The notes under the pieces were generated by a model that did no database searches, was not told the DNA's origin, and saw nothing but the letters and a program-made list of their open reading frames with translations. Shown piece by piece: positions 1-64,000 of a stretch of 64,000 nucleotides of DNA. The stretch covers positions 4,030,001 through 4,094,000 of the forward strand of contig OZ024743.1 in NCBI GenBank assembly GCA_964016885.1, given 5' to 3'. Position numbers and translations under genes: made by a program. How positions within the stretch are numbered: position 1 is the first letter of the stretch; each line of letters starts with the position of its first letter. The DNA comes from Eledone cirrhosa. Lineage: Eukaryota.

Positions 1-479
1 ACAAGAATATCAGCTCGATCATTCATCGCAAAACATGTAAGAATTAATTAATGAACATTGTGAGTGCCAATGAAATATAGCTTAATCTTGCTATGACACC
101 GTCATATAATATTGCCACACTATATGGCAGTTACATTTGGAATACAGATTAATATAATGCATGAACATTGGTGTGTTGAGTGGTAATAAATTATAAGACA
201 GTAATTTTATATAAGAGAGAAAGTTGCATGCTTGCATTGTGATGGAAAGTAGTATTAATATATTGCCAAATTAAAAGCGAGATATCATCTTATAATAATA
301 CTGCGGTATACTACCAAATTGTAATATGAATTTAAATAATATCGTCATAAAATATGATATAAAAATCGATTCAGTAAGAGGATACACACGTTTCTTGAAA
401 CGTCGCATTTTCATAGTTATTTAAAACTGCAATATATTAATGAAACATATTTCTCATAATTTCGAACATATATTGTAAA

Positions 480-2900
480 GTAAGAAAACAGTAAATGTAT
501 AAATGCATTCGTGCGTTTTATATCGAATGATAATAATGTTTGATTCGTTTGCAACCAAACAGCCTGTAACGCTATGTTTTTTAGATGAACATCGCCATCC
601 CTTTGTTCTAGCGGTGACAGAGAGAAACACAATCGACAATAATATTATTTCTGGGTTATTGCCCTTTGTCAATATTGTGTATCTCTCTTCTGTCACACAC
701 TAGAACACTTGAGACTATATAGAATATATATTATATTCTCTAAAGTATACAAAATAAATGAAGGGACTTTTCACCTTGCTTGGCTTCTAAAATTCAGTCT
801 CATCAGCTTTATAAATAACACGACTCTGATTAAAATCTTTTGTCTTTTTTGAACGGCACCACCTTGTACAAAAACATTCTTGTAGTCAAATAGGAACACC
901 TGACGCACTGCAGGCTACATCACATTGGTATATGGGGGCATCTTGTAGATCAAAACCCAGATGAGATGGAGCAAAACTGGCTTCATACTAAGAAAGAGCA
1001 CCCTAAAATTAACTAAAATCATCCCCTTATTATCTTCTACTAAAGAAACGTTTCTTCATTTCATAATTAAGTGTAGATTTACCCCTAAATTTCAATTTAA
1101 CTGTTGGAATTGACGGGTATTATCCAATCTATGAAATTTTCTATCGCTAGAAAACATGAATTCATTTTCCACTACGAAGTTGAATGTGCATACCACAAGT
1201 TTGTGGTCCACGTACTCAACTATCCTTGGTGATTAACCTAATGAGCAATGTTTCTGTATAGTCTACGTACAATACCTTGCAGGATATCCAAGTCCAACTT
1301 CGTGTATTTTGGAAATTTAGATGTTGCCTGCCATCTAATTAGCGACACCTAAACAAATTATCGAGCCTTTTATATATCTTACCTTTTTTTGACTCCCCTC
1401 AGTCAACTTTTCCGTACGTCTACGATGCTGTTCTAGTCGCATAATAACACTAATATGCAAACCTTTTCTTGTCAGGTCTCTACATATCAGTGCCGTGGCA
1501 GAAATGGCTACCAGTGATATTTAGAGACTTCACTGATCTCTTTTTGGGCCACCCTCTTCCTCTAGAGGTTTAGTAAAGTCATGCTTTCATCTGGGTCTAT
1601 GCCTTTCTGGATCATGACTGTCCTGCCACACAATCTGGATCGAAGGAAAGAGTTTAAATCTCGTTGATATTTCAAAGCGTGAACGAGTGCTTATCAGATA
1701 TTCTGGTGTTGCTGAAGGCTATTACATCTAGATTTAGTAAATTTAGATAGATGAGCAGGTGTTTCTGATTTAACTCTGATTTCAGAACACTTGTGTTTAT
1801 GTATCGTATGTGTAACTCCGATTCTAAGAAATGAAATGGTAGGAAAAGTCAGCTATCTGGTTGTAAGTATTGGCAAATCGAATGACTAAAAGTTTCCTGA
1901 ACCATCTGTGATTAGAAATATTTTATCAAAACTTTCATACGTCACCAGGAAAATGTTCAGCAGCCGGAGTAAATTACTGGTGCTGTTTGTTTCAGCGATA
2001 TGTCTATTTGTGTTTTTAGGATAAAGTCATTTAAATCCCCCATCTCTATTATGTTGATATTTGTTGACTAGATGATTGATTATTTCAATGCATAATAGTC
2101 TTCCTTTTCGTGAGACGTCTGGTTTCAAAGGTTTATATTTGTTGACTATGACTCTAGATTCCAGCTCTCTTACCCATCTTCCGTTCTTTCGACACCTCTA
2201 TTTTCTGCCATTTCTCCTAATAGCACATGTTACTCTTGTTATGGTCTTCATCTGAGGAACCGGGATGTCAAGCTTATATGTGTATGTCTGGATTTGTTAT
2301 TGTGTGAGTGTATGCATAAACATTGCTTTATTTCAGGGAACATTTCAACGTGTTCTCTTTTGTAGGTATATCTTGATGCTGTAACATTTGTGGTTTTGTT
2401 TTTCTATTGCATTGGTCGTTATCCCTGCAGCGGTGAACTGTGTCGGCTGTAGCTGGGGTTAAAATACTAGAAATAATGGGGACATTACTATAATGTTATC
2501 TGTTCTCCTTCAAGCGTAGAAGTTAAGCTTATTGCCTTCAACCCACATTTGTTCGCATTTCCAGAGGTTGGCACATTCGGAAATGTCACCAAGATTTTCG
2601 AATGAAACTAAAACATGAGACCTAATCAATAGTCACTTCCGAAATTATTGAAACTTAGATTATATTGACACCACTTTCCTGTACTTTTCAAGCATTGCCA
2701 TTTCACTTGTTTAGTCTATATGTGTAAATAGGCTAGATGCTGTCACTTCGATGTCCGTCCTCCCATATACAGATGTATTATTATATATTCTTAGGCTTGC
2801 AGGTTTTATTGGAAATTCTGTGAGTTTCCTGCTCTTTGGGTCAAATGGTTATCATATGTCAATGCTTTTTCTCCTTTACTAAATAGCTTAAAGTAGTAAA
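480..2900 (-). mobile_element. Highly decayed Penelope-like element remnant (RT/GIY-YIG traces plus terminal repeat)
   Basis: Only broken motifs are visible on the minus strand: an SSLFT-like RT motif (~2720-2750), an RLEQHRR GIY-YIG-like piece (~1410-1490), and a degenerate hammerhead core CTGATGA...GAAA.GTC at 761-810. Region 480-600 resembles the direct repeats at 16297-16429. Boundaries are approximate. Confidence 0.3.
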
Positions 2901-3563
2901 TGACACTTTTCAGTATATCTCAACCTATAATGGTGTGGGGAAATCTATTATTCGAATTTTCCATTTAATACAGTTGTATTTGGCTGTTATTCTCCTGCAG
3001 TCGGTAAAAGTAAACACATCTCCGTTGCAATTATCCTGACAAAGTATAATTTTATCCCTCCCTCGTACCAGCCGCTGAGTCTATTAAATAACTAAACTAT
3101 ACATAATGAAATATATTAACAAATGAACAGAGAAAATTACTCAGACTTGTTAAGTTATATATTAATAGTAATATGTGTGTTAGTATAGTAAAATGATTGT
3201 AAACGACAAATGAGTGCTGTTTTAAGCTAAACAACTTGGAAAAATAACCAGAAAAGTTTGTTGCACGAAAACGTTAAAGTTTATGAAGAAAGATATGAAA
3301 TTTCATTTAATTTAATCTATACACATAATGAGTAAAATATGTTTGGAAATTATTTGTGGCGGAGATATGCTCGGAGAAACAACTCTGACATCGTAGTTAA
3401 TTAATATTAATTATCATAAATATGATCTGTAGTACTGAGTGTTCTCTTCCATGCTATAGGGAAATTATTTATCAATAATTGATTATGGAAGCATTATATG
3501 ATGCAGTTACAACTTGTAAAGATGAGATTGCAGGAGTCTCTCTAGCACCTTACCATTATCATC

Positions 3564-3760
3564 ATGGCGGATTGGCAGTATCGGTAGAGGGTCGGACAAC
3601 ATACTTTGCAGCATGGAGTTACGGCCCTTTATGGTCTGAGTTCAAATCCCACCGAGGTTAACTTTGCCTTTCACCCTTACGGGGTCGATAATATGAAGTA
3701 CCAGTAATGTACTGGGATAATTGCTGGCCTTGTGCCAAAAGTAGAAACAATTATTATTAT
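3564..3760 (+). mobile_element. tRNA-derived SINE (abundant local family, 'SINE-1')
   Basis: A box TGGCAGTATCGG, B box GAGTTCAAATCC, body AACTTTGCCTTTCA.CCTTACGGGGTCGATAA...GTACCAG, and 3' end GGCCTTGTGCCAAAAGTAGAAACAATTATTATT. More than 10 copies or fragments occur in the window. Confidence 0.85.
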
Positions 3761-4455
3761 CACCATGTTTATGAAAGGTATTTCACCAGGATCTTATAGT
3801 TATCATAATCATTAATCGCTTTACCATGATTATCTCTGTCTACATTTTCGGAGCAGCTAAAATAAACTCTGGTTTTTCTTTGTAAATGATTCCTGTAAAA
3901 CATAGCAAACATAGCTATTCGTCAAATCTAGACTTGCTAACTAACGTTTATTACAATACCATTTCGGTCATTATTATAGGAATCTTTAATCCATTTTTTC
4001 TAAAGTTTTCTCTATTTTTTCTTTTTTTAGTTTTTTGCTTTCATTTACTTGTTTTCTTTGTATTTCTCAAATTCCCCATCCAACAGAAATTCACGATGAT
4101 ATTGACATGAGCCAATGGCATTTAGATAAGCTAATGGAATATAATATAAACTTACATTAAAAATCACTTAGTTACGTTCAATCTCATTAGAGAAATTGTA
4201 AATATCTATTTATTCCTACGTAGTTATTTCGTATACTAACAATAGAAAACATCATTTAGTTATGCCTTCAACTATTTTCTGCCATAATATTTATGCCATA
4301 ATATTTATACCTTTCTTTTAATAAGATTATTGATGGAAAATATATAGAGCTTCTTGGAATGTGATTTAAGGTACTAAACTTAAAAAATCTATCAGTCGTA
4401 ACCTCAAAATGTTTTCTATTCATATTGTTTATAACACCAGTAATGCACTTTGTTC

Positions 4456-5002
4456 AAATGAATAGCAAGCCGCTACCTGCAGCCTCAGATATTCAGGACG
4501 TATCGGAGGGTTATTGCTGTTCCCAGCAAGCATGCCTTTTGAAGTGTTCCAAAAAGCGGGGCTGGACTAATCTTCTTTAACCATCCTTGGAAACTGTTTT
4601 AGATAGTACCTAGTGCGCCTATGATAATCGGGACGACCTTGAATTCATGGCAGTTCCAAATCCTTTTTAACTCCCACTTTAAATCCTGGTATCGGGCATT
4701 TTTCACCCTCTCCTTTTCTTGCACTCTCGTGTCGAATGGGCATCTACAATCAGGCACGATCTTTTTTCCTTGTCCCAAACCACCAGGTCAGCCCTATTGT
4801 GTTCTAATTTATTGTCTGTCTGTATCCTAAAATTCCACAGCACCTTCACCTGATCGTTTTCCATCATACCACTTCTCAGAATGTGGTAAATTGTTTACTT
4901 TGCATAGATGCCAGTGGATCACCCTGCCCATCACATCATGTGTCCAGCCTTTATAGTGAGTCTGGGCTAGGTGTTTACACTCGGATACAATGTGAGCCAC
5001 AG

Positions 5003-5083
<81 letters not shown>

Positions 5084-5598
5084 CAGATCCTACACAGTGG
5101 GCTAGCCTCCTCCTTGTCAATATTGTGTTTCACTCACTTCGTTCTGAGAGCTTGCTCTTGCACAGTCATTAGCATTCCTTCTGTAGCTTTTTTAAGGTCT
5201 CCTCTTTTTAACCAGTTCCATGTCTGTGGATCTCTAAATTCCGTTTTCTTAAAGAAGGTGCTATTAAGGGATTTTTCATGAAGTTTGCTCTTTCTCCTTG
5301 TTGTTATTTCCTCCTTGGACATCCCCTGGTCTTCTCCTTCAGTACAATTTTGAGCACTTCCTCCCTATTGTCAGTCACATATTTGTGCAAGTTTTTTTTC
5401 TCCATTTGAACACAGTCCTCTATGCTGATAAACCTCTTCCACCTTCAGATCTCTTTAAGTAGAGTCTATCGACATCACTCCTCTTGTAGAACATGTTGTA
5501 GATAGTCAATAGCTTCCTAGTCTTCCTATCCTTTTCTTTTTGTTCAGCAACATTCCATTTCAGAATTCCCGCACTGTATCTAATAATAGACACAGCTC
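4456..5598 (-). mobile_element. 5'-truncated, decayed R4/Dong-like RLE retrotransposon (Dong family B)
   Basis: Reverse complement matches 41157-42250 (KTEFRDPQTWNWLKRGDLKK, ETVAHIVSEC, RYVLNI end). An internal (CT)n expansion lies at ~5003-5081. Confidence 0.9.
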
Positions 5599-5599
5599 T

Positions 5600-7213
5600 G
5601 AACTAGGATGCGGACTAGGATGCGGAAGATCCGTGTCAGCTTATGCGGACGATATCACCGCTGGTGTCGAACGCCAAACACATCGATCGATCGACATTAC
5701 ACTAAAAGAATACGAAGCGGTGACAGGAGGAATGATCCACCAGGAAAAGTCAGTGGGCCTGCAGCTCGGCACCTGGAGAGGCAGGTCCATGCCGTCCAAC
5801 AGCGTCGTCGGGCGCCGGACGGACCTGACCTCCAGACGGACAAAAACTGGGACGAGGTAACGAGCAGGGTGGCTTCTCTCACCCAGAAATGGGCAGAGAG
5901 GAAGCTATCCCTGAAAGGTCGAGCGGAGGTGGCTAACGCGTACATCGCGTCCGTCATTTGCTACCGTCTGACCGTCGTACCTTGTCCTAAGCCCCACCTG
6001 ACTGCGCTGGAGCGTTTGCTCTTTCGCTTTTTGTGGAAGGGGCGCGCTCCGATGGTCAGGCGGTTCATCTGTTGTCAACACCCGCTACGTGGAGGGCTGG
6101 GCATGCTGTGGCTGATGATGCGCAGACACGCGCTCAGGCTACGACATCTCCACCTCTTCCTCGACGGTGATCAGGTGTGGTCGCCGTTTGCTAGACGCGT
6201 TTTTCCCCAGCTCGTCTCCTTGGCAGAGCTGCAGTCCTGGGTCAAGCGAAGACCGAGAGAGAGCGCTTGGAGACTGGAATGTTTTCAGGCGCTCACAGCC
6301 CTCGACCAATCGGGCAATGTGATCGGTGGAAACTCCACTTCGGCGTTCTATAGAGGATTAGTGGAGGGGAAGAGCGACGACGTACTTGGAGAAACTCTAG
6401 GTGTCGACGAAAATCAACTAGCCAATCTCTTCGGAAGAACTTTCGAGCCGGGGCCTATGGACAACTTCCATAAATCCCTGGCCTGGCAGTGCTACCGAGG
6501 AGCTTTGCCAGTTCGGGATAAACTCTACAGTAATGGAAGTGCCGTCAGCAGGGCATGTCCGAGATGTGCGCAGGGCGACGAAACCGTCCTGCATGCACTC
6601 GTCCAGTGTCCGAGCATTGCTAACTTGTGGGTTTATGTCGGACACCTGCTGTCGCGTGTAGAACGGATCCGGCTATCAACTGAGTCCATCGTGACGATTG
6701 CCCCGCCCTCCTCCTTTATCCGGGAAGGGCAGGCAGTTTTTATCTGTCTGGTGGCCATGGCGAAAGAGATAGTATGGTGGACACGTCTGAAAGGGCTGAA
6801 GACGAGCACTTTCCTCTTCGGTGATGCCCTGATTAACTTTTTCAAATTTCATTTGAAAAGGAAAATCAGGGTAGAGAGGGAAGTGCGCTCTTCCCAGCTT
6901 TTTGTTGAAAGATGGGTGAGAGAGGCAAGCATGGCCCGAGTGAAGGGGCCTACTCTGAGTATATGCCTGTAAACTGAAGGTGGAAAACTGGGAGAGGGCA
7001 CCGTGGATTTTTTTAATGGGCTTTCTCCACGATGGCCCTCGGAAGTCTCCCCCCTATTGGGGAATTTTTCATTGTTCTTTTTTTGTTACATCCTGTTTGG
7101 GGGTGTTTTTTTACACGCAGAAATGCCCATATGTACCGTCCTGTATTATCCTGTACTGTCCTCAATGTCTACTTTGTGTAAACCCTTATGGTTAATAAAG
7201 AAAGCATTATTAT
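5600..7213 (+). mobile_element. 5'-truncated Tx1/L1-clade retrotransposon (family A, 3' part of ORF2 plus 3'UTR)
   Basis: ORFs 5540-5860 (YADD) and 5608-6972 (CPRC...ETVLHALVQC) are near-identical to ORF2 at 45138-48556. The copy ends AATAAAGAAAGCA(TTA)n. Confidence 0.95.
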
Positions 7214-7729
7214 TATCATCATTGATCAGCGTCAACATTCACCCTCACGGGGTGGATAAGACGAAGTAGTAGACATGCATTGAGGTCAATTTAATCGACA
7301 TTCTATCTCTCTTCAAATTGCCGTCTCGTCATAGTAGTCAACAAAGTCAATAAAAAACATTGGCGAAACAGACAATTATGACAAGAATGAAGAAACAACA
7401 ACGGAAACAACGAAAATCAAGCAGAAAAATATGGCTGTAGAATTTTATGTAAAATTGATTTAAAAAATAGAATTTGCTTGAAAAGGATGGAAATAGGCAA
7501 ATTAAAATCACAGCGGTTGTTGGGTAGGATTCTTGATTGAAAACATCAACTTAATTTACTTCAGAATATATAGATGTTGGCAAGAAACAATTAACGACAC
7601 ATAAATCTTAGTTAAGAAAGAAGATACTTATAAACACGAAAAGTGTATATTTTTGTACATTTGAAATCATGCGAGAATTACGAAATATCAAAAGTAAGTG
7701 GTGGTATAAAATATATGAAATAATGGTGG

Positions 7730-8358
7730 ATCATAAATGATGATACACCAATGCACAGAGACAGGACTATCAAGGCGTATCGGCGGATATTGTTCTCAAT
7801 GTCACAACAAATGGACATTAGTCTTAATCGAAGAATCACTCCCAAGAAATGATAATACAACACTAAATGAATTAAAAAAAAGTATCCGAATATAAATGTT
7901 TGGAAATGGATATAAATAAAATATGGATAATTAAAATAAAAACTGCTCACTAGTGGGAAAAGCATCACCCTAAGGCTGTAACTGGGGAAGAAAACGTAAC
8001 GATCTTTTGGATCTTTCCTGTACATACAGACAGAACTATCAAAGCTAGCAGACCGGATATTATTGTAAACTACCAAAATAACAAATGATGTTAGTTGATG
8101 ATATGAGCATTCCATGCGATCACAATATTGCGGCAACATAATTTGACAAGTTCTGAAAATATAAAGATTTGATGATTGAAATTGAAAGACATTTAACATC
8201 TCAAGGTGGTTACAATGATTGCAGGAACACGCGGAACGATCAAAGAAGGAACAGAACATTATTTGAGAATGATCCCTGGCTTACCATCACTGCCAGAAGT
8301 GCAAAGAATTATTTTAACTGGTGCGGTACACGTATTGAGAAGAGCACTATCACTGTGA
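7730..8358 (+). mobile_element. Old decayed RLE (R4/Dong-like) endonuclease fragments
   Basis: Broken frames read TDRTIKASRPDIIV ... IPGLPSLPEVQRIILTGAVHVLRRALSL*, homologous to the Dong C-terminus at 57500-57845. Confidence 0.7.
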
Positions 8359-9013
8359 GAAATATAATAATTCATGTAATCTTATAAATATATATGGCAG
8401 TATGTAAGTTTGTATGTTATATACATACGTATATAAACAAACAGATATATCTAATTATAAACCTTGGGGTAAATTGTAATGAAAATATGTATAACATTGA
8501 TGATGAGAATCATGAATATAATAACAATGAAGTTGGTGTAGCCAAAGAGGACAATGTAAGGGTGGAAAAATCATACCAGATGATGAGCAGCATCAACAAA
8601 AAACAGAAGAATGTTAAAAATAATAAACCAGACACGAACAACCGAAGAAAATAATGTTTAAGTAAAAAGAAGTGACGTAAAAGGAAAGAGGATTTAAATT
8701 TTCGATGAATTTTCGTTTAGATTATTAAATACCATTTTTTCTATAATTACTAGTATTTGACTATTCTCTGCGGTCAGGTTTTCTGCTATTTCCTTTGATG
8801 ATACTTCAAAGAGATTTTCAAAAGATTGGGAAAATGAGGACAGGAATATAATGATTTTACTTGAGATTTTCTTGGCTATTTCAAGGGCTGAGGAAGACAG
8901 TACGGATAATTGCAAATAACAAAGTAATATACGTGCACTTCAAACAGATACTATTGGAAACGATCGTTGGAATAAGTAGTTGAGATAGACAACCTTCTTC
9001 AAGTTTAATAATG

Positions 9014-9014
9014 T

Positions 9015-9071
<57 letters not shown>

Positions 9072-9099
9072 AGAGTAGTAGTAGTAGTAGTAAGAATAG

Positions 9100-9162
<63 letters not shown>
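9014..9162. repeat. (TAG)n plus (TA)n compound microsatellite
   Basis: Seen directly in the sequence. Confidence 0.95.
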
Positions 9163-9163
<1 letters not shown>

Positions 9164-9165
<2 letters not shown>

Positions 9166-9414
9166 GAGACACGTGGCCAAGTGGTAAGGGTGTTGGACTT
9201 ACGATCATAATATCATGGGTTCGATTCCTGGGCTGCGTGTTGTGTTCCTGAGCAAAACACATCATTTCTCAGCTGAAAATGAGTACCAGCAATAGCTGGG
9301 GGTTTAACCATGCGATGGACTGGCGTCCTGTCCAGGGGAAGTCTTGTACTCTCAGTCGCTTCACGCCATGAAACCGGGATAATCACCGGCCAAATGAGCC
9401 TTCTGGCTTAAGAC

Positions 9415-9420
<6 letters not shown>
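9164..9420 (+). mobile_element. tRNA-derived CORE/V-type SINE
   Basis: A box TGGCCAAGTGG, B box GGTTCGATTCC, CORE-like GTTGTGTTCCTGAGCAAAACAC...AAAATGAGTACC, and V-domain-like TGCGATGGACTGGCGTCCTGTCCAGGG. Flanked by (TA)n on both sides. Confidence 0.8.
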
Positions 9421-9455
<35 letters not shown>

Positions 9456-9544
9456 AAGGTATATATTGAGTTAGAAACTCAAAATAGTCTCTTACAATTA
9501 AATAGCTCAAAGAAAGAGGCTTTTCTGAGCCGTGTAATATAACT

Positions 9545-9858
9545 GAATATAAAAGAAAGATGAACACAGATATAAACATACATGCATTCAAATCGTAAGG
9601 GACCAAGTTATCTAGGTTGAAAAAATATATTAACTATTAACTATAAAATTGCGAAACAGCCAACCAAAGCTGTCTGGGTGTTCCGGGAGTTGCTCTATAT
9701 AGGTTTGCTTTTCTTTTTCTTGATTTATTATTTTAAATTGAGTCTGGAAAACCATATAGTTAATAGTTAGTATTTGTTCAACCTAGCTAACTTAGTCCCT
9801 TACGATTTGAACGCATGTATGTTTATATCTGTGTTCATCTCTCTTTTATATACAATTA
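9545..9858. mobile_element. Penelope-type terminal-repeat fragment with inverted duplication and the 3' half of a hammerhead
   Basis: Inverted repeats of ~100 bp (9545-9645 and 9755-9855). The spacer begins with GAAACAGC-caaccaaa-GCTGTC (hammerhead stem III plus GUC) at ~9653-9674. Confidence 0.55.
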
Positions 9859-9879
9859 TATATATATATATATATAAGA

Positions 9880-10800
9880 GAGTATTGAAGTTTGCTTGAA
9901 GCATTGTGGAATAATAAGGTAGATTTCTTTAAGTCGTTTGGAAGCCTCGACAATGCAGATGGGTAAATCTCCGGGTAACAAGATCCGGTGGAGGAGAGAG
10001 AGATGTAAGTGGGAGTACGTTGAGATGCGTGGTGTGTATAAGACTGTAACGTGTAGAGAATGAAGGAAAGAGCGTAAAGGATAAAAATAAAAATAACAAC
10101 ACGAGAAAGAGTTACCTTGGGAGAGATTTAATTGTCCCTATACATTTCGGATCACATCCATCAACTCAGGTTTTTCCGTGTGGGGGGGGGGGGGGGGGGG
10201 GGGGGAGGTTGTCTGTGGGAAAGGTGCGAAACGTGTCCTCCGCTGTTCGTTGTTTTGAATATCTGAGGTATGCAGCAGAGCGCGCGTGCGCGTGAAATGC
10301 GGGTCGGTCTGGCAGAGGTCAGCGGCCGAAGTAGTTCTTTCAATTGTGGGAGTGGGGTGGCGCTAGCTGTCAGTCCATTCTCTGCCTGTTTGGTGAATGT
10401 TACTGTGTGTGTGTATGTGCGTGTGTTGTTGTCTCGTTTGAGTGTGTGTGTGTGCGTGTGTTGTTGCCTTGTTCCTCTGTATTGGCAGTGTAGTATATTC
10501 GTATGGTGGAATGCTACTGTGTTTGTGTCTGTGCGTGTGTTGCTATCTCGCTTGTGTGTGTGTGTGCGTGTATTGCTGCATCGTTTGTTAACTTAAAACA
10601 ATCCCCCCATTTCGCTTCTCTCGGATCGGTTGTTTAGTTGTGGCCCTAGGCGTTTGATCCAAAGTACTTCCTTTATACGTAACGTGCCGACGTTTCTTTC
10701 TGTCGCTAGAATTGTGACAATGGGCCTTCCGTCTTTTTTTCCGCATTTGGTTATGTGTTTCCGGAAAGACGAGGCCCTGGTTTTACTGTGTTCCTTGATA
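9880..10800 (-). mobile_element. Penelope-like element 3' fragment (GIY-YIG C-terminus plus pLTR)
   Basis: ORF 10593-10835 reads IKEH...SFRKH...C...ILATE...LRIKEVLWIKRLGPQLNNRSE, a typical PLE GIY-YIG tail. A degenerate minimal hammerhead (GGAT-gtg-ATCC GAAA) lies at ~10137-10172. Confidence 0.75.
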
Positions 10801-10818
10801 CACACCCCCCCCCCCCCC

Positions 10819-10870
<52 letters not shown>

Positions 10871-11022
10871 CATCAGTAAATGGAATTAACGGGAGAGTGC
10901 ATGTTTAAATGTGTTGTTGAACATCTTTCTGTTTTTATCGTGTAAATTATAGCATTTACACGAAACATTCCTGATCACCTAATTTAATTTTAATATTAAC
11001 TATTGGCTAATTTTTTTTCCAG

Positions 11023-11163
11023 CTTGCAGAACAACCCTTGTTAGAGGCGATAAAGATTACTCTGGGAGACCGCTATACCGACAATATGGACATTATTTAT
11101 AAACTGGTTATTAGGTTTATGTTAACAGAAATAACGAAAGCTTGTAGGAATGATTTGTCCTGA
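11023..11163 (+). CDS. Terminal coding exon of a globin (G and H helices; resembles invertebrate globin X-like/neuroglobin-like proteins)
   Basis: Branch point CTAAT and TTTTTTTTCCAG acceptor precede a phase-0 exon LAEQPLLEAIKITLGDRYTDNMDIIYKLVIRFMLTEITKACRNDLS*. The E.P.LEA...TLGDRYT.N...IY pattern and the phase-0 intron fit the conserved globin G7.0 intron. Upstream exons were not found in the window. Confidence 0.8.
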   Translation, partial: LAEQPLLEAIKITLGDRYTDNMDIIYKLVIRFMLTEITKACRNDLS

Positions 11164-11320
11164 TGCCAGGTTTGTGTGAAATTATTGTGTGGTATGCCAA
11201 ACCAAATTCTCTCAAGCCAAGTATCAGGTTGTATAGTTGTGATCTAGTGGCCTAGATATCATCGTCAGAAGAAGAAAGAATGCGCCCCGCCTCACCCCAT
11301 ACAAAAGAAATTAAAGCACA

Positions 11321-11347
11321 AATAAAATTCCATAAAAAACGAATAAA
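11321..11347 (+). terminator. Candidate polyadenylation signals of the globin gene
   Basis: AATAAA at 11321 and 11342, ~160-180 nt after the stop. The background is AT-rich, so the true 3' end may lie further on. Confidence 0.35.
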
Positions 11348-13095
11348 AAACCTACAAAAAAAAAATGATTTTAAAACATGCCAGTTTATAAGTCCAGCAA
11401 ACGAAAACTGAATCAAATTGAATCATCAGTTTTAATTGGATACCGTAATTTTTATTGTTACTATTTTTCCTTCAAATTTCCACTTAACTAAAATGAGCTG
11501 AGGCGGAAACAAACGGTAGGACTCTATTGAATAATGTTCTCAAGAAAAAAAAGCTGAATGCATTATAATGTATAATCAGCTGGATAACTACCGTTGATAG
11601 CTGGGTTTTATTTTGTTTTGGTTGTATTTTTACTATTGTTTTCTTCTTTTAATAAGAGCCTAAGGCCAGATTTATTATCTTATTTTGACACAAACTGTTG
11701 ATTATTATTGTTATTATTTGTAAATCTATTTTATTTTTAAATTCTATCTTTTTTGTTGTATTATTTCATTTCGATCACTTTGCGTCTCTCCGTCTCTCTT
11801 ATTTCCTCTCATCTTTCCTTTTTTATGTCCTTTCTCTCTGTGAATGAAACATTATTCTTGTTCACTTTCAAACTGTTTTGTAAATCATGCAGGAAAATAA
11901 ATGTTTCAGTGATAATTTGTTATTCTTTTATTATATAATTGTTGCGGTGTTTTCACAAAACTTGTACAGTTTAATGTGTTATAATTCTTGAAAGAAAAAG
12001 AAATGAATAATCGAAAACTATTTCAGAAGAAAAGAACTAATCTTCAAAGTGTATGAACGCATATATGAATTTCATGTTAGTTTTATGACTTCCACAGTGA
12101 TTCGCAGAAACAAAACTTCCTTAACCAACCAAGTTATGAGATAATTTAAATAATATTAATTGCGTTGTATTTGTTTCCAGACTGGAGGCTGAACAATCGA
12201 CTAAATCATATCAAGGTTTTATTTTGATCAACCTCTAAAAAACAAAATCACATTTGCTTGCATTTATATGTAAAAACACTAACTAAATAACATAAGAAAT
12301 TTCCACGTTACCTAATAACAAAAGTTTCAGAGATATGGGGAACTGGAAATTGAACATCATCTGAATTGAAAATCAGGGTGCAAAGGTACGTAATAAAGTG
12401 TTACAAACCTATCTCCATACGATAAAAATAGCTTCTAACATTGATGAAAAGACATAAATTTTAGGGAGGATCTATTTGAATCAGTCGGCCGCATTATTTT
12501 CACTGGTAAATATTATATCTATCTCGCATAGATGAAAACAAATGTTGACTCCAGTGGAATTTAAACATCACTAATTACTGCAAACATTTAGTCTGGCGCT
12601 TTGCTTATTCTACTGTCTACCGCCTTAAGGAGTTAAACATTTCTATTAATTCCTAAAGGCACTGCAATATTCTTGGCGAGCTGTATTGCTTACCTAAAAT
12701 TTATTTTAAGTTGTTGAAATTGAACCTTGGTTATCATTTTGCTTCAATTCATAAAAACGTCTAATTACCCGTTCCTGCATTATTCCAAGTCAAACTAAAC
12801 CAACTACGGTAATAGGTTTTATGTTTTAGGATTGAAGTAATCATTGCTGGGCCCCGTGTGTAACCTTGCACCAATTTATGATTATATATATTTTACTTCT
12901 ATATGAAAATCACATGATTTCTCAAATAATATTATCTACATATGAAGCTTACTGTCTACACAATATATTGTTATTTCCATGCTTTAAGTTTCATGTTTAT
13001 ACATTTTAAGCCGCGTTGGCAGAATAATTACAATGTTTTTCTTATCTGATGTCATACGTTTTACAACTTAATTGAAAATATTATTTTTTATCCAG

Positions 13096-13265
13096 CACGG
13101 TGGATTGGCAGTATCGGTAGAGAGTCGGACACCATGCTTTATGATCTGAGTCCAAATCCCACCGAGGTTAACTTTGCCTTTCATCCTTACGGGGTCGATA
13201 AAATAAAGTACCAGTAATGTACTGTGTAATTGCTGGCCTTGTGCCTAAAAATAGAAACAATTATT
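13096..13265 (+). mobile_element. SINE-1 copy
   Basis: Same A box, body and GGCCTTGTGCC...GAAACAATTATT tail as 3564-3760. Confidence 0.85.
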
Positions 13266-13509
13266 TTAATCCAGCTTAAAGTCTGCACATTCAGGCTTTT
13301 CATATACATGGTTATACAGAAATCTTACAATATAATAATACTTCAGATAACGATCTCAATTTTGTAACGCTTCTTTGTGACATCATACTTGAAGCCATGA
13401 AATGTGAAGTGAAATCGGGCAGGATTTTAATTTATTTATTTGACTAAATGACACTTAGTAACATATTTTAAATCCGAGTCAAAACCCTGACTCCATTAGA
13501 AAAAAAATA

Positions 13510-13720
13510 TTTGTTTCTATGTTTGGCACAAGGCCAAAAATTTCAAGAGATGGGAAAAGTTTATTAAATCAATTCTAATGCGTTACTGGTACTTTATTTT
13601 ATTGACCCCGTATGGATGAAAGCCAAAGCTAACGCCGGTGGGTTTTGAACTCAGAACGTAAGGAGCCGTAACTATATGCTGCAGGTCATAGTGTCCACCA
13701 TTCTACCAACCCACTGCCCT
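13510..13720 (-). mobile_element. SINE-1 copy (older, diverged)
   Basis: Reverse complement of the SINE-1 tail (TTTCTA...GGCACAAGGCC) and body. Confidence 0.75.
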
Positions 13721-14984
13721 TCCATTACACACAAGAATACAATTTATAATTCAAATATCAAGCCAAATTAAACGACGATTGTGATGATTATAATCATGAT
13801 TCCGTTCATGATGATAATGATGGGGTAAGAGAAAGAGATGGTAGAGAAGAATCATGGTCATGACGATCATGATGATTATGATCAGGATTTTCCAAAATGC
13901 GTTAAGCCTTCGGCAAAAAAACATCTCTTGATTTCTTTCAAATTCCGCCACAGTAAATGTTCCTTATTGCTTGACATTTTGTAATCAGAATTAGGCCACG
14001 AAGTCTGTTTAGCTTTCATGACCTTTTCTTAGTAAATTGAGTATCTACTGTAGAATCCTAGAGGATTTTCTTAGTAATTTGAGTATTCTAGAGAACGTTA
14101 GATAAGGTTGAATAAAGTGTACTGTGCAGAGGCAGCAAACATGAACTCCTGGTCTATGAGCCTAGAGTTTCATGAACTGATCGATTTTGGCCAATCATTA
14201 AAATATCTTGTAGTAAGAGTAATTACTACCGCTATTTACATATTCAATTCTGCTGAAAAGAATCACAGGATGAATTGAAAAAAAAATAAAAAAAATTATG
14301 TTCTTCATCTTTTTAATTAAATTAGTAGCTAAAGTTAACAGCACAGAGACTATGTTAGCCACATTCCATTAAAAAAGCGTTTCCGGTGTCATTTCCTTCA
14401 GTGAGGCAATACCAAGCCCCAGGATTGTGATATTCTTTATTTCATTTTATTTTGTGTAGTCATCACTTAGTTACATTGCTGAAATTAATTTGATAGCGAA
14501 TTTGTTGACCATATCTTTGTTATCACTGTTTTCGTTTTTCCTTTTGCTCAATCTATATTCTATGTTTAACTGAAAATTAGTTATAGTATAACAATTGTTT
14601 CATTGGGTAAATTAGAATATTTAGTAGCTTTTTTTACGGGAACTACAAATGAGAAGTTGGAATAAATATGCCTCACTGAAAAGCCAGGATGGTATACGAT
14701 TTAACCTTTCTGCAAGAAAATGTTAGTAAATAAGAGGGTTATAAACAATGGATTCCGGTCGTAATATTATGTACGTAGTTCGTCATTATTATATTCTGAG
14801 TATGTTTAGAATCATCCGCAAGCAAAATATCAGTCATGAACTGGGGTGTACATAAATGAAAATCTACACTTCATCAAGTATATTTTCAACATGGCGCCTA
14901 CATGAGGAATAAGCAGTACAATACTTATGTTCGGATATGCACCTGCACGTGAATTTATTAAGTTATTCGAATTCATTGCATTAT

Positions 14985-15200
14985 TTAACTTTGCCTTTCA
15001 TCCTTCCGGGGTCGATAGAATAAAGTAGCAGTAATGCATTGGGTAATTGCTGGCCTTGTGCCAAAAGTAGAAGCAATTATTTATTATTATCACTTTGGTT
15101 AACTTTACCTTTCATCCTTACGCGGTCGATAAAATAAAGTACCAGTAATGTACTGGATAATTTCTGGCCTTGTGCCAAAGTAGAAACAATTATTTATTAT
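14985..15200 (+). mobile_element. Two tandem 5'-truncated SINE-1 copies
   Basis: AACTTT.CCTTTCATCCTT...GGCCTTGTGCCAAA.GTAGAA.CAATTATT occurs at ~14987-15090 and ~15100-15203. Confidence 0.85.
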
Positions 15201-15220
15201 TATCACTGACGGCGCAATAG

Positions 15221-15290
<70 letters not shown>

Positions 15291-15481
15291 AATACAAAGA
15301 AATACACAGACACATGCGAATACATACATATACATGCATATACCTACATATATCCTTGAATTTGTGTGGTGCCAACCTTAACCGTTGTTGCTCTATGAAT
15401 AATAGGGACAAAATAATCTGGATGGATTAGATTGATTCAATATCAAAGCTATATAATACATTATAAACTCTAAATGAGGTA

Positions 15482-15573
15482 TCCTCTTGATAAGTCGGCA
15501 AACCTCACAAAAATACTGCATCTCTATGATGTAATGTTTTTGCATAATAGCCACGAAACTACGTAGTCGAGGA
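15482..15573 (+). ncRNA. Type I hammerhead ribozyme, U3-A8 core variant, long stem II
   Basis: Stem I TCCTC/GAGGA; core TTGATAA; stem II GT(c)GGC...GCCAC with inner hairpin CAAAAATA.TGCATC-tctat-GATGTA.TGTTTTTG; GAAA; palindromic stem III ACTACGTAGT; cleavage triplet GUC at 15566-15568. Confidence 0.7.
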
Positions 15574-16048
15574 TAATGAAGGAATTTAGGTATATTATAT
15601 CTTTTTATTTATATCTAATGTTTCTTCTTTCTTTATAATGTATTATATAGCTCTGATATTGAATAAATCTAATCCATCCAGATTATTTTGTCCCTATTAT
15701 TCATAGAGCAACAACGGTTAAGGTTGGCACCACACAAATTCAGGGATATATGTGGGCATATGCATGTTTATGTATGTATTCGTATGTGTCTGTGTATTTC
15801 TTTATATTGTTTATAACTCCCTACGGTAGAGTAACCACTGAAGTGTAGTGACTGCTGGAAAGCTTACACTAATCACACGTCTCGCCCTCCTAGCCAACTC
15901 TTCTACGGCCTTGACATAAATACCCCCTCCGCCTTTTGTGGTATTTTTCTCTTGGTTGTAAGAGGCTTAGCTCTGTTTCTTGACCGCTGTACCACGTGAT
16001 AAGTTCCCCCTCCGCCTACGGACGTGTTTTGAAACTCTAAATGAGGTA

Positions 16049-16140
16049 TCCTCTTGATAAGTCGGCAAACCTCACAAAAATACTGCATCTCTATGATGTA
16101 ATGTTTTTGCATAATAACCACGAAACTACGTAGTTGAGGA
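16049..16140 (+). ncRNA. Second copy of the type I hammerhead (GUU triplet)
   Basis: Near-identical to 15482-15573, with GAAACTACGTAGTT-GAGGA and one stem II mismatch. Confidence 0.6.
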
Positions 16141-16207
16141 GTAGTGAAGGAATTTAGGTTATTATATCTTTTTATTTATATCTAATGTTTCTTCTTTCTT
16201 TATAATG

Positions 16208-16280
<73 letters not shown>

Positions 16281-16447
16281 GAAAATAATAAAAATATTTC
16301 GCTCTACATGGCTGAATACAATAAATGTGATCTGAGTTTTTTGAATATTAATAATTACATTCGATTCGTTAGCAACTATGCAAACAAGCCTCATTTTTGA
16401 AGCCATGTCAGTAGAATGAACCCTTCATTCTTGCTCTTGTGTTGGAT

Positions 16448-16513
16448 GTAAACAGAACTGCAGACACTAATGTTTCTGGGTATTACCCTTCATCAGTACA
16501 GCTCACTGTTCAC
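16448..16513 (-). ncRNA. Type I hammerhead ribozyme
   Basis: Minus strand reads GTGAACA-gt-GAGCTGTA CTGATGA a GGG-taata-CCC a GAAA CA-ttag-T GTC TGCAGTTC TGTTTAC. The core is intact and stem I is 15 bp with a bulge. The first stem II position is an A.A mismatch. Predicted cleavage is between 16463 and 16462. Confidence 0.7.
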
Positions 16514-16565
16514 CTGCCAACTGTCAGAACTAGTGAAAATATATGATATTTTCTAAAATATACAG

Positions 16566-16808
16566 TGACTGATCGGCCTGATTTGCATATTAGCAGACTG
16601 GCTGGTCAGTCAGATCTGTATATTAGCAGACTGGCTGATCAGTCAGATCTGCATATTAGCAGACTGGCTGGTCAGTCAGATCTGTATATTAGCAGACTGG
16701 CTGGTCAGTCAGATCTGTATATTAGCAGACTGGCTGGTCAGTCAGATCTGTATATTAGCAGACTGGCTGGTCAGTCAGATCTGTATATTAGCAGACTGGC
16801 CAGTCAGT
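16566..16808. repeat. 33-bp minisatellite, ~7 copies
   Basis: Unit TCTGTATATTAGCAGACTGGCTGGTCAGTCAGA, containing the hairpin GACTGG-ctgg-TCAGTC. Confidence 0.95.
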
Positions 16809-17222
16809 TTCCTGTATACGAGCGATAAATGGCCGGTTTTGCCACATTCAAATAGAGAGAAAAAAAGATTTCGCTCTACATGGCTGAATACAATAAATGT
16901 AATCTGAGTTTTTCGAATATTAATAATAACATTCGATGCGTTTGCATTATGCAAACAAGCCTCATTTTTAAAGCCATGTCAGTCAAATCAACCCTTCATT
17001 ATATATATATATGTTGTATTATGTGTGTGTGTGCGTGTGTGTGTGTAATTCGAGTTGAAATATTTATTAATTCGCTACAATAAAATAGAAATAATCATTC
17101 TTCAGAGTTTCTCTGGTATGATTTATTAAGGCTATGAATCTTTCTCTCATTTTCTGTCGCTATATTGGCCGAATAAACATGGAGTCGATGTTCGATGTTG
17201 ACAGCCCTAATACAGCCCTATT

Positions 17223-17410
17223 GTGAATTGGCAGTATCGGTAGAGAGTCGGGCGCCATGCTTTGCAGCATAGTTACGTCCCTTTACGATCTGAGTTCAAA
17301 TCTCGCCGAGGTTAACTTTGCCTTTCATCCTTATGGGGTCGATAAAATAAAGTACCAGTAATGTACTGGGTTATTGCAGGCCTTGTGCCAAAAGTAGAAA
17401 CAATTAATTA
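17223..17410 (+). mobile_element. SINE-1 copy
   Basis: A and B boxes, body and tail as in 3564-3760. Confidence 0.9.
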
Positions 17411-18272
17411 TAATATATTATTTTGAATTATAAACTTTCTATATACGAAGTTATATTTATTTGCATTTAACATCTCTAATTCTATATAATCCTTCACGTT
17501 CACACGCACACGTATACGCATACAAACAAACAAGGAACCAAATATACACACCCATCTGACACACAGACGTACATACAGTAATATCGATGTGTCACCAAGC
17601 ATGAACAGATTCCACATACCGACGTGGCACATATACACGCCTACAAATGCATATGCATATATTTTAGAATCGATATATTGTTATTAATCTTTTCCTTTTC
17701 ATGCATCTCACATTGCATATTACTAAGTCCCTTGGAGCACATACTTATTGAAGTACATGATTCTCCCAATGAAACTGAATTTCTCAGGAATTGTAATTAT
17801 ATCTATGATAAATGGTATATTTTCATAACAGGTAAGCAAAATTTGTTATAACTGGGCAAGACACGTAATTTTGTAGATGAAATATGATTAACGTGTTCGT
17901 AAAGAAAATGGAAGTAGCGTAATATTCTACTGCAAGGAGCTGAGGTCATTGTGTCCTGCTTCAATTTATATATTGCAGTTAAATAGGTGTTAGTATGTTA
18001 TGTTTGAATGTAAGACAATTCTCTTCATGTACATATATAGACGAAAAACAATATTCATATGTTTGCGTTAGGAATGGATTTAAAGGGATTTTGAATCACA
18101 GTAAGTTAATGTAAGCGAAAGGGTTAAAGAATGAAGTAATATAGGTGAATTAGGGATGCGGAGGAGTAAAGGGAGAGGTAGGAATTCAGATGGTTCGTCA
18201 TGTATGAGTTGATTGAGGGTAGGGTTTACATGTGACTAATTCATTCTAAGTTCATTGTGAATTTTGAGCCAA

Positions 18273-18925
18273 TCTTCTTCTTCTTCTTCTTCTTCTTCTT
18301 CTTCTTCTTCTTCTTCTTCTTCTTCTTCTTCTTCTTCTTCTTCTTCTTCTTCTTCTTCTTCTTCTTCTTCTTCTTCTTCTTCTTCTTCTCCCCCCCCCCC
18401 AGTGGGTCCTGCCAGAAGCAACCGTCTGCAACTGATGTGGCTGGATCCCCAAGTAAAACCAGTTGAGCTCAGGGATCTTATCCAACTGTCTTACTCGGGG
18501 TCTACTCGTGGGTCTCCTACCAGTTGTTTTTGCCCGTAAAATCTGTCCAGAGATTCTTTCCTGAGGCATTCTAACCACATGGCCGTAGTATCGGAGCTGT
18601 GATCTCTAAATTCGGAGAAGTAGCGGCTCCACCTGGAGAGACTCTCTGATCTCCGAGTTACGCACTCTATCGAGTAATGTTACGCCATAGGTCTTCGGAG
18701 GAATCCCATTTCGGCTGCTATTCACGATCCTACTTTTAGATCATTGACTAAGATTCCTGACTATAGGTAAGGGTTCGCAGGAATACCGAATTGAAGATAG
18801 AGAGTTTGGCTTTTACACCTAACTCCCTTTTTCTGATGACCAAATGCTGAAGCTGGCGCATCGCTGTAACAGCTCCTGCAATTCGTGCAGTTAATGCAGC
18901 CTTCTGCCATGCAATACACCTGCCA
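18273..18925 (-). mobile_element. RTE-clade LINE 3' fragment with expanded (GAA)n tail
   Basis: Minus strand reads SQLRYYGHVVRMPQERISGQILRAKTTGRRPTSRPRVRQLD, the RTE C-terminal motif. (TTC)n occupies 18273-18388. Confidence 0.75.
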
Positions 18926-18981
18926 ACCTATCTACCAATATGCATACTTACATACAAATTTGCATTCATTCGTTCGTTCAT

Positions 18982-19138
18982 ACGTACATACATACAAGAC
19001 ATACATACATACACACATACATACACACACACACACACATACATACATACATACATACATACATACACACATACATATGTACACACATACATACATACAC
19101 ACACACATACATACATGCATACATACATACACACACAT

Positions 19139-19169
<31 letters not shown>

Positions 19170-19224
19170 TACACACATACATACACACACATACATACAT
19201 ACATACACACATACATACGTACAA

Positions 19225-19283
<59 letters not shown>

Positions 19284-19296
19284 TACATACATACAT
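18982..19296. repeat. (CATA)n/(CA)n compound microsatellite
   Basis: Seen directly; source of the spurious HTYI/VCMY ORFs. Confidence 0.95.
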
Positions 19297-19898
19297 AGTG
19301 GCTGCCAACTCGTTTTCGAGTACGGCCACTACTTTATATCCATGTAGGAGAACCCCTACCGATGCGCTGACGAGTGTGACTTTTTAGTTCAGCCAGCGAC
19401 TTGGAAACTCTGGTACAAACACTACAGCTGTGACAATTATTGACTCAGTGCTGGGCCCATGGTACCATGTGACGACAAGTGCAGAGAGATCTCCAGATAT
19501 AAAGCAATGCCTGTGCCGTGAAGCTTTTATAGTGAGCAAAGGCACTGCACAAAGCCAGTCCCACTCTCTTAACCAAGATGATATTTACCAAAAAGAAGAA
19601 CAAGACAACATCATTGGATACCATCAGGGTTGCAGGTGTTATATCAGAGTTTTCCTTCTCCTAGAATTCTGCCCCGACAAAGGCTAAGGGGTCATCTCTC
19701 CCGGTGATTTTGGATGGCCATTGACTCTTAAGAGGTCCTTTGCCCTTTGACAGGTTTTGTTTTTAGTCCTGCAGGATGTCCAAAGTCACCCTCCTCACCA
19801 AGAAACCTTGGTGGGGTTGCCAGTTTAGTCGCCAATGACCCGACCATGGGACAAGTTGTACTGGAATACATGTTACCAGTAGCACCAAGTGGTGACCT
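19296..19898 (-). mobile_element. ~600 bp non-coding interspersed repeat, RTE-5'UTR-like (copy 1)
   Basis: Inverted homologue of 22501-23078. Contains GAGTCAATGGCCATCCA and CTAGGAGAAGGAAAACTCTGAT motifs typical of RTE 5'UTRs. Embedded in (TATG)n. Confidence 0.7.
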
Positions 19899-22159
19899 GA
19901 CATATACATACATACATACATACACACATAATATTCAGCATAAGACCGAAAAAAAGGTAAGGATATTAGAAATAAATCATCAGCAGTTATATATAGTTTC
20001 TATCATATTTTAATATGTCTCCGATTTGTTACGAGGCAATAACTTTAACAAACATGTTGCCATCTTGTATGTAAACTTGTTCCGATATTTCTTTGTCCAG
20101 TGCTACTTGTGAGCCGGATATAGATTAATGTTACACTAAGTATATTTTAATGTGCTCGTAATTGTATCTTATCACCTATTCTACGTCAAATAATAGGAGA
20201 ATTACGTAGATGCGTTGGCATCATTTAATACATAATATGTTTAACGCCTCGATGATAAAAATTTAGCAATCTAAATTTCATCAAATATTTACTATCTTAT
20301 TTAAATTACTGAGTATGCTTCCCTGATTAGAAGCCCATACGGAAATATACAAGATAACATTTAGAACACAATGCGTTTATGGTTTCCAACTTATATTATG
20401 ATTGGTTATGATACAGATAATCTACATTAAATAATCTTAAACTAGAGGATATGCAGTATTTAACTCAGTGGTATATTATATGCAGGTTATTTCAGATTAC
20501 TATATGATAAAAGGCAATCCAATTTCATGGGAATTTTAACAGGAAACCTAATTCTCCTCAAACACAGATGCCCACTGCCAGTGTCTATAAGCATATAAAA
20601 ACAAACTGAATTACAAGATATCCAATTTTCAATCATGGCATAACTGAATCAGTAGCATGGTTTTCAAATGCACGTAAGCATAGCTTGCCAGAGGAAGACT
20701 CTCTAGGACTAAAACTAACACCAATAACAACATCAACAACATGGATAACCCACACGCCTATTCTATACTAGACTCATCTCATTTAACGTCTAATTCTTGG
20801 AGCAGGACAAAATCCACTTTCTTCGTCGTTATCCTGGCTAATTACAGAATAACCACGGGGATAGCTTTTGGTAGCTACAGTGAGAGGTTAACTAATAGTA
20901 ATATACATTTCTACTGTATTTTGTTATTCTCAACTTCTCACACTGGTATGTACTGCATATACTGATATCCTTTACTTACATCTATTCTTTCTATCAATAA
21001 ATGCGAAAGATATCTACATGCTCGATTAATGTTAATCTGTAGCTCTACAAACAGTTCTTAGCTAGTTTAACCCTCGCATATTTTATGCTTAAATCTAAAT
21101 AAATGTCTGTATCACCACTATAAATAATTAATGCAATAGAAAAATTACTCTAAATTTAATTGTTAAACATTTAAGGTTTTATATCAACTAAAATTAGAAA
21201 TAAACACGAATTCTTTGGTCAGATTAAGATTAATCTTTTTTTAACCGGGAAAATTAAATTGTATTAGTTATGGTTTAATTAATTAACAAATGCATAAATA
21301 AGTTAGTTAACAACGAAGATATTGAACATATTAAAATACAATGAAGAAATAAATATTGACATGTGACCTAAGTGAAAAATATCTATTAAGCATTGTGTTA
21401 GAAACTATGATGAGATTAGTTGTGGAATTATCCAGCATTACCCAGGAGATAAAACTTGACATTATGCAGGATATTCTACATGAGATATCAAGTCTCTCTC
21501 TCTACCCCCCCCCCCCCTCTCTCTCTTTTACCGCCCTTCATACATGCACACACATCAGGGAAGAGGACAAAACTTATACTTTCATGTTTGTGCAAGAACG
21601 ATCAGTATATCCAGAAAGAACTGCAGAGAGGCTTCAGATATCAGGTGAAACTGTACAGATGTTAAAATCCCATAATCGAGTATGAAGGTCGTTACTTCAT
21701 AGTCAGGAAACTCAATATTTTTGTCTCACTGTGAAACAACTTCAGTAAGAGGCTTAATCGCTAGTAGATCGGCATATCGAGAATATGGTTGGATCGACGT
21801 GAACTGCTTTAGGTGCCAGTAGAATTGATTACACCTGAAATTCGTAGAACCAGGATCGTCACACTTTTTCGTGTTGAATCACTTTGGGAATAGCTTTAAC
21901 CGCACATGTGCCTCTGGAATACTCAACCATCTACACAGTAATTCCACTAGTTTGCTGTTCCGTGAGCGAAAAACTAGAAAACTCGTCATCAAAATAGCTT
22001 GTTTATACTTCCGTTTGTCTAGAGTTTTATCTCATATATATACCTAACCACTACTCCTGTTAGCAACAACACTCAGCCGCCATCATTGCTACCATCAACA
22101 AGCACTACCATCATCAACTAGAACAAACATCACCATAAGCCACGGGCACCCCTACCGGC

Positions 22160-22270
22160 CATCACCGCCGTCGGCAGCTACGGCCAGCCATCACCGCCAT
22201 CAGCAGCTACAGCCAACCATCACCGCCATCAACAACTGCAGCCAACCATCACCACCATCAGCACCACTAA
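22160..22270. repeat. 29-bp degenerate minisatellite, ~4 copies
   Basis: Unit approximately CATCACCGCCATCAGCAGCTACAGCCAAC. Confidence 0.75.
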
Positions 22271-22500
22271 CTGCTAGACGCCAACTCCATCACCGCCATC
22301 AACCACTACACCCCAACCACCACCACTACTAACGACGAGAGACCATGTATTGAGTCCGTAATTGGAACATTGTCATTTGATTGTATGTGTGTAGGCATCC
22401 ATGTGTATGTGTATGTATATATATGCATGTGTATGTGTGTGTGTAGATAGGCATCTATGTATGTGTGTGTGTATGTATATGGATATATATATGTCTATGT

Positions 22501-23078
22501 TGGTGCTACTGGTAACATGTATCCCAGTACAACCTGTCCCATGGTAGAGTCGTTGGCGACTAAACTGGCAACCTCACCAAGGTTTCTTAGTGAGGAGGGT
22601 GACTTTGGACATGCTGCAGGACTAAAAACAAAACCTGTCAAAGGGCAAAGGAGCTCTTAAGAGTCAATGGCCATCCAAAATCACCGGGAGAGATGACCCC
22701 TTAGCCTTTTTCAAGAAAGAATTCTAGGAGAAGGAAAACTCTGATATAACACCTGTAACCCTGATGGTATCCAATGATGTTGACTTGTTCTTCTTTTTGG
22801 TAAATATCATCTTGGTTAAGAGAGTGGTACTGGCTTCGTGCAGTGCCTTTGCTCACTATAAAAGCTTAACGGCACAGGCATTGCTTTATATCTGGAGATC
22901 TCTCTGTACCATGGGCTCAGCACTATGTGTCAATAATTGTCACAAGTGTAGTGTTGGTACCAGAGTTTTCAAGTCGCTGGCTGGACTAAAAAGTCACACT
23001 TGTTCAGCGCATCAGTAGGGGTTCTCCTACATGGATATAAAGTAGTGGCCGTACTCGAAAACGAGTTGGCAGCCACCA
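22501..23078 (+). mobile_element. ~600 bp non-coding interspersed repeat, RTE-5'UTR-like (copy 2)
   Basis: Homologous to 19296-19898 and flanked by (TATG)n on both sides. Confidence 0.7.
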
Positions 23079-23084
23079 TGTATG

Positions 23085-23115
<31 letters not shown>

Positions 23116-24047
23116 GGGGGGATAGAGAGAAGGAGATAGAGAGAAAGAGCGAGAGAGTGAGAGAGAGAGAGAGAGAGAGAGTGTCTGTGTGTGTGTGTGA
23201 GAGAGAGATGTATATACATGTGTGTGTGAATATTTATGAGTACAATCAACATGTGGATGTTAAGTATTTATATTAACAGTTGATTTAACTCGGGAATTTC
23301 AAGACGTGAATACATCAGCTCAAATTATCAGGTCAATTGAAAATGAAAACAATTTGGAGAATGGGGTTTGGAGTTATGCTGCTAACGGTCTCCAGTGGTT
23401 GGTTTAAGACATATGGTCACCACATTGTGGTGGTGTAAATAGGTTCTCAACAGCAGGAGGAAGTTTGCGTCGTGGTGGCCATTAATCTCAGCAAACTCCA
23501 GCAAAATTGGGTGTGTGAACTTTTGGGCAACCAGGAGGCAGCAATGAATCTGGCGGGTCTACTTCACTGTGTATGTGGTGTCGGTGTCACGCTAAATTCT
23601 CATTTAATGGGTGTGGTGACATTTGATCAGTAGAATGGTTGTATTTTAATGGTGCACGTATCCCATACCCACACGCAAGTACTGTGGAATTAAAGAAGTC
23701 TTACGGGTTGACTGCAAACATTATACTTCGTGGGTGGCAGTATTGACACCTGCTACCCTCGTGGCCATATAGAGGCGCCTGTCCAGAATGGTCTCTGCAT
23801 ATATATACACACATATATATGTATATATATACACACACACACACATATATACGTATATATATATATATATACAGGCATGCATACACATATATACACAGAA
23901 ACACACACACGTGTACACACACACAGACATATATATATATTAGGAAAAGAGTCAGACTCCTTTCCTATTACCCACTCTACTACCCTTAGTATTGAGTACT
24001 CTGGTGCGTTATGGTCCACCTGGTATCTTACCACACCCTCTTTGTTC

Positions 24048-24095
<48 letters not shown>

Positions 24096-24550
24096 CAGAG
24101 AGAGGGGGAGAGATATTAACTAAAGTTACAATGAAAAGCTAAAAGTAAAGTATGTCTGCAGAAGTGTTTTGCATTTGTTTTTATTGGGGACCCCTTCATT
24201 GGAGAACTGACATACTTTAACTATTTTTGTTTTCCTAAATTGAACATTCTCAACGCGTATAGTTTCAGCGAATCTTACTACTTATATTTGATTATTTACT
24301 TACTGTATTATCTCGTATTTAAAACTCAATAATATCTAATTGTTAATTGCCATGTTTGTATTTTAGGCACTCTCTAACCATATGTTGTCTTTTATTACTC
24401 TTATCAATTCTCTGATAAACCATTCCATAGTCTATTAGCTATCAACTTCTCTCTTGGGAATGATGTATTGCATTAAAATGAGAAACAGTTACGTAACAAC
24501 CCTCAAGTGTTAATTATGACGTTCATATTTATCTGGTAACATTATTAACT

Positions 24551-24720
24551 CATGGCGGTGAATTAGCAGTATCGGTAGAATGTCGGACATGTCGAGCATA
24601 GTTACGTCCCTTTACAATCTGAGTTCAACTTTGCCTTTCATCCTTACGGGGTCGATAAAATAAAATACCAGTAATGTACTGGGTAAATGCTGGCCTTGTG
24701 CCTAAAATAGAAACAATTGT
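24551..24720 (+). mobile_element. SINE-1 copy
   Basis: Body and tail as in the other copies, with a small internal deletion. Confidence 0.85.
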
Positions 24721-25418
24721 TAACTCATTGCCTAAATACGGTATGACTTGCCCTTTGCGATTGTTTCATAATTGTTGCATCGAAAGATTTACAAATTAAT
24801 ATAGAATGGGTTACTTACTGAACAGCAATTGTACACATTCTAAATCTAAAAGTACACTGATACCCAACGAGATAGCTTCTAAGCAATCATATGATTTCTT
24901 AAAAACAGCAATCAAATGTCTATTAAATAGCACTCTGCTGTCTTAAATGGGGACAAAATGTTCGACAAGAATTGACTTTTAATTACAACTCTGACCGATC
25001 AGGGTTGACCTGTTGCTAAACATCAGCAACAATCGCAGAGTCATCTCGAAGTAGATATAACATTTATAAACCTGATCTCCAAACATTCTACCATCTGTTA
25101 TCTCTTTATCTACCTGCATTTTCAAAACGATGAAAATATAATTAACAATATTGTTGTGGTTGATTAGTCTCAGGTTAAACATCATTGAGCAACTATATCA
25201 TGAAAGACATTTTAAATATGACCGTTCCGTATTTTACGAGTATCCAAAACTTCATTATTCAATATATCCTTTCTAGTTTAACATTGTGAAGTTTAGTTCA
25301 GAGATTTGATTGCGTTTTGTATCAAGTAAATAATATTTAGTTCTGCCCATGTTATAATCAGTATCTCTACTCATTGGATGAATAGAACTGCAATGGACCA
25401 TAAATAAATAAGTATTAT

Positions 25419-25682
25419 TTACGGGGTCGATAAAATAAAGTACCAGTAATGCACTGGGTAATTGCTGGCCTTGTGCCTAAAGTAGAAACAATTATAATTA
25501 ATAATTGTTTCTACTTTTGGCACAAGGCCATCAATTACCCAGTGCATTACTGGTACTTTATTTTATCGACTCCGTAAGGATGAAAGGCAAAGTTAACCTC
25601 GGCGGGATTTTAACTCAGATCGTAAAGGGACGTAACTATGCTGGAAAGCATGGCGTCCGACCCTCTACCGATACTGCCAATC
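25419..25682. mobile_element. Tail-to-tail SINE-1 pair (truncated + copy, full - copy)
   Basis: 25419-25497 is the reverse complement of 25499-25577. Confidence 0.9.
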
Positions 25683-26407
25683 CAAATATTTACTCATTAC
25701 ATATCGGATAATCGTTTTAATAACGCATGTTGATGAAAGCTAATATTAGCTACTTCATCGATCTTATATATAAATATTAACTGATAACATAGGCGCAATG
25801 CCTCCCATTTCGAGTAGGGCTTAATTGACTCCAGTACTTGAATGTAAAGTTATTCAATCGAGTTCCGAAGAATGAAAAGCAATATTGATGTAGGCGGAAT
25901 TTGAATGTAGAGTTGAAACACATATCACAACATATTTGGTCTCACAATATACTTTATCTACTTTATATCTGAATAATAACAATCATATTTAACTCTGTTA
26001 CGAGGGCACTGGTTACGAATGCATACAGATGATCAAATGGAGCTCAAGTCTTGAATGCTATTCAATGTATTTATTGATCAGGAAAGGATAAATCGTAAAA
26101 TCGACTGCGATACTGCTTGAAATCAGAACATGTTTATAAAAGAAACAAGTTCTTAAATTTTATGTGAGAGTAGAATAATCGGCTATTCAAACTGGTAGCT
26201 TGCAAATAAGTGTCAACCTCAACGTGATTTTAAATCATAGCATAGAGAGACCTAAATAAATACAAATAATTTTATGGAATACATTTAAGATTCAGCCACC
26301 AACCGTCATTAAATTCTATTAAACAATTTCTATTTATTGTATCTATGATCCATCTTTATACTATTAACAATAATACCAATAATAACATTACTACTACTAA
26401 TAATACT

Positions 26408-26621
26408 AGTTTCTACTCTAGGCACAAGGCCAGCAATTTGATTGGGCGGCAAACGCTGATTAAATCGACCCCAGTGCGTTACGGGTACTTTATTTTATCG
26501 ACCACATAAGGATGAAAGGCAAAGCTAACCCTGGCGGAATTTAAACTCAAACCGTAAAGGGCCGTAACTCTATGTTGCGAAATATTGTGTCCGACGCTCT
26601 ACCGATACAGCAAATCGACCG

Positions 26622-26622
<1 letters not shown>
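26408..26622 (-). mobile_element. SINE-1 copy at the left edge of the retrotransposon array
   Basis: Reverse-complement SINE-1, followed by (TAC)n at 26623-26682 and a short (TAA)n. Confidence 0.8.
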
Positions 26623-26675
<53 letters not shown>

Positions 26676-26692
26676 CACTACTAATAATAATA

Positions 26693-29600
26693 CTTTCTTT
26701 ATTAACCACGAGGGTTTACATAAAGTAGACATTAAGGACAGTACAGGACAAACAAGACGGTACAAATTGGCATTTCTGCGTGTAAAAAACAAAAACAGAG
26801 GATGTAACAAAAAAAAATAACAATGAAAAATTCCCCAATACGGGGGAGACTTCTGAGGGACATTCGTGGAGAAAGCCCATTAAAAAGCCACAGTGACCCT
26901 AACCACCAGGACAAGTGCCCTCTCCCAGTTTTCCACCTTTAATTTACAGACACATACTCAGAGTAAGCCCATTCACTCGGGCCATTCTTGATCTCTCACC
27001 CATCTTTCAGCAAAATGCTGGGAAGAGAGCACTTCCCTCTCTACCCTGATTTTCCTTTTCCACAAGTCAGCAATGCTCGGACACTGGACGAGTGCGTGCA
27101 GGACGGTTTCGTCGCCCTGCGCGCACCTCGGACATGCTCGGCTGACGGCACCTCCATGCCTGTAGAGTTTATCTCGAACTGGCAAAGCTCCTCGGTAGCA
27201 CTGCCAGGCCGGGGATTTATGGAAGTTGTCCATAGGCCCCGGCCCGAAAGTTCTTCCGAAGAGATTGGCTAGTTGATTTTCGTCGACGCCTAGAGTTTCT
27301 CCAAGTACGTCGTCGCTCTTCCCCTCCACTAATCCTCTATAGAACGCCAAGGTGGAGTTTCCACCTATCACATTGCCCGATTGGTCGAGGGCTGTGAGCG
27401 CCTGAAGACATTCCAGTCTCCAAGCGCTCCCTCTCGGTCTTCGCTTGACCCAGGACTGCAGCTTCGTCAAGGAGACGAGCTGGGGAAAGACGTGTCTAGC
27501 AAATGGAGACCACAGCTGATCACCGTCGAGGAAGAGGTGGAGATGTCGTAGCCTGAGCGCGTGTCTGCGCATCATCAGCCACGGCATGCCCAGCCCTCCA
27601 CGTAGCGGGTGTTGACAGCAGATGGAAGGCCTGACCATCGGAGCGCGTCCCTTCCGCAAAAAGCGAAAGAGCAAATGCTCCAGCGCAGTCAGGCGCGGAT
27701 TATGACAAGGTACGACGGTCAGGCGGTAGTAGATGACGGACGCCATGTACGCGTTAGCCACCTCCGCTCGATCTTTCAGGGATAGCTTCCTCTCCGCCCA
27801 TTTCTGGGTGAGAGAAGCCACCCTGCTCGTCACCTCGTCCCAGTTTTTGTCCGTCTGGAGGTCCGGACCGAACCAGACCCCGAGCAATTTAACCGGTCCG
27901 TCCGTCCAGCGTCCGACGACGCTGTTGGACGGCATGGACCAGCCTCTCCAGGTGCTGAGCTGGAGGCCCTCTGACTTTTCCTGGATGATCATTGCTCCTG
28001 TAATCGCTTCGTATTCTCTTAGTGTAGTGCCGATCGCCTCGATGTGTTTGGCGTTCGACACCACTACAGTGACATCGTCCGCATGTGCTGACACGGATCT
28101 TCCGCATCCTAGTTCACACGGGACCCCCCTTAACGTCTCCATTTTGTGCAGTAATGGCTTCAGAGTCAATACGTGCAAGAGGGACAAGAGGGGACATCCT
28201 TGGCGGACCGAGCGCATGATGCTGAACGGTTCCGAAAGGTGACCGTTCACTCTCACCACAGAGCAGATGTCGTTGTGCATGGCAGCGATCCAGCCTCTGA
28301 AGACGGGCCCAAAGCCAGCCGCCCTCATGACTGCCGCTAGGTAACGATGGTCGACCCTATCGAAAGCTTTCGACTGATCTTAATTGATCAAGGATCCACC
28401 CGTGCCAGGTTCCCTAGCTACTCTCTCTACGATGTATCGCATGAGGTGGAGGTTGTCGTGGATGGATCTGTTGCGAATGGCGCATGTCTGCGCCCCTCCC
28501 ACCAGACACCCAACGACAAGCGCCAACCTCTTTGCTAGCACCTTGGCCAAAATCTTGAACTCTGTGTTTAGCAGAGTTATGGGCCTGAAATTATCTATGG
28601 TATCCCCCTTGTTCAAATCCTTTCTCAGCAGCTCCACAGCGCCTCGGCTCACAGAGCTGGGAATTCTTCCGTTCTGTTGCCAGTTGCAGTAGACGTCCGC
28701 CAAGAGGCCTCCGAACAAGTCTGGCATCTGTACGTAAAGTTCATAAGGCAGACCATCCAAACCAGGCGATTTACCCCTTGTGCAGCCAGTCATTGCCTCC
28801 CGTACTTAAGCGGCTGTTATCGGCTTTTCGCAACACTCCGCCTCAGTGGCCGTGAGCCGCGGCAGTCCGTCGAGGTAGACACTAAAGTCCATCCCTCGAT
28901 TCGTCCCGCCGCTGCCCCCGAACAGCTGGGCGAAGTGTCACTGGAAAGCTGCACATATTTGCCCGGGATCGAGTAGCATGCGCTCGTCGTGGTCCACCAA
29001 AGACCGGATCCTGGCTTCGTTGCCACGACGCGCCTCCACCACTCGGGCCCATTGAACGGCTTTCGCCCCCTCGTGTCGTCTGAGAGCACGCACCCTAGCT
29101 CTGACAACGCAGCCTTCGTGCTTCGCATTGAAGAATTGGTCAAGGGCCAATTTCGCCGCAAGTACGTCGGTCGCGATGCCTTTGCTAAGTGCCTCGTCTA
29201 ATTTTCTAACTAGTTCTCCCTCTGCTTTATTTTTCTCTATTGCTAAAGCCTTACTAAATCTAATAGACTCTATTCTACTCGCTCTTTTCAGAGCAAACCA
29301 CCACTTGTTGTTGACGATGGCCCCCGTCAACACCCTCTTAACTAGTTCGCTAATCCGGTCTCTGTAAGCCTTGCGCGCTGGTAAGGACGCGTTTAGCTTC
29401 CAGTAGCCGGGTCCTCGTCTATGAAGCCTATTTAAGTCAAGCACACAGATCACGAGTTTGTGGTCCGTGTAGCTGAGTATCTTGAATTGTGGACAGCCTA
29501 TGCTAGACCTATCTATTTCCCTACAAAATACTCTATCTAGATATGATCTGGATGACCCAATGAGATTTGTCCAAGTCCACATTGGCACATTCGGGAAATC

Positions 29601-32313
29601 CAATCGGTACCTGTCAGACAGTTCAAAACGCCTGAGCAGGTTGGTGAGGCTCTTGTACCCTCCTCCCCTATCCGCTAATCCCACACAGTCCTAGCGTGCA
29701 TCTAAGATCCCGTTCCAGTCGCCCACTAACACTAAAGAGCGGGACGTTCCAAGAAAGGTCTCCAGACGCCGGAAGAAATCAGTCCGCCCTGCTCCTCTCG
29801 AGGCATAGACGGCCACTAAGCCTGAAAGCTTGCCGTCTCCGCTGGTCACGTCCAGCACCACCAACTTACCTTCTGGGTCCAGGAAGATGGACCGTATAGC
29901 GAGATCCAAACCTCTCCGAAAAAGCACAGCAACTCCTCCCCCGATCCAGGACGGCTGGGAGATACGTACACATCGTAACCGCCGAAGATCGGTGCGAAGG
30001 CCCGTGCTTCGGAGATTCTGGTCTCGCTGATGGCCACTACATCTATGTTTAGTGACCTGAGGTCGTTGGGCAGGTGGCCCTGCTTCCATGACGACCCCAA
30101 GCCACGCGCATTTATGCTGCCTATTCTGAGTGAGGTCACGTTGAAATGGAGTGGAAAAGATGGGAAAGACCACTTACCTTACTTCTCGTAGAGGAAGGAT
30201 GGTTTCTCCATCCTTTTCACTGCTTGTGGCCTCCTCCGGAAGGATGTCCTTATAAATCCTCCTGGAGAGTGTTTGTCGGAAGTCTGCGATGTCTTTGGGG
30301 AATTTTTGTTTTAGTGTCGTGTACGTTTTCTGTGTGATGCGAGTGATTTGTATGTGTGGAGGTGGTGTGAATTTTGGGTTGTTGTGTCGTCTTTTTCTGT
30401 GATGCTGGTGTTGTGTTGGATGTAGTGTAATAATTGGTTGTTGTTTAAATTTAATGCTGTGTAGTGTGTATCGTTTTCGTTGTTTTGTTTTGTTTGCGTT
30501 TGTTGTGGGTTTGTTTCTGTTTCGCTTTTTGGTGACTTTTGTGGTGTTAGTGATGGTGGTGTTGGGGTTAATGATGGTGATGGTGTTGGTGTTTGTGATG
30601 GTGGGGTTGGTGATGCTGGTGTGGATGGTGGCATATCTGTCCTAACTGTTTTGTTTGATAGTTTATTTGTTTCCCTCTGTATTTTGTTTTTGGATGGGGA
30701 GGGAAGAGAATTTTTTCTTTTTTGGTCTCTTTTTTTCTGATACCTTTTCCCACTCCTTGTCGTCCCAATCTGTCTCCAGTTGTGATAGGCCGGGGAGTGG
30801 AAAATGCTCCACAGGCGTTGGTTTTGGTTGTGGCGTGGTGGATGATGTAGGCGCTGGTGCTAGTTCTGGCGCGTTGGGTGGTAGTGGCGTTGGTTTTGCT
30901 ACTGTTTCTGGTGTTGTTGCTGTTACAGTTGCTTCTGTTGTTGCTGCTACAGTTGTTGCTGCCATCTCTGCTGCTGGTGGTGCTGATGGTTGAGTCACTG
31001 GGGTGGGTAAGAGAGATGGCCTCAACCTTTTAGCCTGAGGGCAGAAAGCCCTTAAGTGGGTTCCTTCACCACAAACGACACACCTAGGCCTTCTGCCCTC
31101 GACGATTACGGTGAGGTGGCTGCCGTCAGTGAGGTCTATTACCTCAGGGATCTCCTCAATGCTTTTTTGGTCCGCTTGGATCAGGAGCTCCATCCCAGAT
31201 CCGGACCAGTTCTCCTGCTTTTGTTTCGCTATTTCTATTATCTTGGTGTTGGCTTCGATGCCGGCGAGGACGGCAGCCATTAGCCAGGGAATTTCGATGG
31301 CCGGTGGAACGTGGGTCACCCTGGTCTTTACGAGTCTCTGTCCACAATAGCTTGGGACGGGTGTGAAGTCGTCACTTCTTAATGGGGCCATGGAGTGTTC
31401 TCTGGCCTCCTGTGGTGTTTCAAAGAACACGTCCACGGTTCCATATTTCTGCCCACGTCTGATGTGGGGTTATTTTTCCCACACATGTCCCAAAGCTTTT
31501 TGGATTTGGGACTCGGATGCCCGTTCCACTCGGCGCGATTTTATGCTAATCGTCCGATAAGACACGGTGGATCGGCGCCGATGCTCCATTTTATTAGGTG
31601 GAGTGGGGTGGGGGGTGGGGGTGAGGCTGACCCTGTATCCATCTTTCTTTACCATTTTTTTGGCTTCTTCTAATTCCTCCTGAGTTACCTGGAATGCTTC
31701 GCACTGTTTTGCTACTCTGGCAAAAATCAGGATGGTTTTCTTAATTTCATTGTTGCTGTTATCGTTATTTTTGTTATTGTTAATTTTAGTTTCAGTTGTG
31801 GTGGTGGTGGCGTCAGTGGTGTTCGGTGTGGAAGAGTTCATTTTGGTTGAATTCATTTCGATATCACGAGGTAATTTATTTTTTTCTTTTGTTTCTGTTG
31901 TCGCTGTGGTGGTGGTGGGGGTGGCGGCTTTAACACCTGCAGTCATTGGTAATGGCGGGAAATGAATGTCTGCCTGAGACAAATTTAAAATATTGCTACT
32001 GCTTATATTTTTAGTGTTGGCAAACGTAGTAATATTTACAATGGTGGTGTCGGTGTGAGGTGTTAGTTTGTGAGGAAGGTGTGACTCTGAGTCGTCCATG
32101 TTTTTCAAAGAAAAATCTTTGTTTGATAATTATAAAAGCTTAAAATTTTGGGCTCAAGGCCCCAATCTTTATGAGTGTCCTTTTCAGTAATCAATGTATG
32201 TGCACTTATATACAGTTAACAATAAAAATTTTCAATAAATGGTAATTTTAAACAACTGAAAATAACAAACATTTACGGAGCTCACGATAATACGATTTAC
32301 TACGTAGGTCGCC
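26693..32313 (-). mobile_element. Full-length decayed Tx1/L1-clade retrotransposon, family A (copy 1)
   Basis: ORF1 pieces 31470-32108 and 30663-31436 (CX2CX4HX4C), ORF1b (~30174-30720), and fragmented APE-RT ORF2 (~26950-30139). 5' end GGCGACCTACGTAG; 3' end AATAAAGAAA(TTA)n. Confidence 0.95.
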
Positions 32314-32335
32314 AATAATAATAATAATGATAATA

Positions 32336-35300
32336 ATTTCATTTATTGGCCACAAGGGCCGACATATAGGGGACAATACAAAAGACTGGGACAGTGGGGT
32401 TTTACAGAAAAATCGAGTAAACAATATGAATAACAATAACAAAGTAACAATAACAAAGTAACAATAAAGTAACAATAAAATTACAAAAAGAAAAAATTCC
32501 CCAATCGGGCGGATGACCACCGAGGGTTCGCTCAGGTACCCCACCAATCCTGAACGACCCGATGCTACAAGAGCACCCTGGAAGGGCACCCCCCTCTCCT
32601 CAAATTTACCTACCTACAGCCGCATGACCAGAGTAGGCCCACTCACACAGGCCATTCTCGCCACATTCACCCACCTTTCAGCAAATGTACGGGGGGGGGG
32701 GGGCATTTATCTCTCCACCCTCACCTTCCTTTCCAAGTGCAACTTGAAAAAGTTGATGAGGGATTGGCCGAAGAGAAAAGTGTCTGTCTTCAGTCCTTTT
32801 AACCTGGTCCACCATATCACCTCTTTCGCAACTGCCACCAGAGAGAGGAAAATTTCCTGCTCTTCCTGACCTAAGGAAGGCGGTGGATCGATCTCCATTA
32901 TGGACTCGGCCGATAGCCGGATTCGTTTCACACGCGACAGTAGCTGTTCGACATAACTCCACAATTCAGTAATGCACGGACATTGGACAAGTGCGTGCAG
33001 AACGGTTTCGTCATTCTGTGCGCATCTTGGGCAGGTCCGTCTGACAGCACTTCCGTGCCTGTAGAGTTTATCTAGAACCGACAGTGCCCCCCCCCCGGTA
33101 GCACTGCCAAGCGAGGGATTTTTGGAAATTATCCATCGTCCTCGGCTCGAAAGTCCTCCGGTACAGACTGATTAGTTCGACTTCGTTGACTCCCAGAGCC
33201 TCTCCGAGTGCGTCGTCGCACTTTGCCACCACTAATCCTCTATAGAACTCGAGAGTGGAAGTTCCACTGACTGCATTGCCCGCCTGGTAGAGGGCAGTGA
33301 GTGCCTGGCAACATTCCAGATGCCAGTCACCCAGTCTCGGTCTCTTCTTGACCCAGGACTGCAGCTCAGTCAAAGAAACGAGCTGCGGAAAGGCCCGTCT
33401 GACAAACGGCGACCACACCTGTTCACCGTTTAGGCAGAATATCTTGAGATGCCGCAGCCTCAGCGCGTGCCTTCGCATCATTAGCCACGGCATGCCCAGC
33501 CCTCCACGTAGAGGATGCTGGCAGCAGATGGACCGCCTCACCAGCGGAACCTGACCCCTCCACAAGAATTTGAAGAGGAGCCGCTCCAAGATGGCGAGGC
33601 GCGAACGGGGGCAAGGGACGACGGTCAGACGGTAGTAGATGACGGACGCGATGCATGCGTTCGCCACCTCCGCCGGACCTTTCAGTGATAGCTTCATCTC
33701 AGCCCATTTCTGGGTGAGACTGGCTACCCTGCCCGTCACCTCGTCCAAATTCTTATCCACCTGGAGGGCTGGCCCGAACCAAACCCCTAGCAACTTTACC
33801 GGTCCGTCCGTCCAGCGCCTAACGACGCTGTTGGACGGCATGGACTTGTCTCTCCAGGTGCCGAGTTGCAAGCCCACCGACTTTTCTGGGTTAAGTTTTG
33901 CTCTCGTCAACCTTTCATATTCCTCCAATAAGTTGCCGACCACCTCGATTTCTGAGGTGTCCGACACCATCACGGTGATGTCGTCCGCATAAGCCGACAC
34001 AGCCTTTCCGCGTCCCGGTTCGAGCGGGATGCCCTGCAACAACTCCAGCTTCCGCAGTAAAGGCTCGAGAGTCAATACGTACAGAAGGGACGAGAGAGGG
34101 CACCCTTGACGGACCGATCGGGAGACCTGAAACGGTTCCGAGAGGTGGCCAATAATTTTGACAATCGAGCAGGTGCCGCTGTGCATTGCAGCAATCCAGC
34201 TTCTGAAGACGGGGCCGAAGCCAGCCGCCATGAGGACAGCCTCCAGGTACCGATGGTCGACCCTATCGAATGCTTTCCATTGATCTAAATTGATCAGAGC
34301 CCCACCGAAGCCAGGTTTACACCGTACCCTCTCTATGATGTATCGCATTAGGTGGAGGTTGTCGTATATGGACCTGGTTGGGATTGCGCAAGTTTGCGCC
34401 TCCCCAACCAAATCCCCGACAACAAGCGCCAACCACTTCGCTAACACCCTGGTCAAAATCTTAAACTCTGTGTTGAGCAGAGTTATGGGCCTGAAATTGT
34501 CTAATGCGTCCCTCTTGTTCTCATCTTTCCTTATCAGCATCACTACGCCCCGGCTCACAGAACTGGGAATACTCCCGTTTTGCTCCCAGTTGCAGTAGAG
34601 GGCTTAGAGGAGATTGGAGAACAAGTCTTGCATATTTACGTAAAGTTCGTAGGGCAGACTATCCATACCGGGTGACTTGCGCCTTATGCAGCCGACAACG
34701 GCATCATGAATCTCGGCTGAAGTAATTGGCCTTTCGCAGCGCCCAGCGTCAGCCGTCGAGAAATGCGGCAAGCCATCGAGGTAGGGACTGAAATCCTCCA
34801 CCGTCTCTGACCCGCCACTTCCCCCGAACAACCGAGAAAAATGTTGGCGAAAGGCCTCACACATCCGCTTGGAATCGCTCAGCTCGTGTCCGTCTCGGTC
34901 CGTCAAAGACCGAATCGTGGTTTTATTACCACGCTACGTCTCTGCTACGCGGGCCCATCGAACAGCTTTGGTTCCCTCTTTCTCAGCGCACGCACCTTAG
35001 CTCTGACAATGCAACCTTCGTGTTTCGCATTGAAGAAATGTTCTAATGCCATTCTCGCCGCTAGCACGTCAGTTGCAATGCCACTACCAATAGCCTCGTC
35101 TAACTTATCTACCAACTCCCCCTCCTTTCTATTTTTCTCTAACGCTACTTCTTTGCTAAACTCTATCAACATTACTCTAATCTCTCTTTTGAGAGCCCCC
35201 CACCATCGACTCCCCCTGTCAACTTTTTCTTAACTAAATAGTTGACCTGGTCCCTGTAAGCCTTACGTGCCGGAAATGTTTAGCTTCTAGTAAGCCGGTC

Positions 35301-37882
35301 CTAACCTACGCGTTTTATCTAGGTCGACCATACAAATCACAAACTTGTGATCTGAATAGGCGACCGTTTCAAAACGTGGACAGCTTACACTATTTCTGTC
35401 TATTTTCTTAATGAATATCCTGTCTATATACGATCTAGATGACCCTATGCGGTTAGTCCATGTCCACACTGACGCATTAGGGAAATCTAGTCGGTACCTG
35501 TCAGACAGTTGGAACTGGTTGATCAGGTTCTTGAGGCTTTTGCACCTCCGCTCCTATCGGATACTCCCACACAGTCCCAGCGTGCGTCTAAGATGCCGTT
35601 CCAGTCCCCGCTAACAGTAAAGGGCGAGACGTACCCAGAAAGGTTTCCAGGCGTCTAAAGAAGTCCGGCCACCAGTCTAAAGGCACCACCTTCGTTATTG
35701 TTCACGTCTAGGACCACCAACTTCCCGTCCGGGTCCCGGAAGATCGACCTTACCTCGAGATCCAGGCCTTTCATAAACAGCACTGCCACTCCGCCTCCCA
35801 TTCCCGGCCGGCTAACAGATGCAAAGATCTGATAGTCGTCGAAAATGGGGGCTAGTGCGCGCGTGTCGGAAATCCTGGTCTCGCTGACGGCAATTACATC
35901 CATTTCTAGAGACTTGAGGTCGTTGAGCAGGTGACACTGCTTCCAGGACGATCCCAGGCCTCGAACATTTAAACTTCCTACTCTTAATACGGCCATGTTG
36001 GCACGTTAAAAAGAGAGAGAGAAAAGGTTTACTTACCTTCCGGGCTCTTGTGAAGGTCGGGTGGTTCGACCTCCATAGTTGGTGGGGTTTCTTTTGGGAA
36101 CCCCTTTAAAAGTCTTGAAGTGAGTTTTACGTTCGGGGTTCCCACGTCCAGAGGAAAGCTGCCTCGTATTTCTTTGTATAAATCGAGCGACATTCGCACC
36201 AGAAACAAATTTTCCGGCACGCGAAATGTGTTCGATTTAAAAAATTACCCCTCTTTTTGAATATTTTCACTTCGTGCAACGAGGGACATTAGTTCTTTGT
36301 TGGCCCTCCTGACGAGCACGAAGTTTTGTATGTTTTGTTGGTGTGATTTTATTTGTTTGCGTGGCTGTGGTGGTGATGGTTTTGGTGGTGTTGTTTCGGT
36401 TGTGTCTGTGTTTGTTGTGAGTGCGGTGTCTGTGGTTTCAGATGTTTGTGTGTATATTTGTTCTTGCGTCTGTTTAGGTTGTTTGCGTTTGGGGGATTCT
36501 GGTGATGGTGATAGTGGTGTTGATGTTGGTGTTATTGGAGAGATGTTTGCGTGGGTGGTGTCTGCGTTTTTTTATTGTAGGTGATTTTGTGCTTTGTTGA
36601 GTTTATTTTGCTTTTTGTGTTTCCTTTTTTGTATTTTGGGGGATTTGGGTTTTCCCTCATCTTCACTACTGGTAGATGTAAGTGTGTCTGTGTGTGTGTT
36701 TATGGTTTTATTGGTGTGTGTATTTTAGAGGGATGGGGGAATTTGACAGCTTTCCTCGTTTCCACCCTGGGTGGTCAATGTTGGTGGTGGTCTTTTATTG
36801 GTGTTGTTGTTAGTGGTTTTACCGGTGCTGGTGTTGGTTGTGGTCCTCGCCCCGGCGTCGGCAGCAGTGGAGCCTTTCGACCCCTTGTATCTTTCAGCAG
36901 TTGAGGGCAGAAGGCTCGAAAATGGGTTTTTTCTCCACAAACAAAACAATGCGGCCTTTTAGCCTTCGGTCATAATGTGAATGACCGTCCCATTCTGACG
37001 GCGGATGTGGTCCGGGATTGTCTTCACATTCTCGGGCCTGATCTGGAGCAGGATCTTCAGGTCAACCCCGGACCAGTCCTCTCTGGCCGTTCTGGTCACT
37101 TCTTTCGGGATGGTATCTGTCCCCTCCACAATGATACATCCCAGAAGCCACCACATGTCAAGGGATTCTGGGAGTGCCGAGTTAGGTTGGCCCAGGTTTG
37201 CTCTTGCTTGATGAGTTTCCATGCCTGGGTCAACTTTTCATCTTTGTTTGAGAGGTCCATGTTGTTCCATGTGTTCTTCTTGTTGTCGTTGGGGGTGTTG
37301 TTGTCATTGTCGTTGTTCTTGTTGTGTTGTTGTTATCACTGTCGCTGTTATCATTGTTGTCTCTGGTGCCACCGTTGTTCTCGGTGCAGTTGGTATTGTT
37401 GCTGTTGGTGTTGTCGCTGTTTGTTTTCATGTTAGTGGTGTTGATATTGTTGTTGCATTTGTCATTTTTTTTTGTTATCTGTATTTTCGTTGTCGCTGTT
37501 ACTGTCATTATTTTCAAAATTAGAGTTCTCATTGGTATCATTGGTGTCTTTGTTTACATTGTTTGTGGTGGTGTTTGTGTTATCAATCTCTGTTAATTTC
37601 GCCGTAGCGCTTCTCTCAACTTCTACGTCGTTGTCGCACGATAGCAGACATATCGCTGGGGGGCGTGGCTCAGCCATGTTTTTTTTTGTATTTTTTCTCG
37701 ATAATTTTGTAAAAAAGTTCAAATATTTGGGCCAAAAGGCGCAAATATTATTCTTTCCCTTTCACACGGCAAAGTCCAAGGGCTTGTATGACTTACACAA
37801 CAACAAACAATTCAATAAATCAGTTTTGATAGGCAAATAAGTGAACTTACGGGAGCGAGCAAAAAGACGTCCGTTCAGACTC
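32336..37882 (-). mobile_element. Near full-length decayed Tx1/L1-clade retrotransposon, family B
   Basis: APE start MAVLRVGSLNVRGL (35996), RT 33068-34558 (RQGCPLS, YADD), ORF1 fragments with CFVCGEKTHFRAFC. Bounded by (TAA)n on both sides. Confidence 0.95.
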
Positions 37883-37902
37883 AATAATAATAATAATAAT
37901 AA

Positions 37903-38265
37903 AACAATTGTGATAGAATAATTCTTATTACAAATGGAACATAAGATATCAGTCTGTACTCTCAGGAAGTGGCAACGCATCACATTATGGCATAGGGCTC
38001 CAATATTTAATATTTAATTTTGTACCAGAAATTTTATAGTCAGAAAAGAAAATGGCTAGAAAACAACAGCCAAACAGCTAAATAACTTCACCACCACCGC
38101 CACCGCCACCACTGCATCATCGCTTCCACCACTATTCCCTCACCACTTAAGAGAGGGATGGTGGTAGTGGTAGTGCCGCTACACATGAAAAGAAGTGAGG
38201 AAGGTATTAAAAGATATAAATAGACTCGGTCTAGCAGCTAACAACAACAACAACACCAAAATAAT
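37903..38265 (+). repeat. Orphan repeat segment homologous to 53073-53915
   Basis: Shared blocks AATTGTGA...AATTCTTA.TACAAATG, AAAAGAAAATG, CCACCACTATTCCC and AAAAGATATAAATAGA. Confidence 0.65.
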
Positions 38266-38719
38266 TATGTTGTTTTATCTCTAAACTCTCTCAAAATGTT
38301 TAGTTTAAACGATGTCAAATCTAAACTATAATATAATAATAATAATTGTTTCTGCTTTTGGCACGGGGCCAGCAATTGTCCTGGTGTGTTGCTGGTGCTT
38401 TGTTTTGTCGGCCCAGTAAGAATGAAAGGAAAAATAAAAATAATAATGATAAGCAAGTCGAAAAATTATAGAACAGAACACAGACAGAAGCAAACGCAAC
38501 AACAAACACACATTTCAAAAGTTTTGAACACAAGAACCCCTACTTCCCTTAGCACCAGCAGCAACAACAACACTAGTAACCGATGTTACTGGCCTTGAAA
38601 AACGAAAGACGCAAAGGAAAAAAACAAACAAACAAAAAAAACTAAGTCAGACATCCAACCATTACAATAAAACTTATGTTTATTTTTTAAAGTTTTTGTC
38701 TATTTATTTGTTTATTTAT

Positions 38720-41700
38720 TTATGTTCGTCTACAACGTGATGGTGCCACGCTAAAATCACCGGGGGTGATGAAATCACTGGGGGTGATGAAATCACCGGT
38801 GGTTATGTAACCATACATTCACCAATCCTCGATAAGAGTGTTTAAATGTCGAAGCTAAACAGTTCGAATAACGATGAAGAGGAGACTGGAAGGTTATGTG
38901 ACAGATTCTCACCCAGCAGGTGCTCCCTGGCCCAGCAGCAGGGATCTGGCTGTCATCCAAATACTACTGGTGTTGGAGGAAGAAGAAGAAGGAAATGGAC
39001 AAGAACCAACTGGACGAAAGAATTGAATAGAACTGTTATGCAATGTTACCTGAAGAGTAACCCCAGGGGAAAAGGCTATAGGAAACGGATGCATAACATC
39101 TGGAATGAGATGGGTCTATTTAAATTAGATGAACAAAAATTGGCCGGGCAAGCTCGGGTAATAAGGTCGAGTTGGAACTGGAGGAACTGAGCAGAAAGAT
39201 TAGGTTGGAAATGGAGAGTGGAGTATGCCAGGTAAACGAGCCAGTGGGAAATGAAGGTGAAGAGGTTGAGAGAACGGAGGAAGCACCCGAAGCAGACAAT
39301 GATCTGAATGCTGACATAAATAACATCTGGAACAAGGATGCGGCCATTGAGGAAATGAATGCTGACGGGCTAGGACAAGATTTGGTTGATATCCTAAATT
39401 TAGTGGTAGATGAATTGAACAATGATAGTGGGAGACCTATGAATCTAAGATTTGTAGACAGGAAAAAGTTAAAAGAAACAACAGCTAAGGTAAACAAAGT
39501 CATCCCAAACCTTGAGGCGAGGAACCTTCACCAATGCAACAATATCCTCAAAGCAACAGCAAATGCGGTGAGGAAATTACTTGGCATGAAAAACGAGAAG
39601 AAACAACAAACAAGAAAGATCAGAACCTTGGTGGAAGAAACGACTGAATGGTCAAATCAGGGAAATGAGAAATGACGTTGGAAAGCTTGAGTCCCTTCTG
39701 AATGGGACACTACAAAACATAGACACTAAAAATAGACTGGAAATAAAGTACAAAACTAGGAGGAGAAAGCTAAATATTATCATAGAGGAACTGAAGCAAC
39801 GCATTGTAGCAAAGAGTGCAAAGATTAGGCAGTATGAGAGCAGAGTCAGGCAGTATAGACAGAACCGCATGTTTGACAACAACCAGATGTTGTTTGGGCA
39901 GCTTGAAGGGAAAGAAAGAGGCAACGACTTGATCCCTGAGGCGGAACAGACTAAGACATTCTGGAGAGGAATATGGGAGCAGGATGTTGAACATAATGAT
40001 CAGGCAGTGTGGATTGAGACAGTACAGAAGGAGATCAGTGAACAGGCACACCAACAAACTGATTTGAGTATCACAGTTGAAACGCTTAAGGGACAGGCCA
40101 AAAAACTAACCAACTGGAAATCACCAGGCCCAGATGGTGTGCAGGGGTATTGGATTAAAAATATAACATCCCTCCACCCGAAACTGACAACAATGTTCAA
40201 TGACTGCTTGATGTCGGGTGAGGTACCAGAGTGGTTGACAAAGGGTACCACAGTCCTGGTAATGAAAGACCGAATCAAGAGTAATGATGTTACCAACTAT
40301 AGACCTATCACATGTCTATTCGTAATTTGGAAACTGTTAACAAGCATTGTGTCTGAGGAAATCTACCATCACCTCTACACAAACAACTTGTTACCGGACA
40401 AACAGAAAGGATGCCGAAAGAAGTTCCGTGGTACAAAAGACCAGTCATGGTAATGAGGAATTGCAGGAGGAGACACACTGGTTTTGCCATGGGATGGATA
40501 GACTACAAAAAGGCATTTGACATGGTACCTTATTCTTGGATAACCAAAAGCCTAGAGATCTTCAAGGTGGCAGATAACATCAGACAGTTGTTGAGCAAAA
40601 GTAATAAGTCATGGAAACAGAATTAACATCGGGTGGAGAATCCTTGGAAGGCGTGAATATCAAGAGAGGTATCTTCCAGGGAGATAGTCTGTCCCCTCTG
40701 TTGTTTGTCTTTGCTCCGATACCCCTGACCATTATACTGCGAAAAGTGAGAGCAGGATACAAGTTGGGAAAAGGAGGGCATACCATCAACCACCTCCTCT
40801 TCATGGACGATCTTAAACTCTTTGGGAAGAGTGAGAAGGAGTTGGATGTACTTGTTGACACTGTTCGTATTTTCAGCAATGATATATGTATGGAATTTGG
40901 TATTAATAAGTGTGGAGTCCTATTGATGAAGAGGGGTAAATTGAGCAGAAGCAACGGAATCCAGGTACCAAAAGGTGAGATGATAAAGGAAATTGACACT
41001 GAAGAAGGATACAAATATTTAGGTGTTCTGGAGGCAGATGACATCAAGAACAAAGAAATGAAGGAATTGATAACATCTGAGTACATTAGGAGAGTAAGGA
41101 GCGTATTAAAATCACGTCTAAATAGTAGGAATGTCATAAGTGCAGTGAATTCCCGAGCTGTGTCTATTATTATGTACAGTGCGGGAATTCTGAAATGGAA
41201 TGTTGCTGAACAAAAAGAAATGGATAGGAAGACTAGGAAGCTATTGACTATCTACAACATGTTCCACAAGAGGAGTGATGTCGATAGACTCTACTTAAAG
41301 AGATCTGAAGGTGGAAGAGGTTTATCAGCATAGAGGACTGTGTTCAGAGGGAGAAAAACAACCTACACAAATATGTGACTGACAATAGGGAGCCAATGCT
41401 CAAAATTGTACTGAAGGAGAAGACCAGAGGATGTCCAAGGAGGAAATAACAACAAGGAGGAAGACCAACCTTCATGAAAAATCCCTTCATAGTACCTTCT
41501 TTGAGAAAACTGAATTTAGAGATCCACAGACATGGAACTGGTTAAAAAGAGGAGACCTTAAAAAGTCTACAAAAGGAATGTTAATGGCTGCGCAAGAGCA
41601 GGCAATCAAAACGAAGTGGGTGAAACACCATATTTACAAGGAGGAGGCTAGCCCACTGTGTAGGATCTGTGTGTAGAGAGAGGAGACTGTGGCTAACATT

Positions 41701-42293
41701 GTATCCGAGTGTGAGCCCAGACTCACTATAAAGGCTGGAGACATGATGGGCAGGGTGATCCACTGGCACCTATGCAAGGTAAACAATTTACCACATTCTG
41801 AGAAGTGGTATGAGCATAAGCCAGAGTCGGTGATAGAAAACGATTAGGTGAAGGTGCTATGGGACTTTAGGATACAGACGGATAAGAAACTGGAACACAA
41901 TAGCCCTGACCTGGTGGTTTTGGACAAGGAAAAAAGATCGTGCCTGATTGTAGATGTAGCCTGCCCATTTGACACGAGAGTGCAAGAAAAGGAGAGGGAG
42001 AAAATTAACCGATACCAGGACTTAAAGTGGGAGGTAAAAAGGATTTGGAACTGCCATGAAGTCAGGGTCGTCCCGATTGTCATAGGCGCACTAGGTACTA
42101 TCTCAAAGAGTTTCCAAGGATGGTTAAATAAAGTTAGTCCAGCCCCACTTTTTGGAACACTTCAAAAAGCATGCTTGCTGGGAATAGCAAGAACCCTCCG
42201 ATACGTCCTGAATATCTGAGACTGCAAGTAGCGGCTTGATATTCATTTCAAACTTTCCAGTTAAATAACATCAATGACTGAGACTCAAAGAAC

Positions 42294-42295
<2 letters not shown>
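38720..42295 (+). mobile_element. Near full-length decayed R4/Dong-like RLE retrotransposon (Dong family B)
   Basis: Single broken ORF 38846-42219: N-terminal WTKELN motif, NWKSPGPDG, NYRPITC, GIFQGDSLSPLLF, LFMDDLKL, CRIC...ETV, PDLVV...DVACP RLE motif. (TAA)n tail. The 5' boundary is approximate. Confidence 0.9.
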
Positions 42296-42334
<39 letters not shown>

Positions 42335-42336
<2 letters not shown>

Positions 42337-44864
42337 TTTCTTTATTAACCACAAGGGTTTACATAAAGTAGACATTAAGGACAGTGCAGGACAATGCAGG
42401 ACGGTACAAATGGGCATTTCTGCGTGTAAAAAAACAAAAACAGAGGATGTAACAAAAATAACAATGAAGTACAGCCAGGTTGGATGAGAAACGGGGCAAG
42501 TGAGAAAGGGTCACTTACCTTGATCGTGTGATGTAGAGACAGTAGTCATGTGTGTTTCCAAGAGGATGTCAGTGTATATCGTCTTGGTAACCGATGCTCT
42601 GAAGTCTCCAACTGCGTTGGGGAATTTTTGTTTTAAAAGTTTTTACTGTTGACAGCTAGTCATGGGTGTTTCCAAGAGGATGTCAGTGTATATTCTCTTG
42701 GTAACCGACCCTCTGAAGTCTCCAACTGCGTTAGGGAATTTTTGTTTTAAAAGATTGTACTGTTCTATTTTGATATCAATGATGCTTATGTTTTTCGGGA
42801 GAGTTCTTGGTGTTGGTGGGCTGTAGTAGTACGTTTCTGTGATGTCTGTGTGCTGCTTTATAAGTTCTATGAGTTCTTTATTTGCCATGTTTATGGCTGT
42901 GTACTTTTGGGCTGGAGGGGTGATTTTGTTGCTGTTTTCTTCTTGTTGCTGTTGGGTGTGTGTGTTTTGTTGTGTTTGCGATGTTGGTGTTTTTCGCGAT
43001 GCTGGTGGTGGTGTGGTTGTTGTTGGCGGTGGTGCTAGTGGTGGTGATGGTGATGGTGATGGTGGTGGTGTTGCTGCAAGTCTCCTTGCAGCATTTACCC
43101 CTCTTTGTATGCCTTCGGTTTTGGAGGGTGAAGCTAAGCGTTTTTTTTTCTTTTTTGTGGCAGACCGTTTGCCATTTCACTCCAGCCTCCTACTCCATGT
43201 CGGATTCCGTGGCGTATGGGAGGGGTATGTGCTCCACGGCTGTTGGTGGTGGTAGTGGAGCCCTCTCCGGCGATTTTCTTGCTGGTGCAACTACTGCAAA
43301 TGTAGCTACTGGTGTTGCCGCTACTGATGATGCTGCTTTAGTTGTCCGTGGCCTTGGTACGGGTGCCATGGACGTTGCCCTCCTACTCACCGTGGAAGGG
43401 GCTTCTGCGTTTGTTACCTGCCCTGCTCTTGGTAGCAGTGGACAAGGCATTGGAATGAGAGCGGCCTTCTTCTAAGCTATCTTCTGCAGATAGGGCAAAA
43501 GGCCCTTAGGTGACCATTTGACCCACAGAGGTAACATTTTGGCCGTCTTCCTTCCACGCTTATAGGAAGTTGGAGTCCTTCCTCGAGGTCTATGATATCT
43601 GGGATAGCGTCGATACACTACTGGTCAGGTTGTATAATCATTTGCATGCCGATACCTGAGCAGATCTCACTCTCTCTCTATTTTCTCTACTTGCAGCATG
43701 GTCGTCTTGTCCTCGATTCCAGCAAGGACAGACGCAGCCAGCCATGGTATGGGCACGTCGGGTGGGACCTGTGTCACTTTGACCATCACAATTTACTGCC
43801 CGAAGTAGGAGAGCACCAAGACTATCTCCTCACTCTTTAGGGTTTCCAAAGAGTGAGACTTCGCTTCTTGGGATGTGGCGAAATGTACGTCTACTGTGGC
43901 GTACTTTCTGCCTCGGGTGATGTAGAATTTGCGTGCCCAGACGCACCCCAAGGCCTTTTGGATTTGTGCCTCCGTGGCTCTCTACACTTGATGTGACATT
44001 TTGCTTACGGTGCGGTAAGTCACCGTCCGTAGCTGCTGGTCCTTAAACAAATCGGGTGGAGGTTTTAGGGAAACTCTATTGGCGTTTCTTGTCACCATGG
44101 CCCTTGCGACTGCCATGTCCTCCCCTGTGACTAACACTGTTTCGATATTTCGGGCCACACCTGCAAAAGAATTGGTCTCTTTACAGTGGTACCACTATTG
44201 CTGCCGCTACTGGTCTTGCTGGTGGTGCTGAGATCGCTGTTACACGTATCGGTGTAATTGTTGTTGTTTTCGTTGATACTGTTGCTGTTGTTACTGTTAT
44301 TGTGGCTGTTGTTATTATTGTTGTTTTTGTTGATACTGTTCCTACTATTATTGTTGTTGTGGCTGTTATTATTGTCATTGTCGTTCTCTACCTTACCGCT
44401 GTTATTTTTGTTGTTGTTGTTGTTATTGATGGTGTTGGTGTTGGTGTTGTTGTTGGTGTTATTGTTGGTATTGTTTGTGTTAGGAATATTTGGTAATTTT
44501 AAATATGTAAAAATATCATTAAAAATGATATCGTTTCTCTTTTCCTTCGTAATATTTTCTTTTATATTTACCTTCGCTAGAATGCTGTCTTGTTGATATG
44601 TTGACAAAGTCTCACTCTCTATGTGTTGTCTGACAGGGCTCTCTCTCTCTCTTTCTTGTGTTATCTATGTTCAAAGAAATTCTTTTTACAAATAATATTT
44701 TTACATAATACGACACCCCGTAAAGGGGTGCCGTATTATTAATGTGTGAACCCCTATATTAGGATAGTCACTTCTTCTAAACCTTTATCAAGTTTAAAAC
44801 TTGAATAAAAGGCTTAGAACTGTTGAAAAAAACAGGAGGCGATGAGAAGCGTGGCTTCACCTTC
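42335..44864 (-). mobile_element. Chimeric ORF2-less Tx1 element: family C 5'UTR/ORF1/ORF1b joined to the last ~135 nt of the family A 3'UTR
   Basis: 42335-42468 matches the family A 3'UTR. 42469-44864 is a divergent ORF1 (RRPKCYLCGSNGHLRAFC) plus ORF1b and ~3 codons of ORF2. Bounded by (TAA)n. Confidence 0.85.
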
Positions 44865-45137
44865 AATAATAATAATAATAATATTAATAATAATGATTTC
44901 TTTATTAACCACAAGGGTTTACATAAAGTAGACATTAAGGACAGTGCAGGACAATGCAGGACGGTACAAATGGGCATTTCTGCGTGTAAAAAAACAGAGG
45001 TTGAAATAAAATAACAAAGAAAAATTCCCCAATAGGGGGGAGACTTCCAAGGGACATTTGTGGAGAAAGCCCATTAAAAGACCACAGTGGCCCTGACCAC
45101 CAGGGCAAGTGCCCTCTCCCAGTTTTCCACCTTTAAT

Positions 45138-48100
45138 TTACAGACACATACTCAGAGAAGGCCCATTCACTCGGGCCATACTTGCTTCTCTCACCCATCT
45201 TTCAACAAAATGCTGGGAAGAGAGCACTTCCCTCTCTACCCTGATTTTCCTTTTCAAATGAAATTTGAAAAAGTTAATCAGGGCATCACCGAAGAGGTAA
45301 GTGCTCGTTTCAGCCCTTTCAAACGTGTCCACCATACTATCTCTTTCGCCATGGCCACCAGACAGATAAAAACTGCCTGCCCTTCCAGGCTAAAGGAAGG
45401 GGGCGGGGCAATCCTCACGATGGACTCAGCTGATAGCTGGATCCGTCCTACACGTGACAGCAGGTGTTCGACATAAACCCACAAGTCAGCAATGCTCGGA
45501 CACTGGACGAGTGCGTGCAGGACGGTTTCGTCGCCCTGCGCGCATCTCGGACATGCCCGGCTGACGGCACCTCCATGCCTGTAGAGTTTATCCCGAACTG
45601 GCAAAGCTCCTCGGTAGCACTGCCGGGCCAGGGATTTCTGGAAGTTGTCCATAGGCCCCGGCCCGAAAGTCCTTCCGAAGAGATTGGCTAGTTGATTTTC
45701 GTCGACGCCTAGAGTTTCTCCAAGTACGTCGTCGCTCTTCCCCTCCACTAATCCCCTATAGAACGCCAAGGTGGAGTTTCCACCGATCACATTGCCCGAT
45801 TGGTCGAGGGCTGTGAGCGCCTGAAGACATTCCAGTCTCCAAGCGCTCCCTCTCGGTCTTCGCTTGACCCAGGACTGCAGCTCAGTCAAGGAGACGAGCT
45901 GGGGAAAAACGTGTCTTGCAAACGGCGACCACACCTGCTCACCGTCGAGGAAGAGGTGGAGATGTCGTAGCCTGAGCGCGTGTCTGCGCATCATCAGCCA
46001 CGGCATGCCCAGCCCTCCACGTAGCGGGTGTTGACAGCAGATGGACCGCCTGACCATCGGAGCGCGTCCCTTCCACAAGAAGCGAAAGAGCAAACGCTCC
46101 AGCGCAGTCAGGCGGGGCTTAGGACAAGGTACGACGTTCAGGCGGTAGTAGATGACGGATGCGATGTACGCATTCGCCACCTCCGCTCGACCTTTCAGGG
46201 ATAGCTTCCTCTCGGCCCATTTCTGGGTGAGAGAAGCCACCCTGCTCGTCACCTCGTCCCAGTTTTTGTCCGTCTGGAGGTCTGGACCGAACCAGACCCC
46301 TAGAAATTTAACCGGTCCGTCCGTCCAGCGCCCGACGACGGTGTTGGACGGCATGGACCTGCCTCTCCAGGTGCCGAGCTGCAGGCCCACTGACTTTTCC
46401 TGGTTGATCATTGCTCCTGTCACCGCTTCGTATTCTCTTAGTGTAGTGCCGATCGCCTCGATGTGTTTGGCGTTCGACACCACTACGGTGACATCGTCGG
46501 CATATGCTGACACGGATCTTCCGCATCCTAGTTCGCGCGGGACCCCCCTCAACGTCTCCAGTTTGTGCAGTAATGGCTCGAGAGTCAATACGTACAATAG
46601 GGACGAGAGGGGACATCCTTGGCGGACCGAGCGCATGATGTTGACCGGTTCCGAAAAGTGACCGTTCACTCTCACTACAGAGCAGATGTCGCTGTGCATG
46701 GCAGCGATCCAGCCTCTGAAGACGGGCCCAAAGCCAGCCGCCCTCAGGACTGCCGCTAGGTAACGATGGTCGACCCTATCGAAGGCTTTCGATTGATCTA
46801 AATTGATCAAAGACCCACCCTTGCCAGGTTCCCTAGCTACCCTCTCTACGATGTATCGCATGAGGTGGAGGTTGTCGTGGATGGATCTGTCGGGAATGGC
46901 GCATGTCTGTGCCTCTCCCACCAGACCACCAACGACAAGCGCCAACCTCTTTGCTAGCACCTTGGCCAAAATCTTGAACTCTGTGTTTAGCAGAGTTATG
47001 GGCCTAAAATTATCTATGTTATCCCCCTTGTTCGGATCCTTTCTCAGCAGCGCCACCGCTCCTCGGCTCACAGAGCTGGGAATTCTCCCGTTCTGTTGCC
47101 AGTTGCAGTAGACGTCCGCCAAGAGGCCTCCGAACAAGTTTGGCATTTGTACGTAAAGTTCATAGGGCAGACCATCCAAACCAGGCGATTTACCCCTTGT
47201 GCAACTAGTCATTGCATCCCGTACTTCAGCGGTTGTTATCGGCTTTTCGCAACACTCCGCCTCAGTGGCCGAAAGCCGCAGCAGTCCGTCGAGGTAGACA
47301 CTAAAGTCCATCCCTCGATCCGGCCCGCCACTGCCCCCGAACAGTTGTGCGAAGTGTCGCTGAAAAGCTTCACACATTTGCCCGGGATCGAGTAGCATGC
47401 GCCCGTCGTGGTCCACCAAAGACCGGATCCTGGCTTTGTTGCCACGACGCGCCTCCGCCACTCGGGCCCATTGAACGGCTTTCGTCCCCTCGTGTCTGAG
47501 AGCACGCACCCTAGCTCTGACAACGCAGCCTTCGTGCTTTGCATTGAAGAATTGGTCAAGGGCCAATTTCGCCGCAAGTACGTCGGTCGCGATGCCTTTG
47601 CTAAGCGCCTCATCTAATTTTCTAACTAATTCTCCCTCTGCTCTATTTTTCTCTATTGCTAAAGTCTTACTAAACCTAATGGACTCTATTCTAATTGCTC
47701 TTTTCAGAGCAAACCACCACTTGTTGTTGACGATGGCCCCCGTCAACGCCCGCTTAACTAGTTCGCTAATCCGGTCTCTGTAGGCCTTGCGCGCTGGTAA
47801 GGACGCGTTTAACTTCCAGTAGCCGGGTCCTCGTCTATGAAGCCTATCTAAGTCAAGCACACAGATCACGAATTTGTGGTCCGTGTAGCTGACTATCTTG
47901 AATTGTGGACAGCCTATGCTAGACCTATCTATTTCCCTACAAAATACTCTATCTAGATATGATCTGGATGACCCTATGCGATTTGTCCAAGTCCACATTG
48001 GTACATTCGGGAAATCCATTCGGTACCTGTCAGACAGTTCAAAACGTCTGAGCAGGTTGGTGAGACTCTTGCACCCTCCTTCCCTATCCACTAATCCCAC

Positions 48101-48556
48101 ACAATCCCAGCGTGCATCTAAGATCCCGTTCCAGTCGCCCACTAACACTAAAGAGCGGGACGTTCCAAGAAAGGTCTCCAGACGTCGGAAGAAATCAGGC
48201 CGCCCTGCTCCTGTCGGGGCATAGACGGCCACTAACCTGAAAGCTTGCCCGTCTCCGCTGGTCACGTCCAGCACCACCAACTTACCTTCTGGGTCCAGGA
48301 AGATGGCCCGTATGGCAAGATCCAAACCTCTCCGAAAAAGCACAGCAACTCCTCCCCCCGATCCCGGACGGCTGTGAGATGCGTACACATCGTAGCCGCC
48401 GAAGATCGGTGCGAAAGCCTGTGCTTCGGAGATTCTGGTCTCGCTGATGGCCACTACATCTATGTTTAGTGACCTGAGGTCGTTGAGCAGGTGGCCCTGC
48501 TTCCATGACGACCCCAAGCCACGCGCATTTATGCTGCCTATTCTGAGTGAGGTCAT
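45138..48556 (-). CDS. ORF2 polyprotein: AP endonuclease, reverse transcriptase and CCHC domain (1-nt frameshift near 45308)
   Basis: SINARG, SET, YAP, GDWN, YLDR and YTDH (APE); KSPGLDG, FRPITLLN, KAFDRVDH, RQGCPLS and YADD (RT); CPRC...H...C. The C-terminus continues in 45138-45335, as in the copy ending at 61807. Confidence 0.92.
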
Positions 48557-48590
48557 GCTGAAAAGGAGTGGAAAAGATGGGAAAGACCAC

Positions 48591-49178
48591 TTACCTTACT
48601 TCTCGTAGGGGAAGGACGGCTTTTCCATCCTTTTCACTGCTTGTGGCCTCCTCAGGAAGGATGTCCTTATAAATCCTCCTGGAGAGTGCTTGTCGGAAGT
48701 CTCCGATGTCTTTGGGGAATTTTTGTTTTAGTGTCATGTACGTTTTCTGTGTGATGCGAGTGATTTGTATGTGTGGAGGTGGTGTGAATTTTGGGGTTGT
48801 TGTGTAGTCTTTTTCTGTGATGCTGGTGTTGTGTTGGATGTAGTGTAATAATTGCTTGTTGTTCAAATTTAATGCTGTGTAGTGTGTATCGTTTTGGTTG
48901 TTTTGTTTTGTTTGCGTTTGTTGTGGGTTTGTTTCTGTTTCGCATTTTGGTGACTTTTGTGGTGTAGGTGATGGTGGTGCTGGGGATAATGATGGTGATG
49001 GTGTTGGTGTTTGGGTTGATGGGGTTGGTGATGCTGGTGTGGATGGTGGCGTATCTGTCCTAAATTTTTTGTTTCTTAGTTTATTTGTTTCCCTCTGTAT
49101 TTTGTTTTTGGAGGGGGAAGGAAGAGAATTTTTTCTTTTTTTTTTTTCCGGATATCGTTTCCCACTCCTCGTCGTCAC
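48591..49178 (-). CDS. ORF1b: conserved third ORF in the +1 frame relative to ORF1 (probably a frameshift extension of ORF1)
   Basis: 195 open codons with no ATG at the start. Its C-terminal domain is homologous to 42643-42888 and 36029-36330 of other families. Confidence 0.7.
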   Translation of the reverse strand: MTTRSGKRYPEKKKRKNSLPSPSKNKIQRETNKLRNKKFRTDTPPSTPASPTPSTQTPTPSPSLSPAPPSPTPQKSPKCETETNPQQTQTKQNNQNDTHYTALNLNNKQLLHYIQHNTSITEKDYTTTPKFTPPPHIQITRITQKTYMTLKQKFPKDIGDFRQALSRRIYKDILPEEATSSEKDGKAVLPLREVR

Positions 49179-50553
49179 AATCTGTCTCCAGTTGTGATAG
49201 GCCGGGGAGTGGAAAATCCTCCACAGTCGTTAGTTTTGGTTGTGGTGTGGTGGATGGTGTAGGCGCTGGTGCTAGTTCTGAAGCGTTGGGTGGTGGTGGT
49301 GTTGGTTTTGCTGGTGGTGGTAGTGGTGTTGGTTTTGCTACTGTTGCTGGGGTTGTTGCTGTTATAGTTGCTTCTGTTGTTGCTGCTACAGTTGTTCCTG
49401 CCATCTCTGCTACTGGTGGTGTTGATGGTTGTGTCACTGGGGTGGGTAGGAGAGGCGGCCTCAACCTTTTAGCCTGAGGGCAGAAAGCCCTTAGGTGGGT
49501 TCCTTCATCACAAACGACACACCTAGCTCTTCTGCCCTCGACAATTACCGTGAGGTGGCTGCCGTCAGTGAGGTCTATTACCTCTGGGATCTCCTCAATG
49601 CTTTTTTGGTCCGCTTGGATCAGGAGCTCCATCCCAGATCCGGACCAGTTTTCCTGCTTTTCTTTTGCTACTGCTATTATTTTCGTGTTGGCTTCGATGC
49701 CGGCGAGGACAGCCGCTATTAGCCAGGGAATTTCAATGGCCGGTGGAACGTGGGTCACCCTGATCTTTACGAGTCTCTGGCCACAATAGCTTGGGACGAG
49801 TGTGAGGTCGTCACTTTTTAATGGGGCCATGGAGTGTTCTCTAGCCTCCTCTGATGTTTCAAAGAACACATCCACGGTTCCATACTTTTGCCCACGTCTG
49901 ATGTGGGTTTTTCTTGCCCACACATGTCTCAAAGCTTTTTGGATTTGGGACTCGGATGCCCGTTCCACTCGGCGCGATTTTACATTTATTGTTCTATACG
50001 ACACGGTGCACAGGCGCCGATGCTCCATTTTATTAGGTGGGGGGGTGAGGCTGACCCTGTACCCATCTTTCTTTACCATTTGTTTGGCATTTTCTAAATC
50101 TTCTTGAGTTACCGTGAACGCTTCGAATTGTTTTGCTACGATGGCGAAACTGAGGGTCAGTTTTATAATGTCATTGTTGTTGCTATCGTTAATATTAATT
50201 TTATTTTCAGTTGTGGTGGTGGTGACGTCAGTCGTCTTTGGTGGGGAAGAGTCCATTTTGCTTGATTTCATTTCGACGTCACGAGTTAATTTATTTTTTT
50301 CTTCTTTTGTTTCTGTTGTCGCGGTGGTGGTGGTGGTTGTCGCGGTGGTGGTGGTGGTGGAGGGTTTAACACCTGCAGTCATTGGTAATGGCGGGAAATG
50401 AATGTCTGCCTGAGACAAATTTAAAATATTGCTACTGCTTATATTTTTTTTTGTGTTGGCAAACGTAGTAACATTTACAATGGTGGTGTCGGTGTGAGGT
50501 GTTATTTTGTGAGGAAGGCTTTCAGCTGCTTCGTGCAGAGGGGAATTAGCCAT
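49081..50553 (-). CDS. ORF1 protein (Thr/Asn-rich N-terminus, probable RNA-binding core, single CCHC zinc knuckle, Pro/Thr-rich tail)
   Basis: 490 aa open frame; CVVCDEGTHLRAFC is CX2CX4HX4C; lies upstream of the APE-RT ORF. Confidence 0.88.
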   Translation of the reverse strand: MANSPLHEAAESLPHKITPHTDTTIVNVTTFANTKKNISSSNILNLSQADIHFPPLPMTAGVKPSTTTTTATTTTTTATTETKEEKNKLTRDVEMKSSKMDSSPPKTTDVTTTTTENKININDSNNNDIIKLTLSFAIVAKQFEAFTVTQEDLENAKQMVKKDGYRVSLTPPPNKMEHRRLCTVSYRTINVKSRRVERASESQIQKALRHVWARKTHIRRGQKYGTVDVFFETSEEAREHSMAPLKSDDLTLVPSYCGQRLVKIRVTHVPPAIEIPWLIAAVLAGIEANTKIIAVAKEKQENWSGSGMELLIQADQKSIEEIPEVIDLTDGSHLTVIVEGRRARCVVCDEGTHLRAFCPQAKRLRPPLLPTPVTQPSTPPVAEMAGTTVAATTEATITATTPATVAKPTPLPPPAKPTPPPPNASELAPAPTPSTTPQPKLTTVEDFPLPGLSQLETDCDDEEWETISGKKKKKKFSSFPLQKQNTEGNK

Positions 50554-50762
50554 TTTTTTTCAGAGAAATTTTTGGATAATAATAAAAGTTAAAATTTTGG
50601 GCACAAGGCCCCAATCTTTTTGGGTGTCCTTTTCGGAAAACAATGTATGTGTGCTTATAAACAGTTTACAATAAAATTTTCCATAAATGGTAATTTTTAA
50701 ACAAACGGAAATAACAAACCTTTACGGAGCTCACGATAATACGATTTCCTACGTAGGTCGCC

Positions 50763-50818
<56 letters not shown>

Positions 50819-50820
<2 letters not shown>

Positions 50821-51954
50821 TCTACATATCTAATATCTAAGGGAATCACATGATTGGATGATCAAACTCGTTTTGAAACACGAAAGCATCAAAAGATCAT
50901 ATTCCATTACAAAAGATGCACAAAGATACAGTAATGGACTACAAATTTCAGAAGTCCCATTTACTGCTGAAATGGAAAACACAGAAAAAGCAAAGCAGGT
51001 AAAAGTAACTGCAAAGAAAGAACTGCTACAGAAACTGGCTAAGAAATGGCAAGAAAAGCCTCTGTATGGAAAATACCCAGAGCGAGCTAACAATCCTGAT
51101 GTTGACAAAACTTTAACCCATCAGTGGTTGGCATCCTCTGGACTGAAATGGGAGACTGAAGGACTGATTATATCGGCACAAGATCAGTGTCTGCCAACAA
51201 AAAATTACCAAGCCAACATAATAAAAAATGGGTGCAGCCCATTATGCCGTGTATGCAAAAAACAACCAGAGACCATTGACCATATAATTTCAATGTGCAG
51301 TCCTATAACTCCAACCGAATACCTAAACAGGCATGACAGAGCTGCACAATACATACATTGGATAATGTGTAAGCATTTTGACCTGCCCCATCAAAAGAAT
51401 TGGTGGGAGCATCAACCACCTCCCATACTTGAAAAAGATCACATCTCAATCTTGTGGAACTTTAGCATCCAAACAGACCGAAAAATAGATGCAAACAGAC
51501 CTGATATAATATTGAAAGACTTTCAAAAGAGGGTATGCCTGCTAATTGATATGTCTGTTCCAATAGACAAGAATGTATCTATAAAAACATTTGAAAAATT
51601 GAGCAAGTATAAGGACCTGGAGATAGAAATTGGAAAAATGTGGAAATTGAGAACTAAAACAATACCAGTGGTTGTAGGCGCTCTGGGAATGATACCTAAG
51701 GGGTCTAATGATTACTTATCGCAAATCCCAGGAAACCCGCGTATAGGAGAAATACAAAAGATAGTACTAATGGGAACTGCCCATATACTAAGGAAGATTC
51801 TGTCAATATAAGTACATCACAAGTCTAAACACTAAAGATGCATATGTGAATATGTATGTTATTTCTTGAACATGGCGGACCTTGTTGTCTCTTGAGGTCA
51901 CTGGTTGTGACTTGGTGATAACTCGTATGAACATAAAGCAAGATAAATGCAACT

Positions 51955-51955
<1 letters not shown>
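50819..51955 (+). mobile_element. 5'-truncated R4/Dong-like element (Dong family A)
   Basis: ORF 50858-51811 with CRVC...H...C, RHD and RPD RLE motifs; near-identical to 56859-57989; (TAA)n tail. Confidence 0.95.
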
Positions 51956-51985
<30 letters not shown>

Positions 51986-51987
<2 letters not shown>

Positions 51988-52994
51988 GACATTGCGTTGA
52001 AAACTGCAACAATTGGATTATCTACATATCTAAGGGAATCACATGATTGGATGATCAAACTCGTTTTGAAACACGAAAACATCAACAGATCATACTCCAT
52101 TACAAAAAAGATGCACAAAGATACAGTAATGGACTACAAATTTCAGAAGTTCCATCTACTGCTGAAATGAAAAACACAGAAAAAGTAAAGCAGGTAAAAG
52201 TAACTGCAAAGAAAGAACTGCTACAGAAACTGGCTAAGAAATAGCAAGAAAAGCCTCTGTATGGAAAATACCCAGAAAGAGCTAACAATCCTGATGTTGA
52301 CAAAACTTTAACCCATCAGTGGTTGGCATCCTCTGGACTGAAATGGGAGACTGAAGGACTGATTATATCAGCACAAGATCAGTGTCTGCCAACAAAAAAT
52401 TACCAAGCCAACATAATAAAAAATGGATGCCACCAATTATGCCGTGTATGTAAAAAACAACCAGAGACCATTGATCATATAATTTCAATGTGCAGTCCTA
52501 TAGCTCCAACCGAATACCTAAACAGGCATGACAGAGCTGCGCAATACATACATTGGATAATGTGTAAGCATTTTGACCTGCTAATTGATATGTCCGTTCC
52601 AATAGACAAGAATGTATCTATAAAAACATTTGAAAAATTGAGTAAGTATAAGGACCTGGAGATAGAAATTGGAAAAATGTGGAAATTGAGAACTGAAACA
52701 ATACCAGTGCCTGTAGGCGCTCTAGGAATGATACCTAAGGGGTCTAATGATTACTTATCGCAAATCCCAGGAAACCCGCGTATAGGAGAAATACAAAAGA
52801 TAGTACTAATGGGAACTGCCCATATACTAAGGAAGATTCTGTCAATATAAGTACATCACAAGTCTAAACACTAAAGATGCATGTGTGTGTATGTATGTTC
52901 TTTCTTGAACATGGCGGACCTTGTTGTCTCTTGAGGTCACTGGTTCTGACTTGGTGATAACACGTATGAACATAAAGCAAGATAAATGCAACTA
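51986..52994 (+). mobile_element. 5'-truncated R4/Dong-like element (family A) with a 156-bp internal deletion
   Basis: Matches 56825-57989. The HFDL|LIDMS junction lies at CCTGC microhomology. (TAA)n tail. Confidence 0.95.
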
Positions 52995-53022
52995 TAATAA
53001 TAATAATAATAATAATAATAAT

Positions 53023-53063
<41 letters not shown>

Positions 53064-53072
53064 TAATAATAA

Positions 53073-53915
53073 GGGAAGAAGACGCACGAGGTGGTAGAAG
53101 GTCATGAAATCGCTCCCGTAAGTTTTTGATTTTTAACATATTTAAATCAATTGTGAAATAACAATTCTTAGTACAAATGTTGCATAAACCACCGAGTCAA
53201 GTCCCATAAAATTTCGGATCCATATTGTATTGTTGTGTCACTCAAATATTCAATTTTGTATTATATATTTTGCATTCAAAAAAGAAAATGATTATAAATG
53301 GAAGAAAACACCCTCTGTCTACACTATATAGAACAGCCAAATAACAGCAATTTCACCAACACCATAAACTTGATACACCACCTACCCCATCACACTAAAT
53401 ATAACAGCCACATAACGGCAATTTCACCACCACCACCACCAATCCCAGCATCATAATAATAATTACTATTATTATTGTCTCAAGTTTTAAAAAAATGTTT
53501 AATCCCAATTTTACGGGAATATGTCAACACAATATATATTAAACATACGCGACACACACTCATATATACTACATATCACAAAACGCAGTAACGTCAACGC
53601 CACCACCGCCACCACCCCATCCATCATTGCTACCACTACCCCATCACCGCCGCCACCACTCCTTCATTGCTACCACCACTATTCCCCTGTTAACTTGAGA
53701 GAGAAAGGGGAAGGTGGCGGTATCACTAGACAAGGGAGAAGCTAGCAAAAGATATAAATAGATTGACTTAGTGACCTGGCCACCGGCCAAACGTCAACAG
53801 CAACAACTATGGCACTGCTAGCTCACCCCTTCCTCACCAACAATATAAAAATCCCCAGCACCACCACCGACATAGCCAACAACAATAACAGGCAACTTCA
53901 GCAAAAAGTATATTA
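53073..53915 (+). repeat. Orphan segment with a Tx1-like 5' start, upstream of the full-length Dong A
   Basis: Starts directly after (TAA)n with GGGAAGAAGACG...CGCTCCCGTAAGTT, the same 14-mer as the Tx1-B 5' end. ACC/AAC-rich sequence follows. Homologous to 37903-38265. Confidence 0.55.
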
Positions 53916-54060
53916 TATTATTGTAATGCACTGGGTGATTGCTGGCCTTGTGCCTGGAGTGGAGACAATTATTAATAATTTCATTCTTAAGTCACGCAAT
54001 GCTCACATTAAGGAACCACTCATGATAATAACAATTTAAAAAAAAAACAACAAAAAGAAA

Positions 54061-57000
54061 ACCCCGTGACCAAGAAATACCGGGATGGCGGCCGGCGGGG
54101 AATAGCCGTGTCTCTAGGGGAGAACGACCCCTCTAGTCTTGGTTGACACTCGTTCTAGAAGTGGTAACACGAAATGATTACCCCTTGGCGGATAAGGATA
54201 AAACGCGACAAAATAAAGTAAATGTCTAATGATAAAATCTCATACCGGCTCGGCCGTCACCCGGGTAAAAAAGGGCCGCGTCCCTCAGAGAGGAGCCAGA
54301 CTGGGGTCGAAAAATCAGCTAATGGTTCAAACCTTCCCATCACTTCGGAGCTGGAGACCTCCTATAACCGGAATACTCCTACTGTTGGCCCTCCATGCTC
54401 ACCACCAAGAAATCCAAAGAAAAAGAGAGAAAAATGGTCAAGGGAAGATAATAAAGAAGTCCTTGAGGCTTTCTACACTGCCATGTACTACCCATCAAAT
54501 ACATCGAATACAGAACAGACATATATCAACTGGAAAAAGAAACATCCCGAAAACAGAGGCTATATTGACAGCAACAAACTAGCCAATATACGAAGAAATA
54601 TAGAAAGAGATATAGAAATTGATCAGATCAAGCTATTAGCACAAAGTCAGCGAAGGGAAAATGAAACATGTGTCAGTGAAAACGAGGTAAATTGCAACAC
54701 TTCGAATCCCAGGGTTGGGGCGGAATCACTGGCAACAGAACAAATTAAAGAAAGGATCGAAAAAGTGGAGGGAGTGCATGCTCAAGATGAAAATAATGAG
54801 ATCGTAAATGATAAAGAAATGAATGAGAATGAACTTGCCAACTTGAAGGATGAAATTATGATCGAATGGATGAAAATGAAAGAATCTGACATGGGGCAAC
54901 GAGACACCCTCCCTAAGATCCAGAACTCCAAACAGAACCAAAAGATAATACACAAGACTAACATAATTCTCAAAAACATTATCATCACAAACAAACTAAA
55001 CATTACTGATTTAAATCATCTCTATTATGCATCGGCTAAAGTCACCACTCACTTATGTGGAGTGAAGATGAAAAAACAAAGGAATTCCCACAAGAAATCT
55101 ACTTGGCAAGAGAACATCAATCACCAAATAAACCTTCTCCGATCTGACATAGAAATTTTAACAAACTATAAAGTAGGTGAACATGTTAAAAAAACTAAAC
55201 TTAGAAAATTGAAAAAAAAGTACAGTATAAAATCAACAAGTGACATAGACATGCTGATAGAAATAATCAAACAAAAAGTGTCGGCCAAAGCTGCTCGTAT
55301 AAGGCGCTTTGAAAAACGATCTAGATTCTATAAGGACAATAATATGTTCAAAAACAACCAAAGAAACTTCTACAGAAAAATTGGTAAGTCAACAATAACT
55401 GCTAAATCAATACCACCCAAGGAGGAAGTGCAAGAATTCTGGGAAAAGATCTGGGCCGAAGAAAAAGTTCATAACATACATGCCCCATGGATAGACAGAC
55501 AAATGAAAGATACAGCTCACCTTGAGGAACAAATATGGGAAAATATAACAGTTAAACAGTTGCGCTTGGCTCTAAGAAAAACCAGCAAATGGAAATCCCC
55601 AGGAAAAGACATAATACAAAACTTTTGGATAAATGCCTTCACAGAGTCTCATGAGCTGTTAGCCCAACTTTACAATGAAATAGTTAAGGAGCCAGAAAAG
55701 ATACCATCATGGCTAGTTAACGGCATTACATTCCTGCTTCCGAAGAATGATGAGACAAACAATCCCAAAAATTACAGACCGATAACTTGCTTGACCACAA
55801 TGTATAACATTTTAACATCAGTCCTAACTGAATACACATATGACCACCTGACAACAAATGACCTATTTCCCATTGAGCAGAAAGGGTGTAAACGAGGCTC
55901 ATAGGCTGTAAGGATCAGCTTCTGGTTAACAAAATGATACTGGAAGATTGTCATAATAGACACAAAAATCTATCGATTGCTTGGATAGATTATAAAAAAG
56001 CATTCGATAGTTTGCCACACAGTTGGATTGAAAAATGTTTAGAGATTTTCAAAATATCCCCCGTTGTCAGGAGGTTTTTGTCATTCAGTATGAAGACATG
56101 GAAAACGACACTCCTTTTGAATAGTGAAACAAAATCACTGGAAGCTGGAGAAGTTAATATTAATTGTGGAATTTTTCAGGGTGACTCTTTATCACCGCTT
56201 TTATTCTGCATCGCACTTATACCATTAAGTAAAATGCTCAATGAAACAAAACATGGATATAAAGTCTATGACAAAACCATTAATCACTTGTTCTACATGG
56301 ATGACCTGAAACTATTTGCAAAAAATGATGAACAATTGCAAGGGCTATTATCCACTGTGGAGCAGTTCAGTGATGACATTAAAATGGAGTTTGGACTAGA
56401 CAAATGCGCCAAAGCAACGTTCACCAGAGGAAAGCTGCTGAAGAGTTCAGACATTAATCTTGATCGGGGGAACGTGATAAGAGAACTTGATCAAGAAAAA
56501 ACTTACAAATATCTAGGTGTTTGTGAAGGAGACGGAATCAAGCACTCGACAATGAGGGAAAGGATAAGGAAGGAATGTTACCGCAGAGTAAGAGCAATCT
56601 TAAGAACGGAATTGAATGCAAGGAAGAGGATCGATGCCATAAACACGCTTGCCATACCAGTAGTAACCTACAGTTACAATGTCATCAACTGGTCAAGCAG
56701 AGAGATCCATAGGCTCGATACAAAAATTCGGAAACTCTTAACCATGCACAGAATGCATCACCCTAAGGCAGATATTGATACATTATATCTCCCTAGCAAA
56801 GAAGGAGGACGTGGGTTAATCCAGTTAGACATTGCGTTGAAAACTGCAACAATTGGATTATCTACATATCTAAGGGAATCACATGATTGGATGATCAAAC
56901 TCGTTTTGAAACACAAAAGCATCAAAAGATCATATTCCATTACAAAAGATGCACAAAGATACAGTAATGGACTACAAATTTCAGAAGTCCCATTTACTGC

Positions 57001-57989
57001 TGAAATGGAAAACACAGAAAAAGCAAAGCAGGTAAAAGTAACTGCAAAGAAAGAACTGCTACAGAAACTGGCTAAGAAATGGCAAGAAAAGCCTCTGTAT
57101 GGAAAATACCCAGAGCGAGCTAACAATCCTGATGTTGACAAAACTTTAACCCATCAGTGGTTGGCATCCTCTGGACTGAAATGGGAGACTGAAGGACTGA
57201 TTATATCAGCACAAGATCAGTGTCTGCCAACAAAAAATTACCAAGCCAACATAATAAAAAATGGATGCAGCCCATTATGCCGTTTTATGCAAAAAACAAC
57301 CAGAGACCATTGACCATATAATTTCAATGTGCAGTCCTATAGCTCCAACCGAATACCTAAACAGGCATGACAGAGCTGCACAATACATACATTGGATAAT
57401 GTGTAAGCATTTTAACCTGTCCCATCAAAAGAATTGGTGGGAACATCAACCACCTCCCATACTTGAAAAAGATCACATCTCAATCTTGTGGAACTTTAGC
57501 ATCCAAACAGACCGAAAAATAGATGCAAATAGACCTGATATAATATTGAAGGACTTTAAAAAGAGGGTATGCCTGCTAATTGATATGCCCGTTCCAATAG
57601 ACAAGAATGTATCTATAAAAACATTTGAAGAATTGAGCAAGTATAAGGACCTGGAGATAGAAATTGGAAAAATGTGGAAATTGAGAACTAAAACAATACC
57701 AGTGGTTGTAGGCGCTCTGGGAATGATACCTAAGGGGTCTAATGACTACTTATCGCAAATCCCAGGAAACCCGCGTATAGGAGAAATACAAAAGATAGTA
57801 GTAATGGGAACTGCCCATATACTAAGGAAGATTCTGTCAATATAAGTACATTACAAGTCTAAACACTAAAGATGCATGTGTGAGTATGTATGTTCTTTCT
57901 TGAACATGGCGGACGTTGTTGTCTCTTGAGGTCACTGGTTGTGTCTTGGTGATAACTCGTATGAACATAAAGCAAGATAAATGCAACTG
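54061..57989 (+). mobile_element. Full-length R4/Dong-like RLE retrotransposon (family A)
   Basis: GC-rich 5' leader, single long ORF, short 3'UTR and (TAA)n tail. The 5' boundary is inferred from the end of an A-tract. Confidence 0.9.
54222..57845 (+). pseudogene. RT plus CCHC plus restriction-like endonuclease polyprotein with one nonsense codon (55902) and one frameshift (~57285)
   Basis: KWSREDN, KWKSPGKD, NYRPITC, DYKKAFDS, GIFQGDSLSPLLF, LFYMDDLKL, GGRGL, RHD, NRPDII...LID...KLSKYKDL-type motifs. Confidence 0.92.
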
Positions 57990-58011
57990 TAATGATAATA
58001 ATAATAATAAT

Positions 58012-61000
58012 GAATTCATTTATTAGCCACAAGGGCCGACATGTAGGGGACAATACAAAGACAGGGACAGTGGGGGTTTACAATAAGGTCGAGTAAAAGT
58101 GCACAATGGCAAGACTAATTTAACAATGAAAATATAAAAATATGAAATAAACTATGCATAAATATAACAAAATAAATTCCGATAGGTGGTGGACAACCCT
58201 GGGGTGACTCGGGTACCTCACGAATCCTGAACCACCCTGCGCTTCTAGGGCACACAGGGAGAGCACCCCTCTCTTCAAGTTAGCTAGCCTATAGGCGCAT
58301 GGTCAGAGTAGGCCCATTCACACGAGCCATTCTCGCCACATTCACCCACCTTTTAGCAAATGTACTGGGGGGGGGGGGGGCAGCACTTCTCTCTCCACCC
58401 TCACCTTTCTTTCCAGGTGAAACTTGAAGAAGTTGATGAGGGATTGGCCGAAGAGAAGAGTGTCTCTCTTCAGTCCTTTTAACCTGGTGTACCATATAAC
58501 CTCTTTCGCAACTGCCACCAGACAGAGGAAAATTTCCTGCTCTTCCTGACCTAAGGAAGGTGGCGGCTCGATCTTCACTATGGACTCGGCCGATAGCCGG
58601 ATTCGTTCCACACGCGACAGTAGCTGTTCGACATAACTCCACAAGTCAGTAATGCACGGACATTGGACAAGTGCGTGCAGAACGGTTTCGTCGTTCTGTG
58701 CGCATCTTGGGCAGGTCCGACTGACAGCACTTCCGTACCTGTAGAGTTTATCCCGAACCGGCAGTGCCCCCCGGTAGCACTGCCAAGCGAGGGATTTCTG
58801 GAAATTATCCAGCTTCTCCGAGTGCGTCGTCGCACTTGCCCACCACTAATCCTCTATAGAACTCGGGAGTGGAAGTTCCACTGATCGCATTGCCCGCTTG
58901 GTAGAGGGCTGTGAGTGCCTGGTAACATTCCAGCTGCCAGTCACCCAGTCTCGGTCTCTTCTTGACCCAGGACTGCAGCTCAGTCAAAGAAATGAGCTGC
59001 GGAAAGGCCCGTCTGATAAACGGCGACCACGCCTGTTCACCGTTGATGCAGAATATCTGGAGATGTCGCAGCCTCAACGCATGTCTGCGCATCATTAGCC
59101 ATGCCATGCCCAGCCCTCCGCGTAGAGGGTGCTGGCAGCAGATGGACCGCCTCACCAACGGAACTTGTCCTCTCCACAAGAATTTGAAGAGGAGCCGTTC
59201 CAACTTGACGAGGCGCGGACGGGGGCAAGGCACGACGGTCAGGCGGTAGTAGATGACGGACGCGATGCACGCATTCGCCACCTTCGCGCGACCTTTCAGT
59301 GATAGCTTCCTCCCAGCTCATTTTTGGGTGAGACTGGCTACTCTGCTCGTTACCTCGTCCCAATTCTTATCCACCTGGAGGTCTGGTCCGAACCAAACCC
59401 CTCGCAACTTTACCGGTCCGTCCGTCCAGCGCCCCACGACGCTGTTGGACGGCATGGGCTTGCCTCTCCAGGTTCCGAGCTGCAAGCCCACCGACTTTTC
59501 CGGGTTAAGTATGGCTCCTGTCAACCTTTCATATTCCTTCAATAAGGTGCCGACCACCTCGATTTCTGAGGTGTTCGACACCATACGGTGATGTCGTCCG
59601 CATAAACCGACACCGCCTTTCCACGTCCCGGTTAGAGCGGGATGCCCTGCAACAGCTCCAACTTCCGCAGTAAAGGCTCGAGAGTCAATACGTACAGAAG
59701 GGAAGAGAGAGGGCCCCCTTGACGGCCCGATCGGGAGAGCCGAATTGGTTCCGAGAGGTGGCCATTAACTTTGACCACCGAGCGTGTGCCGCTGTGCATT
59801 ACAACGATCCAGCTTCTGAAGACAGGGCCGAAGCCAGCTGCTTTGAGGACAAACTCCAGATACCGATGGTCGACCCTATCGAATGCTTCCGATTGATCTA
59901 AATTGATCAGTGCCCCACCGAATCCAGGTTTACACCCTACCCTCTCTATGATGTATCGCATGAGGTGGCGATTGTAGTGTATGGACCTGGGTGGGATTGC
60001 GGGGGAGGGGGGCGGGTAGTGGGAGAGCTTTGCTCGTTTTCCCCTTGGATTGGTTTTGGTGTTGGTGGTGATCCGGCTGTTTTTGATGTTGGTGTCCGTG
60101 TTTTTGTTGATGTTGTTTTTGGTGGTGGTGGTGGTGGTGGTGCAGCTTTCCGTGCTGACACTGGCGTTGGCAACAAAGGAAGTTTGCGACCCCCTGAATT
60201 TTTGCGCTGAAGGCAGAAGGCTTGCAGATGCGTTGCTTCCCCGCAGACGAAGCAGCGTGGCCTTCTTCCGTCAATGATTAGTTGGATTGTTGTCCCGTCA
60301 TGCAGGCGGGCAAAATCCGGGATGTTGTTCATGTCCTCCGGTTTCATTTGGAGAAGAATCTCCAAATCCATTCCGGACCAGTCCTCTCCCTCTGTCCTTT
60401 TGATATCCAGGAGGGTAGTGTCTGTCCCCTCCTCGATTACGCATCAGAGCAGCCACCATATGTTCATTCCTGGAGGGATGCTGGGAATGCGGACCTTTAC
60501 TGTCCTTTTACCCATGTAGGACGGATGCATGATAATGCGTTCCGTTCTGCAGGGGGTCACCGAGTGCTTAATAGTGAGGGCCTCGGTTTTGAGCAGTACC
60601 GAGATGGTACCGAACTGTTTGCCTCTTTCTTCATACTCTATGTTACTTCCGATACACTCCAAAGCAGCCTCGACCTCTGCTTGGCTGGCAAGTTCCACTT
60701 TTCGTGTCTGCACCTAAATGCATCGAAAGAACACCGTCCTCCTTTGCATGGCCGCTATTGCCTCGTCCGGGATGGTCAGGTTTGCCCAGGACTTCTCTCG
60801 CTTAATTATCCTCCACGCTTTGGCCAACTGTTCGTCTTTATCGCTAATATCAATATCAATATTCAATAAGCGCTTTGTTTTTGCTGCTGCTGCAGCAAAT
60901 GTCGTGTTTCTGATGCTCTTATTGTTGGTGTTGTCATTCTTGCTGTTGTTATTGGTGTTGTTGTTGTTGTTTTGTTTGTTGATGCTGTTGCCACCACCAT

Positions 61001-61493
61001 CCGTGTTTACATTGAAGCTGTCGGTGTTATTGTCGTTATTGCTCTGAGTTGTTGTTGTGGTGGTGGTGGTGGTGATGTCGTTTTCAGATGATACTGCTGC
61101 TATCCCAGAAGGATGTGAAGGTAGCTTTTTAGATTTGCCTTCACATTCAGTAGAGTGGATGACAGGCATGACTGTAGCCGTCGTAGTCGTGGTGAAATCT
61201 ACAGTGGCTGCCTTTAAACTTTTGACCTGAACGTTGTTTACCGTTTCAAGGTCGAACATTTTCATAATTTTTTTTTTTTGGTGGGGAAGCGATTTTTTTC
61301 GAAATTTTAAAAAATAAATCTGAATATTCGGGCTTAAAGCCCGAATATTGAGAGGTATCCCTCTCTTTAAATCAAGATGTGTGCCTTAAGTTTCGTTAAC
61401 GACAAGAAAATACAAAAAATGACACTTTAAAACAGCTTAAAGTTACAAACCTTTTCCCCCGCAGATTTGTACTGTCTTCACACATGTGCGGCC
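58012..61493 (-). mobile_element. Internally deleted Tx1 element: family D 5'UTR/ORF1 fused at ~60001 to the 3' half of a family B-like ORF2
   Basis: ORF1 pieces 60714-61265, 60444-60713 and 59946-60371 (CFVCGEATHLQAFC). 58289-60001 resembles 32610-34388. Bounded by (TAA)n. Confidence 0.9.
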
Positions 61494-61543
<50 letters not shown>

Positions 61544-61545
<2 letters not shown>

Positions 61546-64000
61546 TTTCTTTATTAACCACAAGGGTTTACATAAAGTAGACATTAAGGACAGTGCAGGA
61601 CAATGCAGGACGGTACAAATGGGCATTTCTGCGTGTAAAAAAAACAAAAATAGAGGATGTAACAAAAATAACAATGAAAATAACAATGAAAAATTCCCCA
61701 ATAGGGGGGAGACTTCGGAGGAACATTTGTGGAGAAAGCCCAGTAAAAAGCCACAATGACCCTGACCACCAAGGCAAGTGCCCTCTCCCAGTTTTCCACC
61801 TTTAGTTTACAGATATATACTCAGAGTCGGCCCATTCACTCGGGCCATTCTTGCTTCTCTCACCCATCTTTCAACAAAATGCTGGGAAGAGAGCACTTCC
61901 TTCTCTACTCTGATTTTCCTTTTCAAATGAAATTTGAAAAAGTCAATCAGAGCATCACCGAAGAGGTAAGTGCTCGTCTTCAGCCCTTTCAAACGTGTCC
62001 ACCATACTATCTCTTTCGCCATGGCCACCAGACAGATAAAAACTGCCTGCCCTTCCCGGCTAAAGGAGGAGGGCGGGGCAATCCTCACGATAGACTCAGA
62101 TGATAGCTGGATCCGTCCTAAACGCGACAGCAGGTGTTCGACATAAACCCACAAGTCAGCAATTTTCGGACACTGGACGAGTGCGTGCAGGACGGTTTCG
62201 TCGCCCTGCGCGCATCTCGGACATGCCCGGCTGACGGCACCTCCATGCCTGTAGAGTTTATCCCGAACTGGCAAGGCTCCTCGGTAGCACTGCCAGGCCA
62301 GAGATTTCTGGAAGTTGTCCATAGGCCCTGGCCCGAAGGTTCTTCCGAAGAGATTGGCTAGTTGATTTTCGTCGACGCCTAGAGTTTCCCCAAGTACGTC
62401 GTCGCTCTTCCCCTCCACTAATCCTCTATAGAACGCCGAGGTGGAGTTTCCACCGATCACATTGCCCGATTGGTCGAGGGCTGTGAGCGCCTGAAGACAT
62501 TCCAGTCTCCAGGCGCTCCCTCTCGGTCTTCGCTTGACCCAGGACTGCAGCTCCGTCAAGGAAACGAGCTGGGGAAAAACGCGTCTAGCAAACGGCGACC
62601 ACACCTGATCACCGTCGAGGAAGAGGTGGAGATGTCGTAGCCTGAGCGCGTGCCTGCGCATCATCAGCCACGGCATGCCCAGCCCTCCACGTAGCGGGTG
62701 TTGACAACAGATGGACCTCCTGACCATCGGAGCACGTCCCTTCCACAAAAAGCGAAAGAGCAAACGCTCCAGCGCAGTCAGGCGAGGCTTAGGACAAGGT
62801 ACGACGGTTAGGCGGTAGCAGATGACAGACGCGATGTACGCGTTAGCCACCTCCGCTCGACCTTTCAGGGATAGCTTCCTCTCCGCCCATTTCTGGGTGA
62901 GAGAAGCCACCCTGCTCGTCACCTCGTCCCAGTTTTTGTCCGTCTGGAGGTCCGGACCGAACCAGACCCCTAGCAATTTAACCGGTCCGTCCGTCCAGCG
63001 CCCGACGACGCTGTTGGACGGCATGGACCTGCCTCTCCAGGTGCCGAGCTGCAGGCCCACTGACTTTTCCTGGTTGATCATTGCTCCTGTCACCGCTTCG
63101 TATTCTCTTAGTGTAGTGCCGATCGCCTCGATGTGTTTGGCGTTCGACACCACTACGGTGACATCGTCCGCATATGCTGACACGGATCTTCCGCATCCTA
63201 GTTCGCGCGGGACTCCCCTCAACGTCTCCAGTTTGTGCAGTAATGGCTCGAGAGTCAATACGTACAAGAGGGACGAGAGGGGACATCCTTGGCGGACCGA
63301 GCGCATGATGTTGAACGGTTCCGACAGGTGACCGTTCACTCTCACCACAGAGCAGATGTCGCTGTGCATGGCAGCGATCCAGCCTCTGAAGACGGGCCCA
63401 AAGCCAGCCGCCCTCAGGACTGCCGCTAGGTAACGATGGTCGACCCTATCGAAAGCTTTCGACTGATCTAAATTGATCAAGGACCCACCCGTGCCAGGTT
63501 CCCTAGCTACCCTCTCTACGATGTATCGCATGAGGTGGAGGTTGTCGTGGATGGATCTGTCGGGAATGGCGCATGTCTGCGCCTCTCCCACCAGACCACC
63601 AACGACAAGCGCCAACCTCTTTGCTAGCACCTTGGCCAAAATCTTAAACTCTGTGTTTAGCAGAGTTATGGGCCGGAAATTGTCTATGTTATCCCCCTTG
63701 TTCGGATCCTTTCTCAGCAGTGCCACCGCTCCTCGGCTCACAGAACTGGGAATTCTCCCGTTCTGTTGCCAGTTGCAGTAGACGTCCGCCAAGAGGCCTC
63801 CGAACAAGTCTGGCATCTGTACGTAAAGTTCATAGGGCAGACCATCCAAACCAGGCGATTTACCCCTTGTGCAGCCAGTCATTGCCTCCCTTACTTCAGC
63901 GGCTGTTATCGGCTTTTCGCAACACTTCGCCTCAGTGGCCGAGAGCCGCGGCAGTCCGTCGAGGTAGACACTAAAGTCCATCCCTCTACCCGGCCCCCCG
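61544..64000 (-). mobile_element. Tx1/L1-clade retrotransposon, family A (copy 3), continuing beyond the window
   Basis: 3'UTR and ORF2 are near-identical to copy 2; (TAA)n at 61494-61543. Confidence 0.97.
61807..64000 (-). CDS. ORF2 (RT plus CCHC part, uninterrupted; 5' part lies outside the window)
   Basis: 724+ aa open frame with all RT motifs and an intact C-terminus. Confidence 0.92.
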   Translation of the reverse strand, partial: GGPGRGMDFSVYLDGLPRLSATEAKCCEKPITAAEVREAMTGCTRGKSPGLDGLPYELYVQMPDLFGGLLADVYCNWQQNGRIPSSVSRGAVALLRKDPNKGDNIDNFRPITLLNTEFKILAKVLAKRLALVVGGLVGEAQTCAIPDRSIHDNLHLMRYIVERVAREPGTGGSLINLDQSKAFDRVDHRYLAAVLRAAGFGPVFRGWIAAMHSDICSVVRVNGHLSEPFNIMRSVRQGCPLSSLLYVLTLEPLLHKLETLRGVPRELGCGRSVSAYADDVTVVVSNAKHIEAIGTTLREYEAVTGAMINQEKSVGLQLGTWRGRSMPSNSVVGRWTDGPVKLLGVWFGPDLQTDKNWDEVTSRVASLTQKWAERKLSLKGRAEVANAYIASVICYRLTVVPCPKPRLTALERLLFRFLWKGRAPMVRRSICCQHPLRGGLGMPWLMMRRHALRLRHLHLFLDGDQVWSPFARRVFPQLVSLTELQSWVKRRPRGSAWRLECLQALTALDQSGNVIGGNSTSAFYRGLVEGKSDDVLGETLGVDENQLANLFGRTFGPGPMDNFQKSLAWQCYRGALPVRDKLYRHGGAVSRACPRCAQGDETVLHALVQCPKIADLWVYVEHLLSRLGRIQLSSESIVRIAPPSSFSREGQAVFICLVAMAKEIVWWTRLKGLKTSTYLFGDALIDFFKFHLKRKIRVEKEVLSSQHFVERWVREARMARVNGPTLSIYL

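What the first reader, a model, noticed from the sequence alone, without database searches (positions are those of the whole stretch)
26693..64000. >37 kb strand-polarised retrotransposon array built on (TAA)n by two unrelated endonuclease systems
Seen: ten element copies from at least six families lie nearly end to end. Almost every junction is (TAA)n on the + strand (32314, 37883, 42295, 44865, 50763, 51956, 52995, 57990, 61494). All APE-type Tx1 copies are on -, all RLE-type Dong copies are on +, and none interrupts the body of another. Known: Dong (R4 clade) targets TAA repeats, and some Tx1-clade elements (Kibi, Koshi) target other microsatellites. Inference: several Tx1 families converged on the Dong target but nick the opposite strand. 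Each insertion leaves (TAA)n on both sides, so the locus grows as a self-renewing safe harbour.
Basis: partly seen in the sequence, partly recalled or inferred. Interest (0 to 1): 0.8.

Follow-up and report, generated by a model that had tools for sequence, protein, structure and literature searches.

The report
Retrotransposon chain sharing TAA landing sites
Ten jumping-gene copies of two unrelated kinds lie in a 37-kb chain joined by short TAA repeats with each kind on its own strand, likely because their own repeat tails keep creating landing sites that each kind can enter only one way round, and the two long copies of one kind are preceded by what looks like the front end of the other kind.

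Summary
Confirmed: ten LINE copies and 9 of 9 listed junctions are (TAA)n on +. Six APE (Tx1-like) copies lie on -, four RLE (Dong-like) on +. Runs of (TAA)>=4: 11 in the array, 0 in 26.6 kb of flank. Corrections: (1) the Tx1-like families are one lineage (shared 5' UTR and 3' hairpin), so this is one convergence, not several; (2) their ATT tail also stands outside microsatellites, so tail-primer pairing alone could set the polarity, and strand-specific nicking is unproven; (3) a SINE with the same 3' hairpin is the true left end; (4) both long Dong-like copies are preceded by a ~1 kb leader that begins with a Tx1-type 5' UTR on +, against the strand rule. Leader b is multi-copy in public runs, so it is either a captured promoter-leader or a separate element. 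Known precedents: Dong (TAA), SART/TRAS (one repeat, opposite strands), Keno/Utopia (APE and RLE on one site), double-insertion tandems. This scan noted the same arrays at four other loci of this genome; I found no note on the leader. No genome or named references were held, so genome-wide flanks and clade placement are untested. New variant of a known kind.

The parts
26399..26622 (-). SINE with the Tx1-type 3' hairpin, in an (AGT)n/(ATT)n tract; true left end of the array
26623..26692 (+). (CTA)n tract ending in (AAT)3: SINE 5' flank and E1 tail
26693..32315 (-). E1, Tx1-like family A, full length, several stops, one 0.2-kb deletion near the 3' end
32314..32337 (+). (TAA)n junction, E1 5' end to E2 tail
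32338..37884 (-). E2, Tx1-like family B, full length, decayed; 74-77% DNA identity to family A in ORF2
37883..37902 (+). (TAA)6 head-to-head junction; neither neighbour's tail
37903..38845 (+). leader a: Tx1-type 5' UTR (37903-38062, 5'-shortened), hairpin and TATA-like block, SINE 3' piece (38333-38449, -) between short TAA runs
38846..42294 (+). E3, Dong-like family 1 ORF (RT, RLE; decayed) and 3' UTR
42294..42334 (+). (TAA)13 tail-to-tail junction
42335..44866 (-). E4, chimera: family C 5' UTR and ORF1 joined to the last ~135 bp of a family A copy; ORF2 missing
44865..44894 (+). (TAA)n junction, E4 5' end to E5 tail
44895..50764 (-). E5, Tx1-like family A, nearly intact: ORF1 with CCHC knuckle, ORF2 APE-RT-zf (1105-aa open frame), 3' hairpin, ATT tail
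50763..50820 (+). (TAA)18 head-to-head junction; neither neighbour's tail
50819..51955 (+). E6, 5'-truncated Dong-like family 2 (RLE and 3' UTR)
51956..51985 (+). (TAA)10 junction, E6 tail to E7 5' end
51986..52994 (+). E7, 5'-truncated Dong-like family 2 with a ~150-bp internal deletion
52994..53072 (+). (TAA)~26 junction, E7 tail to leader b
53073..54221 (+). leader b: Tx1-type 5' UTR (53073-53300), hairpin and TATA-like block, SINE 3' piece (53923-53980, +); multi-copy in public runs
54222..57989 (+). E8, Dong-like family 2 ORF (two frameshifts) and 3' UTR
57990..58011 (+). (TAA)n tail-to-tail junction
58011..61494 (-). E9, Tx1-like B-type 3' part (85-91% to E2) joined to a divergent ORF1 and 5' UTR; APE and early RT missing
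61494..61543 (+). (TAA)16 junction, E9 5' end to E10 tail
61543..64000 (-). E10, Tx1-like family A, 730-aa open frame, runs off the window

Best explanation
Ten copies of two unrelated LINE types sit in one chain joined by same-strand TAA tracts, and the chain likely grew by repeated independent insertions in which each element's own repeat tail, likely pairing with the cut target, fixed its orientation and renewed the landing site. Shown: the anatomy, the strand rule, TAA at every 5' end in the array, ATT tails on Tx1-like and SINE copies outside microsatellites, and 11-13 bp target duplications at SINEs. From established target-primed reverse transcription: an ATT-tailed RNA must be primed from a nick in the TAA strand and a TAA-tailed RNA from a nick in the TTA strand, so the productive first nicks lie on opposite strands. 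Inferred: one Tx1-like lineage (APE, likely cutting at a TpA step, AAT/AAT) and its SINE passenger prefer short ATT-type sites; Dong-like elements (RLE) use TAA repeats as known; tail plus duplication leave (TAA)n on the same strand on both sides, so polarity propagates. Also inferred, more weakly (about 60% given the homology): the ~1 kb leaders are part of the Dong-like elements and derive from a captured Tx1 5' end.
For: 9 of 9 listed junctions are TAA on +; 11 runs of (TAA)>=4 in the array, 0 in the flank. All 9 element 5' ends inside the array (E1, E2, E4, E5, E9; E6, E7, leaders a and b) abut TAA, and 2 junctions (37883, 50763) are head-to-head, so the repeat there is no tail. Copies differ by 2-26%, and E6 and E7 have different truncation points, which fits separate insertions (same reasoning as PMC5932611, passages). 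The Tx1-like copy at 5610-7223 and dispersed SINEs keep ATT-type tails outside microsatellites. 4 of 4 dispersed near-full-length SINEs given to the search have 11-13 bp duplications with one mismatch (6 of 11 listed SINE pieces were given). The CTTGT-loop hairpin covaries across Tx1-A, Tx1-B and SINE: 96% of cells paired, 3 of 4 pairs changed on both sides, above 500 shuffles and all 6 slid controls. Leader b and Bombyx Dong start in the same phase, TAA|G (primer in PMC3774820). A second spot (4453-7223) again has the two types on opposite strands.
Against: No genome was held, so flanks and orientation were not counted genome-wide. 7 of 9 junctions could be a neighbour's tail alone. Two Tx1-homologous 5' UTRs and one SINE piece lie on + inside the array; if the leaders are separate elements the strand rule has exceptions and the E3 and E8 5' ends are not on clean TAA. 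The joint at 5598-5610 has no TAA, and a third Dong-like end at 7954-8355 shows no TAA tail. The left end uses (AGT)n, so the Tx1/SINE target is looser than (ATT)n. The hairpin covariation rests on three lineages, and the duplication search had no shuffle control. Contigs were cut at the TAA tracts, so no junction was bridged independently.
Confidence: 0.72

Rival explanations
1. Polarity is set by the enzymes: the APE nicks only the TAA strand and the RLE only the TTA strand of long microsatellites, and the tails are a by-product.
For: TRAS1 and SART1 endonucleases determine strand and site in one repeat (PMC7265360, passages). 5' junction phases are regular: ATT|G in E1, E5, E2, E4.
Against: SINEs that likely use the Tx1-like enzyme land at short ATT-type sites outside microsatellites; both strands of the repeat offer a TpA step; tails stand where there is no repeat. 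Not exclusive of the best explanation.
Confidence: 0.35
2. The leaders are a separate, multi-copy, non-autonomous element derived from a Tx1 5' end that sits on + (perhaps TAA-tailed and moved by the Dong-like enzyme); the Dong-like copies merely landed behind it.
For: Leaders a and b are 70-82% alike in blocks while the two Dong-like ORFs have no blastn match and share 35-53% amino acids. Short TAA runs flank the SINE piece in leader a. Run X7 holds abundant Dong-2 3' DNA but next to no leader b.
Against: 2 of 2 long Dong-like copies have one, and no free copy lies elsewhere in the window. In run X4 depth rises from leader (about 20-85, partly simple repeats) to the Dong-2 3' contig (68), and one 1505-nt contig at depth 31 matches 53736-53990 and runs on for 1250 nt without breaking.
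Confidence: 0.33
3. The chain grew mainly by local duplication or unequal exchange between TAA tracts, not by fresh insertions.
For: E6 and E7 begin only 33 nt apart on E8 and are 96-98% alike to it; E4 and E9 are fusions or deletions.
Against: Neighbouring copies belong to different families; no multi-element unit is repeated; E7 reaches further 5' than E6 while only E7 has the internal deletion; family A copies differ by 5-10%.
Confidence: 0.12
4. Assembly artefact: repeat copies mis-joined at TAA tracts.
For: No laid contig bridged a junction tract.
Against: No two copies are identical (best 98.5% over 135 bp, 97.9% over 1.1 kb); mis-joins would not sort class by strand nor give head-to-head joints; collapse removes copies and does not add them.
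Confidence: 0.04

Closest known systems
Dong (Bombyx mori, DongAg, DongBg), R4 clade
   Same: RT plus C-terminal CCHC and RLE; TAA repeat at both ends (PMC3812793, passages); same TAA|G 5' phase in leader b (PMC3774820, passages).
   Different: Bombyx Dong has an HDV-like ribozyme at its exact 5' end (PMC3774820); none was found here, and a Tx1-type 5' UTR stands in front instead. Here it shares the repeat with an APE lineage.
Kibi, Koshi and crocodilian Tx1 families
   Same: Two-ORF APE elements that prefer microsatellites: (TC)n, (TTC)n, (TTCC)n/(TTTC)n (PMC4494074, passages).
   Different: Target here is ATT/AGT-type; an ATT tail and a covarying 3' hairpin shared with a SINE; clade placement not tested with named references.
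SART and TRAS in (TTAGG)n
   Same: Two families in one simple repeat in opposite directions (PMC7265360, passages).
   Different: Both are R1-clade APE elements at telomeres; here one APE and one RLE type at an interstitial repeat that the elements renew themselves.
Keno (Tx1, APE) and Utopia (RLE) in U2 snRNA genes
   Same: An APE and an RLE lineage reached the same target in parallel (PMC4640811, passages).
   Different: A gene target with identical 3' flanks, so same orientation; no mixed self-growing array described in the passages read.
Tandem TEs by double insertion (R1 arrays, jockey dimers)
   Same: Repeated insertion at a preferred site with the target kept in the junction (PMC5932611, passages).
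   Different: Those are same-family tandems; here at least six families of two classes and a SINE alternate with a strand rule.
Stringent SINE-LINE pairs with a 3' stem-loop and repeat tail (UnaL2 type)
   Same: Shared 3' stem-loop with compensatory changes and a non-poly(A) repeat tail (PMC3747384, passages).
   Different: Here the LINE partner is L1/Tx1-like in an animal; partnership inferred from sequence only.

Membership tests
Tx1 clade | ORF2 with APE, RT and C-terminal zinc-binding domain | tested here: met
   Pfam PF03372, PF00078, PF13966 on E5; APE catalytic residues present (motif positions recalled); nearest solved protein L1 ORF2p, E 4e-53, against R2 2e-21.
Tx1 clade | ORF1 with RNA-binding domain and CCHC knuckle (feature recalled) | tested here: met
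   CX2CX4HX4C in 3 of 3 ORF1s examined (E1, E5, E9); atlas neighbours are CCHC/ZCCHC3-RBD/RRM clusters, score 0.88-0.93, a lead only; no Pfam hit.
Tx1 clade | RT phylogeny groups with Tx1L, Keno, Kibi, Koshi | not testable with these tools
   No named reference among the hits; the tree of 25 rows only separates APE from RLE types.
Tx1 clade (target-specific members) | More than 20% of genomic flanks carry one target type (criterion in PMC4494074) | tested here: inconclusive
   5 of 5 intact 5' ends in the window abut the repeat, but all lie in one array; no genome held.
Dong / R4 clade | Single ORF, RT followed by CCHC and PD-(D/E)xK endonuclease, no APE | tested here: met
   YMDD/FMDD, CCHC, RHD and RPD..D..K..KY in family 2; similar motif read in family 1; a 61%-identical relative hits only R2 proteins in the PDB. 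E8 and E3 carry frameshifts.
Dong / R4 clade | TAA repeats at both junctions | tested here: inconclusive
   3' ends 4 of 4 in the array; 5' ends 2 of 2 truncated copies, and 2 of 2 long copies only if the leaders belong to them. The flank copy at 4453-5598 and the old end at 7954-8355 have none.
Dong / R4 clade | HDV-like ribozyme at the exact 5' end (shown for Bombyx Dong) | tested here: inconclusive
   No ribozyme family among 38 Rfam matches at E<=1; my descriptor found none in 10 end regions but had no positive control and left out a short part of leader b.
Dong / R4 clade | RT phylogeny groups with named Dong and R4 | not testable with these tools
   Relatives at 40-67% identity are unnamed or labelled uncharacterised.
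SART/TRAS-type paired targeting | Endonuclease domain alone sets site and strand | not testable with these tools
   Needs nicking or domain-swap assays.

The most novel reading that the evidence does not exclude
Dong-like RLE elements in this genome have given up the clade's ribozyme and host-transcription strategy and captured the 5' UTR (internal promoter) of their unrelated Tx1-like neighbours, probably by a reverse-transcriptase template jump, and the leader has since passed between two distant Dong families. The TAA arrays would then be a three-partner community (Tx1-like LINE, its SINE, Dong) that shares a target, a 3' signal and a promoter module.
Probability: 0.3. Interest if true: 0.72.

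Novelty: new variant of a known kind. Interest (0 to 1): 0.5.

Why it matters
It gives a clean natural pair for asking whether insertion polarity in a simple repeat is set by the endonuclease or by tail-target pairing, with a nearly intact APE copy (E5) and RLE copy (E8) side by side. It shows how repeat-tailed elements can build their own large insertion sites in repeat-rich animal genomes; Dong-R4 and L1-Tx1 are among the recently active LINEs of Octopus vulgaris (PMC13282606, Table 1). If the leader is a captured promoter, it answers how an R4-clade element is transcribed from a microsatellite that has no host promoter. Each basic ingredient has a published precedent, which limits the surprise.

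Tried and rejected
Whole-genome flank count: no genome held. Public runs: 20 of 24 rows hold part of the stretch, no RNA holder listed, so expression and splicing were not examined. Loose ends at element termini: contigs were cut at the TAA tracts and gave no flank data; run X8 had too little cover to use. Metagenome relatives of the Tx1-like ORF2: 80 loci at about 23-51% best-segment identity; none shows an (ATT)n or (TAA)n run of 4 units or the CTTGT hairpin; too distant and mostly cut, so no conclusion. Ribozyme searches negative. Leader ORF1 remnant: no significant protein match to window ORF1s (best E 0.01 in a 12-sequence search), only a similar base skew. The reverse profile (leaders against Tx1 UTRs) is weak: E 0.13 and 2.9. 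RLE domain alone had no PDB hit. E4 as a spliced product: rejected, its joint lies about 45 nt past the donor-like site and has no AG. Assembly duplication: rejected on divergence. Look-ups of the leaders among earlier notes found nothing. Host identity (octopus-like) comes from earlier AI notes and was not tested. No structure or complex prediction was run.


Full report
Observation. The array is real. Self-comparison, ORF lists and translated searches resolve ten LINE copies between 26693 and the window end: six APE-type on - (E1, E2, E4, E5, E9, E10) and four RLE-type on + (E3, E6, E7, E8). All 9 of 9 listed junctions are TAA-phase tracts of 20-79 nt on +. Runs of (TAA)>=4 number 11 in the array and 0 in the 26.6-kb flank; (TTA)>=4 occurs in neither. 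The array starts a little further left than stated: a SINE on - (26399-26622) sits in an (AGT)n/(ATT)n tract and is separated from E1 by (CTA)n.

The two machines. E5 ORF2 has APE, RT and zf-RVT domains and is closest to L1 ORF2p among solved proteins; ORF1 has a CCHC knuckle in 3 of 3 copies examined and atlas neighbours of the CCHC/RRM type (a lead). The + copies have RT, CCHC, RHD and an RLE motif; a 61%-identical relative matches only R2 proteins in the PDB. A 25-row RT tree splits the two types 100/100. No named Tx1, Kibi, Koshi or Dong sequence was among the hits, so the labels Tx1-like and Dong-like rest on architecture and target, not on a tree.

One Tx1-like lineage. Families A, B and the E9 type are 74-95% alike in ORF2 DNA. 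The 5' UTRs of E5, E2 and E9 are homologous (z 5.5-10.4 against dinucleotide shuffles); E4's is only weakly so (z 0.4-2.2). All share a 3' hairpin with a CTTGT loop. The SINE ends in the same hairpin; across 13 ends 96% of cells pair, 3 of 4 pairs change on both sides, above 500 shuffles and all six slid controls. This is three lineages, not thirteen events. An earlier scan note (e1-9580941) pointed to this hairpin. So the convergence on the Dong target likely happened once.

Which junctions are informative. Seven of nine junctions contain at least one tail. Two are head-to-head (37883, 50763), where the repeat is neither neighbour's tail, and all nine 5' ends inside the array abut TAA. Outside the array a Tx1-A piece (5610-7223, +) and dispersed SINEs keep ATT-type tails at non-repeat sites, so the tail likely comes with the RNA. 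Four of four dispersed near-full-length SINEs examined have 11-13 bp duplications with one mismatch (6 of the 11 listed SINE pieces were given, no shuffle control), about four TAA units, which fits the shortest junction tracts. These sites are short ATT-type words and not microsatellites, so the Tx1-type preference is looser than (ATT)n.

Mechanism. Under target-primed reverse transcription (established), an ATT-tailed RNA in this repeat can only be primed from the TAA strand and a TAA-tailed RNA only from the TTA strand. Opposite productive nicks therefore follow from the orientation, but this does not show that either enzyme is strand-specific; tail pairing alone would sort them. Copies differ by 2-26%, neighbours belong to different families, and E6 and E7 have distinct 5' ends, which favours separate insertions over local duplication or an assembly fault. 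No contig bridged a junction, so long-read proof is missing.

The leaders. The ORFs of E3 and E8 start at 38846 and 54222, 0.9-1.1 kb after the TAA tract. These stretches are colinear homologues (70-82% in blocks, z 13), although the two Dong-like ORFs share only 35-53% amino acids and no blastn match. A profile of the five Tx1-like 5' UTRs finds leader a on + at E 2e-7 and leader b at E 0.055; it finds nothing under E 0.4 in 393 kb of unrelated loci. Leader a aligns to the E5 UTR up to and including the ORF1 start context and scores 85 against a maximum of 55.5 in 1322 flank windows; the summed score over four UTRs is the top one for both leaders (0 of 1322 and 0 of 1320 windows reach it), though single comparisons with E2, E9 and E4 are reached by 2-368 windows. 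The reverse profile is weak and no ORF1 protein remnant is significant. In public runs leader b is covered at depths of the same order as the Tx1-A 5' end in X1 and X4, lower than the Dong-2 3' end, and nearly absent in X7; a 1505-nt X4 contig carries the leader's SINE piece and runs on 1250 nt towards the ORF, letters that I did not see (depth is no copy number). One X1 contig lacks the SINE piece. I put 60% on the leader being part of the Dong-like element, given the homology, and about a third on a separate element. Bombyx Dong has an HDV-like ribozyme at its exact 5' end (PMC3774820); none was found here (no positive control).

Against the reading. The flank holds a Dong-1 piece and a Tx1-A piece joined head-to-head without TAA (4453-7223) and an older Dong-like end with no tail (7954-8355). 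One SINE piece lies on + inside leader b. No genome was held. Distant metagenome relatives show no such tails, 0 of 80. 'Safe harbour' was not tested.

Known systems. All papers were seen as search listings and matched passages, none whole, no supplements. Dong targets TAA; Kibi and Koshi target (TC)n and (TTC)n (PMC3812793; PMC4494074). SART and TRAS enter one repeat in opposite directions (PMC7265360). Keno (APE) and Utopia (RLE) reached the same U2 site in parallel (PMC4640811). Double insertion at preferred sites makes tandems (PMC5932611). Stem-loop SINE-LINE pairs with repeat tails are known (PMC3747384). Dong-R4 and L1-Tx1 are abundant or recently active in coleoids; the passages read give no targets (PMC13282606; PMC8967140). 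Searches listed no paper on an ATT-targeting Tx1 lineage, on mixed Tx1/Dong arrays or on a Tx1-derived Dong leader; Kojima and Fujiwara 2004 was seen only as cited, Repbase entries are outside the library, and the repeat library of PMC13282606 may hold these families.

Earlier scan notes. Four other loci of this genome were reported with the same pattern (e1-9522035, e1-9561528, e1-9592150, e1-9513955). They are unchecked leads, not support. Look-ups for the leader found no note.

Verdict. A real, ordered, multi-family insertion chain; a new variant of known repeat targeting. The Tx1-type leader in front of Dong is the part most worth following. Interest 0.5.

Noticed in passing
window 30180, 36039, 42521, 48597 (- strand); acceptor-like site near 44980: A perfect splice-donor-like word followed by a pyrimidine tract ends ORF1 in E1, E2, E4 and E5 (three families); family A has a strong acceptor-like site in its 3' UTR that would remove all of ORF2 (about 3.6 kb). 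The same word occurs twice more inside family A ORF2. No RNA data.
   Followed up: partly
window 42335-44866: E4 joins the 5' UTR and ORF1 of family C to a 3' end 98.5% identical to E10; the joint lies just after the expected ORF2 start. Template switch, deletion between tandem copies, or a non-autonomous family.
   Followed up: partly
window 50819 and 51986: E6 and E7 are truncated only 33 nt apart on the E8 sequence, and E6 has a short duplication at its 5' end: possible reverse-transcription stop or a truncated subfamily.
   Followed up: partly
window 38100-38235 and 53650-53775: Both leaders keep a strong hairpin and an identical 16-nt TATA-like word; no other copy of this block in the window.
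   Followed up: partly
window 4453-7223: Dong-1 piece (-) and Tx1-A piece (+) joined head-to-head through a 12-bp tandem duplication with no TAA; may be a deleted remnant of a mirror-oriented array.
   Followed up: partly
window 7678-8355: Older, third Dong-like RLE end on + with no visible TAA tail.
   Followed up: no
window 25419-25688: Two SINE copies tail-to-tail sharing one A+T tail, forming a long inverted repeat (gave a spurious Rfam miRNA match).
   Followed up: no
window 16566-16808; 14985-15207; 19283-19930 with 22460-23091: 33-bp minisatellite (6.9 copies), a tandem SINE 3' duplication (114 bp), and a 650-bp inverted pair at 90% identity in the flank.
   Followed up: no
window 37700-37745, 44700-44745, 50580-50625, 61310-61355: Each Tx1-like 5' UTR has a hairpin about 140-175 nt from the 5' end, with different stems: possible conserved RNA or promoter structure.
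   Followed up: no

Follow-up and report, generated by a model that had tools for sequence, protein, structure and literature searches.

Eledone cirrhosa SINE-1 and Tx1-clade LINEs end in a common type of 3′ stem-loop that suggests a Tx1-lineage partner

Results

LINEs of Two Types Form an Array Around TTA/TAA Runs

The window, i.e., the whole 64,000-nt stretch of Eledone cirrhosa DNA that was analysed, has plentiful microsatellites throughout. From ∼26.4 kb to the window end, LINEs of two types form an array around TTA/TAA runs. The first type, on the − strand of this array, comprises the families Tx1-A and Tx1-B, with an ORF1 and an ORF2 in which Exo_endo_phos, RVT_1 and zf-RVT (a C-terminal zinc knuckle) were identified. 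This is the gene layout of the Tx1 clade: ORF1, and an ORF2 with APE endonuclease, RT and zinc knuckle. The named protein nearest to the main ORF2 is from the octopod Argonauta hians and is 70% identical across the RT region.

The Tx1-A element at 44865..50762 (−) contains ORF1 at ∼49081–50559 and ORF2 at 45278–48556 (APE, RT and zf-RVT), has its 3′ hairpin at 44907–44919 and is flanked by (TTA)n on both sides. A second near-full copy at 26683..32313 (−) is 92% identical to the first. A 3′ end of Tx1-A type (42294..42468, −; hairpin 42347–42359) lies tail to tail inside the TAA tail of a LINE of the second type, a further copy (61496..64000, −; hairpin 61556–61568) continues past the window end, and a 5′-truncated copy is found at 5610..7223 (+). 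The Tx1-A copies are 90–95% identical to each other. Tx1-B (32314..37882, −) has degenerate ORF1 and ORF2, the latter with 56–73% amino acid identity to Tx1-A depending on the segment. A Tx1-B-related element with an internal deletion lies at 57991..61495 (−); its hairpin (58025–58037, loop 58033) has one G-U pair instead of G-C.

The 3′ hairpin of Tx1-B, GGCC-CTTGT-GGCC, occupies 32348..32360 (−), with the stem halves at 32360–32357 and 32351–32348 and the loop at 32356–32352, and its predicted pair probability is 0.95–0.99. It is followed by AATAAA, a short spacer and a (TTA)n tail (32314..32347, −), whose TTA run (32314–32337) also stands before the 5′ end of the next Tx1-A. The preliminary description of this DNA had placed the Tx1-B end at 32336–32362, and both its positions and the hairpin are correct. 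The Tx1-A end that it gave, AACC-CTTGT-GGTT, is likewise present: the copies with loops at 42355, 44915 and 61564 end AACC-CTTGT-GGTT AATAAAGAAATC(ATT)n. Older Tx1-A copies vary in the loop, with CTTAT at 7185 (+) and CTCGT at 26712 (−). All seven Tx1 3′ ends of the window therefore have a 4-bp stem and a loop of CTTGT (5), CTCGT (1) or CTTAT (1), followed by AATAAA and ATT repeats. As regards the target site, ATT repeats follow all seven 3′ ends and TTA repeats precede all five intact 5′ ends in this one window. A second hairpin, GGGC-CTTGT-GCCC, is located in the Tx1-A 5′ UTR (50599..50611, −); the homologous hairpins of other families have other loops.

The second type of LINE consists of RT-coding copies with (TAA)n tails at 50827..58011 (+) and a second family at ∼39133–42334. 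From the RT and C-terminal region, we take these to be RLE-type, Dong/R4-like elements. They occupy the same microsatellites as Tx1 in the opposite orientation, which makes them a rival candidate for the partner of the SINE described below.

SINE-1 Is an Abundant tRNA-Type SINE With a Hairpin Tail

SINE-1 consists of a tRNA-like head, a UCON3-like body and a tail containing a hairpin. It has the traits of a tRNA-derived SINE, being short, abundant and without an ORF, with A- and B-box-like motifs (identified by eye) and candidate target site duplications (TSDs). ARAGORN and Rfam give no tRNA for the head, and Rfam returned no family in the window or in seven of the squid loci described below. 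Compared by eye, the body resembles the rows given for the UCON3 domain in the PMC7245038 supplement. We rejected the Meta domain as its identity, as the BivaMeta sequences in the supplement of PMC4824008 (66-bp Meta domain) are unlike the body.

Short-form copies lie at 3568..3760 (+; 12-nt TSD beginning ATTAT), 13099..13270 (+; with TSD) and 17219..17414 (+), the last serving as reference copy for read alignment. The copy at 24555..24723 (+) has a 13-nt TSD beginning ATTRT. Two window copies, at 13503..13724 (−) and 26399..26622 (−), are of a long form, which has ∼30 additional nt, among them a C-rich tract, preceding the hairpin; in the short form the C-tract is deleted and the hairpin retained. 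The copy at 26399–26622 borders the Tx1 array on its left, as previously described, with a (TAG)n run between it and Tx1-A. The remaining copies are two 5′-truncated ones arranged head to tail (14973..15207, +), a truncated (+) and a full (−) copy placed tail to tail (25419..25688), an old truncated copy (38332..38449, −) and one reduced to its 3′ end by 5′-truncation (53923..53980, +).

The tail reads GGC-CTTGT-GCC in 11 of the 12 window copies, in agreement with the preliminary description, and the twelfth has a CCCGT loop (38367). The long (TTA)n run that had been attached to this end was not seen: the tails have only ∼1–4 degenerate ATT units. TSD candidates of 12–13 nt with one mismatch were found in three of seven copies examined and weaker ones in the rest, in an ATT-rich context. 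The TSDs begin ATT(A/G)T, and five copies combine 5′-truncation with an intact 3′ end; TSDs and such truncation are hallmarks of TPRT.

In two sets of RAD reads from the same species, 214,624 of 12.5 million and 201,592 of 12.8 million reads (1.6–1.7%) match one SINE-1 copy, and two further same-species runs contain 135,841 and 186,061 matching contigs; these are counts of reads and contigs, which do not equal copy numbers. Most of the reads are 90–95% identical to the reference copy. The ages of SINE-1 and Tx1-A thus overlap, the Tx1-A copies being equally similar to each other. Many reads diverge from the short reference at 17370 into a ∼30-nt insert that ends in a C-rich tract. Among the 40 variants listed, to which 126 unlisted rows have to be added, none falls in the hairpin (17379–17389). 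Joints between the tail (17406) and a head are present in dozens of contigs, the two top joints in 78 and 75 (set X1), which indicates that SINE-1 copies are stacked head to tail. The earlier idea that the tails seed new targets is in this respect borne out for SINE-on-SINE insertion. SINE-1 insertions are dispersed over AT-rich sites (5′ loose-end agreement 0.4–0.5); Tx1 copies in the window and in squid, by contrast, occupy microsatellites or pure arrays.

The SINE-1 and Tx1 Ends Agree in Structure and Spacing

All seven Tx1 ends and all 12 SINE-1 tails have in common a 3–4 bp stem, a CUUGU-type loop, an A-rich spacer and a tail that starts with ATT. SINE-1 has one stem pair fewer than Tx1-A/B and a longer spacer, and the loop-to-tail distance is therefore kept: from the loop start to the first ATT run there are 20–23 nt in SINE-1 and 19–22 nt in Tx1. 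On both strands of the window we counted 24 CTTGT hairpins with at least three Watson-Crick pairs, 11 of them in SINE tails, five at Tx1 ends and eight elsewhere. Since the background is only eight per 128 kb (both strands), or ∼6e-5 per position, a hairpin at the matching tail distance is unlikely to arise by chance.

Compared as plain sequence, the SINE tail scores 27–28 against the Tx1-A/B ends among 8,168 masked window tiles. Several unrelated tiles score 28–31, and the top hit (36) is the hairpin in the Tx1-A 5′ UTR. Shuffle p-values for pairwise comparisons of the SINE-1 tail with Tx1-A/B ends range from 0.004 to 0.12. Taken alone, the sequence similarity within the window is weak and lies inside the chance tail. 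Such scores, and the occurrence of CTTGT hairpins at the eight other places including a 5′ UTR, would be expected if the likeness were a coincidence between short AT-rich ends. We nevertheless regard coincidence as highly improbable given the positional match, the conservation of the end across species, an exact 14-nt match in the C-tract and the presence of this loop in a second SINE family (see below).

In predicted folds the hairpin forms in six of the seven Tx1 ends (P at least 0.82), other pairing being preferred in the seventh. For the SINE, it forms clearly in five of 11 copies (P 0.48–0.94), and a competing pairing is favoured in the other six (hairpin P at most 0.07). The SINEs retain the hairpin without having AATAAA, and we therefore rejected a role for the hairpin in poly(A) signalling only.

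The stem was also assessed by covariation. Among 16 loop-anchored ends, which were hand-picked for having the hairpin, are mutually related and have a short stem of 3–5 bp, four of the five stem pairs vary on both sides, and 86% of the cells are paired vs. 67% in shuffled and 30–46% in slid controls. RNAalifold recovers the same stem on these ends. For the difference that Tx1-A/B show next to the loop, one paired insertion is the best reading. As the rows are related and selected, and one “change” is this insertion, we count about four independent stem events. A conserved 3′ stem-loop with compensatory changes, which is a trait of stringent LINEs, is thus present in this Tx1 lineage. A loop-anchored model of the hairpin placed all 12 SINE tails and all seven Tx1 ends in the top 22 window hits, six of the retrieved ends having belonged to its training set.

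Squid Relatives of Tx1 Have the Same End and a C-Rich Tract

A scan of prokaryotic genomes yielded 46 Tx1-like loci, of which 39 lie in one bacterial MAG with mis-binned animal (squid) contigs. Viral collections contained no Tx1 relative, and 107 exact 15-mer matches in them were taken as chance. The squid elements have 40–45% ORF2 identity to the window Tx1 (about 41%) and sit in pure head-to-tail arrays, the motif occurring 13 times on one contig, mostly ∼6.4 kb apart. GGC-CT[T/C/A]GT-GCC (loop base 20/14/4) terminates all 38 scorable squid loci, i.e., those of the 39 with enough downstream sequence, which represent ∼8 families of one genome. AATAAA follows ∼22 nt beyond the hairpin. Apart from the hairpin, the 3′ UTRs of squid and window Tx1 have only one 18-nt motif in common.

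In the squid Tx1 ends, the hairpin is immediately preceded by a C-rich tract. Nine squid Tx1 copies contain, just before the hairpin, an exact match to 14 nt of the C-tract of long SINE-1, with no matches in the control. Judged by its GGC/GCC stem and its C-tract, the SINE-1 end fits the squid-type Tx1 end better than that of Tx1-A or Tx1-B. In the squid contigs, no copy of SINE-1 itself was found (best E 1.4).

The elements were placed in a quick RT tree, for which SH-aLRT is the only support measure and which includes neither true L1 nor curated Tx1 references. Here, P0001 and the Argonauta protein group with the window families in one clade (100). Its sister clade comprises 26 rows including the squid elements (96), and the joint clade has a support of 100. 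This 30-row clade is provisionally placed among elements neighbouring U2, 5S and tRNA genes, together with a protein annotated “transposon TX1”. Among the matches listed from JGI metagenomes, 80 distant Tx1-like loci with 24–42% best-segment identity lack the hairpin. The hairpin model gave no sense-strand hit in 87 distant Tx1-like loci, including the elements beside U2, 5S and tRNA genes. Of these 87 loci, 33 have an A8 run downstream of ORF2, which is not in every case a true end, and the hairpin is missing from all 33. In view of this absence from distant Tx1 loci, we consider the hairpin a trait of this lineage and not of Tx1 generally.

A Second SINE Family in Squid Has the Same Loop

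The squid contigs contain a second abundant SINE (29 matches). By eye it agrees with the Sepioth-SINE1/-2A consensus, which belongs to the Ceph-SINEs, in the supplement of PMC5786205 along its length, including the tail, which is annotated there as “unknown3′” (Kojima, 2018; PMC5786205). Based on this match, the squid host of the MAG contigs is most likely a loliginid. The tail of Sepioth-SINE1/2A, GAC-CTTGT-GTC, has the same loop with a compensatory change of G-C to A-U in the stem. A second predicted hairpin follows, and there is no TTA tail, as is also the case in the co-resident squid Tx1 ends, suggesting that both SINEs follow the end architecture of their co-resident Tx1. Sepioth-SINE2B has a different tail without the hairpin. 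SINE-1 and Sepioth-SINE are unrelated, as the head differs and the SINE-1 body is UCON3-like; they have the hairpin alone in common.

The same end type was seen in two non-coding repeats of the squid contigs, X and Y, with an A-C mismatch in the stem of one X variant. The Sepioth-SINE tails have no significant sequence likeness to the squid array Tx1 ends (p 0.04–0.93), and they score higher against repeat X than against squid Tx1 (40 vs. 24). This best match to X, together with the shortness of the motif, would be compatible with a true partner from another LINE clade, absent here, which has the hairpin by sharing or convergence. However, all protein-coding elements seen with the hairpin end belong to one Tx1 clade, and neither RLE family of the window has such an end, so that we find a partner of this kind quite unlikely.

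Data from outside the window, i.e., squid Tx1 and Sepioth-SINE, support a borrowed Tx1 tail far more strongly than the window itself does.

A Tx1 Lineage Is the Likely Partner of SINE-1

The RLE-type LINEs were rejected as partner of SINE-1 on the basis of opposite tail polarity and the missing hairpin. Four of the five RLE-type ends examined have (TAA)n tails and the fifth has none, whereas the tails of SINE-1 and Tx1 are (TTA)n, and the hairpin is absent from both RLE families in the window. One long SINE-1 copy aligns to an RLE-type end with p = 0.008 in a gappy alignment, and none of seven other comparisons of SINE-1 with RLE ends was significant. The tail comparison covered the four LINE 3′-end types of the window, with CR1, RTE, L2 and other Tx1 elements lying outside its scope.

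A different role for such LINEs would be conceivable if the SINE-1 tail were an old Tx1 relic and copying were now carried out by a relaxed LINE (Dong/R4, CR1 or RTE) for which the repeat tail is sufficient. SINE-1 is indeed far more dispersed than the Tx1 copies seen, and in Table 1 of PMC13282606 the recently active insertions of Octopus vulgaris are more numerous for Dong-R4 (1,129) and CR1 (787) than for L1-Tx1 (421). Against this, the short form has dropped the C-tract but retains the hairpin, no hairpin variant is among the 40 listed, and the polarity of the tail is opposite to that of the RLE-type LINEs. We therefore judge present copying by a relaxed LINE to be decidedly improbable.

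The preliminary description had proposed that the Tx1 elements of the window drive the SINE. Its more general part, that the SINE took its 3′ end from a Tx1 lineage with a conserved stem-loop, is strengthened by squid Tx1, Sepioth-SINE and the tail polarity. We consider it likely that the SINE-1 tail was taken from a coleoid Tx1 lineage, and we are fairly confident that the partner mobilising SINE-1 is a member of such a lineage.

The more specific part, which names Tx1-A or Tx1-B as the direct driver and is a sub-case of this explanation, did not fare as well. Tx1-A/B and SINE-1 agree in the loop, the 19–23 nt spacing, the A-rich spacer with GAAA and the (TTA)n polarity; their ages overlap; and the SINE TSDs begin ATTAT in keeping with the insertion of Tx1-A in ATT runs. 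On the other hand, an extra C-G pair adjoins the loop in Tx1-A/B, and the C-rich tract that immediately precedes the hairpin of long SINE-1 and squid-type Tx1 is missing from their ends. We thus think it rather unlikely that Tx1-A or Tx1-B is itself the direct driver. As the GGC/GCC stem and the C-tract fit the squid-type end better, a sister Tx1 family with these two features is a likelier direct partner than Tx1-A/B; no such family was seen in the window.

Discussion

Taken together, our comparison suggests that recognition of the stem-loop by a coleoid Tx1 lineage probably mobilises SINE-1, the stringent mode of recognition being proposed on the precedent of L2 (PMC4176376). The SINE would be transcribed by Pol III, and the Tx1 ORF2p would bind the hairpin loop in a manner comparable to zebrafish L2. 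The Tx1 endonuclease may then nick the (TAA)-strand of ATT-rich targets, so that the UUA tail of the RNA could pair with the nick and prime reverse transcription. Fresh tails would in turn serve as targets, giving rise to head-to-tail arrays.

In UnaL2/UnaSINE, ZfL2 and the bivalve CORE- and V-SINEs with CR1/L2, LINE and SINE likewise share a short repeat tail and a short 3′ hairpin whose loop is conserved and whose stem shows compensatory changes (PMC4176376, PMC4824008). According to PMC4176376, L2 retrotransposition needs both loop and stem, and the EN-RT linker does the binding. The present case differs from the stringent L2/CR1/RTE pairs in that its LINE belongs to the Tx1 clade (L1 group), with a CUYGU loop and a common stretch of no more than ∼25–40 nt, and binding and mobilisation are here proposed from sequence. 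A SINE has been proposed before to be mobilised by a Tx1-clade element, namely crocodilian SINEU by Tx1-Mar (Kojima, 2015; PMC4494074). As presented there, the two are linked by the target and the age that they have in common; the tail of SINEU is poly(A), and the 3′ end of SINEU-1 was found on no LINE. Here the link is a shared structured 3′ end on tRNA-type SINEs. An L1-group 3′ end common to SINEs is also described for ZmSINE2/3 and LINE1-1_ZM in maize/sorghum and for SINEX-3/L1-1_CR in Chlamydomonas (Ohshima, 2013; PMC3747384), and the ZmSINE/LINE1-1_ZM hairpin shows compensatory changes too. Those pairs are from plants and algae, and neither Tx1 nor molluscs appear in Table 1 of PMC3747384, for which 58 pairs are stated. 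Another case of APE-type Tx1 elements in simple repeats is that of Kibi and Koshi (described in PMC4494074). In our case the target is (TTA)n and the squid relatives are found in pure head-to-tail arrays; the RT tree was built without Kibi or Koshi sequences.

Abundant SINEs and L1-Tx1 families have been reported in octopus (PMC13282606, PMC8967140). In Octopus vulgaris, SINEs account for ∼12% of the genome (PMC13282606), and PMC8967140 refers to over 270 million years of cephalopod evolution when discussing SINE decay. The passages considered from these two papers, and the other literature searched, name no partner LINE for octopus SINEs. Further SINE/LINE literature was included in the comparison (PMC4758252, PMC10294476, PMC5804259, PMC3531059, PMC5753468). 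In the full-text literature searched, no earlier Tx1/SINE pair was found that has a 3′ hairpin in common; Repbase, Dfam, Akasaki 2010 and Ohshima and Okada 1994 lay outside this search and may note one.

We conclude that a tail-sharing partnership between SINEs and Tx1, working like the stringent L2/CR1 pairs, is probable across coleoids. A broader proposal, which we advance tentatively and with somewhat less than even confidence, is that a coleoid-wide Tx1 is a stringent L1-group lineage whose CUYGU hairpin, kept since the octopod/squid split, would be the key for several unrelated non-autonomous RNAs (the very abundant octopod UCON3-type SINE, Sepioth-SINE1/2A and the headless X and Y), with the same machinery arraying itself and its passengers head to tail.

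The partnership names a candidate engine for octopus SINEs and offers a source for the squid SINE tail that had been annotated as unknown. The 13-nt hairpin, with its natural loop and stem variants, makes the recognition directly testable. If the partnership is real, the use of a 3′ stem-loop would extend to the Tx1 clade. This would touch on a question raised in PMC3747384, namely whether strictness in RNA recognition is an ancestral state of the L1 group.

Hairpins in Tx1 5′ UTRs

A conserved hairpin was found ∼155 nt from the element start in the 5′ UTRs of Tx1 retrotransposons, on the minus strand of the window at 50576–50635, 32111–32170, about 61330–61350 and about 37730–37750. In one Tx1-A copy its loop is CTTGT, preceded by a C-tract and followed by ATT repeats, and because of these three features it is the best match in the window to the tail of SINE-1, the abundant SINE with a CUUGU-loop tail hairpin. 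The loops of the corresponding hairpins differ in other Tx1 families. The 5′ UTR hairpin may be an ancient 3′ end captured via array read-through, or else a product of chance.

Other repeats in the window

TAA/TTA microsatellites at 42294–42334, 50763–50820 and 57991–58011 are shared by Tx1 and the RLE-type LINEs, with the two types oriented in opposite directions. At 42294–44864 (minus strand) a divergent ORF1, about 52% to Tx1-A, with its own 5′ UTR directly abuts a 175-nt A-type 3′ end, without ORF2. This is possibly a non-autonomous element with ORF1 only, or a deletion product. A 5′-UTR-like segment at 53071–53480 (plus strand) has a 15-nt motif in common with the 5′ end of Tx1-B and follows a TAA run, its orientation being opposite to that of other Tx1 starts. 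We also found a second tRNA-like SINE inserted in (TA)n at 9160–9420 (plus strand), which is unlike SINE-1 in body and tail and has no terminal CUUGU hairpin. Further repeats are an inverted pair of 650 nt within (CATA)n (19283–19930 and 22460–23091), a 184-nt inverted repeat (15284–15815) and a 33-nt minisatellite (16580–16808).

Tx1 relatives outside the window

Distant Tx1-like elements in metagenome and MAG contigs, which lie outside the hairpin-bearing lineage, adjoin genes for U2 snRNA (loci L121, L109), 5S rRNA (L123, L132, L227, L229) and tRNA (L169). Those terminating at 5S genes end in poly(A).

Contigs C2–C19 of the MAG CAXXMW01, a bacterial genome record labelled Arenicella, contain animal repeat DNA amounting to several hundred kb. 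Among these repeats are a satellite of 2.19 kb (C2) and, on C16, a tandem unit of 8.16 kb that carries an LTR-type RT/integrase ORF.

In squid contigs, GC-rich, headless non-coding repeats of about 290–400 nt, named X and Y, are chained head to tail (L234:17400–19000, L244:13100–13460, L248:3200–3450). Their 3′ terminus is a CUUGU-type hairpin, as in Tx1 and SINE ends, plus a second hairpin. Squid Tx1 relatives form pure head-to-tail arrays (G001 contigs C3–C15 and C17–C19; L188–L224) of up to 13 motif-bearing units per contig, with no microsatellite in between. Several of these families have nearly identical ORF2 and 3′ ends, while their 5′ ends differ. The squid arrays are reminiscent of telomeric or self-targeting arrays.

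Follow-up and report, generated by a model that had tools for sequence, protein, structure and literature searches.

A perfect 5' splice-site consensus kept at the ORF1 stop of a lineage of L1-group LINEs seen in Eledone cirrhosa

The excess of ORF1 over ORF2 protein that LINEs make from one RNA is usually attributed to translation alone. A route through splicing is described for the Ty1/Copia element Evade, which produces a spliced subgenomic GAG mRNA beside an unspliced full-length RNA, and in which U1 blocks premature termination (PMC5580714). In human L1, by contrast, splicing has been called detrimental, and a conserved donor there was explained by an overlapping RUNX3 site (PMC5860796). 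The elements described here resemble Evade in that a U1-type donor is conserved close to where the structural gene ends, here ORF1. Evade differs as an LTR element whose short intron is linked to early termination, whereas in the present LINEs splicing would remove ORF2 as a whole, about 3.6 kb, with the normal 3' end still in use. Splicing in Ty1/Copia was demonstrated with RNA and mutants (PMC5580714), while here it is a prediction from sequence; the candidate acceptors are kept within family A and within family M, at places that are not homologous. With human L1 the elements share membership of the L1 group, donors in their own RNA and a proposed structural masking; the human SpIREs differ in being dead-end forms, spliced within the 5'UTR or from 5'UTR to ORF1, and the sections of that paper drawn on here name no ORF1-only product (PMC5860796). 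The Tx1-clade elements Kibi and Koshi are likewise animal LINEs in microsatellites, here (ATT)n, and the portions of their description used here mention no splice signal at the ORF junction (PMC4494074). The present lineage is likely of Tx1 type, a label that comes from an earlier reading of the letters of the window (the sequence-only reading). In Octopus vulgaris, 13 families of L1-Tx1 elements have been active recently (PMC13282606), and the accessible text of that paper and of PMC11203168 gave no matches for splicing. In the literature searched, no description of a conserved donor at a LINE ORF1 stop was found; Repbase and paper supplements, which lay outside the search, may note the motif. 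What appears to be new is a donor kept at the ORF1 stop of a LINE lineage, subgenomic splicing being already known in Ty1/Copia.

The window, the whole 64,000-nt stretch of Eledone cirrhosa DNA that was analysed, consists of LINEs nested within (ATT)n microsatellites. Several L1-group copies, of families A, B, C and D, lie on the minus strand, to which all window coordinates below refer unless marked otherwise; the other elements we take to be Dong/R4-like. Over positions 26700-64000 the two kinds of LINE sit in one another's (ATT)n tails, a common microsatellite target, and the 5' and 3' ends that were read for A, B, C and D copies adjoin (ATT)n, as fits the target-site preference that is common, though not universal, in the Tx1 clade. 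The ORF2 domains, the upstream ORF1, the AATAAA signal and the tail agree with the L1 group of non-LTR retrotransposons. In family A copy 2 (A2), ORF1 starts as a frame of 490 aa with a CX2CX4HX4C knuckle (49081-50553) and continues, through a +1 shift at an A-run, in a second frame (48591-49229), whose end weakly matches (BLASTP, E 0.075) the C-terminus encoded by the undivided ORF1 of family M, introduced below. ORF2 of A2 (45278-48556) encodes an AP-type endonuclease, a reverse transcriptase (RT) and a zinc finger (Pfam Exo_endo_phos, RVT_1 and zf-RVT), and stops early compared with copy A3. Of its relatives with a solved structure, human L1 ORF2p ranks first (E 4e-53, versus 2e-21 for R2). 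Named close relatives occur in Octopus sinensis and Argonauta hians, as fits an octopod host. Family A is highly abundant in this host, with 84,566 contigs of one run matching 44900-50750. Three copies belonging to two families have the ORF1 shift at one shared A-rich stretch (about 49150 in A2, about 30720 in copy 1 of family A, A1, and about 43150 in C), after W-x-x-V/I and a lysine run. The shift is either a programmed frameshift or recurrent slippage; ORF1 of families M and N is one continuous frame, unlike that of A and C.

The motif AAGGTAAGT is present on the minus strand at all four ORF1/ORF2 junctions of the window, with its GT at 48594 in A2 (48589-48597), 30177 in A1 (30172-30180), 36036 in family B (36031-36039) and 42518 in family C (42513-42521). 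It reads AAG/GTAAGT and conforms to MAG/GTRAGT, the perfect 5' splice-site consensus. The GT lies 38 nt before the ORF2 start in A2 and A1 and 40 nt before it in B and C, and a C/T-rich spacer leads to the start contexts CAGC-ATG (A2), CAAC-GTG (A1), CAAC-ATG (B) and CAAC-CTG (C), much as the sequence-only reading had described them. Its account of the frames was also correct: the C-terminal ORF1 frame crosses the donor as EVR-stop in family A, where the TAA of A2 (48593-48591) falls within the donor 9-mer, and as GK-stop in B and C (E-G-K-stop and Q-G-K-stop, respectively). That every family carries the donor is true of A, B and C and not of family D (about 58010-61490), where the junction has gone through an internal deletion. 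MAGGTRAGT occurs six times in the window against 2.15 expected, a count reached in 2 of 100 shuffles. All six sites are on the element sense strand, four at the junctions and two in the family A endonuclease, namely a second perfect donor in A2, which is coding (PE/GKL; GT 48285, 48280-48288), and the internal donor of A1 (GT 29869, 29864-29872).

Relatives were collected as 134 loci with a related ORF2, from the best 80 of 243 and the best 80 of 103 confirmed matches; 27 loci with no visible endonuclease start were dropped, and the rest were grouped with the window copies into 50 clusters. In 4 of the 50 cluster representatives a 9/9 donor stands at most 70 nt upstream of ORF2, against 4 of 2867 control windows taken from the same elements. 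These four clusters are A, B, C and the new family M, animal LINE DNA that is co-binned with the bacterial assembly G001 (loci L081-L119 except L116, plus L126). None of the 45 distant cluster representatives scored 9/9, and the donor was accordingly rejected as a clade-wide Tx1 feature. In a quick-search RT tree made only of the retrieved relatives, A, B, M, N (L116) and P0012 form one clade (SH-aLRT 100); family C has no RT and so is not placed. The sister family N (L116, L135) lies within this clade and is intact, and has a TAATG stop-start overlap instead of a junction donor, so the donor signal is dispensable.

Family M carries the same 9-mer at its junction in 69 of 69 rows, which come from overlapping loci and are hence redundant. 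The donor is 13 nt ahead of the ORF2 ATG and its position +7 varies (G, C, T, A). It reads GAG TAA G/GTAAGT, with the ORF1 stop first and donor positions -1 to +6 non-coding, so that the motif occurs in three registers relative to the ORF1 stop: that of A, that of B and C, and that of M. ORF2 of A and M is 42% identical in residues and fourfold-degenerate sites are saturated (identity 0.28-0.30), versus a fourfold-site identity of 0.61 between A and B. By our own arithmetic, seven non-coding bases would be retained neutrally, given an identity of 0.29, with a chance of about 2e-4. The three registers and the retention across saturated divergence indicate a nucleic-acid signal, and the third register in M bears out the earlier view of the motif as conserved at the RNA level. 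It is very likely a selected RNA signal of U1 type, from which we infer the binding of U1 itself. The G001 contigs C3-C19 (L081-L119, L135 and L137) are host-derived head-to-tail arrays of near-identical intact LINEs with a period of about 6.4-6.85 kb; 5'-truncated units stand at one end of the array, and the orientation relative to flanking DNA varies between contigs.

The pyrimidine-rich spacer between the ORFs of A2 (48557-48588) is predicted to pair with the purine-rich ORF1 end. The sequence-only reading had treated the pyrimidine tract as part of the invariant signal. It is indeed present at the junctions of the window, but it is not specific: spacers with at least 70% C+T occur in 17 of the 50 clusters, 14 of these being donor-less, and the tract is absent in M. 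As it is common in distant relatives and missing from M, the tract was rejected as a specific signal or conserved unit. Also rejected as a general feature was a 37-nt GT..AG segment in the A2 spacer, removal of which would fuse ORF1 to ORF2 in frame; a spacer ending CAG/C-ATG is found in A2 only, and the AG is missing at that place from A1, B, C and M. The predicted pairing of the spacer with the donor or the ORF1 end uses different helices in A, B and C, with a hairpin of 7 bp between donor and tract in B and of 9 bp in C, and in family M it is ORF2 codons that are predicted to pair with the donor region. Junction folding gave z-scores against shuffles of -3.8 (A2), -2.5 (A1), -4.9 (B) and -1.9 (C). 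The predicted cost of opening the donor is 5.1-10.9 kcal/mol, compared with a median of 2.8 kcal/mol at the ORF1 stop of 30 donor-less elements. In a masking test picked after the folds had been seen, shuffles of the downstream 30 nt reached the observed cost in 69 (A2), 12 (A1), 27 (B) and 1 (C) of 150 cases, and in 18, 3, 1, 0 and 7 of 150 for five M variants; 7 of the 30 donor-less elements passed at p<=0.1. The donors of the M 3'UTR are unmasked, with 19-143 of 150 shuffles reaching the observed cost. These predictions do no more than suggest a masking of the junction donor by a hairpin.

A candidate 3'UTR acceptor, previously put forward for family A, was recovered in four A copies. In A2 it comprises a T-tract with ACACGCAG (44980-45000; AG 44981-44980, first exon base 44979) and in A1 it lies at 26776-26795 (AG 26777-26776); the other two have their AG at 61630-61629 and, on the plus strand, at 7119-7120. 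The sequence ACACGCAG/A is kept in the four A copies and in C, and a crude score of our own puts the site in first place for A1 and A3 and in third place for A2. The predicted terminal exon of A2 (44883-44979) contains AATAAA at 44906-44901, followed by the (ATT)n tail. No 3'UTR acceptor common to B and D was found, and the four best acceptor scores of family B all fall within ORF2. In family M, a second donor stands 14 nt past the ORF2 stop, with GT(A/G)AGT in 51 of 51 rows and variation on the exon side and at +3, and a pyrimidine-YGTAG acceptor follows about 240 nt further on in 44 of 51 rows. Family N has CAG/GTAAGT about 40 nt past the ORF2 stop. The arrangement of 3'UTR donor, T-tract and conserved acceptor can be seen in L085 (9472-10180), in other M loci and in L116 (4272-5030). 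One M variant has its ORF2 stop within the 3'UTR donor, in the register found for ORF1 in family A, and M 5'UTRs (L104 5090-5580, L095, L085) also contain donor-like and acceptor-like sequences.

Spliced family A RNA is predicted to encode ...REVR followed by 19 residues from the 3'UTR, with the stop in the last exon; the predicted spliced product of M leaves ORF1 unchanged. A stop near the last exon junction permits escape from nonsense-mediated decay and every such donor is within about 40 nt of a stop, so the spliced products would escape it. A 3' motif, GGGG(A)ATTTTT, is common to A, B and M. Since the A acceptor lies 3' of it, spliced A RNA would lose this presumably functional motif.

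Copy C resembles the half-L1 element HAL1 in being an ORF1-only derivative of an L1-group element (PMC5753468). It differs from HAL1 in being one chimeric copy, with ORF1 from family C and its 3' end from family A, and it did not arise by splicing from the donor. About 10 nt of the ORF2 start are joined near 42469/42468 to the family A 3' end (42334-42478), so that the copy runs from ORF1 through donor, spacer and the 10 nt into a 3' end that is 99% identical to 61503-61678. With the acceptor AG at 42421-42420, donor and acceptor flank 99 nt, and the break is 50 nt past the donor and 49 nt ahead of the acceptor. Copy C was rejected as a spliced retrocopy, with an exact GT-to-AG deletion, because it keeps both sites; as judged from its layout it is an ORF1-only deletion or template-switch chimera. 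If spliced to its own A-type acceptor it would read stop-free into the tail. At the end of ORF1 in this copy (window 42334-44864), about 113 nt are also duplicated in tandem.

In-silico spliced junctions, such as retrocopies lacking exactly the donor-to-acceptor segment would carry, were found neither in the window nor in 145 loci; in G001, all 65 of 65 ORF1 ends lead on to ORF2, detected as an endonuclease match. In four contig runs searched with 44900-50750, there was no contig joint from about 44979 to 48595 among the 15 of 2371 listed, no loose contig end at the donor among the 24 of 4823 listed and no variant place within the motif among the 40 of 1314 listed; contig listings of this extent do not amount to evidence of absence. 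Protein searches with ORF1 or with the spliced ORF1 C-terminus gave no match, no relatives were found among viral contigs or plasmids, and the Rfam search gave no match.

The explanation we favour, to which we give a little less than an even chance, is that the donor is partially spliced to the element's own 3'UTR terminal exon, giving an ORF1-only mRNA. U1 snRNP would bind the junction donor in nascent RNA, and pairing with downstream bases would partly mask the donor and keep splicing partial. A minority of transcripts would be joined from the donor to the 3'UTR acceptor to form the ORF1-only mRNA, the unspliced RNA would supply ORF2 and the template for copying, and the outcome would be an excess of ORF1 protein. 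Within this proposal the unspliced RNA is the one copied, so the intron would persist. U1 binding, splicing and the protein ratio are steps that we infer. The kept A acceptor, the second donor and acceptor of M and the Ty1/Copia precedent speak for such splicing. It is weakened by the want of an acceptor shared by B and D, by the intact but donor-less family N and by the stop-free product of C. Spliced M RNA would keep the whole 3' end, yet every one of the G001 ORF1 ends continues into ORF2, and the masking is uneven, being weak in A2 and B and passed by some donor-less elements. In a more ambitious form, possible but doubtful, the lineage would set its ORF1:ORF2 ratio by alternative splicing. 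The hairpin-masked donor at the ORF1 stop and the open donor past ORF2 in M would compete for the 3'UTR acceptor. Three RNAs would result: an mRNA for ORF1 alone, a spliced mRNA that retains the full coding sequence, and an unspliced RNA, the only one to be copied; this would amount to a retrovirus-like programme in an intron-retaining LINE.

The main rival, conceivable if somewhat unlikely, is that the donor binds U1 and is rarely or never spliced; U1 would then suppress premature polyadenylation or retain part of the RNA in the nucleus. The donor is indeed far better conserved than the acceptor, and in the 3'UTR of M there are AATAAA signals past the second donor, some 250 nt short of the true end. 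There is precedent both in the block of premature termination by U1 in Evade (PMC5580714) and in the nuclear retention caused by unspliced 5' splice sites (PMC9074902). However, ORF1, upstream of the donor, holds most of the AATAAA/ATTAAA hexamers (7 of 9 in A2, 5 of 7 in B), and none occurs between the A2 donor and the ORF2 end, which leaves little nearby to protect; the conserved acceptors of A and M would also go unexplained. U1 binding and partial splicing are not exclusive and could coexist, as in Evade (PMC5580714). We regard as unlikely a role of the motif in an ORF2 translation signal, made of stops in both frames and a hairpin, with its likeness to a donor incidental. In A, B, C and M, both ORF frames do meet stops in the motif and its flanks, the junctions of A2, A1 and B fold better than shuffles, and family N has the TAATG overlap in place of the motif. 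Two stops need neither the invariant AAGG nor +5G and +6T, though, and spacer length varies (13 versus 38-40 nt). Moreover, the consensus is found again past the end of ORF2 in both M and N, with no further ORF after it, and shows there the A/G exchange at +3 that is typical of donors.

The two remaining accounts are less probable still. It seems improbable that the motif simply results from a basic ORF1 C-terminus with TAA after it and has been passed on with no function in RNA. Distant elements often end ORF1 with KK-stop, GK-stop or RKK-stop and thereby form near-donors; L026 scores 8/9, and a decayed distant copy, L027, scores 9/9 as one of nine in its cluster. Such ends may be the origin of the donor, and GK-stop explains B and C. 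They do not account for A (EVR-stop) or for the non-coding donor of M, for which neutral retention has the low chance given above, nor do they produce a 9/9 donor in any distant cluster representative. Very improbable, finally, is that the donor serves mainly to join ORF1 to host exons further downstream, or that it overlaps a site for a DNA-level factor. For the latter there is the example of the human L1 donor and RUNX3 (PMC5860796). For the former, in the Octopus sinensis RefSeq model XP_036360308.1 a stretch of endonuclease from this group of elements stops precisely at the internal donor (...IFLDPE), a weak hint that donors of the internal type may be used. This gene model is a prediction, however, and concerns the internal rather than the junction donor, and it is not evident what the element would gain from fusions with host exons that could preserve the motif across so much divergence.

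If the donor is kept under selection through partial splicing, the LINE would be using the spliceosome to its own benefit and would have converged on the Ty1/Copia solution, in contrast to human L1, where splicing is considered harmful (PMC5860796). Family A is abundant enough that its donors could also shape host transcripts. Among the retrieved proteins, P0089 contains ...QGEQ, a hydrophobic spacer and M, which could conceal a GTGAG donor, and its upstream part has no ORF1 match. Residues 41-101 of P0002, a tectonic-3-like model of Octopus sinensis, correspond to an exon from this group of elements that ends at the internal donor (48280-48288 in A2).
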